UHGV virus genome: UHGV-0148877
Strand: one strand, 5' to 3'
DNA from: a virus
Length of the DNA: 40,227 bases
Shown here: one piece after another, positions 1-40,227 of the stretch
Position numbering within the stretch: the first letter of the stretch is position 1
Layout: each line of letters begins with the position of its first letter
Position numbers and translations under genes: made by a program
Notes under the pieces: generated by a model
Told to the model about the DNA's origin: nothing
Databases searched by the model: none
The model's input: the letters and a program-made list of their open reading frames with translations, nothing else

Positions 1-483
1 CTATCTGGTCAGGGTGTCGTACTGTTTTTCACAGACTCTTCCGGCTTCGGCTGCCCGGTCAGCATACTCTGCCAGTTGTCTGTTTCTCTCGAGAGATTTA
101 CTGAGCACGTCGGCAAGCAAAACTCCGGTGTCTGCGGCTGACGTCCCAGCGCCGACAATGGCGTTATACTGCCTGAGCTGCTCACGGATGGCAACGAGCT
201 GTTGCTGCAACCGGCCAGCGCGAGCGGCAGCATCAAGAGCATCATTGCGCGCCTGGTCGATCCTCTGCTGCGCTTCACGTTCATTGATCGCTTTCTCCTG
301 TTCGTAGTGCTGACGAATTCTCTCATCTTCGGTTTTGCGGTCTTCTTTCGCCTGCGCATACCCGGCGTCGTACTGACGACTGCCGTGTACACTCCAGGCA
401 ACAACTCCTGATATGACCAGAACAGCAAGCACCGCCATGATAATCAACTGTTTCCGGTATGCTTTTACGAATGCCCAGATCAT
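1..483 (-). CDS. Rz-like inner-membrane spanin (i-spanin)
   Basis: 160 aa; N-terminal TM segment ([17 protein letters not shown]) followed by a charged coiled-coil-like region; ATG at 483 overlaps the endolysin stop (ATGA); contains an embedded +1-frame lipoprotein ORF. Stop codon is at positions 1-3. Confidence 0.6.
9..284 (-). CDS. Rz1-like outer-membrane spanin lipoprotein, embedded in the Rz gene
   Basis: Alternative frame inside Rz; ATG at 284 gives [26 protein letters not shown], i.e. a basic n-region, hydrophobic core and LAGC lipobox, then a Pro/Ser-rich mature part. Embedded architecture as in lambda Rz/Rz1. Confidence 0.55.
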   Translation of the reverse strand: MNVKRSRGSTRRAMMLLMLPLALAGCSNSSLPSVSSSGSITPLSALGRQPQTPEFCLPTCSVNLSRETDNWQSMLTGQPKPEESVKNSTTP

Positions 484-1109
484 ACCGCCAGCACCTTACT
501 GGCATTGATGTATCGCGCGCGCCGGTCGTCGATGCCGTTCCGGCCACCATTGATAATCAGAGTTACACGTGCAATATCGCCGGTATACTTCATGCATCCT
601 TTGCTGGCAAAGAACCACGCCGCGCTACGAGCCGCGTATTCGTCCTGCGCCAGCAGTTCAGGACTCTCCAGCAGGTCAACCTTAAGACCGTTTCCACAGT
701 CACGATAGTTATTCAAACCGGTAACCTGGATAAGCCCGCGCCCACGGTAGTTCCAGCCATCACCAGGGGCATTGTTCCCCATGCGTTTGCTGTACACCAG
801 ATTGGCAATCGCTCTCTGGCGCTCAAGTGGCAATGGTGGTTCGCCTGCACGTCGCCCCAATGCGTTGGCCTGTCCCTGAGTGAGACGCCCAGCCCGAACA
901 AAGTTAGCCAGTCCGCTGACGCTGTAGTTGAAATTCTCCTGCAACCGGGTGAAGCCTCCAGACTCATGCCCGACCTGAGCAATAAACATAGCCTGATCTT
1001 CTGGTTTGCTGATACCAAACTCTTTCATCGCAGAAGTTATATGCGAGAACCAGCGTGCGGCCAGTGCCTCGCTGATACCAGCAGCTCGCTGGAATTGTTT
1101 AATCTCCAT
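480..1109 (-). CDS. Endolysin, GH19 (chitinase-like) family
   Basis: 209 aa; motifs [24 protein letters not shown] and INGG recalled as typical of GH19-type phage endolysins; ATG with GAGG RBS; last gene before Rz/Rz1. Confidence 0.85.
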
Positions 1110-1407
1110 GTTTAGACCTCGATACTTTGAAAATTTGAACGACGTTACCGCGCGTTTTAATAACCGCAGCTAGCATGACAGCGTTGATAATGACCTCAGA
1201 TAAATCCACAGCCATTGGCGTACGTAACCAGATTGCATAGGCGACACGAACAGGAATACTGGCCGCAGCAACAATCAGGAAATAAGCAAGCCATCCTCCC
1301 CACCTTCGGTGTTGAGAGCCGTTACGCCGGAATGTGACAACGCGAATTGCTATGCCAGTGCAAATAACTGCATTGGTGATAAGCAAAAAAAACTCATGCG
1401 TTACCAT
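1099..1407 (-). CDS. Holin-like small membrane protein (holin or antiholin)
   Basis: 102 aa with about 3 predicted TM helices; ATG at 1407 with GGAG RBS; overlaps the endolysin start by 11 nt. Confidence 0.5.
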
Positions 1408-1798
1408 CGTCTTTTCTCCCCGGAATTAACTCGCGTGGATTATCGGAACGGTGATAGAGCCATATACCAATACGCACAGCGACAATTGCTGACACGAATG
1501 CGCCTGCAGAGAAAACAATCCCTTTTTCAAAAGAGTCCTGCGTGATGGTAGGGATCAGGCTGGCTATGCCGATAAGAATTGATGCTGCTGGTTTGTAAAA
1601 GAGAAGGCCGCAAAGAAAGCTGAGCATCGACAGGAGCACCCGGCGACGGATGGGGTACTCTACTGCAGAGGTAACAAAAATTACCGCTCCAGCCAAAGCA
1701 CCCAAAGCAACCTCAGGAGGAACTCCTGCTATCACCGCCGCCAGAGAACTCATGCTAAGCCACTGATTTAAAGTTTCACTGGTTAGTTGAGCTGACAT
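1394..1798 (-). CDS. Putative holin (membrane protein)
   Basis: About 134 aa with several TM helices, immediately upstream of the lysis genes; ATG at 1798 preferred over the track's GTG at 1807. Confidence 0.5.
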   Translation of the reverse strand: MSAQLTSETLNQWLSMSSLAAVIAGVPPEVALGALAGAVIFVTSAVEYPIRRRVLLSMLSFLCGLLFYKPAASILIGIASLIPTITQDSFEKGIVFSAGAFVSAIVAVRIGIWLYHRSDNPRELIPGRKDDGNA

Positions 1799-2000
1799 GT
1801 TTTCCACCGTTTATATGCATAACAACCTCCTGAACAGTAAAGCATTACGCATAATAAACCATTTATGGTTTTTTGTTACTTTAACATCGTCAATTCCCTG
1901 TTTTTCATGCCGAGAATAAAGCTCACCTTTTACATGACTCTGAAGAAACAAACAGTGAAGAGCAGGTTGAATACCGCACCATTTAATGGCGCGGTAGCAG

Positions 2001-2297
2001 TCAAATAGAGAAATAAACACAAAAACAAAAAACAACAGGAACAGCAAAATCCAACAGACTTCCCACATCCCACACGCGTGGATCAAAACCTCCCCACCAC
2101 GGCATGTTGATACGTTTCCCTTTCCCAAACTTTTCTATCCAGCGATATTCTGCCTGGGTGTGTTCACGCGCAATGAAGAACGTACAACCGGCTATCGCAC
2201 CGTAAGCCCAGTTTCCGGTAAAAATACCAACCAGTACCTGAGCCACAAAAGCGCAAAGCGAGTGAAGAAATGGAGTGACATCAATGCTCTTAATCAT
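2001..2297 (-). CDS. Small membrane protein translationally coupled to the tailspike gene
   Basis: 98 aa; ATG overlaps the tailspike stop (ATGA); two hydrophobic segments; function unknown. Confidence 0.45.
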   Translation of the reverse strand: MIKSIDVTPFLHSLCAFVAQVLVGIFTGNWAYGAIAGCTFFIAREHTQAEYRWIEKFGKGKRINMPWWGGFDPRVWDVGSLLDFAVPVVFCFCVYFSI

Positions 2298-4483
2298 GAA
2301 ACTTCCCCATTGGTTGAAAATATGGCTCCTCCAACGCCAAGTGTATTTCGTGTTGTGCTCAACCTCAGAGGGCTGGAGTCAGAATTAGAATATCCTGTAG
2401 CAGAAATAAAAGATCCTCCACTAATAGTCAACTGCGGAACATCGGCTATATCTGAATAAGTTCTGTCAGCAACAGTATTATTTATAGCCACATATGATCC
2501 AAAAAAACTTCTTATTGTTTGGTTTTTAACTTTACTTCCTTCAATGGTTATCCTACTACCACAGTCGGCAATAAATCCTGAATCTGCATCCAGCGTTGCA
2601 TTCATAAAAGAAGCTTCAGCTCTCTCTACATCAATCCATCTAATATCTTTTGTGGGATTTGCACCAAATACATGACAAATATTAGAGTTAAACCTTACAC
2701 CATCTTGGAGGTGCATTAATTTTTTTATATCTGTACCCCATAGCCTTGGAAAATTAACAGATGCTCCTGCATGGCAATCAAATCCCAGCTCAGCCCCTGA
2801 GATATCTACAGCCTTTCCTGAAATAACAGCACCAGTGTCTGCATTAACGGCTGTTCCACAATTGCGCATATCATTACCAGCAACATCAACGCAACCCGCA
2901 CCATCAATACGCACACCAAGTGCACATCCATAAAAACCTTTTTCAATATTTGGTTCAAGGACTTTACCACTTGTTTCTGCATCACTTTCTTCAACGTCAT
3001 GTCGTCTTGCATCAACATATGCTGTATGAATGCAGGTTAATCCACGATATGAGCAATGTATAGTTTTATGGTCGCGTATATTAACATTTGAACCATCTCT
3101 TACATTCCATCCTATATAACAATAGCTTGCACTTGACCCCTGAAAATCTGCTTTAACATTATAAATACAATTAACTGACGCAACCGTACTCTCTGTGCAC
3201 CGTTCAAACTTGCTTACAGGCATTGATGCCTTGACATTATTTACCAGTTGCAGGGAAGAGTATCTGCTATAAGAAAAATCACATACGTAATACCCTTCTG
3301 GCATATATGCAGCAACACTTTCCTCATCAGGAGCACATCCGGTATGATATGCACTAATTTTTGCACCAAAACTACCATGAATTCCAACGTAGAACTTTCG
3401 AGCACCTGAATACGGATAGAAATTAAGTTCAGCTTTTTGAGTTACAATAAATGCACAAACATCGCTATCATCTCTATTTTCTTCGATCTGAATAGCAAAT
3501 ACAGGACTTTTTGCTGCATCGCAAATGTAAAATAAATACTTGTATTCGTAATACGTTCTAACGATTTTAGTAAACAAACGAGTGTCAGAGAAAACCACTG
3601 AGTCTTCTGATGTTATTTTAATCCAAGACAAATCAACACCTGAACTGAATTCAATTTGATAGTTGATAATATGCCCGGTCTTAATTCTTATTTCGCAGAA
3701 AGCATTACCACCATCCCACATAGGTCTCATTGACTGGGCTGCAATGATTGCATCTTTGAGTGTAGGGTAATCACCCCATTCGCCAACAGTAATAACAAAA
3801 GTATAATATGAGTTAAAAACAGCGGCATTTTTGCCTTTGGATATCAACTCCTTAATCATAAAAATATTATCTTCGTAATCACAAGGAGAAATTATATCCC
3901 TCATTTTGCTTTGAAATGTTCGTTGTCTTGCCCCGCTTCCTGACGGTATAAACCAACCAAAACCACCAACAACCCCGGCGATTGCAGCATCGACATAATT
4001 ACGCATTGAGCGATTATTTACAGCGTCCTGCTCAAATGATGGATCTGCAAGGTTAGAAATTTTGTTTTGCTTTGCATCGTAATATTTTGCAAGCAAAGAT
4101 GGTTTCATCAATGCACGTCTGAACCACCCAAAACATCGCTGGATCAGCATCGTCAGGTAGTCAAATGCATCTTCATGAACTTCGGGGAAAAATTTTCCCT
4201 GATTGCGAAGATCAGTCTCCTGCACCACATCAAGCACACGCTCTATCGTAATTCGCCAGCCAGCAGCAAGCGGAGACGGAAGAACCACAGAACCGCCACT
4301 ATAAGTGCCCGCCCCAGTTACCGTATAACCGGTATCCAGAACCAATTCTGTTACGTTCCCGTTCAGGTCAGACACCTGAACAACCAGGTCTGATTTTTTG
4401 AAAATACGAAAAGTATACGGAAACGATGTCGTAACGCCGTTACCTGTGTATTCGTTGTGGTCAACTTCGGTTGAGACCGTCAT
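2294..4483 (-). CDS. Tailspike / receptor-binding protein
   Basis: 729 aa; N-terminus MTVSTEVDHNEYTGNGVTTSFPYTF resembles the conserved particle-binding domain of podovirus tailspikes; rest is Gly/Ser/Asn-rich as in beta-helix depolymerases; ATG with GGAG RBS; the C-terminal two thirds is visibly more AT-rich than flanking DNA. Confidence 0.8.
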   Translation of the reverse strand: MTVSTEVDHNEYTGNGVTTSFPYTFRIFKKSDLVVQVSDLNGNVTELVLDTGYTVTGAGTYSGGSVVLPSPLAAGWRITIERVLDVVQETDLRNQGKFFPEVHEDAFDYLTMLIQRCFGWFRRALMKPSLLAKYYDAKQNKISNLADPSFEQDAVNNRSMRNYVDAAIAGVVGGFGWFIPSGSGARQRTFQSKMRDIISPCDYEDNIFMIKELISKGKNAAVFNSYYTFVITVGEWGDYPTLKDAIIAAQSMRPMWDGGNAFCEIRIKTGHIINYQIEFSSGVDLSWIKITSEDSVVFSDTRLFTKIVRTYYEYKYLFYICDAAKSPVFAIQIEENRDDSDVCAFIVTQKAELNFYPYSGARKFYVGIHGSFGAKISAYHTGCAPDEESVAAYMPEGYYVCDFSYSRYSSLQLVNNVKASMPVSKFERCTESTVASVNCIYNVKADFQGSSASYCYIGWNVRDGSNVNIRDHKTIHCSYRGLTCIHTAYVDARRHDVEESDAETSGKVLEPNIEKGFYGCALGVRIDGAGCVDVAGNDMRNCGTAVNADTGAVISGKAVDISGAELGFDCHAGASVNFPRLWGTDIKKLMHLQDGVRFNSNICHVFGANPTKDIRWIDVERAEASFMNATLDADSGFIADCGSRITIEGSKVKNQTIRSFFGSYVAINNTVADRTYSDIADVPQLTISGGSFISATGYSNSDSSPLRLSTTRNTLGVGGAIFSTNGEVS

Positions 4484-4586
4484 GTTAAATCTCCAGATAG
4501 TCGCAGCACCCGTTGCGCCGCATATCTGGTTATTCTATTACCTGAAAAACCACATATGGATAGAAAGGATGTAAATACGAATAGAT

Positions 4587-4603
4587 ATTACCTTTCGGGT
4601 AAT
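4587..4603. promoter_or_regulatory. Operator palindrome ATTACC-TTTCG-GGTAAT
   Basis: Perfect 6+6 inverted repeat, about 75 nt upstream of the SOS-regulated small gene; an upstream hybrid copy ATTACC-TGAAA-AACCAC lies at 4538-4554. Confidence 0.55.
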
Positions 4604-4639
4604 TTGCAAAACGTGCTGGATAGCAAACAAATTATTTGC

Positions 4640-4659
4640 TACTGTATAAATATACAGTT
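4640..4659 (+). promoter_or_regulatory. LexA (SOS) box TACTGTATAAATATACAGTT
   Basis: Perfect CTGT-N8-ACAG with AT-rich spacer and TA flanks (core 4642-4657), 23 nt upstream of the ATG at 4680. Confidence 0.7.
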
Positions 4660-4679
4660 ATTGCATGGAGAAGATTAAG

Positions 4680-4937
4680 ATGCAGCAGTATCACTATCCA
4701 CTGGAAGACGGATTTACCGAAAGGATTCACACGCCAGAAGGCGTCAGGTCACTGGTGGAGGGATCGCACTTGATGAAATTACTCCGGGATCTCGATAAGG
4801 ATGGATTTAATGTCGATGGCCCACTTGCCGAACTGACTGCACTGATTAACTACGTCACCAGCTCACAGATGTCTATGCAGGATCTGCAAACACATCTCGA
4901 CTATTGTGCCGAACAATTACGAAAACAAACCCGGTAA
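4680..4937 (+). CDS. Small SOS-regulated protein paralogous to the antirepressor C-terminal domain (candidate antirepressor)
   Basis: 85 aa from the ATG at 4680 (GGAGAAG RBS); LexA box directly upstream; aligns by eye (about 40% identity over about 40 residues) with the C-terminal about 70 aa of the Bro-N antirepressor at 6083-6769 (IHTPEGV/IHSPSGV, AELTALINYV/AELTTMFCYI, DLQTHLDY/DIQTHAEY). Confidence 0.5.
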   Translation: MQQYHYPLEDGFTERIHTPEGVRSLVEGSHLMKLLRDLDKDGFNVDGPLAELTALINYVTSSQMSMQDLQTHLDYCAEQLRKQTR

Positions 4938-4939
4938 AT

Positions 4940-4975
4940 TTAAAGGCCGCAAGAGCGGCCTATCGTTTCGCTTTG
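4940..4975. terminator. Bidirectional hairpin terminator between convergent genes
   Basis: AGGCCGC-AAGA-GCGGCCT hairpin flanked by A/T-rich runs on both sides, between the 4680-4937 (+) and 4960-5688 (-) genes. Confidence 0.5.
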
Positions 4976-5688
4976 TGCTCATCCCAGCACGTTTTGCACC
5001 ATGCCATTAAGCCGTCCGCATTTTGATTATTAGGGTAAAAGCTGGTTCGTTTTCTGCGGACATTACAAATTGGGCACCACTTCATATGGCGTGTATTCTT
5101 TGGGCCATCGAGACACCTTGCACACCACTTAGTCAATCCATCTGGATTTTTTGACGATTTCCTGAATTTTTCATATGGAAGGTTTATTCTGCATCGCAAG
5201 CACTGCTTGCTACCACTTGAAACTCTGTTAGCTGATTCTTCTTTTGGCGGCGATACAGAAGGTATTCTTGCTGGCTCTGATACTGCCTGAGGTGCTTTTT
5301 TAGATGACTGAGACGATATGTCATCACCAGGGAATCTTCCATGATATGCCGGACGCGTTGACACTCCAGGTGGAAGCTCAGCTGTAAACGGCTTTGGCTG
5401 AATCAGTTGCCTCTCTTTTGCTAACTCCTGCTGTTTATAATATGTCTGGATTACCGCACTATCATAAGCAGGAGGTGCGGAAATATTAGGCGCATTACCT
5501 CCAGTTTTTTGAAACTGAGTAGAGGTGTGTTCTATCACCTGTGTACGATTAATCGTTATCTCCCCATCTTCGGTCTTTATCGTTTTGTTATGATTAACGA
5601 CCGTACGATCAGAGATCTTAGTCTTGTTCTGGTTGATAACGTAAATAATCACCGCAACCACACCAACAACTATCCAGAAAACTTCCAT
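4960..5688 (-). CDS. Membrane-anchored protein with tandem Cys-rich (zinc-ribbon-like) C-terminal repeats
   Basis: 242 aa; N-terminal TM helix (VFWIVVGVVAVIIYVI), Pro/Ser-rich linker, then two repeats of C-x2-C ... DGL-x2-WC-x2-C (CLRC...DGLTKWCARC; CPIC...DGLMAWCKTC); AT-rich; no family recognised. Confidence 0.55.
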   Translation of the reverse strand: MEVFWIVVGVVAVIIYVINQNKTKISDRTVVNHNKTIKTEDGEITINRTQVIEHTSTQFQKTGGNAPNISAPPAYDSAVIQTYYKQQELAKERQLIQPKPFTAELPPGVSTRPAYHGRFPGDDISSQSSKKAPQAVSEPARIPSVSPPKEESANRVSSGSKQCLRCRINLPYEKFRKSSKNPDGLTKWCARCLDGPKNTRHMKWCPICNVRRKRTSFYPNNQNADGLMAWCKTCWDEHKAKR

Positions 5689-5707
5689 TGCTTTTCCTCA
5701 CAATAAC

Positions 5708-5724
5708 ATTACTTTAAAGGTAAT
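5708..5724. promoter_or_regulatory. Operator-like palindrome ATTACT-TTAAA-GGTAAT
   Basis: 9/10 core match, 20 nt upstream of the start of the minus-strand membrane-protein gene (5688). Confidence 0.4.
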
Positions 5725-5800
5725 ATCTTGCTTTCAGGTGATCAAGCGTTAAACGCAATCAACCAAATACGGTTGATTTTAATATTTCTTCGCGTTTATC

Positions 5801-5817
5801 ATTACCTTTGCGGTAAA
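5801..5817. promoter_or_regulatory. Operator palindrome ATTACC-TTTGC-GGTAAA
   Basis: Perfect TTACC-N5-GGTAA core in the divergent region between the membrane-protein gene and the antirepressor gene. Confidence 0.5.
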
Positions 5818-6082
5818 TTTACATCGCACTCCTCTTGTGCCATAGTAATCGGGCACTGGCAAAATCCAGTGCCGGGATTGGCGTCCCGAGTTACTACAGA
5901 GGCACATATGCCGCATAAGCGGTTTTTTTATGTGTAAAGCGCACCTATTCTATGGTGGGCTGTGTGGGGGCACCGAAAGGTGCGCCGGGTCCTTTGTAGC
6001 CGGTTACGCCAACCCTGCACAGTTCACCACCAACCGATTGGCGTCGGTAGTGGTGATTAACCTAACTACAAAGGTGATCGCT

Positions 6083-6769
6083 ATGACTGCTAACGTAACC
6101 CCATCTGTTTTTCATTTTGAATCAGAAGCAACCATTCGAGCCATTGTTATTGATGGAAATCCTTGGTTTGTTGCCAAAGACGTTATTAAAGCTCTTCAAC
6201 TGACAAACCCCACTATGTCAATAAAATCTCTTGATGATGATGAAAGGGCTAAATTTAACTTAGGCCGTCAAGGCGAAACCAATATTATCAACGAGTCAGG
6301 CCTCTACACACTGATCCTCCGCTGCCGCGACGCAGTGACACCAGGCACTATCCCCTACCGCTTTCGTAAATGGGTTACAGGTGAGGTTCTTCCTCAGATC
6401 CGCCGCACCGGAAGTTACATTAAAAACTCGCTCCCGCAGGAAGAACGCATAAAGATGGTTGCCGACCAGGTAGCCAACGCCACGGCGTCAGCAGTAATGC
6501 AGGCGATGAAGATAGAGAACAAAACCTACAGTGCCCCACTGAAGCCCGGCTACCGCAGCCTGATTCATTCGCCGTCTGGTGTTCTCGGCCTGACGGAGAA
6601 CTCACTGCTGATGAATCTGCTGAACCAGTTACAGGACGACGGGCACGACGTATCGGGCGCGGCGGCGGAGCTGACCACCATGTTCTGCTACATCGTCGGT
6701 GTGAGCAAATGCCTGCGTGATATCCAGACGCACGCGGAGTACATCAACGACAAGGCAGGGTTCTTCTGA
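6083..6769 (+). CDS. Antirepressor with Bro-N domain
   Basis: 228 aa from the ATG at 6083 (AAGGTGA RBS); N-terminus IRAIVIDGNPWFVAKDVIKAL matches the Bro-N pattern; C-terminal domain paralogous to the 4680-4937 product. Confidence 0.8.
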   Translation: MTANVTPSVFHFESEATIRAIVIDGNPWFVAKDVIKALQLTNPTMSIKSLDDDERAKFNLGRQGETNIINESGLYTLILRCRDAVTPGTIPYRFRKWVTGEVLPQIRRTGSYIKNSLPQEERIKMVADQVANATASAVMQAMKIENKTYSAPLKPGYRSLIHSPSGVLGLTENSLLMNLLNQLQDDGHDVSGAAAELTTMFCYIVGVSKCLRDIQTHAEYINDKAGFF

Positions 6770-6777
6770 CGGGCGGC

Positions 6778-6800
6778 GGCACAGGGATGTGCCTTTAAAT
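6778..6800 (+). terminator. Possible intrinsic terminator after the antirepressor gene
   Basis: GGCACA-GGGA-TGTGCC hairpin followed by TTTAAAT. Confidence 0.35.
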
Positions 6801-6813
6801 AATTCTGTACAGA

Positions 6814-6842
6814 TTGCAGACTGTGGGTGAATAGCGTACTAT
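6814..6842 (+). promoter_or_regulatory. Sigma70-like promoter (TTGCAG-17-TACTAT) overlapping an operator
   Basis: -35 TTGCAG at 6814-6819, 17-bp spacer, -10 TACTAT at 6837-6842; the palindrome at 6841-6857 overlaps the -10 and start region. Confidence 0.45.
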
Positions 6843-6857
6843 TACCTCAAGGGTAAA
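6841..6857. promoter_or_regulatory. Operator palindrome ATTACC-TCAAG-GGTAAA
   Basis: Perfect TTACC-N5-GGTAA core overlapping the -10 of the promoter that reads into the toxin-antitoxin-like pair. Confidence 0.5.
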
Positions 6858-6916
6858 CGGATTGGTTTCATTTTTATTAATCCGTGTAATGAACTTATGA
6901 GATATGAGGTAATGTC

Positions 6917-7096
6917 ATGCGAAACGAAAAATTGCAGATGCGTAGAGCGCAAGCTGCCGCAAGACGTTCTTTCAATGGAAGCGTAGAGTGCGTAAAAGTT
7001 ACTATGACAAAAGATCACGCAAGTCGCGTATCCCGCGCTTTCTTTGATTCTCGTAACAATAAGGAAAATTATGAGTTCGTCTGCGTCGCAGAATGA
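6917..7096 (+). CDS. Small basic protein, candidate antitoxin (below the ORF-track cut-off)
   Basis: 59 aa (MRNEKLQMRRAQAAARRSF...), ATG with GAGGTAAT RBS; overlaps the start of the downstream toxin-like gene by 26 nt, the usual antitoxin-toxin arrangement. Confidence 0.3.
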   Translation: MRNEKLQMRRAQAAARRSFNGSVECVKVTMTKDHASRVSRAFFDSRNNKENYEFVCVAE

Positions 7097-7616
7097 TAAA
7101 AATCAAATTGTCAGATATAAGGGTCGAGTATTGCATACGCAAAATTTCTCGGCCCTTTGTGCATCTGATCTTGAGCTGAAGAAAGTATCTGATGCCTTTA
7201 CCCAGTATTGGAAAACGGGATACCATCCATCTCTTGGTAAAGATGCTGCATTTGCTCGTCCGACAGAAATGCTTAAACTAAATGTCAGGCATACTCATGT
7301 CGATAACCAAGACTATATTCCAGAAGATAGTGATAAAAAACACACTGGTAAAAAATCATCTTGGGATGCATGGAAAAAAATAGCGTCTGTGCAAGTAAAA
7401 TGCATACCAACAAGTAATTGCTTTTTAGTTTATTCGGTAAATCACAATCGTGATGCGCTGGTTATGTTTTTTGTTGACGCAGATGCCCACAACATAACTG
7501 AGCAAGAAGAGTTTAAAGAGGCAGCAATCACTATCAGTTATCAATTCTTTGAGAAAACAAAAACAGAACCAATGCCTTTAGAAGAAGATCTTTTTTCTGA
7601 TAAATGGAAGGAATAA
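7071..7616 (+). CDS. YafO-like toxin-family protein (putative ribosome-dependent mRNA interferase)
   Basis: 181 aa from the ATG at 7071 (AAGGAAAA RBS); segments DAFTQYWKTGYHPSLGKDAAF, LKLNVRHTHV and CFLVYSVNHNRDALVMFFV resemble the conserved blocks I recall for YafO-family toxins; AT-rich; family assignment is from memory. Confidence 0.45.
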   Translation: MSSSASQNDKNQIVRYKGRVLHTQNFSALCASDLELKKVSDAFTQYWKTGYHPSLGKDAAFARPTEMLKLNVRHTHVDNQDYIPEDSDKKHTGKKSSWDAWKKIASVQVKCIPTSNCFLVYSVNHNRDALVMFFVDADAHNITEQEEFKEAAITISYQFFEKTKTEPMPLEEDLFSDKWKE

Positions 7617-7711
7617 GCCCGCGCCGCGGGCTTTTTTGTGGACGAAACAAAAGTCAGTGCTACACTCATTGACGCCACATTGAGGTGGATTATAGATGGA
7701 AATTTTTCACA

Positions 7712-7873
7712 ATGAAAAAAGCATTTGCTGCACTGTTCGTTTTGTTGTCTCTGGTAGCTTCAACTCAGGCCTTTGCCGGTCGTTGTCAGCACGACAGCGA
7801 TACTGCCGCTGACGGCTCCCGCTGCGGTGGGCGTTCTGCGGATTCCCGTCCGGGCGGCGGTGGCATTCGTTAA
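7712..7873 (+). CDS. Small secreted peptide (signal peptide plus about 31-aa Gly/Arg/Asp-rich mature part with 2 Cys)
   Basis: MKKAFAALFVLLSLVASTQAFA then GRCQHDSDTAADGSRCGG...; classical signal peptide with AFA-G cleavage site; followed at once by a hairpin terminator. Confidence 0.4.
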   Translation: MKKAFAALFVLLSLVASTQAFAGRCQHDSDTAADGSRCGGRSADSRPGGGGIR

Positions 7874-7900
7874 AAACAAGGCCGCGAAAGCGGCCTGTTT
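7872..7900. terminator. Bidirectional intrinsic terminator
   Basis: AAGGCCGC-GAAA-GCGGCCT hairpin with A-run upstream and T-run downstream, between convergent genes 7712-7873 (+) and 7903-8754 (-). Confidence 0.6.
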
Positions 7901-7902
7901 GA

Positions 7903-8754
7903 TCACTGTGCAGTTTTCGCTGATCGATTTTCAGCTCTAAATTCAAGAACCGTTTCAATATTTCTTTCCTTCAGCATATCAATAACATTTTTATTCATTT
8001 GACTATCACTGGTTAATAACTGGTAAACGTTGCTTCTCTCTTTATCAGAGTTTTCTTTAACAGCTGCTTTGCATGCCAAATGCTTATTGAAATTTTCTAC
8101 ATCGCTAGTACAGGAATTTACGGCTGCTGATGAAATATCAGACGCTGAAGAAACACCGTCATCCAAACGTTTTATAGCATTTTCTATACATGAGTTAAGG
8201 GAATAAACGACAACTGAGCGATACCCTTCAGACGCACACCATTCTAAATTTCTTGAAGGATCGAGTGGTTTTACTTCGCTGGATTGAATTAACTTGTCAA
8301 AAACTGACTTATATTCAATCTGTTTTTTATCTATAGCCCATACTTCAGTAGCTGATTTATAATTCCCCGTATGCCTATTAACATCAAATCCATGTTTTAT
8401 AAGCAAATCTGCCCATGAAAGATTTATTGATTCATTGTTATGAGGCCATTTTCCTGTCAGAACCGCCCCCATAGACCCCATATATCCGCCATATGATGGT
8501 ATAGCACCATGGCTCAGTAACTTCTCTGCAACCACAGGGCAATTAATTACATAAGAGGCGTAAAGCCCATTCCATAAAGCCCCTCTATAGTAATCGCCAC
8601 GATTAGGTTCTTTTAAGTCGATAGCCTTTGATAATTGTTCGCACGTTTTGCATGCATCAAAGTTATCCTTATTGCATTGCAATGAACTGGCAGCTGTAGG
8701 ATTTACAGAGACTATTGAAAGCACTATGCCAAAAAACAAATTTATTTTTTTCAT
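7903..8754 (-). CDS. Secreted Cys-containing protein of unknown function
   Basis: 283 aa; N-terminal signal peptide MKKINLFFGIVLSIVSVNPTAASS; about 8 Cys; strongly AT-rich relative to the structural genes; ATG 1 nt after the stop of the 1129-aa protein gene. Confidence 0.6.
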   Translation of the reverse strand: MKKINLFFGIVLSIVSVNPTAASSLQCNKDNFDACKTCEQLSKAIDLKEPNRGDYYRGALWNGLYASYVINCPVVAEKLLSHGAIPSYGGYMGSMGAVLTGKWPHNNESINLSWADLLIKHGFDVNRHTGNYKSATEVWAIDKKQIEYKSVFDKLIQSSEVKPLDPSRNLEWCASEGYRSVVVYSLNSCIENAIKRLDDGVSSASDISSAAVNSCTSDVENFNKHLACKAAVKENSDKERSNVYQLLTSDSQMNKNVIDMLKERNIETVLEFRAENRSAKTAQ

Positions 8755-8755
8755 C

Positions 8756-11700
8756 CTATTTCATCTGCTCTTCAACTTTATTTAGTAATGGTGATATCGC
8801 CCACAGATTCTGAAAAGGTAGCATTTTACGGACAGCGTGGGTTTGCTGGCTGTCAAATTCTCCGTTAAGTACACCATTTGCAACCGTCGCGGCATCACCG
8901 CCAAGATCAAAGGTAGGACCAAGTAAAGCACCAATAGCATTACGACTCTGAAACCTTGATACCGGAGGCGCACCAAACATCGCGCCAAGACCAAACCTAC
9001 CGCCGCTTATGTTCTCAACGGTATTCAGCGGCTCAGAGAGCCAGCCAAGCATTCCGCCCCGGTCGATCCCCTCTTTCACAAGGTTATTCCAGCTGTAGTC
9101 GATATCGCGACCGCTTAACTTCTGTTTCATCATATAGACCATTGAGCCAAGCGCAATCGTGCCAAGCGCACCAAGATAGAATGCAGCATCGCCCTGCTGG
9201 ATACCAGATACCAGCACCCTGTTATGCTGTGCGAAGATAAACGTTTTGAACTGCGTGATCATCTTCCAGCCTTCTTTACTAAAAAACAGCGGTGTATCAC
9301 CTACGCCAGGCGTTACAATCACTGAGTCTACATCTTTCAGCACTGCAGACTGGAAAATCTCTCTAGCGAAACGGTCATCCCACAGATGACTATGCCCGGT
9401 TAACAGCCCGTCCATATCCTCTCCGTGCTTCCCGAATTGCTCCCCGATTCGGCGCAGAACATCTTCATTGATGCCGACCTGTGCCATCTTCCGCATTTCA
9501 CTTTTGGAGAGCGTGCCACCAGCAGAAACTTGGCGAGCCGCGTCAAGTATCCTCGACTGCACTATCATCCCAGACCATGATTTAAGTGCGCTGTTCCACT
9601 GATTCATCAGCGTCCAGTTACCGAATTTCTGCGTCATCCAGTTCAGACCTCGCTCAGCGGCGCTTCTCCGGCTATAGGGGTCAGTAAGATCCGCTATAGC
9701 CTTTGTACGCGTAGACAGGACATAATCAAGCCCAACTGCCATTTCTCGCAAATCCCTGGTTGCAATTTTCACTGAGTCCATATTTTTAAGCATGCTTACC
9801 ATTGGTCCGAGAGATTTTCTCAGGCCATGCTGCATCATCGGTCGCATCAGATCAGTTGCAGCGGAGACAGTCATTCCACCAAGCAAACGGAGGAAGTTAA
9901 TATTCCTAGCAACTCGCCCGGCACGAACAAAGAAACTGCGTGGATCTTGAGGTGCACCGTAAGTACCAAGCAGTCGATCACGCATAGCCGTAATATCCCT
10001 AATATCAGCCTCCCGTTGCTTCTCAAGAACTGCACGTCGTTTAGGTGTTTTAGCCTCTTTTATTAGCCGGGTATATTCCTCACTAACCTGACGGATTTGC
10101 TCCCCCATATCTTTACGGCCAAACTGCGCAGTCAGCTCAATTTCTGGTGCCACCTGCCGGAGATAACTTTCCATGATGTAGTTAACATCTGATTCAAGAA
10201 AATCTTCTATACGCTCATCAGGAATAAGCAGCGTTCTGCTTTTAGTGAAACCAGCCCGACCAACGAGTCTCTCTGGGATAATATCGGCTGGTACAAGCCC
10301 GGAAGGTGCGCCTATTATTTTATTCACGATCTCGTCAGCAGCGTCCTCTGCTTCCTCTCGGGATAGAGGCTCCATCTGCTTCAGTGCTCGCTCGCGGCTT
10401 GCATTCAGCCTTGTGGTTGAATTTGCCCGTTTTTGCAGTCGGCGAAGCTCAGAACGATATTTCCGTGGATTATCCAGCAACTCCATATGGCGCTGATAGA
10501 CAGGAAGCTCACTCTTTGCCTGCGCTATATCATCAAGGCGTGTTTTAAGGTCAGAGCTTTCTTTCATCATTCTTGCCTGAAGTTTTTCTGATGAAGTCTC
10601 GGCCAACTCTTTTTCTATTCTTGTAAGACGCGCCTGTGTGTCAGTCTCCTGAGATATAAGCTTATTTCGTTTATCCAGTTCTTCCATGAGTAGAATTTTT
10701 TTACCAGACCATTTCTCCGCTTCAGCGATTTCACTAGCGAGAGCATCAGCGCGCGGTGCTGATTCCTCTGCAGTTTTTAGCAATGAATTTATCTTTTCAA
10801 TTCGCTGACCTGCTTTGTCAGCACCTTTGGCACTAATCACTTGTATCCAGTTGGCAATTCGCCCTCTGAATTCAGTGCGGTCGGAAAGTATCTTATCGAA
10901 CTTATAAATGCGGGGAAGATAACTCTTCGCCGTCACGACATCGATATCCTCAGGAAGGATCCCCAATTCCTGCATACGGGCTTTTGTGGTCTCAAAAATG
11001 GGGCGGATTCTGGCGGCTGCTTGTGAAACCTCAGGAATATCACTCTGATCACCACGGCGCATAGCCATGCCAACAGCTTCATTGAAATCAATAAAGTTCA
11101 TCCTCTTCACGCCGCGGGCGCTGACAGATTTGCTGTACTGCTGGTAAGCATCACGAGTAGCTTCCATCTGCTTATAAAGCATGGCGTCGTATTGCTTAAT
11201 CTTAGTCTCGACTGCCGTAAACGTAGCCAACCCCTCATCATTTTTGGCGAAGAAATAGTTATTTTCGGCAAGCTGCTGGTTAATCTGACGGGAGACAAGA
11301 GATGGTGATTGCGCCAAGCGGCCAGCAGGAGTGACACTCAACGTTTTGTTAGCAAGTCCAAGTCCAGCGAGCTGTTCCTGATCGAGTGTGGTATTGAAAA
11401 CCTGAGCTGCACCAATGCTTTGAGGAGAATCCATACCTCGCAAATGATTACCTACTGAGTTAACCACTGCCTCGCGCGCGCTAGGTCCAGCAAGTAGCTG
11501 TGCACCAGCACCAAGGATCCCACCAACGAGAGCATCAACAACAACGTTCGATACGCTCTCCATCGGTGAGCGAGCTTCCTGAGTGGCCTGTAATGCGGCT
11601 TCTGATACTCCCCCACCAGCAGCATTCGCCAGGGCAAAACGCCCTGCCGTCTCAGCAATACTTCCTCCACGCGCTACCGCCCCTACAGGGATGAACATTG

Positions 11701-12145
11701 CAGCCACATTAACCGGGTCTATCATTCCCATTGCTAAGCTTGAAATAGTACCAGCACCACCCATTTCAGATAGATATTCTCTATCTGTTCTTTGCTTATC
11801 GATTCGATGTTTAATTGCCATTGTTTCTTCATGCGAACCGGAGTTGATAAACGAATCTGCAAAATCTTCATAGCCTTTAATATCTGCTGCATCGTTATCA
11901 AATGGGTTATATCCTTCAACCCTGTCAAACTGACTGAAAGGAGCACTGGCAATAAAGCTACCCAGCGTGTTATCTATACGAAATGCTGCTTGTCTAGACC
12001 TTTGAACGCGTTGATCACTGGTAAATGGGTTCACAGCAGAAAGCAAAGAAGGTGTTTCCATATAGAAATTACTGTCATCAGGTGCTGCTATTTGCTGAAT
12101 ATCCTCGCCAAGCAACTCTTTAGGATCCTGTTCATATATCGGCAT
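8756..12145 (-). CDS. Large internal virion / ejection protein
   Basis: 1129 aa, largest of three consecutive big proteins after the tail-tube genes, the arrangement used for podovirus internal core (ejection) proteins; long coiled-coil-like central region. Confidence 0.65.
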   Translation of the reverse strand: MPIYEQDPKELLGEDIQQIAAPDDSNFYMETPSLLSAVNPFTSDQRVQRSRQAAFRIDNTLGSFIASAPFSQFDRVEGYNPFDNDAADIKGYEDFADSFINSGSHEETMAIKHRIDKQRTDREYLSEMGGAGTISSLAMGMIDPVNVAAMFIPVGAVARGGSIAETAGRFALANAAGGGVSEAALQATQEARSPMESVSNVVVDALVGGILGAGAQLLAGPSAREAVVNSVGNHLRGMDSPQSIGAAQVFNTTLDQEQLAGLGLANKTLSVTPAGRLAQSPSLVSRQINQQLAENNYFFAKNDEGLATFTAVETKIKQYDAMLYKQMEATRDAYQQYSKSVSARGVKRMNFIDFNEAVGMAMRRGDQSDIPEVSQAAARIRPIFETTKARMQELGILPEDIDVVTAKSYLPRIYKFDKILSDRTEFRGRIANWIQVISAKGADKAGQRIEKINSLLKTAEESAPRADALASEIAEAEKWSGKKILLMEELDKRNKLISQETDTQARLTRIEKELAETSSEKLQARMMKESSDLKTRLDDIAQAKSELPVYQRHMELLDNPRKYRSELRRLQKRANSTTRLNASRERALKQMEPLSREEAEDAADEIVNKIIGAPSGLVPADIIPERLVGRAGFTKSRTLLIPDERIEDFLESDVNYIMESYLRQVAPEIELTAQFGRKDMGEQIRQVSEEYTRLIKEAKTPKRRAVLEKQREADIRDITAMRDRLLGTYGAPQDPRSFFVRAGRVARNINFLRLLGGMTVSAATDLMRPMMQHGLRKSLGPMVSMLKNMDSVKIATRDLREMAVGLDYVLSTRTKAIADLTDPYSRRSAAERGLNWMTQKFGNWTLMNQWNSALKSWSGMIVQSRILDAARQVSAGGTLSKSEMRKMAQVGINEDVLRRIGEQFGKHGEDMDGLLTGHSHLWDDRFAREIFQSAVLKDVDSVIVTPGVGDTPLFFSKEGWKMITQFKTFIFAQHNRVLVSGIQQGDAAFYLGALGTIALGSMVYMMKQKLSGRDIDYSWNNLVKEGIDRGGMLGWLSEPLNTVENISGGRFGLGAMFGAPPVSRFQSRNAIGALLGPTFDLGGDAATVANGVLNGEFDSQQTHAVRKMLPFQNLWAISPLLNKVEEQMK

Positions 12146-14892
12146 TATTTGCCCCCTGCGTATATATTGCTCGGAAGGTAATTGGCTGAACCATAACCGA
12201 ATGGTTTGGTCAGATCTGGAGGAGTATATCCATCTTTATTGCTGAACTGCGGCAGCGGATTGCCTTCTCTCCGCACTCTAGCCTCATCAACACGCTGTTG
12301 CTGGAACTGAATGGTTTGCCTGTACATTGGAGATGTCAGCTGATCCGGCTTGAAACGAACAGGGAGACCATTTTCTCCAATATAATTTCTCGGTTCTATC
12401 GCTCCGTTTGCGTCAGGCTGTAAAACCATAACAGCATAACTCCTATCCCTTGCCGTAAGGCCATCAGAAACAAGTATTAAGTCCGTATCACTGCGAGGAC
12501 CGCCAAAGGATTTTGATTTAAGCTCGCGTTTTTCCTGCTCCCACTGCCCCTGTATCCAGTTACCAGCACCATTATTTACTCCGTACAATGCCTCAGGTGC
12601 ATACTTCATAACCTCTGCTTTGCCATTAACTGTAGAAACTCCCCAGGTGGTTCTGATCATGGCATTGGTCATTTTCTCAGCCTGTTCTGCATCGCCACCT
12701 GTCTGTACAAAGTTAGCATCGTAAATTGTCTGGTAATCTCGCTGATAGGCCGCATTTGATTTTCCTGGATCGGTAATATCCGGAGACCACGAACCAAAGG
12801 AAGTCAGACTGCTGGCGTTATTTTGTGCAGCAGTTGCCCTCGCCGCGACATATTTTTTGTCTCGCATGGCAGTGGAAAGCATCTGTTTCATTCGGTCATC
12901 CTGTTGGAACACCTGGCTGTAAGCCATATCAACAGCCTTATCCTCCGGCACGCCAGCGCGGGAATAATCGTAAACCTTGCCGTAAAATGCCATCGTACTT
13001 TTATCAAGTGTTGCCGCTGCCGCCGGATTATTATCGAATAACTGACCGTAGAATTTTGCCATCGGGACAACCAGCGCAGGATCTCTTGATGTTGCTCCAC
13101 TGTTAAGCATTGTTTTAACCTGAGTTGGTATCATGCCGCTTTTAGTTGTGGCGGTGACCAGTGTATTGATGCTCTGCGGATCAGATATGGAAAACGAAGG
13201 CGCGATATCCTGCGCGAAATAACGGTCTACCGCTGCCTGATTGTTTTTGTCGTTAGGGTCCAGCGGGAAGTTATTTTGCATTGAAGACACGAACCTGTTT
13301 CTTCCCTGCTGAATCTCCCACTCCCTATCCATCTCTTTAAATTTGGCCTGCATTTTCTCCCAGCGTTGCTGGTTAGCTGCAAATCCAGGAGCATTTGGAT
13401 CCTGTGGACGTAAACGTTCAAGAATGTCTTGTCGTCCTTCTGGAGTGAGGTCTTTAGCGGCACCAATGACACCTCCATATTGTATCTGCGCCTGCATATC
13501 CTTCCACTTCATAGCGCCAATGCGCGGACCATTGGCCCGGATAAAATCGTCCTCAGAAGGTAACTTCTCAGGTTTCAATCCTTCATCAAGGGCTGAATAT
13601 GCATCTTTAACTACGGTGCTAAGCTGGTCCGCATACTGCTGGCGGTACTGATTTCTCAGCTCATTAGCCTGCCTCAATGCCTGTATTTGCATTTGAGGGC
13701 TCATAGCGTCAAATGCCGCATTGCCCGTATAACGCTTAGGTGAATCAAGGTTAGTTAGACCAAGGGCTGCCGAGATACCAGTTTCAAGCTGTTCGGTGCT
13801 ATAAGGCATACTGCCATTTTCGTGTTTAATAATCCCAGCACATAAAGCAGCTAGTGTCTTTGGGTTAGAGATATCAAGCTGATCATTCTCCCCAACACCA
13901 AGCTCACTACACAATGCCCTAATATAAGCATCAGTATTATTACCATCACTAGCCGGAGCATAGCGATTAACAATCTCGCTAACGGTGTCATAGCCTTGAC
14001 GCTGGTAAGACAACATATTTTTACCCAACGCGCGGATTCCATGCTCAGGGGTAGCAAACGTTGCAAAACGTCCATCGCTACCGATCTGACCTTCCCACGG
14101 GTTAGATTTGCTCGCTTCAATATTACCAGGGTTATTATTACGTAAACCACGAGCATCCAATGAATTACCATGTGATATTGCACGACTCACACCATCAAGA
14201 TCCCCTGGCTCTCCATTAACCTGAAGAAACTCGTTGTATTTTTGAGCGATATTTCCTATCCATGCTTGCTGCCCCATTTGTTCCTTGAGCTGAGTTTTCT
14301 GCTGAACACGCCACTCATCAGGAAGCCCATGCGCATCAGCGTATTGATCAATAGATTCAAATCGCTGCTTGGCTAAATCGACAAATGCTTGGTTATCGCT
14401 ATATAGCCCCGCAGACTGAGTGACAGCCAATGCATTTCCTGACAAATACGTTTGATCTTGGAATTGCTGAAACTGCCCAACTTCATATCGACGTGCCTGA
14501 TTGTAATAAGACTGCATAGACTGCTGGAGTTGAAAGGATAATTTATTCCTTTCCTCACTTTCAGGAATTGAGCCTAATAATGCCTGAGCCCTTTCCTGCA
14601 TATTTTTCATAACAGCGTCACTCTGACCAAGAGCGTTTTTACCCTGTTTAGAAATCAGCCCATTTTCAGGGTTGTTAATCTGGTCATCTGCAAATTGGTT
14701 AAATTGCAGTAACGCCTCCTGGGCCATAGCAACATTCGCTTTCTGCCTAGCTTCACCATATGCCACCGCATACTGATCTGCGACATTCGCCAGCACCTGA
14801 CCTGCTTGAGGAACATCGAAGGTCTGAAAACCACCGGTTTGCACACCACGACTTTGCACCTGGCGTCCGGATGTAGTAGGAACAACAGGCAT
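12145..14892 (-). CDS. Internal virion protein with putative peptidoglycan-hydrolase domain
   Basis: 915 aa; contains GLRNNNPGNIEASKSNPWEGQ...FATFATPEHGIRALGKNML, recalled as a virion-associated muralytic-domain signature; start overlaps the downstream gene stop. Confidence 0.65.
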   Translation of the reverse strand: MPVVPTTSGRQVQSRGVQTGGFQTFDVPQAGQVLANVADQYAVAYGEARQKANVAMAQEALLQFNQFADDQINNPENGLISKQGKNALGQSDAVMKNMQERAQALLGSIPESEERNKLSFQLQQSMQSYYNQARRYEVGQFQQFQDQTYLSGNALAVTQSAGLYSDNQAFVDLAKQRFESIDQYADAHGLPDEWRVQQKTQLKEQMGQQAWIGNIAQKYNEFLQVNGEPGDLDGVSRAISHGNSLDARGLRNNNPGNIEASKSNPWEGQIGSDGRFATFATPEHGIRALGKNMLSYQRQGYDTVSEIVNRYAPASDGNNTDAYIRALCSELGVGENDQLDISNPKTLAALCAGIIKHENGSMPYSTEQLETGISAALGLTNLDSPKRYTGNAAFDAMSPQMQIQALRQANELRNQYRQQYADQLSTVVKDAYSALDEGLKPEKLPSEDDFIRANGPRIGAMKWKDMQAQIQYGGVIGAAKDLTPEGRQDILERLRPQDPNAPGFAANQQRWEKMQAKFKEMDREWEIQQGRNRFVSSMQNNFPLDPNDKNNQAAVDRYFAQDIAPSFSISDPQSINTLVTATTKSGMIPTQVKTMLNSGATSRDPALVVPMAKFYGQLFDNNPAAAATLDKSTMAFYGKVYDYSRAGVPEDKAVDMAYSQVFQQDDRMKQMLSTAMRDKKYVAARATAAQNNASSLTSFGSWSPDITDPGKSNAAYQRDYQTIYDANFVQTGGDAEQAEKMTNAMIRTTWGVSTVNGKAEVMKYAPEALYGVNNGAGNWIQGQWEQEKRELKSKSFGGPRSDTDLILVSDGLTARDRSYAVMVLQPDANGAIEPRNYIGENGLPVRFKPDQLTSPMYRQTIQFQQQRVDEARVRREGNPLPQFSNKDGYTPPDLTKPFGYGSANYLPSNIYAGGK

Positions 14893-15467
14893 CAGTAACC
14901 TCCTATTTTGAATCGGGAGTCAGAATTCATAAAACCTGAGTTAGATAACATTGGCGTCCCACCACTAGATGTACTTCCTTTAGAGAACGGACTCCACGTC
15001 CCACCAAACATCTGGTACGCACCGTATGCCTTCAGAGGCGCAGTGAGCAATGTTGTTGCTGCTCCCACATTCCCCTGTTTACGGGCTGAACTGGCTTCTG
15101 CTTTATAGTTGGCAGCCTGAACCTGATAACCGTAAGCCTCGCGTTGCGCGTTATTCACCGTCGTCAGAGAATCAAGAGCGCCAAACTGGGCAGTGTCGCC
15201 AAATATATCCAGCGCGTTACCTGTAGATAAATCAGCGCCGGTAGCCCCCATTGTCGCCGCCTGTGTACCAAGCCGCTGTCGGGTCTCTCTGCGCCGTTGC
15301 TCAGCTTCAGCGTTACCTCTGTTTATTGCATCATTTGCCTGAGCAGTGGCTATATCTGCGTTCGCTTCTGCAACCTTCGAGGCATACTTTCCCTGTTGGT
15401 ACTGGGTGTATGCCTGAATGCCACTCATGGCGAGCATTGCGCCACCAGCAATAACCGGATCGCACAT
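14892..15467 (-). CDS. Internal virion protein (small core protein)
   Basis: 191 aa, Ala/Gly/Gln-rich; position between tail-tube gene and the large ejection proteins. Confidence 0.5.
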   Translation of the reverse strand: MCDPVIAGGAMLAMSGIQAYTQYQQGKYASKVAEANADIATAQANDAINRGNAEAEQRRRETRQRLGTQAATMGATGADLSTGNALDIFGDTAQFGALDSLTTVNNAQREAYGYQVQAANYKAEASSARKQGNVGAATTLLTAPLKAYGAYQMFGGTWSPFSKGSTSSGGTPMLSNSGFMNSDSRFKIGGY

Positions 15468-15931
15468 TATTTTCTCTCCATGTGAAATCTGTGGAAATTA
15501 AGACCAAGAGCACCATAAGGCGCGGCCTCTTCAAGCCTGAATCCAAGCCAGTGCAGCCATGCTTTGGCAACATGGTTTCGCTCGTCGACGTAGTTTTCCA
15601 GGCGCGGATAAATTGCCAGCATCTGCTGCAATACCGGGCGGCAGTGGCGCAGAAATGTCTTCTGATATTTTTCAATACGGCTTGTCCCGACCAGCCATGG
15701 CGTACCATTGCCACCGATCATTGACGCCGGAGATACACCAAACATGGTTACCAGTTCTCCGTTCGCAAATCCTGACCAGGCCATAGTCGCAGTGCGCAGA
15801 CCAACACGCAGCGCATCTTCGGTAGTCATCAGCGATACCGCATACAGTTCGTCAATATCAGCCTGACGAACATCCGGCAAAATCATCTGAAGATGCTCTT
15901 CGGTTGCGGGAATAATTTGAACATCGATCAT
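15467..15931 (-). CDS. Hypothetical virion-module protein
   Basis: 154 aa ORF tightly packed (overlapping start/stop) within the structural operon; no family recognised. Confidence 0.45.
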   Translation of the reverse strand: MIDVQIIPATEEHLQMILPDVRQADIDELYAVSLMTTEDALRVGLRTATMAWSGFANGELVTMFGVSPASMIGGNGTPWLVGTSRIEKYQKTFLRHCRPVLQQMLAIYPRLENYVDERNHVAKAWLHWLGFRLEEAAPYGALGLNFHRFHMERK

Positions 15932-18396
15932 CAGAATCCCCCAACAGTAAGGCGAGGAATAACGGCAAGAACAGACAGCGGCAACGGATCAAGCTGACGG
16001 ATTTTTACACGCCCGTTTTTGCCCCAGTTACTGTCCAGTTTCACTTCTACTTTTCCGGTAGCATCATCAACAGGATCATCGTAGAACTCGAATTCACGCT
16101 GTGGATATTCGTACCATTTACCGCCGGGCGTAGTCGCCCAGATGCCGCGACTGGCATTCACAACCAGAGTAACGGAGGGGATCACCTGTTTTTTGTCCAG
16201 CAGCGTTTCCTGTCCGTTAATGTTGATATCCAGTGTTTCGAATTCAGCAGTTATTGGCAGGCCGATGTGCACTACAGCCCCCGGAGATTCCAGCGTGACG
16301 GCACCTCCGGAAACCACTTTCTGTGGTTCCACGTTCGCATCAGAGAGAATGTTTACGGTCTGGCCTTCAAGATGAGACAGGCCTCCAAATGTCCGGCGCG
16401 CCATCTGCCAGTTCGTGGTGGCCACATTCCTGAGGGATGGCGGGACGTTCCTGTTAGCACGAACCACTACAGCGGTATTACTGGTTACAGAAATAATGTC
16501 GCAACGTAATTCTTTTGACACCTCATCGCCAGTATCAGGTCCGGTATAAGGGAACTGTAGTTGCGCGCCGACATCACTACTGGTGAAGTACGCACCACCA
16601 GAAACACTGATTGTATATTCCGCGCGGTAATCCCATTCGCCAGAACCACCAGTGATGATCATCGTTCTGTCAGACGTATTTCTTCCATCATAGCTAAGGC
16701 CAGAATCAACAAAGAAAGCATCTTCATCGCTGGTAAATAAACGGCTGGACAGTCGCTCGATGTATCTCACTGTTTGCCCGTTAACGGTTCGGTTAACGAC
16801 GAAATACACCGCATCTTCATTGCCTTCGCTGATACTGCATGTGCTTTCATATTTTCCGGTACTGGATTGTGGTGCCCATGCAAAAACCTGCTGATCACGC
16901 AAATAGGTCATCACCAGTAATTTACCGTCATCACGAATGCAGAAGGCACTGGAGTAAGGGACAATCGAGAAGCACCAGTCAACAATGCTGTGCTTCTGAA
17001 AAAGATGATTGGCAAGGATGGTCAGGTCGTTCCCCTGATAGCCGTCAACATCGAATGAGTAGGCCAGATCACGGACAATGCTGCCTTTCTCCTGGACGAA
17101 CAGAGCAATATTCGCCACGGCAATTGGCGGGACGTTGCTTGAGCCATTTGATCCCTGAGAGCTGAATGCAAATGATGATGGGGTTAACACTTTGTTCTGG
17201 TCGCCGGTGATGACGTACTCACCTCCGGAAGTCAGCGCCACCAGAGAACCAACATCAATCAGGTGGCGGATCTCATTAACCTGACGTCCGGCATAGGTGT
17301 AGATAATTCTGTCGTCATCCTGCGTAGGATTGCTTTTGCCAAAATCCTTATAATCCCCGGTACGGCTGGCCCAGATAGTCTGAGGAAACGCAGTCGATGC
17401 GGCGAAGTAAAGACGTTGTTGATAATAAACAACAGTGCCAGGATAACCATTAACACTGTTCCAGGCATATTTAGCCCATTTATAGCTGGCATTATCCTCG
17501 CCAACGACCTGCGAAGGGATATAGGAAATCACCTCGGCAGTTGCAGTAGTTCCATTTGCAGCAGTGATACGGGCAATGCCAAAACCACTGTGCAGATATT
17601 CCCACTCAATGCCAGTATCATCATCACCGGATCCGCCCCAGCCATCCCATGATGTGCCTTCTGTATGCGAAGGGCGCAAAGTACCTGTTTTGCCTGCTGT
17701 AACGGCGCGATAGTAGTTACTGTCTGCACGGCGAATATCGCCAATCGACGTACTCTTACTGGTTTCCCATACCGGCACAGAATCCACTGCAGGCTGTTCC
17801 AGATAGAACAATTTGCCTACCTGCTCCGCGCCAAAAATAGAGGCGCTTGCCGTTAACGTAATTGTCCCGGTGCTGGCGCTGGCATAAACCGTCACTGACT
17901 CGTCAATATTGATATCTTCAAATGGCCCGTTCTTCGTTACCACATCAACCAGTTGCCAGTTGTCATGAGCATATCGGCGCAACTCTTTCGGCGGGTATGC
18001 CGGGTGAACCAGCGTAAGCACGTCGGCGCTTTGCGTGAATTTAATTCGGAACAGATCGGCTTCAGTATATGGCGTGGCAATTTCATAAATAACATTGCTG
18101 CTGTTCAGCACCAACGCACCATCTTTGATAACGCGCATGTACTGGTGTCCGAACTCCAGAGCATAGGTCTGAACCGTCGAGAACTGGAACGGGATCAGGC
18201 GGCATTTCCGATTTGGGTATTTGGCGGCACCGACAAAACGCGTACCAGGTCGATTCTCAACGCCGCCATACTGCCGCACGATAAAGTTATCGCACTTGCG
18301 CAATGCCACCTGGTACTTCGCCATGTCAATACGCCCGTACAACGACGGTCCAATCTCACCACCGGCAAAGCTGGGCTGGATCCAACTGATAGCCAT
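15931..18396 (-). CDS. Tail tube / nozzle protein (tail tubular protein B-like)
   Basis: 821 aa, directly after the 202-aa adaptor-like gene, size and order as in podovirus tail tubular protein B; assignment by synteny. Confidence 0.55.
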   Translation of the reverse strand: MAISWIQPSFAGGEIGPSLYGRIDMAKYQVALRKCDNFIVRQYGGVENRPGTRFVGAAKYPNRKCRLIPFQFSTVQTYALEFGHQYMRVIKDGALVLNSSNVIYEIATPYTEADLFRIKFTQSADVLTLVHPAYPPKELRRYAHDNWQLVDVVTKNGPFEDINIDESVTVYASASTGTITLTASASIFGAEQVGKLFYLEQPAVDSVPVWETSKSTSIGDIRRADSNYYRAVTAGKTGTLRPSHTEGTSWDGWGGSGDDDTGIEWEYLHSGFGIARITAANGTTATAEVISYIPSQVVGEDNASYKWAKYAWNSVNGYPGTVVYYQQRLYFAASTAFPQTIWASRTGDYKDFGKSNPTQDDDRIIYTYAGRQVNEIRHLIDVGSLVALTSGGEYVITGDQNKVLTPSSFAFSSQGSNGSSNVPPIAVANIALFVQEKGSIVRDLAYSFDVDGYQGNDLTILANHLFQKHSIVDWCFSIVPYSSAFCIRDDGKLLVMTYLRDQQVFAWAPQSSTGKYESTCSISEGNEDAVYFVVNRTVNGQTVRYIERLSSRLFTSDEDAFFVDSGLSYDGRNTSDRTMIITGGSGEWDYRAEYTISVSGGAYFTSSDVGAQLQFPYTGPDTGDEVSKELRCDIISVTSNTAVVVRANRNVPPSLRNVATTNWQMARRTFGGLSHLEGQTVNILSDANVEPQKVVSGGAVTLESPGAVVHIGLPITAEFETLDININGQETLLDKKQVIPSVTLVVNASRGIWATTPGGKWYEYPQREFEFYDDPVDDATGKVEVKLDSNWGKNGRVKIRQLDPLPLSVLAVIPRLTVGGF

Positions 18397-19004
18397 CAGG
18401 ACAACCTCGCAATGGTAAACTCATCAACCGGTGGCTGTGGTTCCTGTGATTCATTCTGGCTATGCGAGCCAGCACTAAGAATCACGCGATTGTACATATT
18501 GAGGGCAAACGTACCGAGGTCTGCATTCCCAGTCAGCGCCATGTTAATGGCTGCCGCAAGACGCCAGGCCAACGCCTCCATAAAAATGGCATCAAACATG
18601 TTCACATCTGTAACGCGAGAGACATACTTGAGCCATGCCTGAGGCTGGTCTGTGTAGATCAACTTTCCTGTTCCGTTGGTGTCTGCACCAACTTCGTACT
18701 GAACGCGCATTGCTGCTGTTGGATTGCGTACACCAGGAAGCATAATTTCAGTAATGCGCAGACAATCTGACGGGTACTGGTACGCATATTCCCAGTCAGG
18801 CGGTGGATTGCTCGTATCTGCAAGCGCCACGCGTTTGGTAGCAAAGTTCCAGTCAAAATCAGAAAGCACAGCATCACGGCAGGCCTCAAAGTGCAGCGAA
18901 CATTCCCCCGCTTCCTTGCTGGCTTCCGTCAGGCTGTTAATGCTGCGGCTGTTGCCAATATTGGACAGCGCACGATTACAGATCTCTACTACAGAGGCCA
19001 TCAC
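18396..19004 (-). CDS. Head-tail adaptor / tail tubular protein A-like
   Basis: 202 aa; size and position match gp11-type tail tubular protein A. Confidence 0.5.
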   Translation of the reverse strand: MMASVVEICNRALSNIGNSRSINSLTEASKEAGECSLHFEACRDAVLSDFDWNFATKRVALADTSNPPPDWEYAYQYPSDCLRITEIMLPGVRNPTAAMRVQYEVGADTNGTGKLIYTDQPQAWLKYVSRVTDVNMFDAIFMEALAWRLAAAINMALTGNADLGTFALNMYNRVILSAGSHSQNESQEPQPPVDEFTIARLS

Positions 19005-19330
19005 TCACCTCCGTTACCGTACAGAGTTTCAGCCGCTGATTTTTCTACATCCCCGGAAACAGGAGCGATCGCCATATCAGTGATCTGCAGATCGGCGCTG
19101 CGATTAACACCATCGTCAGTTTCTCTGGCAGACAGGCCTCGAATAACAGCCTTTGCAGTTATCATCACTTCTGTTCCGACGCCCTGAGGTTGCGCCTTCA
19201 GCTTATTCAATGTGTCGTTATTAAGAGTGATGCACAGCCCCCACGGGTATTCATCGCGAGTTCTGGTTTCTCCGCTCTCATCCTGGTAGCTGTCAGTGCC
19301 GGTTTTGAGGTTTACGAGTTCCATATACAC
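19001..19330 (-). CDS. Small head-associated structural protein (possible decoration/staple)
   Basis: 109 aa ORF in the capsid-to-tail gene block; function by position only. Confidence 0.4.
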   Translation of the reverse strand: MYMELVNLKTGTDSYQDESGETRTRDEYPWGLCITLNNDTLNKLKAQPQGVGTEVMITAKAVIRGLSARETDDGVNRSADLQITDMAIAPVSGDVEKSAAETLYGNGGE

Positions 19331-19374
19331 TCCTGCAATAAAGGGGCCGAAGCCCCTTGTCTGATCCGCGAGGC

Positions 19375-19719
19375 TTACACGCCCAGTTCTTTACGCTTAT
19401 CTGCGATCTTCTCGCGGAGCGTTTCGGCTTTGGCGTTATGGTGTGGCTTCTCGTTAAAGAGCAATTCGTACTCTTCACGGAGCTTATCCAGTTCACCATC
19501 ATCTGACACATCGTTGATGATTTTGGTGCTGGTTGCTGCCATTGACACCTTTCCTGCAACTTTTGCTTTTGCCTGTCTGGCTGCATCGTTAACAGGTTCC
19601 AGTGCGCTACCAGGCTCACCTTCGTATTCGATTTCTGCCCCCTCCGGCCACAGAGTGTTATGGATATGAGAGAGGCGCAGAACGCGGTATCTTGGTTTCT
19701 CACCTGACATCGATATCAC
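19375..19719 (-). CDS. Hypothetical structural-module protein
   Basis: 114 aa ORF immediately downstream of the 145-aa gene; no motif recognised. Confidence 0.4.
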   Translation of the reverse strand: MISMSGEKPRYRVLRLSHIHNTLWPEGAEIEYEGEPGSALEPVNDAARQAKAKVAGKVSMAATSTKIINDVSDDGELDKLREEYELLFNEKPHHNAKAETLREKIADKRKELGV

Positions 19720-19720
19720 C

Positions 19721-20158
19721 TTAACCAGTTACTTTTGAGCGGATCGGATACGGCGTATTGGCATCAACATCAAGACTGATACCAGCAGTGAATTCGCCAG
19801 CCGTTAGTGGGCCAGTTGCGACGGAGTAGTTAACACGCAGATATCGCTGAACACCGGCAGGCACCTTTGCAGAAACAACTCGTTTACCTGCTGTCAGGGC
19901 GGTCTTTGCCAGTGCGCCACTATCATAAATAGTGGTCCATGAGCTGTTATCCTCACTCGTCTGCAACTGGATGTTTACAGTTGCATCACCGCTTGCCGCG
20001 GCGGCTGTGTTAACCAGCGCCCAAAACTCAAGCGGGTAACCCACGCCGATATCACGACGTTTTCCGTCAATTGGACCGAGATCGATTACGTCAGTAGAAG
20101 CCGCGGTATTCGTAACCGCCTGAGCTTCGGAGAACATCAACAGTTTGTCGGTGATCAT
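19721..20158 (-). CDS. Putative capsid decoration / structural protein
   Basis: 145 aa, Ala/Thr/Gly-rich beta-type composition, directly downstream of the major capsid gene. Confidence 0.45.
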   Translation of the reverse strand: MITDKLLMFSEAQAVTNTAASTDVIDLGPIDGKRRDIGVGYPLEFWALVNTAAAASGDATVNIQLQTSEDNSSWTTIYDSGALAKTALTAGKRVVSAKVPAGVQRYLRVNYSVATGPLTAGEFTAGISLDVDANTPYPIRSKVTG

Positions 20159-20209
20159 CTTCTTTCTCCATTAGTGGGTCTGTTACGACCCACAGGTTAA
20201 TAACAGGCG

Positions 20210-21196
20210 TTACACCACGCGGGCTTCTGTTTCCAGAAGCGCATCAGTTTCACGGATTGGTACACCACGGAATGAAGTCCACCACTCGCCTTCAGTCTCT
20301 TTTACGCTGATAGCCAGAGATGTTTTCTCCAGAGATTGCAGATCAAGAGCCTGGCCTACAGTGCGGTTCATGTAGAACACCGGGCGGCCCATGCCACGGT
20401 TTGGAATGCGATGCAGTGCTTTAACCATCAACTTCGCAATATTTGCGGCAGAGGAAGGTTCTGAAAGATTGCTGACATTGATGTTTGCAATGCGAACAAC
20501 ATAACGCCAGTCACGCAGAGCAAGTCCGTTATCCCATTTGTAATGGGTGCGATAGCCTTCGTACTTGCCGCCATTAGCATCTTCCAGTGTCACCTGGCCT
20601 TTATCTTCCATCTGGATGCCAGCCTTCTGCCCTTTCGGGAAGATGCCATGCACGGTGTTTTCGCCCCACACCACTAACCAGATTGAGGTGTTATCTGTAC
20701 CCGTGCCACCAGCATCAATGATGTTCTGAGCATTACCCGCAGACAGGCTGGAATAGCGGGAGGACAATCCCATAAACTGCTGAGGGTTAACGCTGGAATC
20801 ACCATAAAACAACGTCTGCGCCATCTGCTGATTCATCGCTTCAATAAATGCGCGGTCTTCAGACAGGCGGAATTCGGCGGTATTACCGTTCAGATCAGCC
20901 AGTGACTTATCGACTTCAGCATAGGTTTCCAACATGCCAACGGAATCGGTGACCTGCACTGTGGTTGATTTGCTTGGTTGTACGCCATAGTTCAACAAAC
21001 GCCAGGTAGCTGAAGGTAAACCAGAACGAATGGTGGTTCGGTGTCCGGTAGGAAGGTTCCCTTCGACAAAAGGCATATCCTGAAGGATCGGGTTAGTTTG
21101 ACCGAGAAGCTCGATAATCTTATCGACTTTCCCGTTTGGATCGACGCGCTTACCCCAGTCAGCCAGCGTTAGCGCAGTTAAGCCTTTAACAGCCAT
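20210..21196 (-). CDS. Major capsid protein
   Basis: 328 aa; immediately follows the scaffolding gene; composition and size consistent with an HK97-fold podovirus coat protein. Confidence 0.8.
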   Translation of the reverse strand: MAVKGLTALTLADWGKRVDPNGKVDKIIELLGQTNPILQDMPFVEGNLPTGHRTTIRSGLPSATWRLLNYGVQPSKSTTVQVTDSVGMLETYAEVDKSLADLNGNTAEFRLSEDRAFIEAMNQQMAQTLFYGDSSVNPQQFMGLSSRYSSLSAGNAQNIIDAGGTGTDNTSIWLVVWGENTVHGIFPKGQKAGIQMEDKGQVTLEDANGGKYEGYRTHYKWDNGLALRDWRYVVRIANINVSNLSEPSSAANIAKLMVKALHRIPNRGMGRPVFYMNRTVGQALDLQSLEKTSLAISVKETEGEWWTSFRGVPIRETDALLETEARVV

Positions 21197-21210
21197 TGTT
21201 ATTTCCTCTC

Positions 21211-21906
21211 TTATTTGCCATAGAGCACTTCGGCCGCACTACGCTGGCCTTCATTACCACCGGTGACCATGCCATCTTCAGACATAGCCTTTCCGATTTT
21301 CACAAACGTTTTGACCAGATCAGGGTGATTACCCAGCCCGGTGGTGTTCAGATATTCTTTGAGTTCAGGTGTCCCGAACTGGTCAAGCGCACGCTGTGCG
21401 GCGCTAAGGTTAGAAATCAACTTGTCGCCACCGATTTCTTTGTCAGCTTTTACATCCGCAGCCCACTGCTCGGTTGTTTTCTGCCAGGCTTCTGCCTGGC
21501 GCTGCTGAACACCTGCCAGAATCTTCGGATAAGCATCAACCAGCTTTTGCGCTTGCTCGTTGGTCAGGTTAAGTTCTCGCGCCACCGGCTCGAATTCCTT
21601 CAACGCTTCTGTATCCAGCTCTACGCCTTCGGCAGCCTGAAACTCGTACTTCTCAGGCGCACCCTCTGGTTTATCGCCGTCCTTTTTTTCATCCTGCTTA
21701 TCGTTTTCAGGCTTTTTGTCATCAGCAGGTTTATCGCCATCAGCAACAGGTTGTGGCTTATCACCTTCATGTTGTGATGGATCACCAACTGGAGCAGGGT
21801 TATCACCTGCAGGCGCTGACGGTTCTGACGCAGCCGGAGCTGCTCCACCATCGACTGGTTGCTCATTGCAAAGACGGTAGTTAATTAAAGAATCAAATAA
21901 ACTCAC
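21211..21906 (-). CDS. Scaffolding protein
   Basis: 231 aa; acidic, Pro/Asp/Lys-rich low-complexity N-terminal half and helical C-terminal half; sits between portal and capsid genes. Confidence 0.65.
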   Translation of the reverse strand: MSLFDSLINYRLCNEQPVDGGAAPAASEPSAPAGDNPAPVGDPSQHEGDKPQPVADGDKPADDKKPENDKQDEKKDGDKPEGAPEKYEFQAAEGVELDTEALKEFEPVARELNLTNEQAQKLVDAYPKILAGVQQRQAEAWQKTTEQWAADVKADKEIGGDKLISNLSAAQRALDQFGTPELKEYLNTTGLGNHPDLVKTFVKIGKAMSEDGMVTGGNEGQRSAAEVLYGK

Positions 21907-21917
21907 GATCTTTCCCC

Positions 21918-22205
21918 TTAAGCCATAATCCCGGCTGCCTTTAACTTGGCCAGCAGAGAATTAAAATCAGCAACGACTCCACTAACATCGCTCGCGACAG
22001 AATTAGCTTGTGTTGCAGCTTTCTTGACGCCACCTATAACTGATTCAGTTGCCGCAGGCGGCGTAAATGTTTCAGGCTTTTCCTGAATATCACTCCAGGA
22101 AACAGAAGCATCATCACCAATGACACTTACTTCAGCGATGGTGCTGTCTCCATCAAGCCTGATCGGTCTAATTTTATTTAAAGACATTTGCCTACCTCTG
22201 TTCAC
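21918..22205 (-). CDS. Hypothetical head-module protein
   Basis: 95 aa ORF between portal and scaffold genes. Confidence 0.4.
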   Translation of the reverse strand: MNRGRQMSLNKIRPIRLDGDSTIAEVSVIGDDASVSWSDIQEKPETFTPPAATESVIGGVKKAATQANSVASDVSGVVADFNSLLAKLKAAGIMA

Positions 22206-22488
22206 TGGCCTCTTTGGCCATCTTTAAATACTGTTCAGGGCAATGCGCCATAACGCGCTGAAACAGTTCCAGCGCCAGATTGCGTTGCCCCTCATTAAAT
22301 GCCATAGCCATAGCGTCCATCGGTGAGATAGCAGAAAACACACGGCCTTTCTCCAGCACCGACCAGACAACGCGACGCCCCTGTTCACTGCTCATGACAA
22401 AGCGAATGTCATCAATTTCACGCTGTGCCATGTCACGTTGCTTACGGGCGTTTTCTTCTTTCAGTTGATCGTCTTCGTAATCTGTCAT
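22192..22488 (-). CDS. Hypothetical head-module protein
   Basis: 98 aa ORF whose start overlaps the portal stop. Confidence 0.4.
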   Translation of the reverse strand: MTDYEDDQLKEENARKQRDMAQREIDDIRFVMSSEQGRRVVWSVLEKGRVFSAISPMDAMAMAFNEGQRNLALELFQRVMAHCPEQYLKMAKEASEQR

Positions 22489-24164
22489 TGTGATTGCCCA
22501 CCCTGACCACTAACTGCATTCGCCATAGCTGACAAAACACTCGGATCCGAAGTTTTAGCTTCGCTTAGCGTCTTGGCACCCTGTGCCGCCGCCATCCCCA
22601 TCGCCATCATTTGTTGCTGCTGTTGTTGCTGTGCCCGTTGCTGGCGAGCCTGCTCAACCTGTTCCTGCGGAACAATGACGGTTGGAGACACTCCGGACAT
22701 ATCAGCGAATGCATCGATCGCCTGATCAACGTTGAGTTTGTCGAGAGCTTCTGGTTTCGCTTGCGCAAGTTGACCAATGAAGTTGACCGTGGATGCCAGA
22801 CTGGACAGGCCGATAGACTTCTGCGCCTGAGCCATGACGGAAATGTATTCGACCTTCAGGGGCATACCTTCCATCGCGTCAGGCGGTGGCGGCAGCATGT
22901 TTTTACGCACCATCATCGAGAAAGCGCGGTCAATGAGAGGATTAAGACATTCGTCGTTCAGACGCTCCAGAACCGGCCCCAACATCAGAAGTTTTTCTTC
23001 TTTCATTTCGATCACCGCTTCAACAGGCATCGAGCGGGTATTGATGTTCTGCAACATCATGAACAGATCGACAAAGTAGGCGCTGTTAATGATTTGGCGA
23101 GTGTCCTGAATGTCTGCCACCAGATCTGCTGTACTGGGGTTAACCAGATAAGCAGGCCTGAAACCATCCTGACCAGTAATCTGATCGATATACGTGATGT
23201 CGCCAGGAAGAAGGGAGGCGCGCTGATTCTTGAGGGAAGTCGGAGCAACCATCGGCGGATTGGTGGCTTTATCAATCAACTGCGACTTGCGCTTCTGGAG
23301 AAGCTGCAATGCCTTAACAGGTCCAAGCGCCAGCATACCCGGGCATGATGATCCATAAACATCTTCGCCATTAACTTCCCAGCGCGGAGCCATAATTGGA
23401 AACTCATCGAATCCGGACTCACGCAACAACTTGTCGTTATCGCCACCAACCTCGTAATAAACCGATTTGAATGGCTTGTTCTTGCTATCCAGCTTCGATG
23501 TATCGCGGTCAATGTTCGGGTAAACCGAATGCATCACTTCGATCCACTTCTCGTAGGTGCCGCTTTCCCACATGCTTTTTACGGATTCGCTGACGTTATT
23601 TAGCCCGAACTCCTGAACAAGCTGACGAACAGTCATAGAGAACTTGCGAAAACAGGTGTCAACACTGCCACGAGGTGAGTTAGCCAGGTAGTAACTGCCT
23701 ATCGGGAATGGCATTGTGCGAATGATGTCCTCGTCATCCTCCAGCACTGCCATTGCACCGGTGCTGTATGTGCCGAGGCTTCCGTATAACTGCGGAAGAG
23801 ACTGGTAGAGATTCGACTTATTGAACATATCGTTCATGCGGTTCTGCACCGCCTCAAGCCACAACTTAACAGGGCCATAATCCATCATTTCAGGATCTGG
23901 CGTAGCCAGGCGAAACCACGGACGCGCGGGGCTTGTGATGCCTGACATCATGCCGCTGGCGAGAGTGCGCGCCGCCATAGTCCCGGTCGAATCAATAATA
24001 CGTGTATTGCGTCGATCGTTACGGTTGACCTCAGAAGTCAGAAAGCGGGAACCACGCGGGTTGATGTAATCACTCAACTCGCGCCAGTGCGGCTCGAACG
24101 ACTGACGCTCGCTTTCAAGTTGTGCGAACTGTTTGTTCAATCGCTCTTTAGTTGTTTCCGCCAT
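22485..24164 (-). CDS. Portal protein
   Basis: 559 aa; placed after TerL; C-terminal poly-Gln/Ala tail (QARQQRAQQQQQQQMMAMGMAAAQGA). Confidence 0.8.
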   Translation of the reverse strand: MAETTKERLNKQFAQLESERQSFEPHWRELSDYINPRGSRFLTSEVNRNDRRNTRIIDSTGTMAARTLASGMMSGITSPARPWFRLATPDPEMMDYGPVKLWLEAVQNRMNDMFNKSNLYQSLPQLYGSLGTYSTGAMAVLEDDEDIIRTMPFPIGSYYLANSPRGSVDTCFRKFSMTVRQLVQEFGLNNVSESVKSMWESGTYEKWIEVMHSVYPNIDRDTSKLDSKNKPFKSVYYEVGGDNDKLLRESGFDEFPIMAPRWEVNGEDVYGSSCPGMLALGPVKALQLLQKRKSQLIDKATNPPMVAPTSLKNQRASLLPGDITYIDQITGQDGFRPAYLVNPSTADLVADIQDTRQIINSAYFVDLFMMLQNINTRSMPVEAVIEMKEEKLLMLGPVLERLNDECLNPLIDRAFSMMVRKNMLPPPPDAMEGMPLKVEYISVMAQAQKSIGLSSLASTVNFIGQLAQAKPEALDKLNVDQAIDAFADMSGVSPTVIVPQEQVEQARQQRAQQQQQQQMMAMGMAAAQGAKTLSEAKTSDPSVLSAMANAVSGQGGQSQ

Positions 24165-24178
24165 TTCAATGACTCCGG

Positions 24179-24385
24179 TTACTGACCAAGTAGCGTTTTA
24201 CCGCTGGTATTAGCGGTTGATGTGTCGCCCTGAGAACCGGTAAGCAGCGTAGAACTACGACCAGCAGCAGCGCGACGGCGACGTGTTTCTTCGTCGCGGG
24301 CATCAACAACGGCGGCATCCTGCTCCTGTGGTGCTGCCTGAACTTCTGGTGTTGCAGGCACTGATGGTGAGCTACCCATGCACAT
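24179..24385 (-). CDS. Small low-complexity protein upstream of portal
   Basis: 68 aa, Ala/Arg/Pro/Thr-rich; ATG with GGAG RBS 9 nt upstream; ends 12 nt before the portal start. Confidence 0.3.
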   Translation of the reverse strand: MCMGSSPSVPATPEVQAAPQEQDAAVVDARDEETRRRRAAAGRSSTLLTGSQGDTSTANTSGKTLLGQ

Positions 24386-24474
24386 ATCAATGACTCCGTA
24401 CGCAATTAAATTATTACCAATTTAACCACATATGATTTATTTATCGTAGATAGTTGACATTTAACGCACAAATT

Positions 24475-24491
24475 ATTACCTTTCAGGTAAC
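24475..24491. promoter_or_regulatory. Operator palindrome ATTACC-TTTCA-GGTAAC, with a TTGACA hexamer at 24454-24459
   Basis: Perfect TTACC-N5-GGTAA core; same TTGACA-then-palindrome arrangement as at 34689-34733; oriented toward the plus-strand tRNA. Confidence 0.55.
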
Positions 24492-24812
24492 TAAAGAGTT
24501 CATTCCGGTTGCTAACCTGACTGGCTTGTCGTTAAATTGAACAGGTGGAGTGAGCTTTTGTTTTGAGCAGTACGGCGTATGGCACATGCGCCGATAGCGG
24601 TCTGGATACGTTTAAGGGGCACCCTCCCTTGCTCGGGCAAACGAACCAGGTAGCCGGAATGTGCAAGTCGAGCGGTTTTATTCCGCGCACGGGGATTCAC
24701 CATCCCGGCGATTCGGTGTGACGCCTCGGAAGAGACGAGGGTACAACGATGAGAGCATTTATGGAGCCGCGACAAAGTGTGGCGCCTTAACAGGCTAAGT
24801 GCTCTCAGCGTT

Positions 24813-24889
24813 GTGGCATTAGCTCAGTTGGACAGAGCAACCGCCTTCTAAGCGGTTGGTCGCAGGTTCGAATCCTGCATGCCACGCCA
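24813..24889 (+). tRNA. tRNA-Arg (anticodon UCU)
   Basis: 77 nt folded by hand: 7-bp acceptor stem GTGGCAT/ATGCCAC, D stem GCTC/GAGC, anticodon stem ACCGC/GCGGT with loop CTTCTAA (anticodon TCT), T stem GCAGG/CCTGC with loop TTCGAAT, discriminator G, encoded CCA. Confidence 0.9.
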
Positions 24890-24932
24890 GAATCACGCCT
24901 AAGGACCGTGATGCCAGAAGTTCCAGGTGCTT

Positions 24933-24975
24933 GGCGGTGATGGTTTCCCTTGAAGGACTATCACCGCCCTTTTTA
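24933..24975 (+). terminator. Intrinsic terminator downstream of the tRNA
   Basis: GGCGGTGAT...ATCACCGCC inverted repeat followed by CTTTTT. Confidence 0.5.
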
Positions 24976-25052
24976 CAGCAGGACGCCATTGCGATGACTT
25001 CATGCTGTAAACCAGTACAGCCACGGAAGGCATAACTCATTGCTTCCAGTTC

Positions 25053-25076
25053 GCCCGGTTCGCCGGGCATTTTTTT
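25053..25076 (+). terminator. Intrinsic terminator (second, stronger)
   Basis: GCCCGG-TTCG-CCGGGC perfect 6-bp stem with tetraloop, followed by A and TTTTTTT. Confidence 0.6.
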
Positions 25077-25205
25077 AAGGTGTGAATCATGAAATACGAA
25101 TTCGATGGATTTTGATGTCGTGACATGTCACAAACAGCCAGCCGATGAGCTGGCTTTGTTTTATCCTCACCAGAGGATATCAGCAGCATTATCCCCTCCA
25201 GAGGA

Positions 25206-26681
25206 TTAAGCATAGGGATCGTAATCTGTAATGGCCTTGCCTTGCTGGTTCTGCTGACCGGGAATTCGCAGACGCTTCGACACCGGGAAAGCAAACGTCA
25301 GCAGTAGCGCATCGCCTTTACCCGGCGAACGCCCAAGCCGCTCCTTGATATCTTCCTTCGGTTCGATAACGATTTTACCGTCCACGCGAACTTTGTACTC
25401 TGCCGCCGACAGGTCGTCCGCTGTTTCCTGGTCATCCAGCATGCCGCCCAGCCTCAGCCATGTCTTGCATGCATTGAACATCTCCCCACGCTTGTTAAGC
25501 ATCTGCGGGTCAGTGGACGCACCGCCGAACGGAACAAGTTGCCATGTACGTCCCCAGCCATCACCGATTGACTTCAAACCGGTTCCGTAACCGAAGTCGA
25601 TGAACACCGCGTCAGCCTGGTACTGGTCTTCAAAGTCAGCGATACGCTTCGCCATAATCAGATCGTCGGTGGTCTTGTTGCCAGTCCACAACACCTTACT
25701 GTGCAGCCCCTGCCGCAGGTATATCACAGCGTCATCAACGCCGGAGTATGCAGGGTCAACGCCGATTATCACCGGAGCATGTGCCACCTGCGCAGCAGTT
25801 ACCACCCGTTTCATTGCCTCGTCAGTAAGACCGGTAGGGATAAACTGCAATTCAGATGCATCAGGGAATATGCCGCGCACACGGATTTTAACGAAGTCGC
25901 TGTCTTCCCCGTAGTCATCAACCCATTTCTGCAACTGCTGTTTGTTGGTGCCTTCCACCGTCCGGCTGTCAATCTGCGCAGTTTTCCAGCGGTGTTTATA
26001 TTTGCGGAAACATTCGCGGAAACGCCCGGTATTACGCGTCGGGTTCCCGAACGCCACCCAGATGATTTCGGTGTCTTCGTCCGTCAGCGCACCCTCTGCT
26101 ACCTCCCACACCAGATCGGCAATGTTGGATGCTTCGTCGAAAACCACGATGATGCGTTTGCGCTCGTTGTGTAGTCCGGCGAATGCCTCAGTGTTGTGCT
26201 CAGACCAGGGGATTGCGTCAGCTCGCCACCGCTTGTCGTGCCCAGGATCATTGCTGTACATCGCGGTAGCGGTACAGGTAAACCAGTCTTTCGTGATGGC
26301 AAGGTTCGACCACTTGATAATTTCCGGCCAGGTCTTCGTTCGTAGCTGGTTGTCGGTGTTGGCGGTCACCACGACCTTACAATCCTCGCAAGTGGACATG
26401 CCCCAGTTGATCAGCATTGAGATGAATGCGGATTTACCAATACCGTGACCAGAAGCGCGTGCCAGCATAAGCGGCTGATATCGCGTCTCTGGATTCTGCA
26501 GGTGATCACGTATCTCTCGGAACGCATCGGCCTGCCACTGACGTGGACCGGTGGCATGTGCCAGTTCAGTACCCTCTTCCCCCCACGGGAACGCATAGAG
26601 GGCATAGCCAAGCGGATCGTGAGTGAACCCTGCAATATCCTCGATCAACTGCTCTTCAGGAGATAACGCTGTATCTGTCAC
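25206..26681 (-). CDS. Terminase large subunit
   Basis: 491 aa; N-terminal ATPase region with a Walker A-like GHGIGKS and C-terminal nuclease-like region; start (GTG with AGGATGG RBS) overlaps the TerS stop. Confidence 0.85.
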   Translation of the reverse strand: MTDTALSPEEQLIEDIAGFTHDPLGYALYAFPWGEEGTELAHATGPRQWQADAFREIRDHLQNPETRYQPLMLARASGHGIGKSAFISMLINWGMSTCEDCKVVVTANTDNQLRTKTWPEIIKWSNLAITKDWFTCTATAMYSNDPGHDKRWRADAIPWSEHNTEAFAGLHNERKRIIVVFDEASNIADLVWEVAEGALTDEDTEIIWVAFGNPTRNTGRFRECFRKYKHRWKTAQIDSRTVEGTNKQQLQKWVDDYGEDSDFVKIRVRGIFPDASELQFIPTGLTDEAMKRVVTAAQVAHAPVIIGVDPAYSGVDDAVIYLRQGLHSKVLWTGNKTTDDLIMAKRIADFEDQYQADAVFIDFGYGTGLKSIGDGWGRTWQLVPFGGASTDPQMLNKRGEMFNACKTWLRLGGMLDDQETADDLSAAEYKVRVDGKIVIEPKEDIKERLGRSPGKGDALLLTFAFPVSKRLRIPGQQNQQGKAITDYDPYA

Positions 26682-27274
26682 TGATTACCATCCTGACGTT
26701 CTTTGAGTCGCTTCCTGGCTGCTGCTATGCGATCAGCAATTGTCACATTCACATTAACATCCAGACGTTCTTTGAACGCGTTGACATCAACATGCTTACC
26801 AATCAGTTCTAGGTTCTTCACCTTGTCAGGCCATTTAATTTTTTTGAGGATTGTCTCTATCGAATCCTCGTTCATGTTCATGATGGTCGATGACAGATCA
26901 AAGCCACTAAGCGTAGTGCGCCAGATTTTCGGCCACTCACGGATTGGTTTAAGGCTCCCATCGTCGTTGAGGATGTCGATCACGTCCATCTGGTCGATCT
27001 CCACCAGGCGCATGAGAACGTAATCAGCACTGACGCGCATTCGTTTGTTGCGCTCCTCCATCAACTCGGCAATCCGTTTCTGAATGCGTTCATCGCGCAT
27101 CATGACACTGGCTTTAACTGCCGCTGTATTTGGGGAGAATCCTGCGTTAATCGCTGCCTGAGTCTGGTTTTCAGGCGTTTTGATGTATGACTGGCAATAA
27201 GCCTCCTGCATTGCAGTTAGTGGCTTAAATTGCGTTGATTTGCGTTTATAGGTTTTAGGTTCAGCAGGCATCAT
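26678..27274 (-). CDS. Terminase small subunit
   Basis: About 198 aa from the internal ATG pair at 27274/27271 (MMPAEPKTYKRK...); immediately upstream of TerL and overlapping its start; the track's longer N-terminus would run through operator-like repeats. Confidence 0.6.
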   Translation of the reverse strand: MMPAEPKTYKRKSTQFKPLTAMQEAYCQSYIKTPENQTQAAINAGFSPNTAAVKASVMMRDERIQKRIAELMEERNKRMRVSADYVLMRLVEIDQMDVIDILNDDGSLKPIREWPKIWRTTLSGFDLSSTIMNMNEDSIETILKKIKWPDKVKNLELIGKHVDVNAFKERLDVNVNVTIADRIAAARKRLKERQDGNQ

Positions 27275-27290
27275 AACCACCGTGGTAATA

Positions 27291-27307
27291 GTTACCGTTG
27301 TGGTAAT
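27291..27307. promoter_or_regulatory. Operator palindrome GTTACC-GTTGT-GGTAAT before the late (terminase) genes
   Basis: Perfect TTACC-N5-GGTAA core; part of a 14-bp direct repeat (GGTA(C/A)CTATTACCAC x2 on the minus strand) between an early-operon terminator and the TerS start. Confidence 0.5.
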
Positions 27308-27316
27308 AGTACCATG

Positions 27317-27346
27317 CAAAATAAAGCCGCCATAGTTGGCGGCAGT
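27317..27346 (-). terminator. Intrinsic terminator between the early/nin-like block and the terminase genes
   Basis: On the minus strand GCCGCC-AACTAT-GGCGGC hairpin followed by TTTATTTTG. Confidence 0.5.
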
Positions 27347-27392
27347 ATTCAAAACCCATCAAATTCATCATGCATAATCTACTCGTGACATT

Positions 27393-27734
27393 TCACACTA
27401 TTAATTTCGTTTCATGCCAGCCTTTAGTCACCCAGCATTGCGAGTCACCATTACAAGGGCATGAATTAACTGGAACTCTCTCGCCGCACTTACCGCAACG
27501 TTTTCTGCTGATCGATTTTATACGCCCGCGCACGCGTGCATCATCCTGGCGGATCAGTAACGCTATATACTCACCAAATTCGTAAGGCGCACGCCCGGGG
27601 CGACGCGTGGCACAGTTACGCTCCAGCATTTCAATTTCCTGAGCATCAAGCACAATTTCCAGCTTACGCACACCAGATGCAGCTTGTCTTGCTCTCTGAG
27701 CGGCTTTGCGCTCTGCTGCTGATTTAGCCATCAA
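27393..27734 (-). CDS. Small regulator-like protein with Cys-rich zinc-finger-like C-terminus
   Basis: 113 aa; basic N-terminal region then CGKCGERVPVNSCPCNGDSQC; last gene before the terminator that precedes TerS. Confidence 0.45.
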   Translation of the reverse strand: MMAKSAAERKAAQRARQAASGVRKLEIVLDAQEIEMLERNCATRRPGRAPYEFGEYIALLIRQDDARVRGRIKSISRKRCGKCGERVPVNSCPCNGDSQCWVTKGWHETKLIV

Positions 27735-28005
27735 TATTTACCTTTATCGCGTACACCTTTACCGGCTTATCGCCGAAGTGCGGATGTGTGATTGTTTTCA
27801 CTTCATATCCGTTATACGGGACATCAATTCTGCGACTGAAGTCGTCGCGCTTCGGATATCCCTTTGTGATAATCAGGCGGTCATACTTACGGTTAACGAG
27901 GCGCTTTTTCCAGTAGTCATTACACAGGCGATACTCTTCCGTTTTCTCTCCGCGAATCATGGCATCGAAGTATTCACCTTTAACGGCAAGTTGCAGGTTA
28001 GCCAC
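27724..28005 (-). CDS. DUF3850-like (ASCH-fold) protein
   Basis: About 93 aa from the GTG at 28005 (AGGTGG RBS), which removes the track's 137-nt overlap with the upstream gene; LAVKGEYFDAMIRGEKTEEYR matches the recalled DUF3850 N-terminal pattern. Confidence 0.45.
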   Translation of the reverse strand: MANLQLAVKGEYFDAMIRGEKTEEYRLCNDYWKKRLVNRKYDRLIITKGYPKRDDFSRRIDVPYNGYEVKTITHPHFGDKPVKVYAIKVNIDG

Positions 28006-28801
28006 GGTTAACCACCTGCTTCGGTGCTGCTGGCATTTCACGCCAGTGCGTAACTGAGTGCGGATCCGGATATTCGGTGCCATCATCCCAGCGATTACCA
28101 TTCCACATTGCAGACCACATCTCACCGTCTTCATACATGACCATTACCGGAATTAACTTATCCGGCATTCGCTCACTACAGCTTATCCAAGCATCCGGAG
28201 TTACCGGAGAATTGCCACCCTGAACAGTAGGCATATCCGGACCTTTGCGAATCGCCCTGGCAAGATCGATTGGGTCGTCGTACAACCAGTCACCTGTTTG
28301 CGGATGATTGGCTTCTGCCAATTGTGCAGCCCACTCCAGGCCGTCTTTGTGTCCTTGCAGATAGTCCAGCGGTAACTCATCACTATTACTTACAGGTTCG
28401 GCCTGAAGCATGGCGGCGCGATAGGCGTTCCAGCCGACAGCTTTTCCGTGTTCAAACGCGCTGTCAAAGTCATCATCCATTTCCATCGCAGCGGGCACAG
28501 ATACCGGCGCTGGAGGGACGGTGTAGAGCGGCATTACCTCAATATTGAAGATATCCCCCTCGCTTGGACACGCCTCTGCGCTACCGTAAACCCAAGGGTG
28601 AACGACTCCGTTACGCTTGTTGATTAATCTGTGCGCCCACGCCACAGGCTCCGCTTCGAGCGATGCCAGCGCGATACGCGCATTATTAATCAGGAGGCTA
28701 TCAGCAGGAGATAAAACAACATGAGCGTTTCCCTCCGCATCAATTTCAGAATTCGTAATTTTTCTGAACAGCTTTGCCAGTTCTTTGGTAATAGTGCTCA
28801 T
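27998..28801 (-). CDS. DUF551-domain protein
   Basis: 267 aa; C-terminal WISCSERMP...WDDGTEYP...VTHWREMP resembles the DUF551 signature recalled from lambdoid accessory regions. Confidence 0.55.
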   Translation of the reverse strand: MSTITKELAKLFRKITNSEIDAEGNAHVVLSPADSLLINNARIALASLEAEPVAWAHRLINKRNGVVHPWVYGSAEACPSEGDIFNIEVMPLYTVPPAPVSVPAAMEMDDDFDSAFEHGKAVGWNAYRAAMLQAEPVSNSDELPLDYLQGHKDGLEWAAQLAEANHPQTGDWLYDDPIDLARAIRKGPDMPTVQGGNSPVTPDAWISCSERMPDKLIPVMVMYEDGEMWSAMWNGNRWDDGTEYPDPHSVTHWREMPAAPKQVVNRG

Positions 28802-28804
28802 GGG

Positions 28805-29239
28805 TTAGTCCTCACCTTTCTGTTGCACTACCGGAACCGATAAATCGACGCACCAGGAGATAACGCCGAATTGATCATCGTTCTGCGCTTCACCCCAAAC
28901 GTAATATTTTGATCCTGGCCGACCCATTGCCGGGTCAAATACTTCTATGCCGCGTTCTGCCGTTAACGACATCAGAATCTGATGCAGGCCGCCTTTGATG
29001 TTCAGTGACGGAACGGTCAGGAAGTAAATAAACCCGTAAAGCAATTCGGCCTTGCGCTGGCTTCCGTAAAAATACGGGATTTTGTAATAATCCAGCGCGT
29101 CGTCGAGCCAGTCTGTTTTGTCGTGGAATTTCTGATGCCAGCGTTCCACTACCTCATCGACAGGTTGACCGGCAACCATTGCAACGCAGGTAGCCATGCA
29201 GGTGTTAAATGTTGGCTGCATTTGATGTTGAAGCATCAC
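28805..29239 (-). CDS. Hypothetical protein
   Basis: 144 aa ORF packed tightly in the nin-like block; N-terminal Cys cluster (NTCMATCVAM); no family recognised. Confidence 0.45.
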   Translation of the reverse strand: MMLQHQMQPTFNTCMATCVAMVAGQPVDEVVERWHQKFHDKTDWLDDALDYYKIPYFYGSQRKAELLYGFIYFLTVPSLNIKGGLHQILMSLTAERGIEVFDPAMGRPGSKYYVWGEAQNDDQFGVISWCVDLSVPVVQQKGED

Positions 29240-29931
29240 TCCCCCTTACCGATGCCGGCGGCGCGGTCTATGCGTTCGATTTCAGCCAGAATTAAAGCCC
29301 CTGCTTTTACCAGGTTGCGACGGCGGGCATTTGGCTTCCACCATGAAGCATCCCAAGGCCACCCCCACGGCTTGCCACCATTGCGGTTAACAGTTTCTGT
29401 TTCGTTTATGTAACAAACCGCCGCCATTGCCAGTTCCCCGTTGCAGTGTTCGTCATCATGCTCTGGCATCCACCCATCAACCGATTGTTGCCGCTGGCGC
29501 TCTGCTATCACATCCAGAATTGCAGGATTGAATGCACGCGCTTCCAGTTCAGCGATTCGCTTCTCTGCGGCTTCCAGCTCAACACGCAGCTTCCCTACAG
29601 TTAGCGCAATTTCCTCGTTCTCCTGATCGCGGCGTTTTATGTATTGCTGGTTTCTTTCCCGTTCATCCAGCAGCGCCAGCACGGTAGCTGGATTGGCTGC
29701 GGCGATGAATTCAGCATTGGCCTGCTGTTCCATTTGGAAATCTTCATAGAAACGGCTTTCTGGATGCGCTCCTTCAATTCTGCAAATAGGAATATATCCA
29801 GCAACCTCGCGATGAATTAGTGCATCATCACCATCAAATCGTCCCTCTCCATATTCGAGCGACCACACACCACACGTTGCTTTCTCTGCCTTTTCACGCA
29901 GTGCCTGATAGTCAATTGTCATTCTCGCCAT
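29236..29931 (-). CDS. Ead/Ea22-like protein
   Basis: 231 aa; central coiled-coil (KLRVELEAAEKRIAELEA) and C-terminal Trp-rich WGWPWDASWWKP, recalled as typical of Ead/Ea22-like proteins. Confidence 0.55.
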   Translation of the reverse strand: MARMTIDYQALREKAEKATCGVWSLEYGEGRFDGDDALIHREVAGYIPICRIEGAHPESRFYEDFQMEQQANAEFIAAANPATVLALLDERERNQQYIKRRDQENEEIALTVGKLRVELEAAEKRIAELEARAFNPAILDVIAERQRQQSVDGWMPEHDDEHCNGELAMAAVCYINETETVNRNGGKPWGWPWDASWWKPNARRRNLVKAGALILAEIERIDRAAGIGKGE

Positions 29932-30596
29932 CCTTCACAGTTGTAATCACTACAGCCTTCAAAATCATATGGGCTGTACTGCCAGGTTATTTTTCCGCAA
30001 TGCGGACAATTCCAACGCACCTTCCCGCTTCGCGACTTCTTTCTTCTGTTCTGCTCTTTCAACCAGTCAGGCATGACCAAACCTGCGCCCTGAACCATTG
30101 TTCTGCGATTAAAGTTATTGATATTGAACGTCCGGCGCTTTGCTGAATCAGCAATGGAAAATGGCAACCAAACTATTCCTGGTTCGTTTTTGTTGGCGAC
30201 GCTAAAGATGGTCGCTTTACTGAAGTCATCTGTTGGCAATCCACCGTGTTGAAGCCAGTAAACATCGTTGCCGTTCCAGCTACCTTTTTTGTAGGCCACA
30301 TACGCAGTGCAATCTGGCTCAATCAGGTTTTCTGTAGGGATGTACTGGCAATCAACGTGCCACACAGCCATTGCATCCACGATATCAGCGCAAACAGGCT
30401 GATCGATATCTCGACCACAATTCCAGGCTTTTTGGGCTTCTTCCAGCGTGTAAACATGAGCGCGATCGATATTAGAACTGTAACCATTGCCGTTATGGCA
30501 ATGGAATGAAGCGTTATTACCCACAGTTTCACGCAAGCACATCATGTAAAAGCGGTTATTCACTGGCTGCTTCCTTTGCGAATCTGTTCCGCCCAT
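29919..30596 (-). CDS. Hypothetical Cys-rich protein
   Basis: 225 aa (start uncertain; an internal ATG pair at 30545/30542 is an alternative); C-terminal WNCPHCGKITW...CSDYNCEGW zinc-ribbon-like motifs. Confidence 0.45.
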   Translation of the reverse strand: MGGTDSQRKQPVNNRFYMMCLRETVGNNASFHCHNGNGYSSNIDRAHVYTLEEAQKAWNCGRDIDQPVCADIVDAMAVWHVDCQYIPTENLIEPDCTAYVAYKKGSWNGNDVYWLQHGGLPTDDFSKATIFSVANKNEPGIVWLPFSIADSAKRRTFNINNFNRRTMVQGAGLVMPDWLKEQNRRKKSRSGKVRWNCPHCGKITWQYSPYDFEGCSDYNCEGWRE

Positions 30597-31141
30597 TCTT
30601 CAAGGGATTTCTCCGCATATTCACCAGACAGGCCATCAATCGGATGCGCTTCATTAGCCAACTCTTCTTTCGCTGACAAAATCATGCGTGTAACGTCGAA
30701 AACTTCACGCAAAGACTTATTGATAAATCCGTGATTGAACGCAGCAGCAAGACGGCTGGCGGTATAGTTAATCCCCTCGTTGCGTGCTTCCGCACGAATT
30801 TCAGACAGGAAAGCATCGGTGGCTGGGGTGTCTGATTGCATAGACTTTGCGCGATAATCATTCCACCCTCTTGCATATATGGGATTAACTTGCACCCCAT
30901 CTTTTACGCAATATGCCTGACCTCCACGGTTGATAACCTTGATTTCGTCCATAGCGCCAGACTTCAGCCCCGCATTCTCCGCCGCCAGCGCATTAGCACG
31001 CACCAGTTGCACTTCCAGTTGCGTTGCCAAATCGCTGATCAGCTTTGCCACACTACGCATATCAACGGCACCACATTCAGCTTTCAGTTCCGAAGCCATC
31101 TCATGCCCGGCGGCAACTAACCCTTTGATATTACTTTCCAT
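30560..31141 (-). CDS. Hypothetical protein
   Basis: 193 aa ORF in the nin-like block; no motif recognised. Confidence 0.45.
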   Translation of the reverse strand: MESNIKGLVAAGHEMASELKAECGAVDMRSVAKLISDLATQLEVQLVRANALAAENAGLKSGAMDEIKVINRGGQAYCVKDGVQVNPIYARGWNDYRAKSMQSDTPATDAFLSEIRAEARNEGINYTASRLAAAFNHGFINKSLREVFDVTRMILSAKEELANEAHPIDGLSGEYAEKSLEEWAEQIRKGSSQ

Positions 31142-31202
31142 CTTTACCCTCGCTTATCCACATAACTTATTGATTACATTGATAACTAAAAAGATCGTCG
31201 AT

Positions 31203-31547
31203 TCAGAACTTTTCGATGTTCCAGCCACCACCTGCTTTCTTTGGTTTAACCGTTACCCCGATGATTCGGAACGGATACTGATCTGCGGCGACTTTGGTTT
31301 TCACTCTGGCGTCGTCGGTCCAGAAACCTTTCACTTCGTGCAGTTCCATCTCGCCGGAGGCGAGCATCACAGCGAAATCGGGCGTATAAAACGTGTTATC
31401 AGCTAACCGCAGCTTGATACCCTCGAACCGATACCAGGCGATTTCCCCTGCACGTTTACGCTGCTCAAGGTGCTGGCAATACGCAGATTCTGTTTTGTTC
31501 ATCTGGCCTGTTTTGAGTCGACCAAGAGCCTGTATCTGTTTTCTCAT
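31203..31547 (-). CDS. Hypothetical protein (possibly DUF1064-like)
   Basis: 114 aa; first gene downstream of P; two operator palindromes lie at and just upstream of its start. Confidence 0.45.
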   Translation of the reverse strand: MRKQIQALGRLKTGQMNKTESAYCQHLEQRKRAGEIAWYRFEGIKLRLADNTFYTPDFAVMLASGEMELHEVKGFWTDDARVKTKVAADQYPFRIIGVTVKPKKAGGGWNIEKF

Positions 31548-31549
31548 GA

Positions 31550-31566
31550 TTTACCCCTGAGGTAAT
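31550..31566. promoter_or_regulatory. Operator palindrome TTTACC-CCTGA-GGTAAT
   Basis: Perfect TTACC-N5-GGTAA core abutting the start codon of the 31203-31547 gene. Confidence 0.5.
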
Positions 31567-31611
31567 TAAAAACCACATAAGACACGAAATCAATAGATTT
31601 TAGAATATTTT

Positions 31612-31628
31612 ATTACCCAGCAGGTAAT
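31612..31628. promoter_or_regulatory. Operator palindrome ATTACC-CAGCA-GGTAAT
   Basis: Perfect 6+6 inverted repeat with 5-bp spacer in the P to nin intergenic region. Confidence 0.55.
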
Positions 31629-31664
31629 CATCGAGACGTAAAAAAATGCGCTATCGCGCTGGTA

Positions 31665-32465
31665 TTACTTGATAAATCCTGCCGCCTTTCCCCGCCTGTA
31701 TTCCTCCATCAGCCACTGCGCCGGTGTTATTCCCCCAAGGGTGGCGGCGTTAGGCATGCACCCGAAACTTCGCCCTGGTGGATGGTAAACGTCTCTCCCT
31801 GTGTCCGGAGGTGTACTCATGGGTTCTGGCTTTGCCTGTATGCTGATCACCGGATCGGGTATCTGCTGTCCGGAAGCCACCTTTTTCGCCCAATCATCGA
31901 GCAGCCTGCGCGCGTGTTTCTCAACCTCAATCTCGCTAAGCTGGCGCTGATACATTGCACGGCGGGTATCACATACGACCCAGTACATAACCGGATGCCG
32001 CCACGGGAATCTTTCGGGACCACCAGGATATAAACTTTTTTCCTTGCTGTACCGGTGAAACTCCGCCATCACATCGTCAATGGTGACGCCAAGAACCATC
32101 TTGCTGTCTTTACACCACTTGATAAATTGCCCTGGCGACGGCCAGAACGGAGATTCACTGGCGCGGGCGTGGCGCATACCAGCAGAAACCTGTTCACGGG
32201 TTCGGATCCCCCCTTCGGCAAACGCAGCAATCCACTGCTGTTTTGCAGCAACTTCCTGCTCTGGCGTCTTCAGGTTGGTTACCACTGCCGCCGGAAACAG
32301 TTGTTTCAGCTGTTTGAAAAGGGCATCAACAAGCCTCTCTGCTGACATGTTCACTACGTTGTCATTGTTGGTGTACTGATGCTCATAACCTGACATGCGA
32401 GAAAGGGCTTCTCCGTCACGGTTTTGTATTGCGGTAAAAACGTTGTTCACAAGAAATCCTCCCAC
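31665..32465 (-). CDS. Replication protein P-like (DnaB helicase loader)
   Basis: 266 aa; block LFPAAVVTNLKTPEQEVAAKQQWIAAFAEGGIRTREQVSAGMRHARASESPFWPSPGQFIKWC closely parallels my recollection of lambda P. Confidence 0.75.
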   Translation of the reverse strand: MGGFLVNNVFTAIQNRDGEALSRMSGYEHQYTNNDNVVNMSAERLVDALFKQLKQLFPAAVVTNLKTPEQEVAAKQQWIAAFAEGGIRTREQVSAGMRHARASESPFWPSPGQFIKWCKDSKMVLGVTIDDVMAEFHRYSKEKSLYPGGPERFPWRHPVMYWVVCDTRRAMYQRQLSEIEVEKHARRLLDDWAKKVASGQQIPDPVISIQAKPEPMSTPPDTGRDVYHPPGRSFGCMPNAATLGGITPAQWLMEEYRRGKAAGFIK

Positions 32466-33262
32466 GCTTCAGGGCTGTTCCAGTGCGGAACGTTGTTATC
32501 AGGTAATGTTGATTGCTTCTGTCTGCTAATCTGCAGCCGCCTTGCCAGCTTCTGCTCCCACTGTGCCTGATGGTATGCCTTACCCTCAGCCATCCAGTAA
32601 ATTCTGAACTCTGCAAGTTCCTGTGCCGTTGGCAGACTGTCCAGGTAGATCCCCTGCAATGAGCTTTTCCGAAGAAAGTCATCTGATGGCTGCCATTTTT
32701 CATGCATGACAAATTTGCCTAATTGCCCTGGCCCACCAGGAGGAACAAAGTTATTCATCACGGCGTTGTTTGCGCCGGGGTCATGATGCACAGAATCCCC
32801 GTTTTTTGTCCTGCTCTCCCTCTCTTGGTTAAATGACTGGTTATATGACTGGTTCTGGATCCCGTTTTTGGGATCATTCAACATCCCGTTTTTGGGATCA
32901 TTCAACATCCCGTTTTTGGGTATATTCCCGTTTTCGGTAACATTACCGTTTTCGGGTTCATTGCCCCCCTCTCGGTTGCCTTTAATGTTCCCGTTTTTGG
33001 TTATATTAAGAGAGAAAACCCGCACTCTTTTTGTCGCTCCCTTTCTCTCCCCGGTATCTGAAATAAGCCCCATTTTCATGAGCGATATAAGTCCGGCCTG
33101 CACGGTTTTTTTATTCAGGCAAGTGTCTTTAACGAGGCGTTCTATGCTGGGGTAGCAGAGGTTATATTCATCGGCTCTGTCAGCCATCGAGAGCAGTATG
33201 AGCTTTAATGACGAGCTACCTGGATCTGTCTCCCAGGCCCAATCTGTTGCATGTCTGCTCAT
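32447..33262 (-). CDS. Replication initiator O-like protein (iteron-binding) with internal origin
   Basis: 271 aa; N-terminal HTH-like domain, central repetitive Asn/Gly-rich linker encoded by the iterons, C-terminal domain; directly upstream of and overlapping the P-like gene. Confidence 0.7.
   Translation of the reverse strand: MSRHATDWAWETDPGSSSLKLILLSMADRADEYNLCYPSIERLVKDTCLNKKTVQAGLISLMKMGLISDTGERKGATKRVRVFSLNITKNGNIKGNREGGNEPENGNVTENGNIPKNGMLNDPKNGMLNDPKNGIQNQSYNQSFNQERESRTKNGDSVHHDPGANNAVMNNFVPPGGPGQLGKFVMHEKWQPSDDFLRKSSLQGIYLDSLPTAQELAEFRIYWMAEGKAYHQAQWEQKLARRLQISRQKQSTLPDNNVPHWNSPEAWEDFL
32859..33005. repeat. Replication-origin iterons inside the O-like gene
   Basis: At least five direct repeats with core CCGTTTT(T/C)GG at roughly 24-bp spacing; the first two 24-mers ATCCCGTTTTTGGGATCATTCAAC are identical (32859-32882, 32883-32906). 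Confidence 0.7.
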
Positions 33263-33277
33263 GATTAATCTCCGCTA

Positions 33278-33478
33278 TCAGCTTGAATGTTGTGGGGAGG
33301 AATTAATCATGATCTGCTTAATCTCTGCCCTGATACGACGGTTTGATTCCATGGTGCACTCAACACAGTGTCCGTTGTAAACCCAGCGTTCACTGTCATG
33401 TCCGTGCTTACATGTTTTTCCGGTGTAGTAGCGTTTAAGTCCGCGCTTTGCGGCATCAATACGTGTAATGATTTCCAT
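33278..33478 (-). CDS. Small Cys-containing protein between cro-like and O genes (cII position)
   Basis: About 66 aa from the internal ATG at 33478 (MEIITRIDAAKRGLKRYYTGKTCKHGHDSERWVYNGHCVEC...); C-x3-H ... C-x2-C spacing suggests a zinc-binding motif. Confidence 0.4.
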   Translation of the reverse strand: MEIITRIDAAKRGLKRYYTGKTCKHGHDSERWVYNGHCVECTMESNRRIRAEIKQIMINSSPQHSS

Positions 33479-33557
33479 GGTAAGCCCTGTTATTAGTATT
33501 GGGATTACGGTTATTTTGTGCTGACACAAAAAAAAGATCAACCACATTTGGTTTTTT

Positions 33558-33574
33558 ATTACCTTTGAGGTGCG
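33558..33574. promoter_or_regulatory. Operator variant ATTACC-TTTGA-GGTGCG
   Basis: Perfect left half, variant right half (GGTGC, also seen at 33937-33942); upstream of the 33278-33478 gene. Confidence 0.35.
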
Positions 33575-33628
33575 AATAGATATGAAAAGACCGCCGGATG
33601 GCGGTCTACAGAGGGTTGTGGCTGGATA

Positions 33629-33859
33629 TCATGAGTAGAAGAAGTATGCCAGTTCTGCTTTTGAGCGCAGCCATTGTCTTGATTTACAGGCTTTAAAAAG
33701 CCCATCCATCAATACCTTACCTGGCATTTTGCGCTTACCTGTTAAGTGAGTCTGGATATAGTGACTCGTCGTTCCGGCTTCCTGTGCGAAGGCTTCACGC
33801 TCATCCGGAGTAAGTGCAAGCCAGTGCTTTTTGAAATCGAAATGTCCGTTATCGCTCAT
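33629..33859 (-). CDS. Cro-like early regulator (HTH)
   Basis: 76 aa; divergent from the repressor gene across a region with three operator palindromes; HTH-like segment EREAFAQEAGTTSHYIQTHLTG. Confidence 0.6.
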   Translation of the reverse strand: MSDNGHFDFKKHWLALTPDEREAFAQEAGTTSHYIQTHLTGKRKMPGKVLMDGLFKACKSRQWLRSKAELAYFFYS

Positions 33860-33894
33860 AGCTATTGCCTGATATTTATTTCAGATAATAAATA

Positions 33895-33959
33895 TTCACC
33901 TATAAGGTAACAAAAATCAAGGATAGTTACCCATGAGGTGCATTTACCTGTTGGGTAAT
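33895..33959. promoter_or_regulatory. Tripartite operator cluster between the cro-like and repressor genes
   Basis: Three palindrome copies: TTCACC-TATAA-GGTAAC (33895-33911), GTTACC-CATGA-GGTGCA (33926-33942), TTTACC-TGTTG-GGTAAT (33943-33959), in the 154-bp divergent intergenic region. Confidence 0.6.
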
Positions 33960-34013
33960 ATTGCTTTAAATTGAATCATCTTCTGATTCAGATATGAGGC
34001 GATTTTCCAGAAA

Positions 34014-34598
34014 ATGAAAAGTATCCAGGACGTCCGCAGGCAAAATCTCAACGACTTGATCGACCGTGAATTCAATGGTGTTCAGACGCGGATGGCTGAA
34101 AAACTTGGAACTCAGGCAAATCTGGTAAACCGCTGGGCTCTTGGCAAGAAGGTTATCGGCGACCAGGTTGCGCGAAAAATTGAAGCTGCCGCCAATAAAC
34201 CCCGTAACTGGCTTGATATCGATCGCTCGCTTTCTCAGGAAGGTTTTCAGCCTGTCGGCCCGAGTGATATAGGTCAGCTGGCTGCTCACAACCTGGAACG
34301 CTGGATGAGCGAAAGCCGCGACCTTTCAACGCAGGGAAAACTACACCGCGCATCCGGCGTCGCCCAGGTGACAATCAGCCGCCTGTTAAACAATGAGGTC
34401 AGCGTTTCCATTTCCACCCTGGAGAATGTTGCATCCGCATTCGGGCGTCATGGCTATGAATTACTGATTCACCCGCACGACCCTGCGACTATCAACTATG
34501 ACCGCTCGCGCTACGCATTGTTACCCGAAACCGAGAAAGCAAAGATCGAAAGTTACATTGAATTTGTCATCAACCAGAACGAAAAAAACAAACAATAA
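34014..34598 (+). CDS. Prophage repressor (CI-like, HTH; no S24 peptidase domain evident)
   Basis: 194 aa; N-terminal HTH (GVQTRMAEKLGTQANLVNRWALGKK) and a second HTH-like segment (ASGVAQVTISRLLNNE); divergent from cro-like gene; flanked by operator clusters; followed by a terminator. Confidence 0.7.
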   Translation: MKSIQDVRRQNLNDLIDREFNGVQTRMAEKLGTQANLVNRWALGKKVIGDQVARKIEAAANKPRNWLDIDRSLSQEGFQPVGPSDIGQLAAHNLERWMSESRDLSTQGKLHRASGVAQVTISRLLNNEVSVSISTLENVASAFGRHGYELLIHPHDPATINYDRSRYALLPETEKAKIESYIEFVINQNEKNKQ

Positions 34599-34616
34599 AA
34601 TCATATTTTTCAGTAA

Positions 34617-34643
34617 GTAAGCCGCCTTCTGGCGGCTTTTTTA
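34617..34643 (+). terminator. Intrinsic terminator after the repressor gene
   Basis: GCCGCC-TTCT-GGCGGC hairpin followed by TTTTTTATT. Confidence 0.65.
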
Positions 34644-34654
34644 TTGCCTACTCG

Positions 34655-34671
34655 ATTACCTAACGGGTAAT
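34655..34671. promoter_or_regulatory. Operator palindrome ATTACC-TAACG-GGTAAT
   Basis: Perfect 6+6 inverted repeat immediately after the repressor terminator. Confidence 0.55.
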
Positions 34672-34688
34672 TTTTTTAACTCATATCT

Positions 34689-34733
34689 ATTGACATCAAA
34701 CCAGATACGCATAATTATTACCTCAACGGTAAC
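34689..34733 (+). promoter_or_regulatory. Left-arm promoter region with TTGACA and operator ATTACC-TCAAC-GGTAAC
   Basis: TTGACA at 34689-34694; palindrome at 34717-34733; extra GGTAAC half-site at 34741-34746; precedes the first plus-strand early ORF. Confidence 0.5.
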
Positions 34734-34751
34734 AGACCGAGGTAACAAGTT

Positions 34752-34904
34752 ATGCAGTGGAAAATCATCAACGGTTGGTACTGCGTTACTGCATGCGGAT
34801 TCATGAGCTGGAAGTTCCGCACATTACAGGAAGGCATTAAGTGGGCTTTCGTCAGCAAAGAAGCTCGCGATGTAGCCAACGATAACGAGATATGGGAGGG
34901 CTGA
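34752..34904 (+). CDS. Small ORF, first in the left-arm early operon (below the ORF-track cut-off)
   Basis: 50 aa (MQWKIINGWYCVTACGFMSW...), GAGGTAACAAGTT upstream of the ATG; stop 2 nt before the next gene start. Confidence 0.25.
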   Translation: MQWKIINGWYCVTACGFMSWKFRTLQEGIKWAFVSKEARDVANDNEIWEG

Positions 34905-34906
34905 TA

Positions 34907-35206
34907 ATGAACGTTAATCAGCAGAAAAATCTTCAAAAAATCATGCTGGCATTCGACAAGGACTACCGTCTGTCAGAACAGCTATATGACCGACAAGTTG
35001 AACTGATTGAGAGTATCCGGCTTCATCAACTGGCATCAACTTTCGACGTTGTAACAGTTAAAGGCGTTCGCCAGGAAGTACTGGAGGCCGCTAAAGACAG
35101 CCCTGAGTTCGAAGAACTAATGGATGCCTACCGGCGCGAGGCAATGGCAATTATCGCCCGCTGGGATCTGGCTGATCAGCTTGATGGGCAGAGGGACGCG
35201 GCATGA
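34907..35206 (+). CDS. Hypothetical early protein
   Basis: 99 aa from the ATG at 34907 (GGGAGGG RBS); stop overlaps the start of the exonuclease gene (ATGA). Confidence 0.5.
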   Translation: MNVNQQKNLQKIMLAFDKDYRLSEQLYDRQVELIESIRLHQLASTFDVVTVKGVRQEVLEAAKDSPEFEELMDAYRREAMAIIARWDLADQLDGQRDAA

Positions 35207-36024
35207 AACCGGGAATTTATTTCGACATCAGCAACGAAGACTACCACGCCGGTGACGGCGTGAGTAAGTCGCAACTGGACATGGTTGCCAAGAATCCGGC
35301 GCTTCTTAAATGGGTTCAGGCAGCACCAGAAGACGAAGAGAAAAAGTCTGCACTGGATATGGGAACCGCATTGCACTGTCTGCTTCTGGAGCCTGGAGAG
35401 TTCGACAAACGCTTCATTGTTTCACCGAAATTCGATCGTCGGACGAAACAAGGTAAAGCTGACGAAGAGGAATTTCTTCGTGATGTGGCGGATATGGGGA
35501 TTACGGTACTTGATGCCGAGCAGTGGCGGAAACTGGAGCTGATGCGTGATAGCGCAATGGCTCACCCGGCGGCACGCTGGATGCTGGAAGCACCTGGTTA
35601 CTGCGAAGCATCAATGTACTGGAACGATGAAGAGACGGGGGAGTTGTGCCGAATTCGTCCAGACAAATGGCTGAACGAGCACAACGTGATCGTCGACGTG
35701 AAAAAGGTTGCAGATATGGACCGTTTTGCACGCCACATCGAGGAATTCCGCTACCACGTGCAGGACGCAATGTACCGCGAAGGCGCAATGAGGGTTACTG
35801 GTCAGCCGCATGGTTTTTTCTTTCTTGCCGTGAGCGAAAGCATTGATTGTGGTCGGTATCCGGTACGCGTGTTCGAGCTGGATGCGCAGGATGTCGATGC
35901 CGGGCACGCTCTGTTCCGCCGGGATCTGAATACCTATCACGAATGCCGCATCAATGATGAATGGGGCGGTGTGGAAATCATTAAACGCCCTGAGTGGGCA
36001 CGCAAACAGGATATGTACATATGA
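35203..36024 (+). CDS. PD-(D/E)XK-family exonuclease (RecE-like recombination partner)
   Basis: 273 aa; motif IRPDKW...VIVDVKKV consistent with a PD-(D/E)XK nuclease; translationally coupled (ATGA) to the RecT gene. Confidence 0.65.
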   Translation: MKPGIYFDISNEDYHAGDGVSKSQLDMVAKNPALLKWVQAAPEDEEKKSALDMGTALHCLLLEPGEFDKRFIVSPKFDRRTKQGKADEEEFLRDVADMGITVLDAEQWRKLELMRDSAMAHPAARWMLEAPGYCEASMYWNDEETGELCRIRPDKWLNEHNVIVDVKKVADMDRFARHIEEFRYHVQDAMYREGAMRVTGQPHGFFFLAVSESIDCGRYPVRVFELDAQDVDAGHALFRRDLNTYHECRINDEWGGVEIIKRPEWARKQDMYI

Positions 36025-36962
36025 GCAACGACATCGCAAACATCAACGCACCAGTAGACACAGCAATCGCTGGAACTGCTGCAACTATTTTCAGCCCAGA
36101 CGGCTTGAACCAACTGATGAAATTCGCCGAGGTAATGGCGCAAAGCCGCGTAACTGTACCGGCGCACCTCGCCGGGAAACCAGCTGATTGCATGGCCGTG
36201 GCAATGCAGGCTGCGCAGTGGGGAATGAACCCGTTTGCCGTGGCTCAGAAAACCCATGTTGTGAACGGCACGCTAGGTTATGAAGCCCAATTAGTAAACG
36301 CAGTTATCTCAACGATGTCGCCAACAAAAGATCGCATCAACTACGAGTGGTTCGGGCCGTGGGAACGCGTGATCGGTAAGTTTGTTGAGAAAACATCCAA
36401 AAACGGCAATCCATATATCGCACCAGGCTGGACTCTAAAAGACGAAGAAGGCTGCGGTGTTCGCGTATGGGCAACCATGAAGGGCGAGGATCAACCTCGA
36501 GTGCTTGAGTTAATGCTGTCTCAAGCACAGGTAAGAAACTCCACACTTTGGGCCAGTGATCCGAAACAACAACTCGCATACCTTGCGACAAAACGCTGGT
36601 CTCGCCTGCACTGTCCTGACGTAATCATGGGCGTCTACACCCCAGACGAATTACAGGAAACGGCACCGCGCGTTGAGCGAGACATTACTCCGCAAACGAC
36701 CACTGCTGCGGGAATGAACAGTCTGATCAACGCTAAACCAGCGAAAAAGCCTGATGAGCAAACGCGTAAATCGGACAGCCGTGATCCAGAAGAAATGCTG
36801 ATGGCCTTTACCAGCGCAGCGATTAATTACAGCACTGTCTCCGAACTGGATAAGGCTTACAAATACATTGCACAAAAACTTTCAGATGATGACGAACTGC
36901 TGGCAAAAGCCACCGACGTTTACAGCGTTCGTCGGGAAGAATTAAACGAAACATCTATGTAA
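36021..36962 (+). CDS. recT: RecT-family single-strand annealing protein
   Basis: About 313 aa from the ATG at 36021; conserved-looking RecT core (NPFAVAQKTHVVNGTLGYEAQL..., LWASDPKQQLAYLATKRW) and acidic C-terminus; paired with the upstream exonuclease. Confidence 0.8.
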   Translation: MSNDIANINAPVDTAIAGTAATIFSPDGLNQLMKFAEVMAQSRVTVPAHLAGKPADCMAVAMQAAQWGMNPFAVAQKTHVVNGTLGYEAQLVNAVISTMSPTKDRINYEWFGPWERVIGKFVEKTSKNGNPYIAPGWTLKDEEGCGVRVWATMKGEDQPRVLELMLSQAQVRNSTLWASDPKQQLAYLATKRWSRLHCPDVIMGVYTPDELQETAPRVERDITPQTTTAAGMNSLINAKPAKKPDEQTRKSDSRDPEEMLMAFTSAAINYSTVSELDKAYKYIAQKLSDDDELLAKATDVYSVRREELNETSM

Positions 36963-37011
36963 CCACCACCGCGGCGCCACGCGCGCCGCACTGCAACCAA
37001 GAGAGGTATTT

Positions 37012-37260
37012 ATGAAAGGTGCATTAGGTAAGAAGGAACTCCTGGCGGTGGTTCCACTGTCATGGAGCACTATCGACCGTATGGAGCGCGCAGGGGAATT
37101 TCCTAAACGCTGGTATATCACCGATAAACGCTGCGCATGGAACCGTGATGAAGTTGAGCGTTGGCTTGATGAACGTCAGGCAGCAAGCCCGGCAGAGTTC
37201 CAGGGTAAAAAGCCTCCTGTTCAGCAACGTGTATATCGTCCCGTGAGCAACGCTGCATGA
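37012..37260 (+). CDS. AlpA-family transcriptional regulator / excisionase-like protein
   Basis: 82 aa; LLAVVPLSWSTIDRMERAGEFPKRWYITDKRCAWNRDEVERWL matches the AlpA/Xis small HTH pattern. Confidence 0.7.
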   Translation: MKGALGKKELLAVVPLSWSTIDRMERAGEFPKRWYITDKRCAWNRDEVERWLDERQAASPAEFQGKKPPVQQRVYRPVSNAA

Positions 37261-37373
37261 GTGAGCTGCTAAGGCACTGGAGCAAATGGTCAGGATGGTA
37301 CTTATTCCTGGCCTCTGTTTCAGCATGGCTTTATCTACTGGCATTAATTTTCAGAGAGGGTTGGATTAAGTGA
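37257..37373 (+). CDS. Small hydrophobic peptide (below the ORF-track cut-off)
   Basis: 38 aa (MSELLRHWSKWSGWYLFLASVSAWLYLLALIFREGWIK), one predicted TM helix; ATG overlaps the AlpA stop (ATGA) and its stop overlaps the next start (GTGA). Confidence 0.25.
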   Translation: MSELLRHWSKWSGWYLFLASVSAWLYLLALIFREGWIK

Positions 37374-37669
37374 GAAAGTTAAGCCGACTTGAAAAATATC
37401 ACATGAATAAGGTTTCAATGCGCAGTCCGTCAAAGATTGTCGCCGTTACTCCTGCGGCGATAGAGATCGAAAAACGCGCGATTGAAAGAGAGAAAAAAGG
37501 GCAATTCCGCATTGCCGCTCACCTTTGGCTTCAGTGTATGGATGTTGCTTCTGGTGATGTTGAACGTGCAAGGATCGCGGTTCGCAGGGACCAATGTATC
37601 ACAAAAGGTAACGGCCTTCGCCGTGGCGACTATAGCGGAATAGGATGTTGTGGGGTGGTTTATGACTAA
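37370..37669 (+). CDS. Small regulator-like protein (PerC/ANR-like pattern)
   Basis: 99 aa; AAHLWLQCMDVASGDVERARIAVRRDQCI resembles the A-x2-LW-x2-C...ER...AR...C pattern I recall for small PerC/ANR-type regulators; low-confidence family call. Confidence 0.35.
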   Translation: MRKLSRLEKYHMNKVSMRSPSKIVAVTPAAIEIEKRAIEREKKGQFRIAAHLWLQCMDVASGDVERARIAVRRDQCITKGNGLRRGDYSGIGCCGVVYD

Positions 37670-38312
37670 GAAATACACACTAATCTATGCAGATCCACCC
37701 TGGGTATACCGGGACAAAGCCGCAGATGGTAATCGCGGTGCCGGTTTTAAATATCCGGTTATGAGTGTGCTGGATATCTGCCGCCTTCCTGTGTGGGATT
37801 TGGCCGATGAAAACTGTCTGTTGGCCATGTGGTGGGTGCCAACACAACCACTCGAAGCACTAAAAGTTGTTGAAGCCTGGGGATTCCGTCTGATGACGAT
37901 GAAGGGCTTCACGTGGATAAAATGTGGTAGTCGACAACCAGATAAACTGGTTATGGGTATGGGACACATGACTCGCGCCAATAGTGAAGATTGCCTGTTT
38001 GCGGTAAAGGGAAAACTACCTACGCGCATTAATGCAGGGATCGTTCAGTCATTTACCGCACCGCGGCTTGAGCATTCAAGAAAGCCAGATATCGTTCGTG
38101 AAAAACTTGTGCAATTATTAGGCGATGTTTCTCGCATTGAACTGTTCGCCCGCCAGACGTCTCATGGATTCGATGTTTGGGGTAATCAGTGCGAAGACCC
38201 GGCAGTGCAACTACACCCTGGATACGCGTTGGATATCGGCGGATTAACAAATGCATTCAGCAATGCTCCGCTGTCACCAACAGACAACCAGGGGCGGGAG
38301 CGTGCAGCATGA
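37662..38312 (+). CDS. MT-A70-family N6-adenine DNA methyltransferase (orphan)
   Basis: About 216 aa from the ATG at 37662; catalytic DPPW motif (YADPPWVY) near the N-terminus; no restriction-endonuclease-like gene adjacent. Confidence 0.85.
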
Positions 38313-38968
38313 ACCTATATCAACGCATCAATGGCGCTGACTGGTGCAATATCTTCGTCGTCGGCGATCTGCATGGGTGCTACACGCTGCTGATGAACGA
38401 ACTCGACAAAGTTTCATTCGACCCGGCGCGCGATTTGCTTATTTCCGTTGGTGACCTTGTTGACCGCGGCGCTGAAAACGTCGAATGCCTGGATTTGATT
38501 ACTATGCCGTGGTTCCGAGCTGTTCGTGGCAACCATGAGCAGATGATGCTGGATGCACTGGTCAACGGCGGAAGTTTCGGACATTGGATGTCAAACGGCG
38601 GTGGATGGTGGCACCAACTTGATTCTGAGCAGGATGTGCAACTCAAATACCTTCTGCCAAAGGTTGCCAACCTCCCGATGATTATCGAACTGGTTACCGG
38701 CAATAAGAAGGTCGTCATCTGCCACGCAGACTACCCGCACAACGAATACGCATTCGATAAGCCAGTACCGGAAGAAATGGTGATATGGAATCGTGAGCGG
38801 GTTAGCGACGCGCAGGACGGTATTGTCTCGGAGATAACCGGTGCCGATTTGTTCATCTTCGGTCATACGCCAGCACATCACCCACTGGTGTATGCAAACC
38901 AAATGTACATCGACACCGGCGCAGTGTTCTGCGGAAATCTGACGCTTACCAAAGTCCAGGAAGGATAG
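38309..38968 (+). CDS. Ser/Thr protein phosphatase (lambda-phosphatase / calcineurin-like family)
   Basis: About 219 aa from the ATG at 38309 (overlaps MTase stop); metallophosphatase motifs GDLHG, GDLVDRG, GNHE. Confidence 0.85.
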
Positions 38969-38970
38969 AA

Positions 38971-40227
38971 TTATTTATTACTGTCTTCCATCCACTTCTC
39001 AAACTTCGACGGGGAGAACGGAATCAGATCCGTATGCTCCCCGTCAATCCAGGAATCAATCATATCTGCCCACTGCTGCAACATGTAGGCGCGCTGTCTG
39101 GCGTATTCCGCTTTGTTATATACGGCGCGCACACCTTTCTGCTCATGTGCCAGAGCCTTTTCAATCCAGTCTGAAGGATAACCAGCCTCATGCAACAACG
39201 TACTGGCTGTACGGCGCATATCGTGTACGGTGAAGTCCTGAATATGCTCACCATCTTCATTTATTATTTTCACCGTTCTGTCGATCAGAGAGTTCAACGC
39301 GGCATTAGATAATGGCTTACGGAAATTGTAACGACCAGGAACCAGGTATTCACTTCCACCAGCGCACATCTGCAACCCGACCAATATATCCTGTGCCTGT
39401 TTAGGCAGGTAAATAACGTGCGCCCGGCTTCCTTTCATGCGGTCTGAAGGAATTGTCCATGTCCATTTTTTAAAATCTATTTCATCCCACGTTGCATTGG
39501 TGAATTCGCCTTTACGAACCATAGTGATAAGCACCAACTTTAAAGCCATTTTCATAGTGCCCATAGCACCAATGGCATCCAGCGTGCGGAAGAACAGGCC
39601 AATTTCTTCTGGCGTCAGTGTTCGCTCTCGTGGTTTAAATATGGCGATAGACGAAGGTTTAATGTCAGCCGCAGGATTAAACAAACCATGACCACGGTCA
39701 TTGGCGTGACGGTATACGCTGCTGATGATCTCCCTGGCCTGCACTGCTGTTGCCCGACCACCGCGTTCGACAATCCGGTCACACAAATCACGAACCATCG
39801 ATGTGGTAATTTCAGTCATCATTTTGTTGCCAAGAACCGGAAGTATGTCACGGTCGATCACCGCCTGCTTCATTGCGCGGGTACTGTCAGCCAGGATGAC
39901 ATGTTTCATATAACTGTCGGTATGTACCGCAAACGTCTCGGCACCACGAATCTTTTTGATACCGTCACGTTTAGCCGCAGCCGGCGACTGGCCTGCTTTA
40001 AGCAGCTTCTTTGCAGCAATCAGTTCTTCTCGCGCTTCTGCCAGGCTGATACCGTCACGCCCATACTGCCCGATTACCAGTGTTTCGCGGCGACCGTTGA
40101 TACGGTAGTCATAGCGAAACGAGACCGTGCCTGACGTAAGCACAGCTACATACAGCCCGTCACGATCGGAGACCTTATAAAGTTTGTCCTGCGGCTTGAG
40201 GTTTTTTAATTTTGTATCGGTAAGCAC
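38971..40227 (-). CDS. int: Tyrosine integrase (site-specific recombinase)
   Basis: 418 aa; N-terminus LTDTKLKNLKPQDK...SFRYDYRINGRRETL and C-terminal catalytic region (HDMRRT...HE...Y) typical of phage integrases; ORF starts at the window edge (GTG), so the first codon is uncertain. Confidence 0.85.
   Translation of the reverse strand: MLTDTKLKNLKPQDKLYKVSDRDGLYVAVLTSGTVSFRYDYRINGRRETLVIGQYGRDGISLAEAREELIAAKKLLKAGQSPAAAKRDGIKKIRGAETFAVHTDSYMKHVILADSTRAMKQAVIDRDILPVLGNKMMTEITTSMVRDLCDRIVERGGRATAVQAREIISSVYRHANDRGHGLFNPAADIKPSSIAIFKPRERTLTPEEIGLFFRTLDAIGAMGTMKMALKLVLITMVRKGEFTNATWDEIDFKKWTWTIPSDRMKGSRAHVIYLPKQAQDILVGLQMCAGGSEYLVPGRYNFRKPLSNAALNSLIDRTVKIINEDGEHIQDFTVHDMRRTASTLLHEAGYPSDWIEKALAHEQKGVRAVYNKAEYARQRAYMLQQWADMIDSWIDGEHTDLIPFSPSKFEKWMEDSNK

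Follow-up and report, generated by a model that had tools for sequence, protein, structure and literature searches.

An exchangeable tailspike module and an overlapping gene for a predicted small membrane protein in an epsilon15/phiV10-like phage of Escherichia coli

The window analysed here is a stretch of 40,227 nucleotides (UHGV virus genome UHGV-0148877) that belongs to an epsilon15/phiV10-like phage of Escherichia coli. Its DNA is 99% identical to that of HEMP4 and its gene order is syntenic with epsilon15 and phiV10. The tailspike gene (4483 to 2294, minus strand) encodes 729 amino acids and is followed on the same strand by a small open reading frame (ORF) of 98 amino acids (2297 to 2001). 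As in epsilon15 and phiV10, the tailspike gene is set apart from the other structural genes. An intergenic region (4484 to 4664), presumed to hold the promoter of the tailspike unit, lies 5' of the tailspike gene, although a promoter scan of its minus strand found no sigma-70 consensus. Beyond it, a gp19-like gene (4665 to 4937) is encoded on the plus strand, divergent from the tailspike gene. The lysis cassette (1 to 1807, minus strand), recognised by Pfam and PHROG matches and syntenic with those of epsilon15 and phiV10, lies downstream of the small ORF and consists of genes for a Phage_holin_8-like membrane protein (1807 to 1394), a holin (1407 to 1099), a GH19 endolysin (1109 to 480) and an Rz-like spanin (483 to 1). 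A divergent gp19-like gene upstream and holin, endolysin and Rz genes downstream are the surroundings of an epsilon15-type tailspike gene. Directly 3' of the small-ORF stop codon is an 11-bp stem-loop that has no U-run (1972 to 1996, minus strand). The RNA of positions 2003 to 1808 folds with a minimum free energy of -50.1 kcal/mol (z = -2.3), and a terminator scan called no canonical or intrinsic terminator after the small ORF. Instead of terminating transcription in the canonical way, the stem-loop may serve in RNA processing or stabilisation; the epsilon15 record has an RNase III site annotated at the equivalent position.

The base composition of the tailspike gene changes along its length. 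The codons for residues 1-110 have a GC content of 47.9%, near the window mean of 48.5%, while residues 111-179 are encoded at 42.0% and residues 180-729 at 38.1% (24% at third codon positions). Stretches of 1650 nucleotides with 38.5% GC or less make up just 0.8% of those in the window, and the lowest of all (37.8%, starting at 2451) lies almost wholly inside the part encoding residues 180-729. The sequence-only reading, which had described an N-terminal particle-binding domain of about 110 residues at backbone GC followed by an AT-rich remainder, was right about the composition of both parts, but it drew the domain too short. The virion-binding anchor runs to residue 179 (3947 to 4483, minus strand) and has a GC content of 45.6% as a whole. 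Residue 110 is roughly where the GC content starts to drop, and DNA homology to epsilon15 and TL-2011b stops near residue 115. Most relatives among E. coli prophages, which carry other receptor-binding domains, remain 95-97% identical in DNA up to residue 179, where the match ends at position 3948. Protein homology of the anchor reaches residues 166-206: PHROG tail families cover residues 1-166 to 1-206, and PDB chain 28lx_A (Dpo31/Dpo36 tailspike) matches residues 1-202 (E=5.5e-32). The anchor is homologous to epsilon15 gp20 and phiV10 gp25, with DNA homology at the 5' end of the gene of 83% to phiV10 and 74% to epsilon15.

Residues 180-729 (2297 to 3946, minus strand) constitute the receptor-binding module, predicted to be a right-handed parallel beta-helix of the receptor-binding or depolymerase kind. 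The AlphaFold2 model is confident (pLDDT 93.9) and almost all beta. Its best fold match in the PDB by Foldseek is the tail protein of phage Andhra (8egr, E=1.9e-13), and further matches include PL6 lyases, the P22 tailspike, GH28 and the CBA120 tailspikes. A sequence search of the PDB found no solved structure related to this domain.

No DNA homology to sibling prophages was found across the module. Eleven E. coli genomes encode this very tailspike. Siblings whose receptor-binding domains differ become homologous again only at 2285-2219, which lies within the small ORF, making the small ORF the right-hand recombination arm and the anchor the left-hand one. In siblings that lack the small ORF (ZX5, phiV10, epsilon15 and TL-2011b), homology resumes only at about 1822-1870. 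In the P22-like phage JEP4 this module, 98% identical in DNA, is joined to a head-binding anchor of P22 type, which bears out the earlier proposal that the tailspike is a mosaic with a horizontally exchanged module. JEP4 and a second P22-like locus (L015) are 97.7-97.8% identical to the window from 3666 to 2038, the latter position again inside the small ORF, and an internal breakpoint of the module lies at about residue 273 (position 3666). Relatives of the module with 37-89% identity are found on four further anchor types, giving at least five other anchor types in all; among the anchors that bear module homologues are PF09008, PF18668, PF12571 and PF03906.

The tailspike is thus an ordinary modular phage tailspike, composed of an anchor and a swappable host-recognition part. 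The tailspikes of Uetakevirus (epsilon15 gp20 and phiV10 gp25) and Lederbergvirus (P22/HK620 type) likewise combine a conserved N-terminal anchor with an exchangeable C-terminal beta-helix. The receptor-binding domain found here is common to both genera, and the gene precedes the lysis genes as in those phages. There is no essential difference between the tailspike described here and those of the two genera, apart from the extra internal breakpoint near residue 273. Tailspike modularity of this type has been described previously, with the first 205 amino acids of the phiV10 tailspike as the anchor (PMC10408124).

At the junction with the small ORF (...GGGGAAGTTTCATGATTAAG), the tailspike stop codon TGA and the small-ORF start codon ATG overlap within ATGA (2294 to 2297, minus strand), confirming that the 98-residue membrane protein starts on the tailspike stop codon. 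A G-rich, Shine-Dalgarno-like run lies 7 nucleotides upstream of this start. The 15 loci sampled that carry this receptor-binding domain, on three different anchors, all have a gap of -4 between the two genes. The junction is recognisably kept in an Aeromonas media prophage (L103), and three other, distant contexts also have ATGA overlaps. Four codons downstream, where the family usually has its start codon, this phage has ATT and Aeromonas CTG, so that the overlapping ATG must be where translation begins. Judged by these comparisons, the ATGA overlap is in excess of chance. Because the coupling is conserved, co-expression of the tailspike and the small protein, which had been proposed from the overlap, is plausible, and the small protein would be made late, together with the tailspike. 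The gene lies on the late-gene strand, and a promoter scan saw no promoter of its own.

The small protein (2001 to 2297, minus strand) is a full-length member of PHROG 1443 (phrog_1443, E=3.3e-55 over residues 5-98), a family that carries no assigned function; one source calls an identical protein Ybl63. The AlphaFold2 model of this predicted inner-membrane protein (pLDDT 91) has three helices, at residues 8-27, 30-57 and 78-97. The conserved residues are H12, R44, E45, Q48, A49, E50, W76 and P87, and the signature shared by two family alignments (H12, (A/G)RE..QAE.R, W76 and P87) is present. Conservation is strongest in the loop rather than in the membrane helices. This conserved, positively charged loop (AREHTQAEYRWI...MPWWGGFD) is predicted, by the positive-inside rule only, to face the cytoplasm, which does not support an active part facing the cell surface. 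A profile search of 1.8 billion representatives recovered 438 family representatives at 50% identity; the best 150 of these 438 are all stand-alone proteins of 58-142 amino acids, with no informative domain fusion among them. Members of the family occur in 1918 out of 5426 complete genomes of E. coli (35%), with a median of 2 copies. Pfam, NCBIfam and PADLOC gave no match to the small protein (the sole PADLOC match, at E=0.088, is noise), and a profile search of PDB sequences with the family returned nothing even at E=10. When 56 diverse relatives were compared with Pfam, the matches were scattered and attributable to chance (PhoR, VirB3 and one Phage_holin_8). A match of one Sphingomonad homologue to HGSNAT_cat (E=0.06) was put down to membrane-helix composition. 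Homology linked the small protein to no function, and literature searches by accession, family name or topic found nothing relevant on PHROG 1443 or 'Ybl63' among the papers searched.

The small ORF is, by its pattern of substitution, a real gene under purifying selection. The dN/dS ratio is 0.18 overall with a dS of 0.41 and falls to 0.06 in the loop (residues 44-77), and there are residues that do not vary among Alpha-, Beta- and Gammaproteobacteria and Desulfovibrio. These values bear on the idea that the gene is kept chiefly as a landing pad for recombination and that its protein has little function of its own. The breakpoints that fall within the small ORF (2285-2219 and 2038) are what such an idea predicts, each type of receptor-binding domain has its own fixed junction to the small ORF, and the sequence clusters of the small ORF are mosaic, corresponding to the receptor-binding domain as well as to the phage backbone. 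Selection, however, acts on the protein and not on the DNA, the invariant residues extend over all of these groups, and where the usual start codon is missing, a new one has arisen further upstream. A role mainly as a landing pad is therefore quite unlikely.

The small size of the protein and its three predicted membrane helices also suggest a lysis-timing protein (a holin, antiholin or similar) that belongs to the downstream cassette, in which two holin-like genes, an endolysin gene and a spanin gene follow directly on the same strand. Phage T7 has its holin gene 17.5 right after the tail-fibre gene 17, and in two metagenomic loci (L094 and L095) a lysozyme gene lies 2 kb downstream of the small ORF with four small ORFs between them. 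However, the siblings ZX5, phiV10, epsilon15 and TL-2011b have the same lysis cassette and lack the small ORF, and in P22-like and lambda-like phages the small ORF accompanies the tailspike or fibre gene and is next to int or cargo genes, with no lysis gene near. The small protein matches no holin family: alignment by hhalign with the neighbouring Phage_holin_8 protein gives a probability of 0.6%, and only 1 of the 56 relatives has a weak Phage_holin_8 match (E=0.0036). Its C terminus is hydrophobic (...CVYFSI) and has no charged tail, and conservation peaks in the loop instead of the membrane helices. A lysis-timing function is unlikely on this evidence.

The family of the small ORF is widespread: in phages of many unrelated kinds its members come after a receptor-binding gene, and they form the downstream anchor of the swaps. 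Of 88 loci sampled, 87 have a tailspike or tail-fibre gene as the closest same-strand ORF upstream, counting ORFs of 150 amino acids or more; the one exception is an IS1 insertion. The receptor-binding genes ahead of the small ORF are of at least 10 C-terminal types and come from podo-, sipho- and myovirus-type phages. The same arrangement is found in the lambda-like phage 1H12, in E. coli B, in P2-like prophages of Aeromonas, in Comamonas and in Desulfovibrio. The linkage is looser outside the phages of enterobacteria, Aeromonas and Comamonas: in other species, 20 upstream proteins were examined, of which 7 match tail families, 3 are chromosomal LigA proteins and 10 have no assignment. Homologues occur in chromosomal contexts outside prophages, including next to ligA, which does not support a phage-only family. 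One distant family member sits among early phage genes. A position at the end of the late operon may account in part for the adjacency to the receptor-binding gene.

A place immediately 3' of the receptor-binding gene, often with coupling, is also that of the Tfa/gpG-type chaperones, making the small protein a candidate for a membrane-tethered factor that aids assembly, maturation or localisation of the receptor-binding protein in place of a tail-fibre assembly protein. The lambdoid loci examined have no intact annotated tail-fibre assembly gene beside the fibre gene, as such a replacement would predict. The small protein shares the position of Tfa/gpG but not their domain, and it is predicted to be an integral membrane protein; no known fibre chaperone is one, and a tailspike of this kind needs no separate chaperone in order to fold. 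The linkage is also independent of the fold of the receptor-binding protein, since it includes beta-helix tailspikes, S74-type fibres and gpJ. The characterised temperate phage ZX5 has no small ORF, and the chromosomal copies are unlinked to any phage. A function in tailspike assembly is very unlikely.

Comparison of the sibling phages indicates that the small ORF is accessory, being either absent or replaced by O-antigen conversion genes. The slot after the receptor-binding gene is occupied on the opposite strand by such genes in epsilon15 and phiV10: oac is found there in phiV10, as in TL-2011b, and wzy-beta and the alpha-polymerase inhibitor gene (gp21/gp22) in epsilon15, so the small ORF is interchangeable with oac or wzy/iap among siblings. 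Other surface-conversion or exclusion genes that lie beside receptor-binding genes are GtrABC of P22, Cor of phi80 and N15, and Llp of T5. In the P22-like JEP4 and a further P22-like locus (L023), the small ORF lies between the tailspike gene and int, which is the position of gtrABC in P22. The sequence-only reading had suggested receptor modification or exclusion by the small protein, and its predicted membrane location would fit a protein that modifies or masks the specific O-antigen receptor of the coupled tailspike and so protects lysogens or progeny, as Oac (phiV10), GtrABC (P22) and gp21/gp22 (epsilon15) do.

The distribution of the family speaks against receptor modification. Members with 77-100% identity to the small protein are found behind at least 10 unrelated kinds of receptor-binding gene, among them those for lambdoid side-tail fibres and P2-type fibres, so there is no correspondence between small protein and receptor; when the sequences of the family are clustered, the grouping matches the phage backbone and not the receptor-binding domain. 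Pfam, NCBIfam and hhalign comparisons revealed no similarity to Oac, Gtr, Wzy or Iap, and the hhalign probability against epsilon15 gp21, the alpha-polymerase inhibitor, is 0.06%. Unlike the conversion genes, which lie on the opposite strand in these phages, the small ORF is on the late strand, overlaps the tailspike gene by 4 nucleotides and has no promoter-like site upstream, so that it does not appear to be transcribed separately. The protein is predicted to have three inner-membrane helices with a cytoplasmic loop, and is neither an outer-membrane lipoprotein nor a multi-pass transferase. There are also chromosomal copies that adjoin ligA. Together, the absence of co-variation with the receptor-binding domain and of any likeness to known conversion genes makes receptor-specific modification very unlikely.

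If the small protein acted by a block independent of the receptor, its failure to co-vary with the receptor-binding domain would be accounted for. Inner-membrane superinfection-exclusion proteins are known from phages, among them Imm of T4. SieA of P22 would resemble the small protein in being a small to medium inner-membrane phage protein that is dispensable for growth; it differs in range, as members of the small-protein family are encoded by phages of podo-, sipho- and myovirus type and also in chromosomal regions outside phages. SieA is described as being expressed from the prophage and acting on P22-like phages only (PMC10883804). Late co-expression with no visible promoter of its own is not what would be expected of an exclusion gene expressed from a prophage, and the chromosomal copies outside prophages argue for a general cellular activity over a dedicated anti-phage one.

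The explanation that best accounts for the region, to which we give a probability of about 0.6, is a cassette with an accessory, coupled membrane protein that has a receptor-independent role in the envelope or in exclusion. The comparisons identify the region as the host-range cassette of a temperate E. coli podovirus of the epsilon15/phiV10 kind, in which the beta-helix module (residues 180-729) is traded between phages by homologous recombination in two conserved flanking arms, the anchor (residues 1-179) upstream and the small gene downstream. The cytoplasmic loop of the small protein may bind or modify a broadly conserved host component in the inner membrane or close to it. That the small protein is specifically a late-made, receptor-independent envelope or exclusion factor, which for example blocks, late in infection, the entry of further phages or the damage they cause, is possible and is put forward tentatively. 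Doubtful, and broader, is the proposal that the family represents an undescribed class of inner-membrane factors linked to receptor-binding genes, and produced along with the tailspike or fibre, in temperate podo-, sipho- and myovirus-type phages of Proteobacteria. Working from the cytoplasmic side of the membrane on a conserved host component, such factors would give receptor-independent superinfection exclusion or protect the envelope of the infected cell, and their genes would offer, downstream, a universal homology arm through which receptor-binding modules could move between unrelated phages.

The tailspike described here is one more case of the well-described rule of an anchor with a swappable domain. 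The small gene is noteworthy since it is present in about one-third of complete E. coli genomes, often in multiple copies, and is strongly conserved and unstudied. Should receptor-binding cassettes in many phage families have their downstream limit at the small ORF, the gene would be a practical landmark for locating and delimiting the host-range modules of prophages, and could guide the design of homology arms with which tailspikes are swapped in engineered phages or tailocins. If the protein is truly a general exclusion or envelope factor, it would represent a new and very common prophage-encoded trait in the biology of E. coli.

The tailspike is a 729-residue ORF on the minus strand (4483..2294) and is followed on the same strand by an ORF of 98 codons (2297..2001). 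ATGA is common to the tailspike stop and the start of the small ORF, as the junction reads GGGGAAGTTTCATGATT. The GC content along the tailspike is 47.9% for residues 1-110, 42.0% for residues 111-179 and 38.1% for residues 180-729, where GC3 is 24%; the window mean is 48.5%, and when 1650-nt stretches are compared across the window, the one poorest in GC (37.8%, starting at 2451) falls almost entirely inside the last of these parts. The ORF map, the junction and the GC profile therefore confirm the observation of the sequence-only reading, which had described a tailspike with an N-terminus at backbone GC, an AT-rich remainder and a small ORF coupled through ATGA.

The first 6 kb of the window is 99% identical to Escherichia phage HEMP4 and syntenic with ZX5, phiV10, TL-2011b and epsilon15 (genus Uetakevirus). 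The segment 2001-4483 is present at 99.2% identity or higher in 11 complete E. coli genomes, and the prophage adjoins yfgG-yfgI in EC332 and FDAARGOS_1285. Several other ORFs lie nearby. A 242-aa protein (4960-5688, minus strand) belongs to the function-unknown family phrog_6762 and has a hydrophobic N-terminus; at its C-terminal end are two Cys-rich stretches with weak matches to endonuclease VII and Lar-like zinc-ribbon families and to Stc1. A 190-aa ORF (7044-7616, plus strand) has a sub-threshold match to the YafO toxin (E=7.6e-5), and in the FDAARGOS_1285 prophage the matching position holds a gene whose annotation reads YafO family toxin. A 283-aa ORF (7903-8754, minus strand) in a low-GC stretch (about 40-42%) has a signal-peptide-like N-terminus and no Pfam match, and looks like cargo.

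The tailspike is matched end to end by phrog_5662, while the matches to about 20 other PHROG tail families are confined to residues 1-166 to 1-206. The only solved relative detected by sequence, Dpo31/Dpo36, covers residues 1-202. The sequence-only reading had proposed that the receptor-binding part is exchanged horizontally, and comparison by domain upholds this. At the DNA level, homology to E. coli relatives with other receptor-binding domains breaks at window position 3948 (residue 179) in six cases and at residue 197 in one further case; against epsilon15, TL-2011b and phiV10 it breaks at residues 115-145. The C-terminal 550 residues were modelled by AlphaFold2 as a right-handed beta-helix (pLDDT 93.9), with a tail protein of Staphylococcus phage Andhra as the nearest solved fold, followed by PL6 lyases, the P22 tailspike and GH28 enzymes. 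Window 3666-2038 recurs at 98% identity, behind a P22-type head-binding domain, in the P22-like phages JEP4 and HZ41 and in several E. coli prophages. Relatives of the module with 37-89% protein identity are found behind PF09008, PF18668, PF12571 and PF03906 anchors, and some carry an added GDSL esterase. Two of these relatives (P0278 and P0281; loci L101 and L102, 5001-7592) have an extra C-terminal GDSL/SGNH esterase domain, which suggests combined depolymerases and deacetylases; in both loci a small-ORF homologue again lies downstream, after a 9-nt gap. The receptor-binding module thus travels between phages. The modular tailspike architecture of Uetakevirus and P22-like genera has already been described (PMC10408124), and this part of the finding, though real, is ordinary: the tailspike follows a known design that is already catalogued.

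The small ORF regularly accompanies such genes. In 87 of 88 loci (the window plus others drawn from phages, prophages and IMG/VR), a tailspike or tail fibre is encoded by the closest ORF upstream on the same strand that is 150 aa or longer. In the one exception, an IMG/VR prophage, an apparent IS1 transposase is inserted: the ORF at L046:4424-4927, whose translation looks like such a transposase, stands immediately upstream of the small ORF at the expected fibre position. Upstream genes in these loci encode, among others, epsilon15-type tailspikes bearing seven different receptor-binding domains, P22-type tailspikes sharing two of those domains, lambdoid side-tail-fibre proteins whose C-terminal domain is chaperone-like, and a 595-aa fibre whose N-terminus looks P2-like. 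The junction gap is fixed for each receptor-binding type (-4, 10, 29-40, 79-80 or 333 nt), and the ATGA overlap is tied to the window's type on all three anchors that bear it. In a P2-like prophage of Aeromonas media, the receptor-binding domain of a tail fibre is 68% identical to the one here and a 53%-identical small ORF comes next, joined by an ATGA junction recognisably homologous to that of the window. Homologues also follow gpJ in Comamonas and tail fibres in metagenomic and DGR-bearing P2-like phages. In a Desulfovibrio MAG (L168:1112-4210), an overlapping homologue comes directly after a 935-aa tailspike whose N-terminal anchor is of the epsilon15 type, and thus the bracket of anchor and small ORF extends outside the Gammaproteobacteria.

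Sibling prophages that carry other receptor-binding domains regain homology at 2285-2219, a few codons after the small ORF begins, and homology to P22-like phages stops at 2038, close to its 3' end. In siblings without the gene (ZX5, phiV10, TL-2011b and epsilon15) homology restarts only at about 1822-1870. The small ORF, where present, is therefore the right-hand homology arm of a host-range cassette bounded on the other side by the anchor domain. Its sequence clusters agree in part with the receptor-binding domain and in part with the backbone. That the gene is kept mainly for this recombinational role is less likely; the median dN/dS among 54 distinct E. coli-type alleles is 0.18 (dS 0.41), falling to 0.06 in loop 44-77, and therefore selection acts on the protein.

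Translation of the small ORF is coupled to that of the tailspike. Members of the family usually start at MD..., but in the lineage that carries this receptor-binding domain the corresponding codon is ATT in the window and CTG in Aeromonas, so translation must begin at the overlapping ATG, which lies four codons upstream and is the only standard start codon (window 2283-2297). Even so, the NCBI pipeline annotates a 94-aa form of the identical gene in EC332 (L007 6001-6285), which would start at that ATT.

The small ORF is a real gene, and its product is a conserved accessory protein of the inner membrane. The match is to the function-unknown phrog_1443 (E=3.3e-55), while searches of Pfam, NCBIfam, PADLOC and PDB sequences gave nothing; in one source an identical protein carries the name 'Ybl63', and a literature search returned no relevant paper mentioning the family. 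A word-indexed search gave 428 clusters with homologues and an exhaustive profile search gave 438 representatives at 50% identity, the best 150 of which are all 58-142 aa with no added domains. The gene is present in 1918 of 5426 complete E. coli genomes (median two copies), and the family also occurs in Aeromonas, Leclercia, Pantoea, Comamonas, Acidovorax, Sphingomonads and Desulfovibrio. The AlphaFold2 model has three helices (pLDDT 91), and a structure search found no specific neighbour for it. The core conserved over 56 diverse members (H12, R44, E45, Q48, A49, E50, W76 and P87) lies in the motif (A/G)REHxQAEYRWI...MPWWGGFD. The conserved loop has seven Arg or Lys residues and, by the positive-inside rule, probably faces the cytoplasm.

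A lysis cassette (a Phage_holin_8-like membrane protein, holin, GH19 endolysin and Rz-like spanin, minus strand) lies 193 nt past the small ORF, and a strong 11-bp stem-loop with no U-run (1972-1996, minus strand) directly follows its stop, at the place equivalent to an annotated RNase III processing site before the lysis genes of epsilon15. A core function in lysis or its timing is unlikely, however, since the gene is absent from siblings with the same lysis cassette, stays by the fibre gene beside int or cargo in P22-like and lambda-like phages, and has no holin family match. In phage Lambda_1H12 (L096:5386-8835), sitABCD manganese/iron transporter cargo lies directly past the small ORF on the opposite strand, and the small ORF therefore ends the late operon there. 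A chaperone in fibre maturation would fit the position after the receptor-binding gene but not the membrane nature of the protein, nor its independence of the receptor-binding protein's fold, and is less likely. Receptor-specific modification, one of two roles suggested in the sequence-only reading, is also unlikely because the small ORF does not track the receptor, resembles no conversion protein, and is encoded on the late strand, where a promoter scan gave no promoter-like site ahead of it, whereas the conversion genes of epsilon15 and phiV10 occupy the equivalent slot on the opposite strand. A role in lysis timing, in fibre maturation or mainly in recombination ranks below exclusion or envelope protection. 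On the favoured but tentative reading, given roughly three chances in ten, the protein would be produced late and would target a conserved component of the envelope from the cytoplasmic side, its likeliest task being exclusion or protection of the envelope independently of the receptor.

Full-length homologues lie directly after the chromosomal NAD-dependent ligA in Sphingomonas arvum (L169:3872-4186) and two MAGs (L163 and L165), among housekeeping genes (dienelactone hydrolase, prmA, MBL hydrolase and MCP), and the family is therefore not confined to phages. Of 20 upstream proteins from non-Escherichia species, 7 match tail families, 3 are ligA and 10 are without assignment; one distant member sits among early phage genes. 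Together these contexts point to a protein that acts on some general component of the cell, not to a device directed purely against phages. The coupled small gene is a good and cheap experimental target.

Follow-up and report, generated by a model that had tools for sequence, protein, structure and literature searches.

Organization of the prophage and its repressor

The window, that is, the whole stretch of 40,227 nucleotides analyzed in this study, is a Uetakevirus prophage of the phiV10/epsilon15 type and shares 98% identity with phiv142-3 and phiV10. The genes and elements considered below are as follows.

4640..4659, plus strand: LexA box across the -10 of ant (TACTGT), read from the sequence
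4680..4937, plus strand: ant, small antirepressor of the SPC32H type (PDB 5D50_E, E=3.6e-47)
5853..6769, plus strand: cargo module isrK-C4-Bro-N (Rfam, Pfam)
5853-5929, plus strand: isrK sRNA (Rfam, 74 bits)
5948-6034, plus strand: C4 antisense RNA (Rfam, 79.5 bits)
6083-6769, plus strand: Bro-N antirepressor-like gene (Pfam Bro-N, 8e-20)
24813..24889, plus strand: tRNA-Arg(tct), on the strand opposite the late genes (ARAGORN and Rfam)
33629..33859, minus strand: cro-like gene, 76 aa, divergent from rep (phrog_35 "transcriptional repressor", E=9e-13)
34014..34598, plus strand: rep, 194-aa repressor of the SPC32H/epsilon15 type, by homology

It was found that Rep matches PDB 5D50_A over its full length (residues 1-190, E=4e-42) and that 5D4Z, the tetramerisation domain of SPC32H, aligns with its C-terminal half. 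Rep is a full-length homologue with an N-terminal HTH and a C-terminal tetramerisation/Ant-binding domain. A Pfam search of Rep gave only HTH families, and Peptidase_S24, the domain for RecA-dependent self-cleavage, was absent. Rep is predicted to be non-cleavable, as the literature describes for SPC32H-type repressors. According to PMC9638917, Rep binds palindromic sites as a tetramer and is disassembled by Ant. Over-expression of the ZX5 repressor abolished free phage and lowered holin mRNA by 99.97% (PMC9782041). This result bears on the Rep of the window, since the two repressors are identical; the phiV10 repressor is also 100% identical. Across the genus, Rep is 43% identical, and the phiV10-type clade shares 42-45% with the epsilon15/SPC32H Rep. 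The N-terminal HTH segment NLVNRW is invariant in both Rep clades in a five-phage alignment.

Distribution of the palindrome

A first-pass annotation had listed ten perfect copies of the core TTACC-N5-GGTAA, and a scan of the 40,227-nt window recovered all of them and no others. The perfect-core 17-mers start at 4587, 5801, 6841, 24475, 27291, 31550, 31612, 33943, 34655, and 34717. Only 0.02 perfect cores are expected from shuffles, and none of 100 shuffles reached ten. Allowing one mismatch or fewer in ATTACC-N5-GGTAAT gave 12 sites by adding 5708 and 27273, the latter missing from the earlier list. The weaker variants listed there, at 5708, 33895 (one core mismatch each), 33558, and 33926 (two each), were also present. 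Variants with two mismatches are not significant alone. Sites 33895 and 33926 align with strong sites of epsilon15, SPC32H, and BUCT711, whose genome also has a site in alignment with 33558. The other two-mismatch matches (n=3; 1439, 12166, and 30486) lie inside coding sequences and match the background rate for such hits in E. coli K-12, 9 per 100 kb.

All 12 strong sites fall in the non-coding 7.2% of the window (P ~2e-14). No site with one mismatch or fewer was found in 100 kb of E. coli K-12, which excludes a common host-wide repeat, and 75 kb of unrelated phage DNA contained one perfect core. Seven genomes, representing four host genera, keep the motif at syntenic positions. The half-sites are identical across the members of the genus compared. 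The A/T fraction of the N5 spacer differs between the two Rep clades: it is 0.85-0.94 in the epsilon15-type clade (A/T-rich) and 0.60-0.65 in the phiV10-type clade (mixed composition).

In the epsilon15 RefSeq record (NC_004775), seven "protein_bind: repressor" features, starting at 12, 2931, 19895, 32479, 32554, 32616, and 35906, carry exactly this motif at syntenic positions. The novelty implied by the first-pass annotation does not survive this comparison. The dispersed repressor operators are a real and correctly recognized, but largely known, feature; operator annotation was absent from the phiV10-type records examined.

Do the palindromes act as RNA or DNA structures, such as hairpins, terminators, or processing sites? 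Every site can form a stem of 4-7 bp, and RNase III sites are annotated elsewhere in the epsilon15 genome. However, the hairpins are weak (-1.8 to -4.5 kcal/mol), a T-run follows only one of them, and many sites lie upstream of predicted transcription starts. The sequence is conserved rather than the pairing: the half-sites do not vary, and in 7 of 12 sites the outer position has changed without compensation. I regard a structural role as practically negligible.

Probable paired operators of the PL and DUF1064 units

Operators are listed here and below without a strand.

31550..31566: proximal operator of the DUF1064/nin-like unit (minus-strand unit), over the -10; perfect core
31612..31628: second, distal DUF1064 operator, located 62 bp farther upstream; perfect 17-mer
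34655..34671: OL2, upstream PL operator, just past the rep terminator; perfect 17-mer
34717..34733: OL1, over the PL -10 and transcription start; perfect core

As had been noticed, two sites (OL2 and OL1) follow the rep terminator (34619-34638) ahead of the left-arm operon, and another pair precedes the nin-like block. The proximal member of the latter pair overlaps a promoter. PL consists of TTGACA (34690-34695), a 17-nt spacer, and AATTAT (34713-34718), scores 10/12, and keeps its architecture across the genus. The DUF1064 promoter, TTGATT-17-TTTAAT followed directly by TACC, scores 9/12 and is kept in six genomes. The right half of the 31550 operator, GAGGTAAATCATG, doubles as the Shine-Dalgarno sequence of the DUF1064-unit gene. 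The spacing of exactly 62 bp recurs in six genomes and was found in 11 of 12 pairs.

More generally, most sites overlap, as sequence matches, the -10 of a recognisable promoter. The promoters are those of PL, the DUF1064 unit, terS, the isrK–C4–Bro-N module, two further cargo units, and the antisense tRNA unit, and the overlaps are kept across the genomes compared.

The probable three-part operator between cro and rep

33558..33574: half-conserved site ATTACCTTTGAGGTGCG, past the cro terminator and ahead of the gp40-like gene; two core mismatches
33895..33911: OR1 TTCACCTATAAGGTAAC, degenerate, over the PR spacer and -35; by aligned relatives
33926..33942: OR2 GTTACCCATGAGGTGCA, degenerate, abutting OR3; by aligned relatives
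33943..33959: OR3 TTTACCTGTTGGGTAAT, its left half being the candidate P_RM -35; perfect core

The three sites pointed out between the divergent cro-like and repressor genes correspond to a conserved OR1/OR2/OR3 arrangement. The sites aligned with OR1 read ATTACC..GGTGAA in epsilon15, SPC32H, and BUCT711, and OR2 aligns with the strong site ATTACCGTTATGGTAAC of epsilon15 and SPC32H. The OR2-OR3 offset of 17 bp is the same in epsilon15 (33340/33357), SPC32H, and BUCT711. A PR candidate, TTGTTA-17-TATTAT, runs on the minus strand from 33913 to 33885. At OR3, TTTACC-17-TTAAAT (-10 at 33966-33971) is kept in six genomes and is a candidate for P_RM. Past the cro terminator (33607 to 33588), the site at 33558 is syntenic with the BUCT711 site at 6031.

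It had been proposed that one repressor-type protein, either Rep or Cro, works through a symmetric operator that early, late, and cargo units have in common. A single repressor-type reader is supported by the epsilon15 annotation, the Rep homology, and the -10 overlaps. The sequence alone does not decide between the two proteins, since conservation of the Cro-like protein exceeds even that of Rep. Its identity within the genus is 78-84% and its HTH (AGTTSHYIQTHLTG) is invariant; it barely differs between the Rep clades and matches a PHROG family annotated as transcriptional repressor. In favor of the Cro-like protein as the main reader of the dispersed sites, with Rep acting only at cro-rep and PL, this conservation matches the invariance of the half-sites better than that of Rep does, and the conservation of the motif speaks for Cro as much as for Rep. 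Nevertheless, the epsilon15 sites are annotated as repressor sites, and the recognition segment NLVNRW of Rep is invariant too. The 62-bp pairs suit a tetramer, as reported for Rep, and the spacer composition follows the Rep clades. Moreover, both proteins use common operators in lambda-type switches, so that reading by Cro is a complement more than a rival. Cro as the main reader is improbable, while the sites are very probably operators of the prophage master repressor Rep, dispersed over nearly all transcription units. The link from operator to Rep draws on the epsilon15 GenBank annotation and second-hand descriptions; the actual binding, its cooperativity, and the set of promoters silenced are inferred.

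Probable operators at terS and the late genes

24475..24491: operator flanked by the gp3 late operon (minus) and the antisense tRNA unit (plus); perfect core
27273..27289: terS operator 2 ATAACCACCGTGGTAAT, the tandem partner of operator 1; one mismatch
27291..27307: terS operator 1, over an extended -10 (TGgTACTAT), past the gp49-like terminator; perfect core

The copy noticed ahead of the terminase genes is one of a tandem pair at terS. Operator 1 lies past the gp49-like terminator (27343 to 27326), and operator 2 ends 1 nt ahead of the terS ATG at 27271. TGnTACTAT followed by TACC is kept at terS in phiV10, Tyrion, epsilon15, and SPC32H, and the epsilon15 counterpart of operator 1 is annotated as a repressor site (12-27). 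The tandem pair is also found in phiV10 (86/104) and phiv142-3.

At 24475, whose epsilon15 counterpart is annotated as a repressor site (2931-2947), the plus-strand TTGACA-17-TACCTT scores 9/12, and its TTGACA is kept in all genomes compared. The site overlaps this promoter, which is directed toward the tRNA unit, and not that of gp3; the gp3 late operon bears a conserved motif of its own farther downstream. This second conserved motif, CATATGTGGTT, is found at the late promoters. No operator lies ahead of the lysis cassette of the window, although relatives have one, and therefore direct repression of every late unit is not established.

Might the palindrome instead promote or activate transcription, for instance as the target of the gp49-like regulator (27393-27734)? 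The motif overlaps -10 elements, TACCTT can itself act as a -10-like hexamer, and a predicted transcriptional regulator (phrog_536) is encoded just upstream of terS. However, the upstream partner sites 34655 and 31612 are outside the core promoters, and the late promoters bear their own motif. A palindrome shared by early, late, and cargo units and by the rep autoregulatory region does not suit a stage-specific activator. An activator element is therefore highly unlikely, and repressor operators remain the preferred reading.

Probable operators at ant and the cargo units

4587..4603: operator between the tail-fibre gene (minus) and ant (plus); perfect 17-mer
5708..5724: operator at the promoter of the cargo ORF 4960-5688 (minus strand); one mismatch
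5801..5817: operator covering the -10 of the promoter for isrK-C4-Bro-N; perfect core
6841..6857: operator over the -10 (TACTAT followed by TACC) of the second cargo unit (6917-7096 and 7044-7616); perfect core

The gene at 4680 had been described as a small SOS-regulated gene. The SOS box and the site ahead of it were indeed found, and the match to 5D50_E identifies the gene as the antirepressor Ant itself. Its start, 4680 behind GGAG, is inferred from homologue lengths. The LexA box CTGT-N8-ACAG is perfect (CTGTATAAATATACAG, 4642-4657), and the ant promoter, TGGATA-17-TACTGT, is kept in relatives. The ant gene is divergent from the tail-fibre gene and is syntenic with SPC32H ant and tsp. Site 4587, which stops 13 nt before the ant -35, coincides with no clear promoter. 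All relatives have a site at the syntenic position, and in epsilon15 this site (19895-19911) is annotated for repressor binding.

The gene previously called the antirepressor, behind site 5801, does have an operator and belongs to a second module, of the Bro-N type, after the isrK and C4 RNAs; the real antirepressor is Ant. The promoter at 5801, TTGATT-18-TATCAT followed by TACC, scores 9/12, and the phiV10 site at 20496, TTTACCTTTGCGGTAAA, differs from the 5801 site in the first base only. In Stx phage 1717 and APSE-7, the isrK-C4-Bro-N module has no operator of its own. Similarly, operator 6841 was found ahead of the pair described as toxin-antitoxin-like. The toxin-antitoxin call itself rests on a YafO_toxin match of 23.2 bits, under the Pfam cut-off of 25, and the promoter is weak (7/12). 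At 5708, the minus-strand TTGATC-17-TACCTT scores 7/12; phiv142-3 lacks the ORF 4960-5688.

A model of the switch

The genome would consist of about nine insulated units, several ordered as terminator, operator, and promoter. Since the operator overlaps the -10 or the transcription start in most units, bound Rep would block RNA polymerase there. At PL and DUF1064, the second operator lies 62 bp upstream (about six helical turns), and one tetramer probably holds both. The cro-rep region would work as a lambda-like switch, with OR1 over PR and with OR2 and OR3 abutting, OR3 covering the candidate P_RM -35. Upon DNA damage, the small LexA-controlled Ant would be derepressed and might strip Rep from all operators at once, so that early units, terS, and cargo would be released together. 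During lytic growth, these sites are probably also recognized by the Cro-like protein. A single repressor would thus be a genome-wide switch with P1-like logic and lambda-like palindromic operators, which may explain how Ant can release every unit at once.

Comparison with known switches

The epsilon15/SPC32H switch shares the 17-bp motif, the sites at terS, gp3, ant/tail fibre, PL, cro-rep, and the unit past the replication genes, the homologous Rep and Ant, the LexA box at ant, and the 62-bp pairs. In contrast, the window has a Rep of the phiV10-type clade, degenerate OR1 and OR2, less A/T-rich central spacers, no site ahead of the lysis cassette, and three extra operators on cargo units, which epsilon15 lacks.

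With P1 C1, the window shares one repressor over many scattered units, and a C4 RNA and an antirepressor gene behind a repressor-controlled promoter. P1 has the immI (c4-icd-ant) operon, and its 17-bp C1 operators lack symmetry and are recognized by a protein unrelated to Rep. An immI-like arrangement was found in the window, with C4, isrK, and then Bro-N downstream of the promoter/operator at 5801. The symmetric site and the SPC32H-type HTH repressor do not fit repression of the P1 C1 type proper, and no C1 homologue was identified in the window. P1 is induced via Coi or Lxc, whereas the window would use LexA-controlled Ant.

With lambda CI/Cro, the window shares the divergent repressor and cro genes, which enclose three palindromic operators of 17 bp, one over PR and one over the candidate P_RM -35, and a second cluster at PL. 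Unlike in lambda, the repressor is predicted to form a tetramer instead of two paired dimers and not to be RecA-cleavable, and operators also lie at late and cargo units. Stoperators of the L5/Bxb1 gp71 type are asymmetric and orientation-dependent and block elongation. They too are numerous repressor sites in short intergenic gaps outside the immunity region, but the window differs in having symmetric sites, mostly over a promoter -10.

Possible cargo wiring and a possible basis of immunity specificity

Is the horizontally acquired cargo of this genus systematically placed behind its own Rep operator, with immunity specificity set by indirect readout of the N5 spacer? I offer this combined proposal tentatively and consider it rather doubtful. 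The cargo meant here is the isrK-C4-Bro-N module, the YafO-like pair, the ORF 4960-5688, and the antisense tRNA unit. If so wired, it would stay off in the lysogen and be switched on by induction, the reverse of what classical morons do. The spacer would encode the specificity between the Rep clades because all members share identical half-sites.

The annotation of the type phage epsilon15 is already public, and the Rep-Ant mechanism was solved for SPC32H, whose Rep was crystallised. Since the system is already known, the main value of this analysis is a transferable operator/promoter map for the phiV10-type phages of E. coli O157, which serve as reporter and biocontrol chassis. Modestly new are the operator on each cargo unit, the 62-bp pairing, and the spacer difference between the Rep clades, all of which bear on cross-immunity and phage engineering. 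The second conserved motif at the late promoters is a further new detail.

Distribution of the palindrome

A pattern search for TTACC-N5-GGTAA, the core of the 17-bp palindrome ATTACC-N5-GGTAAT, found ten perfect copies in the 40,227-bp window, exactly where the first-pass annotation had placed them (17-mer starts 4587, 5801, 6841, 24475, 27291, 31550, 31612, 33943, 34655 and 34717). Since 0.02 copies are expected from dinucleotide-preserving shuffles, a chance origin is excluded. Allowing one mismatch to the full 17-mer gives 12 sites in the window, the additions being 5708, already listed as a variant, and 27273 (one mismatch), which had been overlooked. All 12 strong sites fall within sequence scored as non-coding, which makes up 7.2% of the window (P about 2e-14). 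No site with one mismatch or fewer was found in 100 kb of E. coli K-12 DNA, which rules out a host-wide repeat. Thus, the motif is real, strongly enriched and intergenic, and is not a host repeat. The two-mismatch background is 9 per 100 kb of K-12 DNA; the two-mismatch sites at 1439, 12166 and 30486, which lie in coding sequence and occur at this same rate, were rejected as background. The weak variants 33558, 33895 and 33926 listed earlier are not significant alone, but synteny supports them. Literature matches to the motif letters were unrelated primers only.

Could the palindromes work as hairpins or terminators? This is unlikely, since stem stability is low (-1.8 to -4.5 kcal/mol), a T-run lies behind only one site, and outer positions change without compensation.

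The PH444 record (PP350014.1, 'UNVERIFIED', 115 kb, 44% GC as a whole) combines a Uetakevirus genome with roughly 75 kb of unrelated sequence. At position 15903, in the unrelated part, it has the 17-mer ATTACCCAGCAGGTAAT, identical to window site 31612. Since this copy is inside an ORF and lacks flanking homology, it was rejected as a real operator and is probably due to chance.

Operators in related phages

The window is a Uetakevirus prophage with 98% identity to phiv142-3 and about 98% identity to phiV10 over the immunity region. It was found that the RefSeq record of epsilon15, the type phage, has seven protein_bind features labelled "repressor / lysogeny", all with the sequence ATTACC-N5-GGTAAT:

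one site before terS
one site before gp3
one site between gp19 (the Ant homologue) and the tail-fibre gene
three sites after the repressor gene
one site before the unit following the replication genes

The window sites are positioned as in this annotation, and the motif occurs at the same positions in phiV10, phiv142-3, SPC32H, Enterobacter phage Tyrion and Klebsiella phage BUCT711, each genome having 10 to 12 sites. Operator annotation is absent from the phiV10-type records examined, and a 2022 study of ZX5, a near-identical phage, leaves the operators undefined. Since dispersed operators are already annotated in epsilon15, and the mechanism of Rep and Ant has been described for SPC32H, the feature is not novel.

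Rep, Ant and the Cro-like protein

Along its whole length, the repressor Rep (34014-34598, plus strand, 194 aa) can be aligned with the SPC32H repressor of known crystal structure (5D50_A, E=4e-42), and it shares 100% identity with the repressors of phiV10 and ZX5. The gene at 4665-4937, previously described as a small SOS-regulated gene, matches the SPC32H antirepressor Ant (5D50_E, E=3.6e-47), and a perfect LexA box, CTGTATAAATATACAG (4642-4657), overlaps its conserved promoter TGGATA-17-TACTGT. Thus, this gene is the real antirepressor. The true start of ant is probably 4680 rather than 4665. PMC9638917 (see also PMC9986798) describes SPC32H Rep as a tetramer on palindromic sites that is disassembled by tetrameric Ant, and PMC7380047 places Ant under LexA control. 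In PMC9782041, over-expression of the ZX5 repressor is stated to abolish free phage and to lower holin mRNA by 99.97%.

A mini-ORF of seven codons (33994-34017, plus strand, ATG at 33994) precedes rep, and its TGA overlaps the rep ATG (ATGA). The rep gene lacks a well-placed Shine-Dalgarno sequence. The overlap is a hint that rep may be translationally coupled.

Which protein reads the sites, Rep or Cro? The Cro-like protein (33629-33859, minus strand, 76 aa) has 78-84% identity across the genus with an invariant HTH. Rep has about 43% identity between two clades, with 35 of its first 72 residues invariant, NLVNRW included. Since the recognition regions of both proteins are conserved, half-site conservation cannot separate them; both are probable readers of the sites. 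In the phiV10-type genomes (the window, phiV10, phiv142-3 and Tyrion), A/T makes up 0.60-0.65 of the central N5, compared with 0.85-0.94 in the epsilon15-type genomes (epsilon15, SPC32H and BUCT711; Fisher P=6e-7). This difference tracks the two Rep clades, is unexplained by genome GC, and may be a sign of indirect readout and immunity specificity. It favours Rep as the reader, although it is only suggestive because the sites are not phylogenetically independent.

Geometry of the predicted operators and promoters

In the immunity region and at the DUF1064 unit, the operators (O) are arranged as follows:

PL: rep terminator 34619-34638, operator OL2 at 34655, -35 TTGACA at 34690, 17-nt spacer, -10 AATTAT at 34713-34718 running into operator OL1 at 34717
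DUF1064 unit, minus strand: PL-like plan, O 31612, TTGATT, 17 nt, TTTAAT|TACC, O 31550
OR1, 33895: over the PR candidate TTGTTA-17-TATTAT
OR2, 33926: abuts OR3 (33943)
OR3, 33943: left half TTTACC is the -35 of a conserved candidate P_RM, with -10 TTAAAT at 33966-33971

Both the PL and the DUF1064 cassettes are conserved in six genomes, where 11 of the 12 operator pairs have a spacing of exactly 62 bp and one pair has 63 bp. As 62 bp is about six helical turns, this spacing would suit a single tetramer on both sites. At the DUF1064 unit, the right half of the proximal operator, GAGGTAAATCATG, serves also as the ribosome-binding site. Its GAGG/GGGGTAAATCATG provides the Shine-Dalgarno sequence, with the start codon 2 nt past the operator; this arrangement (31545-31566, minus strand) is kept in the six genomes. 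The three-part operator of the cro-rep region is common to all six, and the window OR1 and OR2 are degenerate yet aligned to strong sites of epsilon15 and SPC32H.

Further operators lie at terS, the tRNA unit and ant:

terS: tandem operators 27291 and 27273, behind a terminator from 27343 to 27326

This pair overlaps TGnTACTAT, an extended -10 that is conserved, and only one base separates the pair from the terS ATG (27271). Site 24475 overlaps the promoter TTGACA-17-TACCTT, whose perfect -35 is conserved in the genus; this promoter faces not gp3 but the antisense tRNA-Arg(tct) unit. The tRNA-Arg(tct) (24813-24889, plus strand) is antisense to the late operon. Site 4587 lies upstream of the ant -35 and stops 13 nt short of it, comparable to OL2, which stops 18 nt short of the PL -35.

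Cargo units are also preceded by operators, and in other members of the genus every cargo unit of this region has one ahead of it as well. Site 5801 overlaps TTGATT-18-TATCAT, the promoter of a three-part unit:

5853-5929, plus strand: isrK Hfq-binding sRNA (Rfam)
5948-6034, plus strand: C4 antisense RNA (Rfam), in tandem with isrK
6083-6769: Bro-N antirepressor-like gene, downstream of isrK and C4

In Stx phage 1717 and APSE-7, the isrK-C4-Bro-N module is within the nin operon, without a promoter or operator of its own, and their homology to the window starts only at isrK. In the window, the module has gained its own Rep-type promoter. It resembles the P1 immI operon, which is under C1 control. 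Site 5708 is at TTGATC-17-TACCTT, ahead of an ORF (4960-5688) that is absent from phiv142-3. Site 6841 is at TACTAT|TACC, ahead of two plus-strand genes (6917-7096 and 7044-7616). These had been called a toxin-antitoxin-like pair; the larger member has a YafO_toxin match, but at 23.2 bits it falls under the Pfam cut-off of 25, and for the 59-aa partner the only match is to a PHROG of unknown function.

The geometry supports well a direct repression by the predicted operators at PL, PR, the DUF1064 unit, terS, the three cargo units and the tRNA unit. An activator role of the palindrome is unlikely, since the core promoters do not include the partner sites, and the immunity region carries the motif as well. 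The idea of one repressor with a dispersed, symmetric operator and P1-like logic is supported, but does not extend to an established direct repression of the gp3, tail-fibre and lysis units. The logic of one repressor and dispersed operators is shared with P1, while the operator here is symmetric.

The gp3, tail-fibre and lysis units

I searched for a clear sigma-70 promoter at the operators of the tail-fibre and gp3 units and found none; a separate conserved motif is present instead. No Rep-type site precedes the lysis cassette of the window, while phiV10, epsilon15, SPC32H and Tyrion carry one there. A palindrome, AACCATAAATGGTT, lies upstream of this cassette (1857-1870).

The separate motif, CATATGTGGTT-N5-GGTAATA, has exact copies upstream of gp3 (24413-24434, minus strand) and of the tail-fibre gene (4537-4558, minus strand). 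The sequence ATGTGGTT recurs in the DUF1064 promoter spacer (31571-31578, minus strand) and after the 33558 site (33540-33547, minus strand). All four copies are intergenic and on one strand (lytic). All five relatives checked keep the gp3 copy, and in epsilon15 a copy precedes the lysis cassette. This motif may be a late-promoter or activator element.

Follow-up and report, generated by a model that had tools for sequence, protein, structure and literature searches.

Genes and signals between the tailspike and ejection-protein genes

The window analyzed here, a 40,227-nt stretch of DNA (UHGV virus genome UHGV-0148877), is from an epsilon15/phiV10-like temperate phage, a prophage of E. coli. 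A P22-like phage had been proposed from the sequence alone, but its capsid is of the epsilon15 GP7 type, one of its proteins is T7_gp14-like, and its gene order is shared with phiV10 and TL-2011b, all of which place it elsewhere. We focused on positions 4484-8755 (~4.3 kb), between the start of the tailspike ORF (4483) and the end of a gene for a 1129-aa protein (8756) (Table 1). The interval contains six transcription units in mixed orientation, as the sequence-only reading had noted: four on the + strand (ant; isrK/C4/bro; the 59-aa/YafO-like pair; the 53-aa gene) and two on the - strand (the 242-aa and 283-aa genes). The terminators attributed to it were also recovered, with GC-rich hairpins separating both pairs of convergent genes; the one at 4944-4961 is probably a two-way terminator. 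Further hairpins follow the YafO-like gene and lie at 5910-5923, and terminator-like sites number 12, versus 4.5 ± 2.3 in shuffles. Every gene of the interval falls in a PHROG family and a structure is available for a homolog of the small gene, so the earlier remark that several genes lack a recognizable family holds only in part.

Table 1. Features of the interval, its flanks, and the repressor region (window coordinates)
Feature	Position	Strand	Details
Tailspike/tail-fiber gene, left flank	2294..4483	-	conserved N-terminal head-binding part, variable receptor-binding part
Palindrome TTACCTTTCGGGTAA	4588..4602		1 nt before TTGCAA upstream of ant; here in all relatives
LexA box TACTGTATAAATATACAGTT	4640..4659	+	near-consensus; core CTGT-N8-ACAG at 4642-4657
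ant, 85-aa antirepressor	4680..4937	+	phrog_450; PDB 5D50 chain E 'Anti-repressor protein'
GC-rich hairpin	4944..4961		between convergent ant and 242-aa genes
242-aa cargo gene, slot A	4960..5688	-	phrog_6762
Palindrome, 1 mismatch	5709..5723		21 nt upstream of 242-aa start codon; perfect in relatives
Palindrome TTACCTTTGCGGTAA	5802..5816		ends 1 nt before -35 of isrK promoter
isrK promoter-like site	5818..5846	+	TTTACA, 17 nt, TG-CATAGT; conserved in relatives
IsrK-like sRNA	5853..5929	+	Rfam RF01394, 74.2 bits (cutoff 50)
C4-like antisense RNA	5948..6034	+	Rfam RF01695, 79.5 bits (cutoff 45)
bro leader targets a2 and b2	6038..6077	+	a2 TTGGCGT (6038-6044); b2 CTACAAAGG (6066-6074)
bro::ant, 228 aa	6083..6769	+	Bro-N ~aa 18-104; Ant-like domain ~aa 143-224
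Palindrome TTACCTCAAGGGTAA	6842..6856		upstream of slot-B cassette
59-aa protein, slot B gene 1	6917..7096	+	phrog_6685; 26-nt overlap with next gene
YafO-like protein, 181 aa, slot B gene 2	7071..7616	+	Pfam YafO_toxin 23.2 bits (below cutoff, 25)
Terminator-like hairpin, strong, with T run	7615..7633	+	after YafO-like gene
53-aa pre-peptide gene	7712..7873	+	phrog_14503; GC 0.574
GC-rich hairpin	7879..7896		between convergent 53-aa and 283-aa genes
283-aa secreted protein	7903..8754	-	two domains, 8 invariant Cys
1129-aa internal-virion/ejection-type protein, right flank	8756..12145	-
Palindrome pair	31551/31613
Palindromes, cro-like/rep intergenic region	33896..33958		33896-33910 and 33944-33958
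Rep, prophage repressor, 194 aa	34014..34598	+	outside island; two HTH domains
Palindrome pair	34656/34718

The GC content of the interval (0.435) is below that of the window (0.485) and of the right-flank gene (0.480), but not below that of the receptor-binding part of the tailspike gene (0.383), so the reported drop relative to the flanking genes applies on one side. The mean falls in the lowest 7% of equal-size windows, which would fit a single foreign AT-rich island gained by one horizontal transfer. We consider such an origin highly improbable: GC ranges gene by gene from 0.37 to 0.57, the backbone is conserved across all relatives whereas the slots vary independently of one another, the minimal form of the region, in Morganella, is reduced to ant and a homolog of the 283-aa gene, and a search for direct repeats flanking the interval found none.

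Comparison of related prophages bore out the expectation that the region is variable. Slot contents change between relatives; among the alternatives are pairs of small membrane proteins, a membrane protein of the DUF2335 family, and YafO-like toxins, the last combined with any of three different partners. The label of accessory island fits these slots but not ant, found in all 13 relatives examined, which span five genera, and in 529 of the 5426 E. coli genomes of our census, nor the 283-aa gene, which is syntenic with the ejection genes. The position was correctly likened to the P22 immI site and holds immunity-control genes; the relative TL-2011b carries a P22-type sar/arc/ant set in this region.

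Two antirepressor genes and their control elements

The small gene preceded by the LexA box had been described as SOS regulated, in agreement with what we found; the exact core of the box occurs 5' of ant in 9/9 relatives checked. Its product is ~88% identical to Ant of Salmonella phage SPC32H (PDB 5D50 chain E; E = 3.3e-47), and by this sequence evidence the LexA-controlled gene is a known SPC32H-type antirepressor. The predicted start codon is the ATG at 4680. An ATG at 4665 was also considered and was rejected because in phiV10 and TL-2011b it does not share the reading frame. A -35-like hexamer, TTGCAA, lies upstream of ant, and no clear -10 element was found in the ant promoter.

By analogy, the target of Ant would be Rep. 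This repressor is 100% identical to phiV10 gp40 and homologous to 5D50 chain A (E = 4e-42), and a domain search found no S24 protease domain in it. Antirepression in SPC32H was reportedly described by Kim and Ryu in J Virol in 2013. According to a later summary, the SPC32H Rep tetramer binds palindromic sites and is disrupted by the Ant tetramer (PMC9638917). Carrying this function over to the sequence elements found here, we predict that LexA occupies the near-consensus box in front of ant until DNA damage removes it and Ant is made. Ant would then bind the noncleavable two-HTH Rep and pull it off its operators, inducing the prophage.

The Bro-N gene placed in the island by the sequence-only reading is confirmed at 71.7 bits (Pfam cutoff 25.6). 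The C-terminal domain of its product is 40% identical to Ant (E = 1e-16) and matches 5D50_E (E = 1.9e-13); it is an Ant paralog, and this Ant-like domain is also fused to other antirepressor N-termini. In phage ZX5, whose Rep is the same as that encoded here, overexpression of the Bro-N protein ORF4 lowered lysogeny ~1000-fold (PMC9782041).

Upstream of bro::ant, the isrK and C4 families score above their Rfam cutoffs in the window and in 8/8 Bro-carrying relatives. The IsrK-like sRNA has its own terminator (the 5910-5923 hairpin plus a U run) and carries sites a1, TTGGCGT (5878-5884), and b1, CTACAGAGG (5894-5902). The C4 loops contain b', CCTTTGTAG (5991-5999), and a', ACGCCAA (6006-6012). 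The Bro ribosome-binding site has its complement in one C4 loop, b2 overlapping the Shine-Dalgarno sequence AAGGTGA (6071-6077), and the loops can also pair with the IsrK sites. At 9/9 loci compared, the a and b sites show three-way covariation between IsrK, C4, and leader; there are two alleles for a and three for b, and each of the five combinations found is self-consistent. No ORF equivalent to orf45 is evident near isrK in the window. Judged from these elements, the isrK-C4-bro unit is the known P1-type (immI) regulatory design.

The RNA families and pairings are observed here, and we infer their function from P1 and Gifsy-1. The short IsrK-like RNA would come from a second promoter, and read-through of its terminator would add the C4-like RNA and the bro::ant mRNA. 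By pairing with the leader, the two exposed segments of C4 may mask the ribosome-binding site and leave Bro::Ant untranslated, and IsrK, with copies of both target sites, could compete for C4. Because phages differ in their matched a/b alleles, a relative that superinfects with a different allele set would escape the C4 of the resident prophage, as happens between P1 and P7.

A palindrome, TTACC-N5-GGTAA, occurs at 13 sites (0.52 expected), clustered around the repressor gene, and this candidate is probably the Rep operator. At promoters next to rep, paired palindromes lie on either side of the -35 and -10. The sites keep their positions in phiV10 and all relatives, even before different cassettes, and the slot-B site also precedes the Serratia pair. 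Within the interval the palindrome stands before ant, the 242-aa gene, isrK-C4-bro, and the 59-aa/YafO-like pair, which suggests that these four units are under Rep control and not freely expressed in the lysogen. At ant and isrK it lies just upstream of the -35, centered near -44, a location that fits activation as well as repression. The four units may thus belong to a Rep regulon, each promoter being either repressed or activated.

Passenger genes and the role of the region

We propose, with a probability of about 0.75, that the interval is an induction and anti-immunity control region in which a conserved regulatory backbone is accompanied by exchangeable passenger genes. The backbone would consist of an already described DNA-damage switch and an RNA-locked second switch, limiting possible new functions to a few uncharacterized passengers. 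These would be the 242-aa protein, the 59-aa/YafO-like pair, and the 53-aa secreted peptide, all probably mobile cargo.

The 242-aa protein, earlier described as a membrane protein with tandem Cys motifs, does have an N-terminal hydrophobic/transmembrane helix, followed by a variable Pro-rich linker and two C-terminal CxxC-x22-CxxC motifs. These motifs are similar to those of the EndoVII, HNH, and Lar-like families, and we predict a membrane-anchored double zinc-ribbon protein; the gene occurs in 129 of the 5426 E. coli genomes. For the slot-B genes (61 of 5426), the proposed toxin-antitoxin likeness is favored by their overlap and the weak YafO_toxin match, but that match is below the Pfam cutoff and the partner has no family. 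RefSeq records call the 181-aa protein a YafO family toxin; two YafO-like paralogs also match YafO_toxin below cutoff, and a third has no match. The predicted YafO-like model, of low confidence (pLDDT 60.7), weakly resembles the fold of HigB/RelE ribosome-dependent RNases. The 59-aa protein, conserved together with the Serratia pair, is a predicted candidate antitoxin that matched no antitoxin family. Signal-peptide-like N-termini are present, as claimed, on both the 53-aa and 283-aa proteins. In the 53-aa pre-peptide the signal peptide ends AFA, and the mature part that follows is 31 aa long and has two Cys; the 53-aa gene lies between terminators, with a promoter-like TTGACG-16-TATAGA at 7669-7696 (read by eye) and no Rep palindrome upstream.

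The 283-aa gene is not cargo but the conserved end of a gp14/15/16-like ejection-protein operon, in which 915-aa and 191-aa (T7_gp14 family) genes precede the 1129-aa gene. Its ATG is 1 nt past the 1129-aa stop codon, which makes it the last gene of the operon. In E. coli, Serratia, and Morganella it directly follows the ~1130-aa ejection-type gene, and for this gene that is the kind of conservation as a structural component in related phages which the earlier reading itself had named as evidence against its view. The gene, found in 106 of 5426 E. coli genomes, appears to be driven by the late operon; no promoter-like site was found in the 850 nt upstream.

Could the island mainly carry lysogen-expressed superinfection-exclusion or anti-phage defense genes, at least one of a new kind? 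We think this unlikely. Slots A and B do act as a hot spot with alternative cassettes, the cargo is patchy (each item in 11-24% of ant-carrying E. coli genomes), the 242-aa family is also present in an unrelated mobile element, and the 53-aa gene is moron-like in its terminators and lack of the palindrome. In P22, sieA is found at the equivalent place, following the last ejection gene. However, ant, isrK, C4, bro::ant, and their control sites take up ~40% of the island, none of the interval genes matches a PADLOC defense model, and the candidate operator before the 242-aa gene and the slot-B cassettes, in Serratia too, suggests repressor control; the 283-aa gene is apparently late-operon driven. 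The suggestion that an undescribed exclusion or defense function probably resides here is thus disfavored, given also the known regulation in the backbone. The remaining cargo may still have such a role, for which the present analysis provides no direct support.

Cargo might instead serve the lytic cycle, being turned on when Rep is inactivated and helping in host takeover, a possibility that we entertain tentatively. The role of the YafO-like protein would then be shutoff of host translation, and that of the zinc-ribbon membrane protein an action on DNA or RNA located at the membrane; the 283-aa periplasmic protein would come into play late, in connection with events at the envelope or involving ejection proteins. 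The candidate operator before the 242-aa gene and every slot-B cassette is consistent with this, as are the position of the 283-aa gene, which suits it for coupled translation with the last ejection gene, its co-inheritance with the ejection module across genera, and the HigB/RelE resemblance. Yet that resemblance comes from the low-confidence model, Rep could repress or activate, and the genes are dispensable, as phiV10, Tyrion, and Morganella prophages are without most of them.

Comparison with known systems

The proposed control region shares features with several described systems. Like the E. coli YafN-YafO type II pair, slot B has a small upstream gene overlapping a toxin-like gene that weakly matches YafO_toxin, but the protein is ~50 aa longer and below the Pfam cutoff, the 59-aa partner lacks an antitoxin family, and partners vary between YafO-like paralogs. 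P22 immI (mnt, arc, ant, sar RNA) and sieA share the map position between ejection-protein and tailspike genes, and P22 immI an antirepressor under antisense-RNA control; the window, from a phage that is not P22-like, is without sar, arc, and mnt, which TL-2011b has.

At the Gifsy-1 isrK-orf45-anrP locus (Hershko-Shalev et al. 2016, PMC4825925), an IsrK family RNA likewise lies upstream of an antirepressor-like gene, its terminator is read through, and the short IsrK acts on a translationally silent long transcript. There the upstream orf45 mediates the IsrK effect (PMC4825925), whereas the window, from another phage lineage, shows no orf45 equivalent or adjacent AntQ antiterminator. The APSE phages (Rouil et al. 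2020, PMC7313666) also have the isrK and C4 Rfam families adjoining a Bro-N gene, with C4 a'/b' segments matching the Bro upstream region; that report makes no link to a LexA-controlled Ant paralog or a repressor operator and gives no allelic series.

The immI operon of P1/P7 (c4, icd, ant; Citron & Schuster 1990) has the same order of a1/b1, C4 a'/b', and a2/b2, with a2/b2 at the antirepressor operon's ribosome-binding site, which they overlie, C4 in the leader of its own target mRNA, allele-specific pairing segments, and a repressor operator at the promoter (a candidate operator in the window). In the window, by contrast, a1/b1 are on a separate terminated IsrK-like sRNA, no icd-like ORF is evident, and the Bro-N::Ant-like fusion, in a podovirus with another repressor, is unrelated to P1 Ant. 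The SPC32H Rep-Ant-LexA switch differs in that the window Rep is of the phiV10 type, well diverged from SPC32H Rep (E = 4e-42), and in that a larger Ant-domain protein and probable operators before ant are known here for the window only. The two are alike in the small, ~88% identical Ant, the LexA box before ant, a homologous two-HTH Rep without a protease domain, and the location of ant outside the immunity region, adjoining the tail-fiber gene of an epsilon15-like phage.

A variable interval in an epsilon15-like prophage

The window covers close to a whole prophage, with lysis genes on the far left and the integrase on the far right. Virion and lysis proteins identified include an epsilon15-type GP7 capsid protein, portal, small terminase, tailspike, holins and a family-19 endolysin. 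The region between the tailspike gene and the 1129-aa ejection-type gene (4484-8755), here termed the island, matches phage TL-2011b at 96.6% identity over 75% coverage, and matches phiV10 and other Uetakevirus-like phages piecewise. It is also matched in E. coli chromosomal prophages adjoining yfgI. The GP7 capsid family, a T7_gp14-like protein and synteny with phiV10 and TL-2011b therefore make this an epsilon15/phiV10-like phage and rule out the P22-like identity proposed in a sequence-only reading of the same DNA. The attP core reported for phiV10/ZX5 is absent from the window. A tRNA-Arg gene lies just upstream of the late structural operon, on the opposite strand.

Gene orientation in the island is indeed mixed, as that reading described, with six transcription units in the interval, and two of its terminator hairpins each lie between convergent genes. 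Two additional island hairpins were found; terminator-like sites number 12, versus 4.5 +/- 2.3 in shuffles. The island had also been described as lower in GC than its flanks. This holds relative to the right-flank gene (0.435 versus 0.480) and the window (0.485), but not relative to the receptor-binding part of the tailspike, where GC falls to 0.383. Within the island, GC ranges from 0.37 in the 283-aa and YafO-like genes to 0.57 in the 53-aa gene. Flanking direct repeats, as might mark a single insertion event, were looked for around the island and none were found.

Features of the island and related loci, with positions in the window
Feature	Position	Strand	Remarks
Motif ATGTGGTT plus half-site	4540-4575, 24420-24445, 31570-31590	-	upstream of tailspike, late operon and one early gene
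Palindrome TTACC-N5-GGTAA	4588		5' of ant
LexA box	4640-4659		TACTGTATAAATATACAGTT; 20-mer, 2 positions off E. coli LexA consensus
ant	start 4680		85-aa product
Terminator hairpin	4944-4961		between convergent genes
242-aa gene (slot A)	4960-5688	-
Palindrome	5709		5' of 242-aa gene
Palindrome	5802		at isrK -35
IsrK RNA	5853-5929		Rfam RF01394, 74.2 bits (cutoff 50)
a1	5878-5884		TTGGCGT, within IsrK
b1	5894-5902		CTACAGAGG, within IsrK
Hairpin	5910-5923		IsrK terminator, with U run
C4 antisense RNA	5948-6034		Rfam RF01695, 79.5 bits (cutoff 45)
b'	5991-5999		CCTTTGTAG, C4 loop
a'	6006-6012		ACGCCAA, within C4
a2	6038-6044		TTGGCGT
b2	6066-6074		CTACAAAGG
bro::ant	6083-6769		Bro-N plus Ant-like fusion
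Hairpin	6779-6794		GGCACA-GGGA-TGTGCC, A/T-rich tail
Palindrome	6842		5' of slot-B cassette
59-aa/YafO-like pair (slot B)	6917-7616	+
Hairpin	7615-7633
Terminator hairpin	7879-7896		between convergent genes
1129-aa gene	8756-12145	-	ejection-type
191-aa protein	14892-15467	-	T7_gp14 family, 33.7 bits (cutoff 27)
tRNA-Arg	24813-24889	+	anticodon TCT
rep	34014-34598	+	prophage repressor
Palindromes outside the island	24476, 27274, 27292, 31551, 31613, 33896, 33944, 34656, 34718

Ant, a probable second antirepressor and a proposed Rep regulon

The LexA box precedes ant, and each of the first nine relatives examined, one Salmonella and one Enterobacter phage among them, has its exact CTGT-N8-ACAG core in the corresponding position. 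A start for ant at 4665 was ruled out because it is out of frame in phiV10 and TL-2011b, which leaves the tabulated start. Ant aligns over 83 residues with chain E of PDB 5D50 ('Anti-repressor protein'; E=3.3e-47, ~88% identity). The prophage repressor Rep is 100% identical to phiV10 gp40 and homologous to chain A of the same structure (E=4e-42); it has two HTH domains, and Peptidase_S24 was not matched. The structure is the Rep-Ant complex of Salmonella phage SPC32H, in which a Rep tetramer binds palindromic sites and an Ant tetramer splits the Rep tetramer (summarized in PMC9638917). Judged by its homology, the LexA box and a two-HTH Rep, Ant is a small antirepressor of the SPC32H type. Binding of Ant to Rep and SOS-triggered induction, both established for SPC32H, probably carry over to this phage. 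The original SPC32H report, by Kim and Ryu in 2013, is said to describe LexA control of ant, with Rep left uncleaved.

All 13 relatives examined, which come from Escherichia, Salmonella, Enterobacter, Serratia and Morganella, carry ant. Among 5426 complete E. coli genomes, 529 have it, or about 1 in 10. The homology, the LexA box and the occurrence in all relatives therefore mark this gene as a known core regulator. The sequence-only reading had listed an SOS-regulated small gene among the accessory genes; the LexA box bears out the first half of that description but not the second. In Salmonella phage SPNIS2, a LexA box and ant are present on the + strand (~5244-5535), but that record has an ORF on the opposite strand instead (5206-5499), so ant was probably mis-annotated there.

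The palindrome TTACC-N5-GGTAA occurs 13 times in the window with at most one mismatch, versus 0.52 expected, a count reached in 0 of 100 shuffles. Two palindromes and a weaker third, read by eye, lie in the intergenic region between a cro-like gene and rep. Two pairs with 62-bp spacing flank the -35 and overlap the -10 of early promoters at 34.7 kb and 31.6 kb, and single palindromes lie at the late-operon promoter and the island promoters. Their positions are conserved in phiV10, and placement in the island is the same in every relative, Serratia included, even where the cassette differs. The palindrome is thus a probable Rep operator, and ant, the 242-aa gene, isrK-C4-bro and the slot-B cassette would then be members of a Rep regulon. 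At ant and isrK it lies just 5' of the -35, so activation is possible there. A second motif, ATGTGGTT, is followed after 5-6 nt by a GGTAAT or TTACC half-site at three minus-strand locations; together, motif and half-site may belong to a promoter or regulator site shared by these loci.

The probable second antirepressor gene, bro::ant, encodes a protein with a Pfam Bro-N domain (71.7 bits versus a cutoff of 25.6). A 279-aa ORF beginning at 5930 was ruled out, as its 5' part is C4 RNA. The C-terminal domain shares 40% identity with Ant (E=1e-16) and also matches chain E of 5D50 (E=1.9e-13). An Ant-like domain of this kind is fused to a P22-type Ant in TL-2011b (8559-8861; 83% identical to residues 128-228 of Bro) and to a pRha-type protein in a Serratia prophage (L017, 3660-3824). 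Because it is carried on differing N-termini, the Ant-like domain is plausibly the Rep-binding part, and one repressor-binding module appears to be common to several large antirepressors. Phages ZX5 and phiV10 have one and the same Rep sequence, and in ZX5 overexpression of the Bro-N protein ORF4 lowers lysogeny ~1000-fold (PMC9782041); LexA goes unmentioned in that paper, and no description of a small Ant, C4 or IsrK was found in it.

Two further observations concern this gene. In phiV10 (6841-7520), a frameshift within the Ant-like C-terminal domain splits the Bro-N gene into the annotated gp23 and a 29-aa gp22, the sequence of which is the C-terminus of the window Bro; the second antirepressor of phiV10 may therefore be defective. 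Just 3' of bro in the window is a hairpin that is perhaps a weak terminator, so bro transcription might run on into the slot-B cassette.

Upstream of bro we identified an IsrK RNA and a C4 antisense RNA, a pair that is found ahead of Bro in all eight Bro-carrying relatives (C4 scores of 61-79 bits in eight relatives). A promoter-like site (TTTACA, 17 nt, TG-CATAGT) ends 6 nt 5' of IsrK. IsrK has its own terminator and the gap from there to C4 is just 18 nt; therefore, C4 and the bro mRNA must come from read-through, which has been shown at the IsrK terminator of Gifsy-1 (PMC4825925). Segment a' of C4 is complementary to a2, and loop b' is complementary to b2, a segment that overlaps the bro Shine-Dalgarno sequence; upstream copies of both targets (a1 and b1) lie within IsrK. 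In the nine loci compared, one from the window and one from each of eight relatives, 'a' has two alleles and 'b' has three, in five combinations, and the IsrK copy, C4 segment and leader copy are mutually matched in every locus (one G-U pair allowed), as compensatory alleles. By its score, exposed complementary segments and a1/b1 copies, the C4-like RNA is of the P1 immI type, and it is predicted to repress bro::ant.

Exchangeable cargo and a conserved late gene

The island had been put forward as the likely site of a new exclusion or defence function. We found no evidence pointing there: PADLOC-DB 2.0 models run against all seven island proteins returned 0 families at E<=0.1. Two of the cargo items occupy exchangeable positions, slots A and B. 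The 242-aa protein of slot A has one membrane helix, at its N-terminus, and a linker that varies; its two zinc-ribbon motifs are invariant and look like ribbons found N-terminally in EndoVII, HNH and Lar-like phage families. Its gene is present in 129 of the 5426 E. coli genomes surveyed, and homologues are found at a different slot in prophages of Serratia and, in Buttiauxella, within an unrelated element.

In slot B, a 59-aa ORF and a 181-aa YafO-like gene share 26 nt. The two genes are conserved as a pair in Serratia and occur in 61 of the 5426 E. coli genomes. RefSeq names the larger protein a YafO family toxin, despite a Pfam YafO_toxin score of 23.2 bits, below the cutoff of 25 (two paralogues score 19.7 and 20.1 bits, and a third has no match). 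NCBIfam gave no match for any island protein, the YafO-like one included, and PDB sequence searches with this protein and its profile found nothing. The 59-aa partner is without a Pfam or NCBIfam family, so no known antitoxin family was matched. An overlapping, co-inherited partner is consistent with a type II toxin-antitoxin pair, but the family cutoffs are not reached, and we treat toxicity as putative.

Other relatives have different two-gene cassettes in slot B or a YafO-like paralogue in slot A. One slot-B cassette (L007, 4009-4531) encodes two small membrane proteins of 62 and 110 aa and another (L008, 4019-4820) a 108-aa protein and a DUF2335 membrane protein, each with the same palindrome upstream. 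Putative toxin cassettes behind a probable Rep operator, whether YafO-like or membrane-protein pairs, could conceivably act as guards set off by the inactivation of Rep by a foreign antirepressor, though we consider this unlikely. The 53-aa gene has terminators on both sides and lacks a Rep palindrome. It is found only in epsilon15-like phages of E. coli and Klebsiella, and encodes a signal peptide followed by a 31-aa Cys-containing peptide.

The 283-aa gene had likewise been counted as accessory cargo, which its surroundings contradict. Its ATG is 1 nt past the stop codon of the 1129-aa gene, and no sigma-70-like promoter was found in the 850 nt scanned upstream. Homologues in Serratia and Morganella (40-60% identity) occupy the same site after genes of 154, 190, 916-935 and 1129-1131 aa; the Morganella 'island' consists of the 283-aa homologue and ant and nothing else. 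In E. coli, the gene is present in 106 genomes and the adjoining end of the 1129-aa gene in 120. The gene is therefore not cargo. The 191-aa protein matches the T7_gp14 family, which suggests that the 191-, 915- and 1129-aa genes form an ejection set of the gp14/15/16 type; the 283-aa gene is co-inherited with this set in four genera. The ejection set of phiV10 differs (gp18-gp20, then a 46-aa membrane protein), and phages with this alternative module have small membrane proteins at the 283-aa position. A 'DUF919' label on the 1129-aa protein comes from a 46-residue match to a baculovirus family (23.4 bits versus a cutoff of 21) in a region that looks coiled coil by eye; the label probably has no functional meaning.

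The 283-aa protein has a signal peptide, eight invariant Cys, a weakly ankyrin-like N-terminal half and a helical C-terminal domain. A profile search of 1.84 billion proteins found both domains also alone, as secreted proteins. Scans of these stand-alone proteins gave no domain-specific Pfam family; one larger protein has TPR repeats, elsewhere only. Its co-inheritance with the ejection module would be compatible with an exclusion factor matched to that module or with a helper acting late in the periplasm. As a superinfection-exclusion factor fitted to the phage's own ejection apparatus, a role that we consider unlikely, the protein could bind the ejected channel proteins of incoming relatives in the periplasm.

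The hunt for defence genes in these 4.3 kb is narrowed to three candidates: the 242-aa gene, the 59-aa/YafO-like pair and the 53-aa gene, with the 283-aa gene as a further item, a conserved late gene. Most candidates appear to be controlled by the phage repressor, which calls for caution.

Relationship to known immunity systems

Overall, the island backbone belongs to already described systems. What remains of interest is the proposed allelic RNA lock, the common Ant domain, the probable operators dispersed over the window, and a further three or four genes that are uncharacterised. The ant region is carried by about one in ten complete E. coli genomes, and DNA damage is a probable waking signal for these common prophages. 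Related phages may override one another's immunity via matched RNA alleles and a common Ant domain on different N-termini, which is relevant to how prophages of gut and pathogenic E. coli are induced and cross-induced.

P22 immI likewise lies between the genes for ejection-type proteins and the tailspike gene. The earlier description of an immI-type accessory island is apt in that the region is variable and immI-like, but a conserved ant-type backbone means that it is not all accessory. The sar RNA, arc, mnt and P22-type ant of P22 immI are present only in the relative TL-2011b and not in the window, where an Rfam scan gave no match to sar RNA. The Gifsy antirepressors follow the same logic as the LexA-controlled ant with a non-cleaved Rep (PMC3121763). 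In Gifsy-1, IsrK works via an upstream ORF, orf45, whereas the C4 target in the window directly overlaps the Bro ribosome-binding site; no orf45-like conserved small ORF was found between C4 and bro in the loci compared. APSE phages have the same Rfam pair, IsrK and C4, beside a Bro-N gene (PMC7313666). The scattered palindromes, as a probable operator network for the two-HTH repressor, are reminiscent of P1 C1, and the order a1/b1, a'/b', a2/b2 is the same as in P1/P7 immI.

Follow-up and report, generated by a model that had tools for sequence, protein, structure and literature searches.

A conserved 14-bp dyad in the lytic promoters of an epsilon15-like prophage as a possible second class of operator

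The window analyzed here, a stretch of DNA of 40,227 nucleotides, is an epsilon15/phiV10-like (Uetakevirus) prophage, and its lytic genes are carried on the minus strand. In this study, we found that a 14-bp dyad, WWCC-ATATRT-GGTT when read along transcription, recurs in the lytic promoters at constant distances from the canonical Rep operator, the 17-bp ATTACC-N5-GGTAAT. Our tentative reading of the sequence is that the dyad forms a second operator class of epsilon15-like temperate phages and serves a second regulator, for which the Cro-like gp39 is the likeliest choice. As an operator, it would be previously undescribed and separate from the 17-bp Rep operator; the epsilon15 and phiV10 records contain no annotation of the dyad.

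A sequence-only reading of this DNA had described an 11- or 12-mer recurring beside operator copies at four loci. The four-fold recurrence was reproduced: AACCACATWWGR has exactly four matches, all on the plus strand, against 0.04 expected, and four matches were reached in 0 of 100 shuffled sequences. The 8-mer AACCACAT alone was weakly enriched (4 observed vs. 1.65 expected; 6 of 100 shuffles reach 4). Two positions had been given correctly (4548-4559 and 24424-24435), while the other two were off by one and lie at 31571-31582 and 33540-33551. The true unit is not the 12-mer but the 14-bp dyad on the opposite strand, of which the 12-mer is the better-conserved side. The four loci were also not the full list, as the window has two further perfect copies (1857-1870, 5761-5774) and a half-conserved one (34699-34712). 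Perfect copies of the pattern AACC-N6(AT-rich)-GGTT number three in the window against 0.065 expected. With at most one mismatch allowed, seven dyads were observed against 1.65 expected, a number reached in 0 of 400 simulations. Promoter regions hold five of these seven, and the remaining two (4091 and 15736), both intragenic, look like chance occurrences. The 4-6-4 symmetry is perfect at 1857, 5761, and 33540, has one mismatch at 4548 and 24424, and is found in relatives too. In symmetry and size, the dyad agrees with HTH-dimer phage operators of the 434/lambda/P22 type (14-18 bp, with half-sites of 4-6 bp). In an Rfam scan of the window, no family covered any dyad site; the only matches were isrK, C4, and one tRNA, all away from the dyads.

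The copies were then placed relative to genes, Rep operators, and promoters, with -35 and -10 elements inferred throughout. Upstream of the tail-fibre gene (2294-4483, minus strand), the dyad ATCCATATGTGGTT (4548-4561, minus strand; the first of the earlier sites) takes the form (A)T(T/C/A)CATAT(nn)GGTT across six genomes. In 6/6 genomes it lies 40.5 bp from the Rep operator ATTACCTTTCGGGTAAT (4587-4603), whose homologue is annotated as a repressor protein_bind in the epsilon15 record. The second earlier site, AATCATATGTGGTT (24424-24437, minus strand), lies upstream of the gp3-like gene (24179-24385, minus strand) that opens the head/structural operon. The block ATATGTGGTTAAATTGGTAATAATTTAA there is identical across six genomes, and the paired canonical operator (24475-24491) is 52.5 bp away. 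At these two loci, the 'hybrid' sites ATTACC-N5-AACCAC reported earlier do exist (4537-4553 and 24413-24429), but they are not Rep-type operators. Each is a dyad followed 5 bp downstream by a conserved GGTAAT half-site (4537-4542 and 24413-24418, minus strand) that overlaps the -10 region, at the tail-fibre locus the inferred -10 TAGAAT (4532-4537). The sequences GGTAATAGAAT at the tail-fibre locus and GGTAATAATTT at the head locus are invariant across six genomes.

The third earlier site, TGTCTTATGTGGTT (31571-31584, minus strand), lies upstream of the DUF1064 gene (31203-31547, minus strand) of the middle operon, where it takes up the whole spacer between the inferred promoter elements TTGATT (31588-31593) and TTTAAT (31565-31570). 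It is 42.5 bp from the upstream operator (31612-31628) and 19.5 bp from the promoter-proximal one (31550-31566), both canonical. At the replication operon, the fourth site, AACCAAATGTGGTT (33540-33553, minus strand), is perfect, and its promoter leads to a gp40-like gene and O/P-like replication genes. The final two bases of the dyad are also the first two of the inferred -35 TTGATC (33536-33541), with the inferred -10 CAAAAT at 33513-33518. The operator ATTACCTTTGAGGTGCG (33558-33574), with its ATTACC half intact on this strand and a weak opposite half, is 19.5 bp away.

Two perfect copies were absent from the earlier list. Upstream of the lysis operon (first gene 1394-1807, minus strand), AACCATAAATGGTT (1857-1870, minus strand) sits between GTAACA (1874-1879) and TATTAT (1851-1856). 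The homologous dyads of phiV10, epsilon15, Tyrion, and SPN1S are 43.5 bp from a canonical operator, which is truncated in the window. The other, AACCAAATACGGTT (5761-5774, plus strand), lies in the promoter of a P1-like isrK/c4-antirepressor module. It extends to the palindrome TCAACC-N6-GGTTGA and overlaps the inferred -35 TTGATT (5773-5778; inferred -10 TATCAT, 5797-5802), at 51.5 bp from one operator (5708-5724) and 41.5 bp from another (5801-5817). The half-conserved copy AACCAGATACGCAT (34699-34712, plus strand) lies in the PL spacer between TTGACA (34690-34695) and AATTAT (34713-34718), 42.5 bp from the operator at 34655-34671 and 19.5 bp from that at 34717-34733. The PL locus has a full dyad in Tyrion and none in the epsilon15 group.

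With promoters inferred as above, the dyad overlaps the -35 element or the spacer in every lytic promoter examined except PR; PR, the driver of gp39, is the one lytic promoter without it. The dyad lies over the upstream edge of the -35 at the replication and antirepressor promoters, covers the -35 region at the tail-fibre and head promoters, and occupies the -35/-10 spacer at the middle, lysis, and PL promoters. The inferred -35, spacer, and -10 elements that it overlaps are conserved across genomes. The sigma-70 consensus threshold is passed by PR and PL but not reached by the tail-fibre, head, and replication promoters. From GGTT to the best conserved -10, the gap is 0 bp at the middle, lysis, and PL promoters, about 8-10 bp at the tail-fibre and head promoters, and 21-22 bp at the replication and antirepressor promoters. 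This varying distance does not fit a sigma-70 core element. The conserved promoter element proposed earlier is likewise not supported in the form of a fixed core element, the offset to the inferred -10 being about 0, 10, or 21-22 bp by locus.

The motif-operator gap had been put at 17 to 50 bp. Measured edge to edge, it is 27 bp at the tail-fibre locus, 39 bp at the head locus, and 6 bp at the replication locus, while the middle locus, with two operators, has two values (29 and 4 bp). The association itself is supported, with a distance that is essentially invariant per locus and near whole helical turns. From the dyad center to the canonical Rep operator, the distances are 19.5, 40.5-43.5, or 51.5-52.5 bp, the same per locus in 6/6 genomes. 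Their clustering at whole helical turns (R = 0.82) was matched by 58 of 200000 random sets, and each dyad copy shares a helical face with one or two Rep operators. Alignment of the regulatory regions matched the operator and the dyad only, with spacers differing in length and sequence, which does not fit the suggestion of duplicated regulatory modules.

The dyad was also compared with the canonical operator. All dyads are CC-N6-GG, and no register gives ACC-N5-GGT in a 6-5-6 layout. The outer ATT/AAT is not conserved, and the dyad flanks vary (AAAA, TTTT, AATC, TCT, and others). The dyad center is constrained and AT-rich (W-W-W-T-R-Y), whereas a variable center is expected of a canonical operator. 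The N6 spacing, the unconserved flanks, and the conserved center set the dyad apart from the canonical Rep operator.

In phiV10, epsilon15, SPN1S, Tyrion, and BUCT711, five to six homologous loci have the dyad within flanks that diverge. The replication-locus arrangement recurs at 76 loci from IMG/VR and 11 from GTDB, in which CC-N6-GG is invariant and the N6 is AT-rich and variable. Prophages of about ten genera carry the dyad. These results support the view that the motif is functional, conserved, and associated with the operators, being kept at homologous loci across genera.

Since the dyad lies inside inferred lytic promoters, at a fixed operator distance and on the same helical face, it is probably the site of a second regulator. 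Such a regulator (Cro or an activator) had been one of the original suggestions and is the best-supported reading, with gp39, in the Cro position, as a credible candidate binder. The gp39-like gene (33629-33859, minus strand) encodes 76 aa with a Cro-type helix-turn-helix (HTH). Structure prediction gave a confident 5-helix Cro/C1-type HTH domain (pLDDT 89.5), and the nearest folds in Foldseek were YdaS and the 434 repressor N-terminal domain, with E-values that are not significant. The recognition helix AGTT(S/A)HYIQTHLTG is near-invariant over 57-99% identity, the most divergent members having 1-2 substitutions, and the family is confined to these prophages.

We infer the binding protein and the sign of its effect as follows. 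The dyad would be read by a small phage HTH dimer, for which gp39 is the best candidate; no other gene lies between PR and the terminator (33588-33607). After removal of Rep by the LexA-controlled antirepressor Ant, this protein would set the activity of all downstream promoters. By analogy with the P1 late palindrome or the lambda CII site, activation would be favored at the weak head and tail-fibre promoters, and at the spacer sites the effect could be turn-down instead. In the lysogen, Rep on the phased upstream operators would veto the promoter. Against gp39 as the binder, it is Cro by synteny, and Cro proteins usually use the same operators as the repressor. The varying position of the dyad relative to the -10 (about 0, 10, or 21-22 bp) is hard to reconcile with a single activation geometry. 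Judging from the phasing with Rep operators, the occupant acts jointly with Rep, but lysogens should lack gp39. Zinc-ribbon-like gp40, a PerC-like protein, an AlpA-like protein, or PL-encoded products may also be binders.

Rep is the main rival binder, and we consider it rather unlikely that the dyad is a second, non-canonical Rep site. One unit of a Rep tetramer would occupy the operator and the other the promoter-proximal dyad, through another N-terminal domain pair or through paired HTH_3-like middle domains. The core promoter would then be occluded in the lysogen, and Ant would free both contacts. The Rep gene of the window (34014-34598, plus strand) encodes a homolog of SPC32H Rep, a protein that is tetrameric on DNA, has its domains in two separated pairs, and carries a tetramerisation domain of the looping type (PMC9638917, PMC9986798), and Rep residues 106-147 carry a second HTH_3 signature (E 1e-9). 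Fixed operator-dyad distances near whole helical turns suit such a tetramer, and the distance of 19.5 bp resembles the 17-18 bp between adjacent operators at PR and upstream of terS. At the lysis, tail-fibre, head, and replication loci, where about 60-80 bp separate the inferred start from the canonical operator upstream, no full site other than the dyad covers the core promoter, so an occupant would be needed there in the lysogen. The ACC...GGT core is common to the dyad and the canonical half-sites, and in phage ZX5, over-expression of Rep lowers the holin and endolysin transcripts by 99.97-99.99% (PMC9782041). However, all dyads depart from the operators alike (N6, no outer ATT, conserved center), and this uniform departure suggests that another reading head is involved. 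In the middle HTH, the recognition helix varies by clade (AQVTISR, GPATVNR, SQASINR) while the dyad is constant, and the published role of the middle domain is dimerisation. The PL, middle, and antirepressor promoters retain the dyad despite canonical operators over -10/+1, and the lysis promoter has a perfect dyad with a truncated operator. Since gp39, Rep, and the dyad always co-occur and are all invariant, co-variation cannot tell the two binders apart.

It seems improbable that the dyad has no dedicated protein and is either a promoter part, read by RNA polymerase or by some sigma-like factor that has escaped recognition, or an Enterobacterales-wide site of a host nucleoid or global regulator. 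All copies do overlap inferred core promoter elements, and conservation of the dyad extends over many host genera. At the tail-fibre and head loci, its left half and center (TCCATA, TTCATA, ATCATA) lie exactly 17 bp upstream of TAGAAT/TAATTT, so this part could act as a weak -35. However, the inferred -10 offset is inconstant, the stronger half is oriented differently in PL and the middle promoter, sigma-70 elements have neither dyad symmetry nor a strict CC/GG, and the ORFs checked included no gene for a sigma factor or an RNA polymerase. The host-factor site proposed earlier found no matching consensus on inspection. Compared by eye, the fit to the consensus sequences of IHF, CRP, Fis, DnaA, LexA, and MqsA was poor; the best case, a DnaA box, matched 8/9 positions at one locus and 6-7/9 elsewhere. 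In epsilon15, the annotated IHF sites are next to the dyad rather than over it. A gp49-like regulator, possibly a Cys-rich ribbon-helix-helix protein, is a very improbable reader. Its gene (27393-27734, minus strand) closes the middle operon immediately ahead of terS, the classical position of a late activator, and has the PHROG annotation 'transcriptional regulator', and the late promoters are weak. However, a homolog in Pantoea myophage AH07 is 62% identical, with the N-terminal 60 residues almost the same, in a genome without an AACC-N6-GGTT-like site or an ATTACC-type operator, where the gene adjoins an excisionase at the end of a leftward operon. The family also occurs in other types of phage (N15-like and those of Yersinia and Vibrio), and the dyad is also at the early replication and PL promoters.

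Rep operators of the epsilon15/SPC32H type (protein_bind in NC_004775) and the dyad are both palindromes with an ACC...GGT core, dispersed over all lytic operons in or beside promoters, and the dyad always accompanies the Rep operators. The dyad differs in being 14 bp with N6 rather than 17 bp with N5, in its loose flanks and conserved AT-rich center, and in its absence from PR/PRM. The phage 434 operator ACAA-N6-TTGT has a 4-6-4 layout and is read by HTH dimers of the 434 repressor and Cro. Both it and the dyad are 14 bp and AT-rich at the center, the dyad, like it, would overlap promoters, and gp39 is predicted to share the 5-helix fold class of the 434 proteins. The half-site sequence differs, and 434 sites are confined to clusters at OR and OL, where repressor and Cro both use them, whereas the dyads are spread over six to seven promoters apart from the main repressor sites. 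The lambda CII/P22 C1 sites (TTGC-N6-TTGC straddling -35) resemble the dyad in the 4-6-4 layout, in overlapping a poor -35, and in control by a small early phage HTH protein, as proposed here. The CII site is, however, a direct repeat fixed at about -32.5 while the dyad is inverted, and gp39 is at the cro and not the cII position in gene order. Phage P1 has dispersed C1 operators and Lpa-dependent late promoters in which an inverted repeat near -22 replaces the -35. P1 and the window share one repressor with operators at many scattered operons, a separate conserved palindrome that falls between the -35 position and the -10 of weak late promoters, and a c4 RNA/antirepressor module. They have no sequence similarity, and the palindrome of the window is also at early and middle promoters with varying offsets. 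The tail-fibre and head promoters loosely resemble the P1-type late promoter, with a -10 and a spacer inverted repeat and no -35, whereas the middle, replication, antirepressor, and PL promoters have recognisable -35 hexamers.

By megablast, the window groups with temperate podophages of the epsilon15-like genus Uetakevirus, and its closest relatives were EC.W1-9, HEMP4, TL-2011b, phiv142-3, and phiV10 (96-98% identity). The gene order is that of phiV10 and epsilon15 in reverse, which puts both lytic and structural genes on the minus strand. Phages epsilon15, phiV10, SPC32H, and SPN1S are in use as structural models, serotype-converting phages, and O157 reporter phages. The product of the repressor gene (34014..34598, + strand) is homologous to SPC32H Rep, which has been crystallised (5d50_A, E 4e-42), and the 90-aa product of the gene at 4665..4937 (+ strand) is homologous to Ant, the antirepressor of SPC32H (5d50_E, E 4e-47). 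Since a perfect LexA box, CTGTATAAATATACAG (4635-4650), precedes the Ant gene, induction should proceed by SOS-controlled antirepression and not by repressor cleavage. The Rep operator, ATTACC-N5-GGTAAT, which the sequence-only reading had called the operator palindrome, was found 15 times in the window at two or fewer mismatches, against 1.2 expected. In the GenBank record of epsilon15, the corresponding sites carry a repressor-binding annotation. In two reports, SPC32H Rep is described as a tetramer with N-terminal DNA-binding, middle dimerisation, and looping-type tetramerisation domains, and its two middle-domain pairs lie about 100 Å apart in the crystal (PMC9638917, PMC9986798).

The sequence-only reading had also described a second motif recurring near these operators. 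We found that AACCACATWWGR indeed occurs four times in the window, always on the + strand, where 0.04 copies are expected. Two of the positions given, 4548 and 24424, were correct; the other two copies are at 31571 and 33540, one base higher than had been stated. The two ATTACC-N5-AACCAC hybrids that it reported exist in the window as well. All four copies precede operons on the minus strand and so read YCWWATGTGGTT along transcription. The operons behind the four copies are those of the tail fibre (L1), the head, opened by a gp3-like gene (L2), the DUF1064-led middle region (L3), and the gp40-like gene with O/P-like replication genes downstream of it (L4). A scan of phiV10, epsilon15, Tyrion, BUCT711, and SPN1S showed the unit of conservation to be a 14-bp dyad, whose consensus is WWCC-ATATRT-GGTT and whose best form is AACCATATATGGTT. 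Perfect copies also stand before the lysis operon (L0, 1857-1870) and in the + strand promoter of the c4/antirepressor locus (L5, 5761-5774), and a half-conserved copy lies in the spacer of promoter PL (34699-34712). The window had three perfect dyads with AT-rich centres against 0.065 expected, and seven dyads at one mismatch or fewer against 1.65, a count reached in none of 400 simulated windows. In an alignment of the six regulatory regions, nothing but the Rep operator and the dyad matched. The spacers were unlike in length and sequence, and the regions are therefore not recently duplicated modules.

The conservation of the dyad was examined locus by locus in six genomes, the window and the five phages scanned. 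The Rep operator and the dyad formed islands of identity in intergenic DNA that had otherwise diverged, as did short promoter-like hexamers. One block at L2, ATATGTGGTTAAATTGGTAATAATTTAA, was identical in all six. IMG/VR was searched by the flanks alone (GGTAAT-N12..20-TTGATCTTTTT), so that the dyad itself was not biased. All 76 L4-type loci recovered carried WWYC-N6-GG, with a centre that was variable yet AT-rich (AAATAC, AAATCT, ATATAC, GAATAT, GTTTGT, ATTTAT, and others). The operator-to-promoter spacing was 16 nt in 71 of these 76 loci, and 15 or 17 nt in the others through slippage in an A-run. In GTDB, the L4 arrangement was also present in prophages of Citrobacter, Pseudescherichia, Erwinia, Kluyvera, Buttiauxella, Superficieibacter, Pseudocitrobacter, Scandinavium, and Klebsiella, and it was seen in a contig labelled Pseudomonas lundensis. 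An IMG/VR search with the gp3-like protein returned near-identical loci only. The PR/PRM region had three canonical operators and no dyad in every genome compared. The full dyad at PL was confined to Tyrion; phages of the window's type had a half copy there. Neither dyad nor operators were found in Sodalis phiSG1, a decayed mosaic, or in the GC-rich Cobetia phage Carin1, which is without the repressor module. We also considered compensation of a weak canonical operator by a perfect dyad; this held for some loci in the six genomes and failed in the GTDB set, and the idea was discarded.

Promoter positions were taken from conserved hexamers and not from mapped start sites. At L4 and L5, the inferred -35 is GG|TTGATY, with CAAAAT or TATCAT 17-18 nt downstream, and the dyad is centred at about -40.5. 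At L3, PL, and the window's L0, the inferred order is -35, 3 nt, dyad, and -10, which places the centre at about -19.5. At L1 and L2, the dyad covers the inferred -35 position (TCCATA, TTCATA, or ATCATA, 17 nt upstream of TAGAAT or TAATTT) and is followed 5 bp later by a conserved GGTAAT. In a promoter scan, L1, L2, and L4 fell under the consensus threshold and PR and PL were above it. At L2, the + strand carries TTGACA at 24453-24458 (TGTCAA on the minus strand), and the stretch GTCAA(T/C)...CTACG between operator and dyad, whose opposite strand gives this consensus TTGACA, was kept in 6/6 genomes. It could belong to a divergent promoter or be the site of another protein.

We measured the distance from dyad to Rep operator, centre to centre. 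It was 19.5 bp at L4, 19.5 and 42.5 bp at both L3 and PL, 40.5 bp at L1, 41.5 and 51.5 bp at L5, 52.5 bp at L2, and 43.5 bp at L0 as measured in relatives. Wherever both elements were detected, the distance at a given locus was the same in all six genomes. No distance departed from a multiple of 10.5 by more than 1.5 bp, and the phasing resultant R was 0.82. When ten distances were drawn at random 200000 times, only 58 sets matched this (410 of 200000 when PL was left out). These results indicate that the dyad and the Rep operators are held on one face of the helix. In the window's L0 (1870-1915), the perfect dyad is kept and a different upstream sequence truncates the canonical Rep operator, leaving only a GGGAAT remnant at the expected place. 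If the upstream operator is needed, this prophage would have to keep its lysis genes silent in some other way.

The dyad shares an ACC...GGT core with the Rep operator. However, the Rep operator has N5 spacing, whereas every dyad copy has N6, and its outer bases are conserved and its centre free, whereas the dyad has no conserved outer ATT and a constrained AT-rich centre. This reversed pattern points to a different reading head. The operator of phage 434 has a 4-6-4 layout with an AT-rich centre, and the dyad has the same layout and centre. We tentatively favour the reading that the dyad is the operator of a second regulator, with gp39, a 76-aa protein in the Cro position, as its likeliest binder. 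The gp39 gene (33629..33859, - strand) is the sole gene between PR and a terminator. Its product matches a PHROG repressor family and is weakly similar to the N-terminal helix-turn-helix (HTH) of Rep; searches of Pfam, NCBIfam, and PDB sequences returned nothing for gp39, gp40, or gp49. The structural model is confident (pLDDT 89.5) and shows a five-helix Cro/C1-type domain, whose nearest folds were YdaS and the 434 repressor N-terminal domain at non-significant E-values. In IMG/VR and GTDB, gp39 has a narrow family (at least 57% identity, only in these prophages), whose recognition helix is nearly invariant. As the PR product, gp39 would set the activity of all downstream promoters. If so, this would account for the terminator that isolates gp39, for the lack of a dyad at PR alone, and for the weak -35 of the head and tail-fibre promoters despite the strong expression required of them. 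The predicted effect would more readily be activation at L1 and L2, and it may be a turn-down at the sites in promoter spacers.

The dyad may instead be a non-canonical site of Rep itself, which we regard as rather unlikely. This reading gives the best account of the phasing and explains how promoters with a canonical operator 60-80 bp upstream could be silent in the lysogen, but the consistently different recognition pattern of the dyad is left unaccounted for. Co-variation in IMG/VR and GTDB was uninformative: gp39, the Rep N-terminal helix NLVNRW, and the dyad always occur together and none varies, and sequence comparison therefore cannot choose between gp39 and Rep. The helix of the middle HTH_3-like domain of Rep differs between clades. 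That domain is described solely as a dimerisation domain in the two structural reports (PMC9638917, PMC9986798). It is quite improbable, though conceivable, that Rep has two DNA specificities, with its N-terminal HTH pair on ATTACC-N5-GGTAAT and its middle pair on AACC-N6-GGTT; the tetramer would then clamp each lytic promoter via both phased operators, and Ant would free both at once. A promoter element or a host-factor site is improbable; DnaA box, CRP, IHF, Fis, and MqsA sites were rejected by inspection only. A gp49-like regulator is a very improbable binder. The Pantoea myophage AH07 has a gp49 homolog (62% identity) that is nearly unchanged over the N-terminal 60 residues, yet neither the dyad nor the operator occurs in its genome. 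The first gene past the gp39 terminator, in the position of lambda cII, encodes a gp40-like protein of 67 aa (33278..33481, - strand) with a CxHxH...CxxC zinc-ribbon-like motif, possibly another DNA-binding regulator.

In kind, the dyad belongs with the ordinary phage operators or late-promoter elements; what is unusual is its presence at nearly every lytic promoter and its strict phasing with the main repressor's operators. It is not annotated in the epsilon15 and phiV10 records or mentioned in one regulatory paper on the genus (PMC9782041), and an earlier description is possible. The epsilon15-like switch is known only as Rep and LexA-controlled Ant. Neither the timing of the many separate operons nor the silencing of a promoter by a Rep operator that lies 60-80 bp ahead of the inferred start has been explained so far. 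A putative second operator in almost every lytic promoter, at a fixed distance and on the same helix face as the Rep sites, would be the missing cis element. It may also serve as an engineering handle for tighter or re-timed expression in phiV10-derived reporter phages.

Several other features were observed in the window. Where the small terminase ORF starts, or just inside it, a terminator is immediately followed by two abutting canonical operators without a dyad (27273-27307 and 27326-27343; minus strand, ATTACCACAACGGTAAC and ATTACCACGGTGGTTAT). Downstream of the L5 promoter (5773-5802), Rfam detected an IsrK-like sRNA (5853-5929) and a C4 antisense RNA (5948-6034), both on the + strand, at the start of a Bro-N antirepressor ORF called at 5930..6769. 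The region looks like a P1/P7 immI-like c4-ant module under two Rep operators and a dyad. A terminator-like hairpin (5910-5923), with T7 after it, stands just before the called ATG, and the start codon of this ORF is therefore probably wrong. In the interval that separates the terminase genes from the head operon promoter, a tRNA-Arg gene (anticodon tct; 24813-24889, + strand) lies on the strand opposite the structural genes. The replication-initiator gene (32447..33262, - strand), whose product has DnaT and HTH_36 domains, contains three to five iterons, CCCGTTTTTGGG(A/T), that recur about every 24 bp (32860-32950). By analogy with lambda O, this region is probably the phage origin.

Follow-up and report, generated by a model that had tools for sequence, protein, structure and literature searches.

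In a 40,227-nt stretch of viral DNA (UHGV virus genome UHGV-0148877; hereafter the window), a near-consensus LexA site precedes a short gene whose product resembles the end of a longer Bro-N antirepressor encoded downstream. The locus raises two questions: how a prophage whose repressor has no self-cleavage domain could respond to DNA damage, and what one domain does in two proteins. The earlier note on this DNA had proposed SOS induction through a LexA-controlled antirepressor, with the shared domain as a candidate repressor-binding module that exists in a short SOS-gated form and a long Bro-N-fused form. Our analysis supports both proposals, the first through orthology with the Ant/Rep pair of phage SPC32H and conservation of the LexA box, the second through the same orthology and a profile comparison of the two domains. 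In our reading, the window represents a Uetakevirus prophage that uses an SPC32H-type antirepression switch, and we give this explanation as a whole a probability of roughly 85%. It draws on homology, gene order, site conservation, RNA family matches, and base complementarity.

By its sequence, the window represents a prophage of E. coli in the epsilon15/phiV10 group (Uetakevirus). Positions 4484-7000 match Escherichia phage TL-2011b (96%, with 92% of the region covered), and further matching phages include phiV10, vB_EcoP_ZX5, and the O157 typing phages 9 and 10. The window carries, in order, the lysis genes and the tailspike gene (minus strand, 1-4483), the ant/Bro-N region, the structural genes, the replication genes, a divergent cro/rep pair (~33.6-34.6 kb), and the integrase gene at the right end. 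The tailspike and ant genes diverge from an intergenic region of 196 bp (4484-4679).

The small gene, ant, occupies 4680..4937 on the plus strand. The sequence GGAG (4667-4670) is positioned 9 nt 5' of the ATG at 4680 to serve as its Shine-Dalgarno sequence; no such sequence accompanies the alternative in-frame ATG at 4665. The 85-residue product matches the PDB chain 5D50_E, named 'Anti-repressor protein', over residues 2-84 (E 3.3e-47), which is its sole PDB match, and it is 85.9% identical to SPC32H Ant. It also matches phrog_450 (4.8e-48), a family that PHROGs labels 'unknown function', and it has no Pfam or NCBIfam family at the curated cut-off. A Pfam match to DUF724 scores 17.8 bits, below the cut-off of 38.4, and is rejected; the YafO, Stc1, and DUF6955 matches of the neighbours of ant are under threshold as well and are not relied on. 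The gene order around ant is the same as that around SPC32H ant, phiV10 p24, and epsilon15 gp19. Between ant and a convergent 242-aa ORF, a terminator scan finds a G+C-rich hairpin (4944..4961) of seven pairs, six of them G-C, which is a probable terminator.

Among 1.84 billion cluster representatives, a full HMMER scan returns 61 Ant-like matches, and ~10% of complete E. coli genomes (529 of 5426) carry the ant locus. In the listed E. coli records the product is a 'hypothetical protein', and it is mostly so named in the naming sources.

The target of such a protein would be the product of rep (34014..34598, plus strand), a 194-aa prophage repressor of the SPC32H Rep type. Rep matches the PDB chain 5D50_A, 'Repressor', over residues 1-190 (E 4e-42), and 5D4Z_A over residues 89-190 (E 4e-20). 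The two HTH-like regions that had been described in the repressor are recovered, one as HTH_3 at residues 106-147, above the Pfam cut-off, and the other as a weaker HTH-like (YdaS) match at residues 21-61, under the cut-off. The statement that the repressor lacks an autocleavage domain also agrees with our searches: Rep has no Peptidase_S24 match in Pfam at E<=0.1, and tblastn with LexA, UmuD, and the C-terminal part of lambda CI against the whole window gives a best E of 1.7. Rep is 100% identical to the phiV10 repressor and is identical across the deposited phiV10-group genomes; its identity with SPC32H Rep is only ~44%. In a tblastn search of 50,697 phage records, the Ant domain is found in 32 and a Rep homologue in 37, one of the latter being a partial match in a Pseudomonas phage. 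All 32 records with the Ant domain also encode a Rep homologue. Divergent from rep is the gene for a Cro-like early regulator (33629..33859, minus strand), which matches phrog_35, 'transcriptional repressor' (8.7e-13).

Candidate operators for Rep are scattered through the window. The palindrome TTACC-N5-GGTAA occurs exactly at 10 sites, against 0.07 expected, and at 3 more sites with one mismatch. These sites lie in the rep/cro intergenic region (33896, with one mismatch, and 33944), 3' of rep, in front of a number of early and late gene blocks, ahead of isrK, ahead of a gene pair encoding a 59-aa and a YafO-like protein, and, as the exact palindrome TTACCTTTCGGGTAA, at 4588-4602 in the tailspike/ant intergenic region. 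The GenBank record of epsilon15 annotates the same dispersed motif as repressor-binding sites; among them, the homologue of the 4588-4602 site, beside the ant homologue gp19, carries the feature 'protein_bind: repressor'. The 4588-4602 palindrome is conserved in a ten-phage alignment. Positioned ~55 bp upstream of the LexA box, this operator could act on the divergent tailspike promoter and not on ant.

The second antirepressor gene (6083..6769, plus strand) encodes a protein of 228 residues, with a Bro-N domain at residues 18-104 (Pfam, 5e-20), a linker, and an Ant-like domain at residues ~145-228 (nt 6515-6766). The C-terminal part matches 5D50_E (E 1.9e-13) and phrog_450 (6.2e-36). The homology between the 85-aa product and the end of the Bro-N protein, as first described, stands, but the alignment extends over 81-84 residues (37% identity with residues ~145-228) and not over about 70. 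The earlier note had named a profile comparison of the two C-terminal domains as a check. By hhalign, profiles of 15 stand-alone and 14 fused sequences align over 81 columns with a probability of 99.9% (E 1.4e-31), and these comparisons identify the last 84 residues of the Bro-N protein as a true paralogue of Ant. An AlphaFold2 model of the 228-aa protein, made with 17 homologues, has a mean pLDDT of 51.8, too low for the model to lend structural support.

In relatives, the same C-terminal domain is found behind other N-terminal domains. The cluster-representative search finds it C-terminal to AntA, Bro-N, Rha, or ORF6N domains. Eighty relatives in IMG/VR have a small Ant with 98-100% identity; the long form is present in 72 of them, with a Bro-N domain in 60, AntA in 8, ORF6N in 3, and an unassigned N-terminus in 1, and throughout these 72 proteins the C-terminal domain is 92-100% identical. 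TL-2011b has a third copy, in which a P22_AR_N domain is joined to an Ant-like C-terminal domain 93% identical to that of the window; this gene adjoins an Arc-like repressor gene and a sar RNA, and the whole cassette is absent from the window. Judged from these matches, five N-domains (Bro-N, AntA, Rha, ORF6N, and P22_AR_N) are interchangeable in front of one C-terminal domain. As the Rep-binding part of these proteins, the constant C-terminal domain is the leading candidate, with the N-domains being exchangeable.

An experiment on a near-identical phage bears on this assignment. The Rep of vB_EcoP_ZX5 is 100% identical to that of the window, and the C-terminal domain of its 'ORF4 anti-repressor' is 98.8% identical to that of the window. 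Overexpression of ORF4 decreases lysogens from 1e9 to 1e6, i.e. ~1000-fold (PMC9782041). The authors describe a Bro-family domain at the ORF4 N-terminus and give 39% homology with the phiV10 antirepressor; a 216-aa database protein that ends in the same C-terminal domain indicates that the N-domain is probably of the AntA type. The overexpression result leaves the activities of the N-domain and the C-terminal domain unseparated. That paper deals with the long form only and makes no mention of LexA, SPC32H, or the small ant gene (PMC9782041).

The long form appears to be under separate control, with a Rep operator abutting its promoter and two RNA genes, isrK and C4, in front of it. The palindrome TTACCTTTGCGGTAA (5802..5816) lies directly 5' of the -35 element of a promoter-like site found by promoter scan, TTTACA-17-CATAGT (TG-extended; 5818..5846, plus strand). 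The same operator/-35 arrangement is found in locus L014. A transcript from this site would start at ~5853, which is the first base of an isrK-type sRNA with its own terminator (5853..5929, plus strand; Rfam RF01394, scoring 74.2 bits where the gathering score is 50). A full-length C4-type antisense RNA follows at 5948..6034 on the same strand (RF01695, 79.5 bits, gathering score 45). The C4 loop CCUUUGUAG (5991-5999) is an exact 9-nt complement of CUACAAAGG (6066-6074, plus strand), a C4 target whose positions overlap the Shine-Dalgarno sequence preceding the Bro-N ant gene. Another C4 segment, ACGCCAA (6006-6012), is complementary over 7 nt to UUGGCGU, which occurs both at 6038-6044 and in an isrK loop at 5878-5884. 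Downstream of its UUGGCGU, isrK carries CUACAGAGG, which, as read from the sequence, is one mismatch from an exact C4 target.

The isrK/C4 pair is found 5' of the long form, whatever the N-domain, in the window, TL-2011b, Tyrion, and L011, L014, and L015, the last three being metagenomic or genomic loci. The reading frame from the ATG at 5930 enters the long ant gene without a stop codon, giving a 279-aa call, and no distinct short ORF is seen. The earlier note overlooked this control of the long form by a Rep operator and the IsrK and C4 RNAs.

If both proteins inactivate Rep, their divergence ought to be read beside that of Rep, and here the two forms behave differently. Across the phages compared, the small Ant shows no co-variation with Rep. 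The small Ant is 86% identical between the window and SPC32H despite 44% identity of the Reps, and a Klebsiella phage has a Rep nearer to that of SPC32H (66%) yet a more distant Ant (64%). Therefore, co-evolution is unusable as evidence for the small form. The 86% against 44% identity could reflect a broad specificity of the small Ant, with cross-talk between phages, or recombinational reassortment of modules. The C-terminal domain of the long form, in contrast, tracks Rep more closely, with 78% identity against 78% for Rep in Tyrion, and 54% against 46% in the Klebsiella phage.

This difference gives some weight to a reading in which the two forms act on different repressors, the small Ant as a broad inducer across Uetakevirus Reps, and the long form tuned to its own Rep or, as an anti-immunity weapon during superinfection, to that of a competitor. 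The C4/IsrK layout, which resembles the anti-immunity arrangement of the P1 immI type, points the same way. Cross-talk by antirepressors acting in trans is also known, from the Gifsy and Fels-2 prophages (PMC7380047). However, the comparison covers four phage lineages, and mosaic recombination would give the same pattern with no difference in specificity. We consider a division of targets possible but unlikely, and favour a common target, Rep, for both forms.

A less probable reading, to which we assign a small chance, is that the shared C-terminal domain is an oligomerisation (tetramerisation) module only, that Bro-N is the acting part, through DNA binding or another target, and that the long form is not an antirepressor of Rep at all. 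It is consistent with the description of Ant as a tetramer in papers that cite the SPC32H work (PMC9638917), with the common occurrence of Bro-N, AntA, Rha, and ORF6N in phage regulators that have other C-terminal parts, and with the numbers of relatives, 7057 for Bro-N and just 61 cluster representatives for the Ant-like domain. In SPC32H, however, the stand-alone domain is by itself the antirepressor, according to the record annotation and the PDB name. Moreover, it is the N-domain that is swapped among five families while the C-terminal domain is kept nearly constant beside an identical Rep in the deposited phiV10-group genomes, the divergence of the long-form C-terminal domain roughly follows that of Rep, and the Ant-like domain is confined to phage records that have a Rep homologue. 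These observations argue for a C-terminal domain that contacts Rep.

The trigger of the small form would be the LexA (SOS) box TACTGTATAAATATACAGTT at 4640-4659, which agrees with the LexA consensus TACTGTATATATATACAGTA at 18 of 20 positions, i.e. with two mismatches. Searched at <=3 mismatches, the 20-nt consensus has its sole match in the window here, and none of 100 shuffles contains a match. The CTGT-N8-ACAG core occurs three times in the window, against 0.42 expected; the occurrences at 20180 and 25005 have G+C-rich spacers and match the 20-mer consensus poorly, and they are set aside as probable chance matches. The site had been called a textbook LexA site 23 nt before the ATG; it is indeed near-consensus and unique, but the gap to the ATG at 4680 is 20 nt (4660-4679). 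The distance from the box to the tailspike start is 157 nt.

The box is conserved among relatives. When the intergenic regions of ten Uetakevirus phages, from Escherichia, Salmonella, Enterobacter, and Klebsiella, are aligned, both LexA half-sites prove conserved and the 8-nt spacer variable. CTGT-N8-ACAG is intact in 77 of the 79 close IMG/VR relatives with enough upstream sequence, the contig of the 80th relative, which is truncated on its upstream side, being left out of this count. Four variants of the box are present among these relatives, with differences confined to the spacer or flank. Natural loss of the box in the remaining two was considered and rejected, since one is an adapter-contaminated contig end and the other an insertion. 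The deposited genomes of SPC32N and SPC32H have a sole difference in the tailspike-ant intergenic region, a C-to-A change in the LexA box that turns ACAG into AAAG. Kim and Ryu (2013) reportedly found that one base change in the LexA site 5' of ant makes Ant synthesis constitutive, giving the virulent-like phage SPC32N, and the ACAG-to-AAAG change in the deposited SPC32N genome agrees with this.

A candidate ant promoter (4617..4645, plus strand) consists of a -35 element TGGATA (4617-4622), a 17-nt spacer, and a -10 element TACTGT (4640-4645). A generic sigma-70 promoter scan calls no ant promoter. We infer the promoter from the position of these hexamers, which occupy alignment columns that are invariant, or nearly so, across the ten phages. 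The putative -10 element is inside the LexA box, so LexA would cover it. That the box serves the tailspike and lysis genes on its other side, or transcription both ways, and not ant specifically, so that the 85-aa protein is not the SOS trigger, is very improbable: although the box is palindromic, the leftward tailspike promoter must share the 196-bp region, and a Rep operator is located between the box and the tailspike gene, the box lies far closer to the ant start than to the tailspike start, covers a conserved -10-like hexamer, and is the site of the SPC32N change that reportedly makes Ant constitutive and is visible in the deposited genomes.

With LexA control of ant as the preferred reading, the switch would work as follows. 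In the lysogen, the non-cleavable Rep would occupy the TTACC-N5-GGTAA operators scattered across the prophage, and host LexA would, by orthology, bind the 4640-4659 box overlapping the ant -10 element. After DNA damage, LexA would cleave itself and the 85-aa Ant would be made. On the model of the SPC32H structure, Ant would then bind as a tetramer to the C-terminal domains of Rep and dismantle the DNA-bound Rep tetramer, leading to lytic growth; here we assume that the Ant-Rep interface is conserved in the window phage. The Bro-N long form is most likely a second Rep-inactivating protein under different control. A C4-type RNA from its own leader would pair with its ribosome-binding site, and the IsrK-type RNA upstream would present decoys of the C4 targets. 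As for its role and timing, the long form may be a feed-forward amplifier after the first removal of Rep, or may act on infection in an anti-immunity of the P1/P22 style.

The reuse of the Ant fold behind interchangeable N-domains is supported by sequence analysis and one indirect experiment. A wider proposal, to which we would give slightly less than even odds, is that the SPC32H-Ant fold is a portable Rep-targeting module, reused within one phiV10-like genome, with each copy under a different sensing circuit and with five swappable N-domains. The circuits would be LexA/SOS for the small form, the Rep operator and IsrK/C4 for the long form, and Arc/sar for the P22_AR_N form of TL-2011b. If this is true, one non-cleavable repressor would integrate several induction and anti-immunity signals, and a general rule would suggest itself, that the C-terminal domain, not the annotated N-domain, decides which repressor is targeted by 'Bro-N/AntA/Rha antirepressors'. 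This modular, multi-input use of the likely Rep-binding domain is the only part of the system that we have not found described in the literature. It offers a functional assignment, repressor binding, for the unannotated C-terminal halves of some Bro-N, AntA, Rha, ORF6N, and P22_AR_N antirepressors, and suggests that a single repressor may be hit through parallel SOS, RNA, and Arc-type circuits. There is also a value for annotation. The SOS trigger of a widespread prophage group, including typing phages and phages of outbreak strains of O157/O103, goes unrecognised because the protein has no Pfam or NCBIfam model, is of 'unknown function' in PHROGs, and is mostly recorded as a 'hypothetical protein'.

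Among known systems, P22 immI (Ant, Arc, Mnt, and sar RNA) is similar in that an antirepressor binds and thereby inactivates the prophage repressor and its control lies apart from the immunity region. It differs in the domains involved: TL-2011b joins a P22-type N-domain to an SPC32H-Ant-like C-terminal domain, and the window is without the cassette.

The control region of the long form has closer parallels. The P1 immI region (c4-icd-ant) and P4 have the same antisense-RNA arrangement as the isrK/C4/long-form region of the window. As in Gifsy-1, P1, and P4, RNA-RNA complementarity extends over the ribosome-binding region. The isrK-orf45-anrP region of Gifsy-1 likewise combines, behind one promoter, an isrK sRNA with a terminator, a C4-family RNA, and an antirepressor gene (PMC4825925). 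There, IsrK turns on translation of the AnrP antirepressor and is complementary to the downstream STnc1160 RNA, and the authors draw a parallel with the CI/SeqA RNAs of P4 (Hershko-Shalev et al. 2016, PMC4825925). In contrast to Gifsy-1 and P1, the upstream frame of the window (ATG 5930) is unstopped before ant and a coupled orf45/icd is not evident; in addition, the long antirepressor has the SPC32H Ant fold at its C-terminus, and a Rep operator abuts the promoter.

The small form shares its logic with 186 Tum, N15 AntC, and the Gifsy proteins GfoA, GfhA, and GftA, in which a non-cleavable repressor is made SOS-responsive by a LexA-repressed small antirepressor (PMC7380047). For LexA-controlled antirepressors of Salmonella prophages, that review points to Kim & Ryu 2013, together with Lemire 2011 and Shearwin 1998 (PMC7380047). 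However, the Pfam, NCBIfam, and PDB searches of the 85-aa protein detect no sequence relationship, and on these searches the 85-aa Ant is analogous to these proteins in function and does not belong to their families. The earlier note had drawn this parallel, which holds for the logic, and had overlooked the closer kin, the SPC32H orthologue.

SPC32H is the nearest system in every component of the SOS arm. Its small Ant has 86 residues, against 85 in the window, with 86% identity. Its Rep has the same full-length architecture (N-terminal HTH, middle dimerisation domain, and C-terminal Ant-binding/tetramerisation domain) and no S24 domain. The LexA box is in the same place 5' of ant and aligns with that of the window, ant is divergent from the tailspike gene, and both phages belong to the genus Uetakevirus. 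In the SPC32H genome record, ant lies between the tailspike and structural genes and rep beside a divergent small gene, the same positions as in the window. According to papers that discuss this system, SPC32H Rep is a tetramer on DNA, which an Ant tetramer breaks by binding two Rep dimers (PMC9638917; PMC9986798), with the C-terminal domain of Rep providing both tetramerisation and the contact with Ant (PMC9638917; PMC9986798; bioRxiv 2025.11.27.690993). The systems differ in host, E. coli for the window phage and Salmonella for SPC32H, in Reps that are ~44% identical, and in the second, long antirepressor behind isrK and C4, a gene of this kind being absent from that position in SPC32H. On the sequence comparison, the window system is a close orthologue of the published and crystallised SPC32H Ant/Rep switch (Kim & Ryu 2013 J Virol; Kim et al. 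2016 PNAS; PDB 5D50, 5D4Z) and belongs to an already known type; to specialists, its core will be the ordinary E. coli counterpart of a Salmonella phage switch.

The palindrome TTACC-N5-GGTAA, the putative operator of the prophage repressor Rep, occurs in the window in 10 exact copies, compared with 0.07 expected, and the copies are spread over the entire prophage (4588, 5802, 6842, 24476, 27292, 31551, 31613, 33944, 34656, and 34718). Copies with one mismatch are present at 5709, 27274, and 33896. The sites are mostly intergenic, usually precede gene blocks, and are frequently paired, with 48-93 bp between copies. The motif is likewise annotated in the epsilon15 record, as repressor-binding sites. 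The dispersed copies imply that Rep acts directly on numerous individual transcription units and not just on one or two early promoters.

Between the gene of the 85-aa small Ant and that of the long Bro-N antirepressor lies a minus-strand ORF of 242 aa (4960-5688), with the one-mismatch putative operator at 5709 immediately upstream of its start. The product has a hydrophobic N-terminal stretch resembling a membrane anchor, its C-terminal part matches the Cys-rich endonuclease VII/Lar-like families, and it also matches phrog_6762, which is of unknown function. In the phage TL-2011b this ORF appears as a misc_feature only, and a counterpart is absent in phiV10 and in the related locus L011. On the other side of the long antirepressor, a 59-aa ORF (6917-7096), with a putative operator ahead at 6842, overlaps the ORF of a 181-aa protein (7071-7616) that gives a sub-threshold match to the YafO toxin. 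These two ORFs, whose position beside the long antirepressor is conserved across TL-2011b and L011-L013, may represent a toxin-antitoxin-like pair of accessory genes under Rep control. Elsewhere, a plus-strand tRNA gene (24813-24886; Rfam, 73 bits) is surrounded by minus-strand phage genes, and the putative operator at 24476 is nearby.

A third antirepressor is encoded by TL-2011b, the closest relative; in this protein, a P22_AR_N N-domain is joined to an Ant-like C-terminal domain that is 93% identical to that of the window. This gene adjoins an Arc-like repressor and a sar RNA (cassette at 6472-7416, minus strand; 7418-7485; and 7489-7656, minus strand). In the window, this position is occupied by an unrelated ORF of 283 aa (7903-8754, minus strand). 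In the type phage, phiV10, the long antirepressor (3766-4445) is annotated as two ORFs, p23 (194 aa) and p22 (29 aa), and the tblastn match to the Ant-like C-terminal domain is broken into two pieces with 86% covered; the domain thus appears to be disrupted.

Automatic gene callers often lengthen both antirepressors, and the extended products are common among database entries. The long antirepressor becomes 279 aa, in frame across the C4 RNA (5930-6082), and small Ant becomes 110-127 aa (4556-4679), apparently by read-back through the upstream region. Because no in-frame stop codon lies between ATG 5930 and ATG 6083, a separate leader peptide like orf45 of Gifsy-1 is not evident.

In a subgroup of small-ant loci, ATGT-N8-ACAG replaces the LexA box CTGT-N8-ACAG, the weakening being consistently in the left half-site (Klebsiella phage BUCT711; L014, 9550-9580; L015, 2815-2835, minus strand). 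The substitution may lower the threshold for induction or match a different preference of the host LexA. In the IMG/VR relative L070 (about 3400-3500), the left half of the box is swapped for unrelated sequence, possibly through an insertion uncoupling ant from LexA.

When the window, SPC32H, Tyrion, and Klebsiella phage ST512-KPC3phi13.3 are compared, co-variation with Rep is not found for small Ant and is rough for the C-terminal domain of the long form. Small Ant (4680-4937) is much better conserved than Rep (34014-34598), its presumed partner, with identities to the SPC32H proteins of 86% and 44%, respectively.

Follow-up and report, generated by a model that had tools for sequence, protein, structure and literature searches.

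A membrane-anchored tandem zinc-ribbon protein of temperate phages as a candidate exclusion or defence protein of the immunity region

The stretch of DNA analysed in this work (the window, 40,227 nucleotides of the UHGV virus genome UHGV-0148877) is an epsilon15/phiV10-like prophage. It encodes a protein of 242 amino acids that is predicted, from structural models, to be an inner-membrane protein with a single N-terminal anchor, a flexible tether of about 100 residues and two cytoplasmic Cys4 ribbons. The genes of its relatives nearly always adjoin repressor or anti-repressor genes, and this makes the protein a good candidate for a new phage-excluding protein. We tentatively suggest, with a confidence somewhat short of an even chance, that it is an exclusion or defence protein of the immunity region, with phage DNA at the cytoplasmic side of the membrane as its target. 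Among the roles considered in the original prediction, i. e. superinfection exclusion, membrane sensing and lysis regulation, the first is the best candidate.

The gene, its conservation and its family

The coding sequence and the parts of the encoded protein are as follows:

4960 to 5688, minus strand: coding sequence of the 242-residue protein, from an ATG start to a TAG stop codon (4960-4962), as given in the list of open reading frames; full-length match to PHROG 6762, 33 homologues, pN/pS 0.24
5629 to 5685, minus strand: N-terminal transmembrane helix, residues 2-20, predicted N-out/C-in from AF2 (pLDDT about 90) and the Lys/Arg distribution
5512 to 5625, minus strand: predicted juxtamembrane beta-hairpin, residues 22-59, with an E-D-G turn and one hydrophobic face (AF2, conservation)
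5215 to 5511, minus strand: variable linker, residues 60-158, with one predicted helix (77-93), then disordered (low pLDDT, pN/pS 0.72)
5089 to 5214, minus strand: predicted zinc ribbon 1, residues 159-200, C163/C166/C189/C192 (invariant Cys; pLDDT above 90; Stc1, PacI and Hpy99I matches)
4963 to 5088, minus strand: predicted zinc ribbon 2, residues 201-242, C205/C208/C231/C234 (evidence as for ribbon 1, to which it is 35% identical)

The open reading frame is a real conserved gene under purifying selection in a temperate phage of E. coli: It is intact in all 36 distinct nucleotide versions of the gene found in this species, and the pN/pS ratio of 0.24 for the whole gene is made up of values of 0.25 for the helix and the hairpin, 0.72 for the linker and 0.06 for the zinc ribbons, the most strongly constrained part of the protein. 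A full-length copy is present in 129 of 5,426 complete E. coli genomes (about 2%), clinical and poultry isolates among them, and the family extends to phages of Acinetobacter, Aeromonas, Serratia, Yersinia, Edwardsiella and marine Gammaproteobacteria. The distribution is patchy and that of an accessory gene; phiV10 lacks the gene, as does the corresponding region of epsilon15. The copy in TL-2011b might have been taken for a truncated pseudogene; this was ruled out, since low-complexity masking accounts for the gap of 18 residues in the tblastn alignment of this intact copy. The GC content of the gene, about 44%, is not distinctive inside the surrounding variable region.

The family had not been recognised in the original prediction, and the searches agree with this. 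The protein matches PHROG 6762, which is annotated as "unknown function", over its entire length (E 1.1e-150, residues 1-242 on profile positions 1-242), and neither Pfam nor NCBIfam contains a family that it reaches above threshold. The nearest Pfam model is Stc1 (PF12898), with 21 bits and an E value of 5e-4 and thus under the gathering threshold of 24.8 bits; the same model matches 27 of 29 close homologues (E up to 1) and 42 of 82 multi-repeat relatives (E up to 0.001, best E 3e-18). In PADLOC-DB 2.0.0, no defence model was matched by the protein or by two of its homologues, and a third homologue weakly matches the CxxC part of HEAT_CxxC_PD-DEXK (E 0.011). No characterised family with a mundane function emerged from Pfam, NCBIfam, PADLOC, PHROG or Foldseek, and searches of the literature for the protein (WP_000451762), for Stc1 in phages or defence, for zinc-ribbon superinfection exclusion and for the operator string retrieved nothing on it. 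As judged from the sequence comparisons, this is a family without a characterised relative, and its ribbons are Stc1/PacI-like modules.

Membrane anchor, linker and zinc ribbons

The predicted topology is based on the AF2 models and on the distribution of charges around the N-terminal helix, and it supports the single transmembrane helix that had been proposed originally. This helix is strongly hydrophobic and devoid of charged or pore-lining residues. In nearly all of 77 relatives, no Lys or Arg residue precedes it and mostly three to five are found among the next 15 residues; the predicted periplasmic part consists of two residues. Since only these two residues lie outside the membrane, a role as a membrane sensor is unlikely. 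A cleavable signal peptide was rejected from the sequence, which has neither a positively charged n-region nor an A-x-A site. The helix is followed by the beta-hairpin, with strands from residues 22 to 39 and 42 to 59 (pLDDT about 77-93, AF2 with an alignment of 53 sequences). T39 and G42 are near-invariant, and I31, I37, I44, I46 and I52 are conserved hydrophobic positions. This amphipathic and conserved hairpin, placed directly under the membrane by the model, probably mediates oligomerisation. The linker had been described as rich in Pro and Ser, and indeed P, S, Q, A, T and G account for 56% of residues 57-158; it is poorly conserved, and both its length and its sequence differ among the homologues.

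Both copies of the Cys/Trp motif that had attracted attention to the protein are present (C163-x2-C166...D183-G-L-T-K-W-C189-x2-C192 and C205-x2-C208...D225-G-L-M-A-W-C231-x2-C234), and the two halves of 40 residues each can be aligned without gaps at 35% identity (E 1e-7, as calculated for that single comparison). The eight Cys residues and W188 are invariant and W230 is found in at least 90% of the sequences among 53 homologues, down to about 20% identity. The suspected resemblance to duplicated zinc ribbons is strengthened by AF2 models with pLDDT values above 90 over both ribbons and by their structural matches: The top match among solved structures is the tandem finger of Stc1 (PDB 2LUY; Foldseek, E 4e-3, probability 0.89), and further matches are the zinc sites of PacI and Hpy99I. 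With two consecutive predicted Cys4 sites in a fold that matches PDB 2LUY, the domain has the Stc1-like layout. A sequence search of the PDB yielded a weak match to PacI alone.

The module is widely shared. Matches among viral structures are mostly HNH and beta-beta-alpha-Me proteins, PHROG matches comprise endonuclease VII, HNH and primase families, and ribbon 2 matches the N-terminal zinc module of phage endonuclease VII, HNH and Lar-like PHROGs. Among 82 other proteins with the same module, the Pfam domains HNH (10), HNH_5 (10), Endonuclease_7 (8) and HNH_4 (3) were found, as well as SF1/SF2 helicase domains in single members; elsewhere, the tandem ribbon is joined to an SF1-type helicase region, a J-domain or coiled coils. 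The protein itself has no Pfam HNH or Endonuclease_7 domain, and neither is among the 25 families listed for 28 close homologues. The idea that it is a nuclease was rejected, as it lacks a catalytic HNH or endonuclease VII motif and has the zinc ribbon alone in common with these enzymes. Across the family, the tandem-ribbon domain has a median pI of 9.8 and a median net charge of +15. This basic charge and the nuclease and helicase partners of the module in other proteins suggest that the ribbons probably bind DNA or another nucleic acid. However, the one solved homologue, Stc1 of yeast, uses its tandem finger for protein-protein binding, so that DNA binding is a probable rather than an established property.

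Control of the gene and its genomic neighbourhood

The following elements surround the gene or bear on its expression:

4944 to 4961, either strand: hairpin common to the convergent genes, terminator-like on the minus strand for the gene under study; stem of 7 bp with 6 GC pairs, tail TTAAATTT
5695 to 5699, minus strand: Shine-Dalgarno sequence GAGGA, 6 nt upstream of the ATG, read from the sequence
5708 to 5724, either strand: repressor operator ATTACTTTAAAGGTAAT, one of 15 copies of the palindrome, overlapping the predicted -10 region and transcription start of the gene
5717 to 5745, minus strand: predicted promoter of the gene, -35 TTGATC (5740-5745), 17-nt spacer, -10 TACCTT (5717-5722), from the sequence and conserved geometry
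5773 to 5817, plus strand: divergent ant/C4 promoter from the promoter scan, TTGATT, 18-nt spacer, TATCAT; the operator at 5801-5817 overlaps its -10 region
5840 to 6034, plus strand: P1-type RNA switch in the ant leader (Rfam) with c4-a1b1 (5840-5892), isrK (5853-5929) and the C4 antisense RNA (5948-6034)
6083 to 6769, plus strand: Bro-N anti-repressor gene ant, the divergent neighbour (Pfam Bro-N, 5e-20; PHROG anti-repressor Ant)
34014 to 34598, plus strand: phage repressor gene, 194 amino acids (Pfam HTH_3), flanked by operators at 33943, 34655 and 34717

As had been stated in the original prediction, the gene is transcribed divergently from an anti-repressor gene. The claim that the shared intergenic region contains operator palindromes needs to be restricted: It holds for the two sites at 5708-5724 and 5801-5817, but most of the conspicuous stem-loops belong to the isrK, c4-a1b1 and C4 RNAs on the plus strand, in the ant leader. 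The view that all palindromes of this spacer are shared operators was therefore rejected, since Rfam assigns most of them to C4/isrK RNA elements (isrK 74.2 bits and C4 79.5 bits, both above the gathering threshold; c4-a1b1 44.3 bits, just under the cut-off of 46.7). The operator itself is a 17-bp palindrome, ATTACC-N5-GGTAAT, with 15 sites in the window as compared to 1.2 expected, and the GenBank record of epsilon15 annotates the same palindrome as a repressor-binding site. It is conserved upstream of the homologues in several other enterobacterial genera. An operator that travels with the gene might suggest autoregulation; this was rejected, as the palindrome serves the repressor of this phage group as its operator throughout the genome.

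The predicted promoter is weak by consensus and falls under the cut-off of a simple promoter scan; its geometry, TTGAC(C)-17-TACCTT, is conserved in the alignment of the homologues. At the other end, a GC-rich hairpin followed by a run of T residues (4961-4944) was detected by the terminator scan and overlaps the stop codon. The 194-aa repressor, whose gene is located about 28 kb away in the window, is likely to be the trans-acting regulator of this promoter. A phiV10/ZX5-type repressor, the sequence of which was not compared with that of the window gene, blocked lytic growth when overexpressed (PMC9782041). Because operators overlap the -10 regions of both divergent promoters, it is a reasonable inference, in agreement with the original expectation, that the gene is co-regulated with ant upon induction or infection. 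The operator over the -10 region also predicts repression in the lysogen, and protection of a lysogen would thus require leaky expression, unless the protein comes into play only once infection or induction has occurred. The locus exemplifies the wiring of an accessory gene in an epsilon15-like phage, in which P1-like scattered operators and a C4/isrK switch control the anti-repressor.

When the relatives were grouped into 15 sequence clusters at 50% identity or more, the gene was found on the same strand as the gene for a CI (HTH+S24) repressor and 15-55 bp downstream of it in 8 clusters, with a small ORF between the two in one of them, and it abuts cI convergently in 3 of the 15 clusters. 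In one locus, it follows a gene for an Arc/Mnt-like repressor and is divergent from KilA-N. In most other lineages, the gene thus appears, from this arrangement, to be co-transcribed with cI. The rexAB-type position downstream of cI is the classical site of exclusion genes. In epsilon15-like prophages, the gene and the last ejection-protein gene are as a rule close together and convergent, and ant and the tailspike gene are nearby. Most of these homologues, as seen in Serratia, Providencia, Enterobacter-type and Yersinia prophages, are independent transcription units in the place of sieA in P22, where the last ejection-protein gene lies on one side and the mnt/arc/ant immI region by the tailspike gene on the other; the copy in the window lies one step beyond this place, with ant on one side and the tailspike gene on the other. 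Its orientation differs among prophages, and the neighbouring genes include those for HicA-type and YafO-type toxins and a nuclease.

Proposed function, competing explanations and known systems

For the exclusion or defence activity that we propose, the following mechanism may be envisaged. The inner membrane would hold the protein by its single helix, with nearly nothing exposed to the periplasm, and the tethered basic ribbons would bind nucleic acid. They might then capture or block incoming phage DNA, or a phage protein associated with it, as it emerges at the cytoplasmic face, and this would provide the lysogen or the freshly infected cell with superinfection exclusion or defence. Under the control of its own weak promoter and the operator of the main repressor, the protein would be made along with the divergent anti-repressor upon infection or induction. 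It is tempting to go further and to regard it as the founding member of a new class of single-polypeptide exclusion proteins, in which a DNA-binding tandem ribbon tethered to an oligomeric anchor traps invading genomes where the injection channel opens into the cytoplasm, and which is found widely in cI operons and immI regions of gammaproteobacterial temperate phages; this extended version is rather doubtful. If an exclusion or defence function is true, the gene would be a compact one-gene system that is missed by the current defence finders, and for the first time a function would be assigned to the C-x2-C...DG-x3-C-x2-C ribbon, which is very common on HNH and endonuclease VII nucleases of phages and giant viruses.

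Other explanations have to be weighed against this proposal. Abortive infection, in which the ribbons would sense phage nucleic acid or protein and the hairpin and helix would oligomerise, perturb the membrane and kill or arrest the cell, is unlikely, even if helix and hairpin are conserved far beyond the needs of a passive anchor (pN/pS 0.25 versus 0.72 for the linker), the occurrence of the ribbon on varied N-terminal modules fits a portable sensor with interchangeable effectors, and the position next to cI suits rexAB-like abortive genes as well as exclusion genes. A single helix that carries neither charged nor pore-lining residues makes a poor candidate for an effector, the PADLOC search found no similarity to known membrane effectors, and the pattern of the hairpin, whose oligomerisation is putative, is not cleanly that of an alternating membrane-spanning one. 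The tethered fingers might also hold CI, Ant or a host factor at the membrane and thus tune the establishment or maintenance of lysogeny. The gene consistently adjoins cI, Arc/Mnt-like and ant genes, in the window it has a divergent repressor-controlled promoter region in common with ant, and in yeast, the tandem finger of Stc1 serves to bind protein. Nevertheless, we consider such a modulation of the lysis-lysogeny switch quite unlikely: The partner families are unrelated across the lineages (S24 CI, the HTH-only epsilon15 type, Bro-N, KilA-N and Rha) and do not point to a shared protein target, close relatives can dispense with the gene, and the usual partners of the module are nucleases.

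The phage might, by analogy to p16.7 of phi29, use the protein for its own benefit to tether replicating or entering DNA to the membrane. p16.7 has an N-terminal membrane anchor, a spacer and a cytoplasmic C-terminal DNA-binding domain; the layout of our protein, with its N-terminal anchor, spacer and C-terminal basic domain, resembles it, and early, repressor-controlled expression is predicted in the window phage. The folds are unrelated, however, as p16.7 is helical and homeodomain-like, and p16.7 is encoded in the early replication operon of a virulent phage, in contrast to the gene studied here, which is located in immunity regions and cI operons of temperate phages. This gene is never inside a replication module, its apparent co-transcription with cI in most lineages implies expression in the lysogen, where a replication organiser would be superfluous, and its distribution is patchy and accessory, leaving a DNA organiser a slim chance. 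Finally, a phage membrane protein whose gene shares its strand with the tailspike and lysis genes of the window might be thought of as a regulator of lysis or as a sensor in the membrane. Both are highly improbable: The holins, the endolysin and the spanins are encoded in a cassette of their own at about 1-1807, with a terminator in between, and in other prophages, the gene and the lysis genes lie on opposite strands. In no case is the gene part of the lysis cassette, and in most lineages it lies beside cI, so that the suggested lysis-regulator role finds no support; nor is there a periplasmic domain to sense with.

The favoured exclusion or defence protein can be compared with several known systems. 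Stc1, a eukaryotic soluble protein-binding adaptor of RNAi-directed heterochromatin, has the two consecutive CxxC...CxxC zinc sites in common with it. PacI, Hpy99I, phage endonuclease VII and HNH homing endonucleases share the zinc module; the phage protein differs from them in that it lacks a catalytic domain and is predicted to be tethered to the membrane. Kiwa and Zorya couple a membrane component to a DNA-binding component and act on invading DNA near its entry site. Here, the likeness is one of concept, since both are multi-gene systems with unrelated proteins and the PADLOC search gave no match for our protein. Most known injection blockers, such as SieA, Imm, Sp, Sim and gp15 of HK97, expose domains in or beyond the membrane, unlike the protein described here with its two predicted periplasmic residues. 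SieA of P22 is, like it, an inner-membrane accessory protein with its own promoter. However, SieA crosses the membrane several times and has no zinc ribbons, whereas our protein has one helix and a large cytoplasmic domain, and BLASTP gives no meaningful alignment of the two. RexAB of lambda and BstA of the Salmonella phage BTP1 occupy the place downstream of cI and on the same strand that was found in 8 of the 15 clusters of the family, although the copy in the window is not beside the repressor gene and appears to be repressor-controlled. There is no homology to RexAB, as indicated by the lack of a PADLOC match. With RexAB, the protein has in common that it joins a membrane component and a probable nucleic-acid-sensing component, but it would do so in a single polypeptide rather than by two genes.

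The target gene and the variable region

The window is the genome of an epsilon15/phiV10-like (Uetakevirus) temperate podophage with TL-2011b as its nearest relative (96%), and its minus strand carries, in this order, ejection and structural genes, a variable region, the tailspike gene (2294-4483), and two holin genes with an endolysin gene. The cysteine/tryptophan repeat protein with a hydrophobic N-terminal helix that had been read from the sequence (here, the target) is indeed encoded in the variable region, together with the following features:

4665-4937, +, small PHROG-450 gene, a free-standing copy of the anti-repressor C-terminal domain
4960-5688, -, target ORF, ATG start, 242 codons
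over the target stop codon, -, GC-rich hairpin and T-run (sequence scan)
6 nt 5' of the target ATG, -, GAGGA ribosome-binding site (from sequence)
5708-5724, operator candidate ATTACTTTAAAGGTAAT in the spacer between target and ant
5717-5722 and 5740-5745, -, -10 (TACCTT) and -35 (TTGATC) of the predicted target promoter, 17-nt spacer
5801-5817, operator candidate ATTACCTTTGCGGTAAA in the same spacer
5840-5892, +, c4-a1b1 (Rfam)
5853-5929, +, isrK (Rfam, 74 bits)
5948-6034, +, C4 antisense RNA (Rfam, 79.5 bits)
6083-6769, +, ant, Bro-N anti-repressor gene
7044-7616, +, YafO-like toxin gene (PHROG 1651; Pfam 23.2 bits, just under the 25-bit cut-off)

The target is a genuine gene. Among 53 E. 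coli copies taken from viral contigs there are 36 different nucleotide versions, each of them intact, and across these versions pN/pS is 0.24 for the whole gene, 0.06 for the repeats, 0.25 for the N-terminal 56 residues and 0.72 for the linker. The exact protein occurs in at least 1,000 public contigs, and 129 of 5,426 complete E. coli genomes carry the gene, always full length, chromosomal and annotated as 'hypothetical protein'. In the TL-2011b record (L001, 4459-5547) the homologue is entered merely as a misc_feature, 'similar to hypothetical protein'; its intact 242-codon ORF rules out a pseudogene, and the entry is an annotation gap. The target is an accessory gene, because it is absent from phiV10 and the corresponding region of the epsilon15 GenBank record contains no target-like gene.

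The full-length family is PHROG 6762, of unknown function. Close homologues (38-97% identity), all named 'hypothetical', are found in Escherichia, Superficieibacter, Enterobacter, Citrobacter, Salmonella, Serratia, Providencia, Pectobacterium and Buttiauxella, and more distant proteins of the same layout in Edwardsiella, Acinetobacter, Marinobacterium, Oceanobacter and Pseudoalteromonas as well as in Yersinia phages YeP4-6 and Aeromonas phage phiARM81mr. The family is rare overall, with 11 loci in 185,579 species (one genome each) and only six of 50,697 deposited phage records.

Several neighbouring features deserve mention. Residues 145-226 of Ant match the PHROG 450 profile, as does the gene at 4665-4937 (+). 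An operator lies in the spacer between this small gene and the tailspike gene. Most related prophages have a small gene at the equivalent place, divergent from the tailspike gene; its PHROG 450 identity was confirmed only in the window, phiV10, epsilon15 and one viral contig. The YafO-like toxin gene is preceded by an operator at 6841-6857 and by a 59-aa ORF (6917-7096) that might encode its antitoxin. The early operon encodes a further small protein that may bind zinc (89 aa; 33278-33547, -); its Cys/His motif, YTGKTCKHGH...GHCVEC, differs from that of the target. Finally, the stretch of about 1 kb at 24165-25205, between a 559-aa gene (22485-24164) and a 491-aa gene (25206-26681), carries an operator copy (24475-24491) and no ORF of 90 aa or more.

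Candidate operators and an RNA switch around the predicted target promoter

Allowing up to two mismatches, the window contains 15 sites of the form ATTACC-N5-GGTAAT where 1.2 are expected, and none of 100 shuffles reached 15. They lie at the following positions:

33943, between a cro-like gene and the gene for the 194-aa HTH repressor (34014-34598)
34655 and 34717, immediately 3' of that repressor gene
31550 and 31612, in the region of the replication genes
27273 and 27291, before the gene for the small terminase subunit
4587, 5708, 5801 and 6841, covering each accessory promoter region
1439, 12166, 24475 and 30486, elsewhere; three of these have two mismatches and may be chance matches

The sites are scattered, often paired 62 bp apart, and cover the immunity region, the accessory promoters and the region before the small terminase gene, a layout reminiscent of the scattered C1 operators in phage P1. 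In the epsilon15 GenBank record, ATTACCTGTAAGGTAAT is entered as a repressor-binding site at the place that corresponds to 4587.

The operator at 5708-5724 overlies the -10 region and the transcription start of the predicted target promoter. The -35 region, the spacing, the -10 region and the operator recur upstream of the homologues in four related viral contigs and in Superficieibacter; the Serratia and Pectobacterium homologues share the operator. Target and ant are thus predicted to have back-to-back promoters, and because a repressor operator would overlap each of them, joint de-repression at infection or induction is to be expected; the probable co-regulation proposed in the original prediction gains support from this arrangement, as judged from the sequence. 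Superficieibacter-type loci (L068, L070, L071, L073 and L074, about 5925-5945) carry a second perfect palindrome, TGTGACATGTCACA, immediately before the -35 region of the target promoter; the window lacks this palindrome. Its spacing does not fit a CRP site, and the fit to a LexA box is poor.

The spacer had also been described as carrying operator palindromes. This holds for the two operator candidates, but most of the visible stem-loops are the Rfam RNA elements: the ant leader at 5840-6034 (+) is an immI RNA switch of the P1/P7 type. It has direct repeats, GATTGGCGTC at 5876 and 6036 and ACTACAGAGG/ACTACAAAGG at 5893 and 6065, which look like the a/b target pairs, and C4 carries the complementary ACGCCAACCC (6006-6015).

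Architecture of the protein and relatives of its zinc ribbons

The target begins with M-E and a very hydrophobic helix and ends with two 40-residue repeats, C-x2-C...D-G-L-x2-W-C-x2-C, that are 35% identical to each other. The AlphaFold2 model from 29 close homologues was confident for the helix and the zinc ribbons, and a second run with 53 more diverse homologues gave the following segments:

residues 2-20, helix, pLDDT about 90
residues 22-39 and 42-59, long two-stranded beta-hairpin, pLDDT about 77-93
residues 77-93, second helix, pLDDT about 76-85
residues about 94-158, disordered stretch, low pLDDT
residues 160-241, two zinc ribbons, pLDDT above 90

Of 77 proteins with this layout, nearly all lack K/R before the helix, and the 15 residues after it mostly contain three to five. 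Because of this charge pattern and the positive-inside rule, the N-terminus is predicted to lie outside, where no more than two residues would be exposed, and the remainder in the cytoplasm, also a fitting place for Cys4 zinc sites. All 53 sequences have the eight cysteines and W188, and at least 90% of them keep W230, the DG pairs, F175, K161, K203, R212 and G42. The hairpin turns at E-D-G, and a stripe of conserved hydrophobic residues (I31, I37, I44, I46, I52) runs along its Thr-rich background; since a hairpin of 18 residues is not likely to exist on its own, it would mediate oligomerisation below the membrane. The tandem ribbon domain is strongly basic (target pI 9.9; family median pI 9.8 and median net charge +15). 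Prediction and conservation together show a membrane-anchored protein whose basic tandem Cys4 module lies in the cytoplasm on a long flexible tether.

The ribbons belong to the Stc1/PacI-type zinc-ribbon superfamily, although the target itself scores below the Pfam threshold: its sole match is to Stc1 (21 bits against a cut-off of 24.8), and the same model matches 27 of the 29 close homologues. Among solved structures, Foldseek returned a single notable match, to the tandem zinc finger of Stc1 (2LUY; E 4e-3, probability 0.89), which, together with the similarity of the repeats, the invariant cysteines and the confident model, upholds the duplicated zinc ribbons of the original prediction. Ribbon 1 aligns with the N-terminal zinc site of PacI in a profile search of PDB sequences, and the ribbons match PHROG profiles of endonuclease VII, HNH endonuclease, Lar-like protein and primase (1e-11 to 3e-3). 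When 1.84 billion representative proteins were searched with a profile, 1,688 matched at E up to 1e-3, comprising proteins of the target layout and proteins with 2-11 ribbon copies; among 82 of the multi-ribbon proteins there were Pfam matches to Stc1 (42, E up to 0.001), HNH (10), HNH_5 (10), Endonuclease_7 (8) and HNH_4 (3), while HEAT repeats occur in three, a J-domain in one and SF1/SF2 helicase domains in single members. Most of the predicted viral structures that share the fold are those of phage and giant-virus HNH and beta-beta-alpha-Me proteins; no nuclease motif was found in the target itself. The ribbon is most likely a portable nucleic-acid-binding module, a reading tempered by yeast Stc1, the sole characterised homologue, which uses its tandem finger to bind a protein.

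Genomic setting and possible function

In epsilon15-like prophages the homologue keeps its place in the variable region while its orientation differs, which marks it out as a unit of its own. Its commonest position is near the last ejection-protein gene and convergent with it, and often it follows a PHROG-450 or HicA gene or is divergent from a KilA-N anti-repressor gene. The site near the last ejection-protein gene is that of sieA in P22 (gene order 16 / sieA, orf59a, mnt / arc, ant, 9); the target and P22 SieA are unrelated in sequence.

Outside this group the pattern is strikingly different. When 37 representative loci were grouped by single linkage at 50% identity or more, eight of 15 clusters had the gene in the orientation of a CI-type repressor gene (HTH_3 + Peptidase_S24) and starting 15-55 bp beyond it, one of them with a small ORF in between, and in three more it abutted the cI 3' end convergently; CI was confirmed with Pfam at four loci and from the deposited annotation in phiARM81mr, and phmmer against these seeds extended the identification to the others. 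In one Acinetobacter locus the homologue lies behind an Arc/Mnt-like repressor gene and is divergent from a KilA-N anti-repressor gene. Prediction and conservation show that the family is linked to phage immunity regions. The slot directly 3' of cI holds rexAB in lambda and exclusion genes in other phages, and it implies probable expression in lysogens and while lysogeny is established. There is a tension here: the promoter in the window looks repressed in the lysogen, yet the gene rides with cI in most lineages. Common to both settings is predicted expression early after infection. In Marinobacterium-type phages, the cI-homologue pair is followed by a staphylococcal-nuclease-like gene (L101 6654-7307; L126 and L129 5648-6301), in L101 also with an Excalibur domain; this gene may be accessory as well, or it may act together with the homologue.

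Our best, tentative reading is that the target is an exclusion or defence protein: the ribbons would bind nucleic acid, the hairpin would oligomerise, and phage DNA would be acted on at the cytoplasmic side of the membrane. Conservation of the N-terminal part beyond the needs of an anchor would also suit abortive infection with the helix and hairpin as effector, which we consider unlikely. That the protein modulates the lysis-lysogeny switch by holding a regulator at the membrane seems quite unlikely, as the adjoining regulators come from unrelated families, and the cI-operon context weakens the case for a DNA organiser like p16.7 of phi29, a very unlikely role. The originally proposed lysis regulator or membrane sensor is highly improbable, since neither a supporting context nor a periplasmic domain was found. 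The cI linkage is strong, the family is widespread, and the exclusion hypothesis can be tested directly.

Our literature searches found no paper mentioning the protein. The target resembles sieA and rexAB-type genes in position, p16.7 of phi29 in layout, and Kiwa and Zorya in concept. It belongs to none of these, because it has no SieA homology and matches no PADLOC defence model, and we rate it as an accessory or candidate exclusion gene of immunity regions whose architecture is new.
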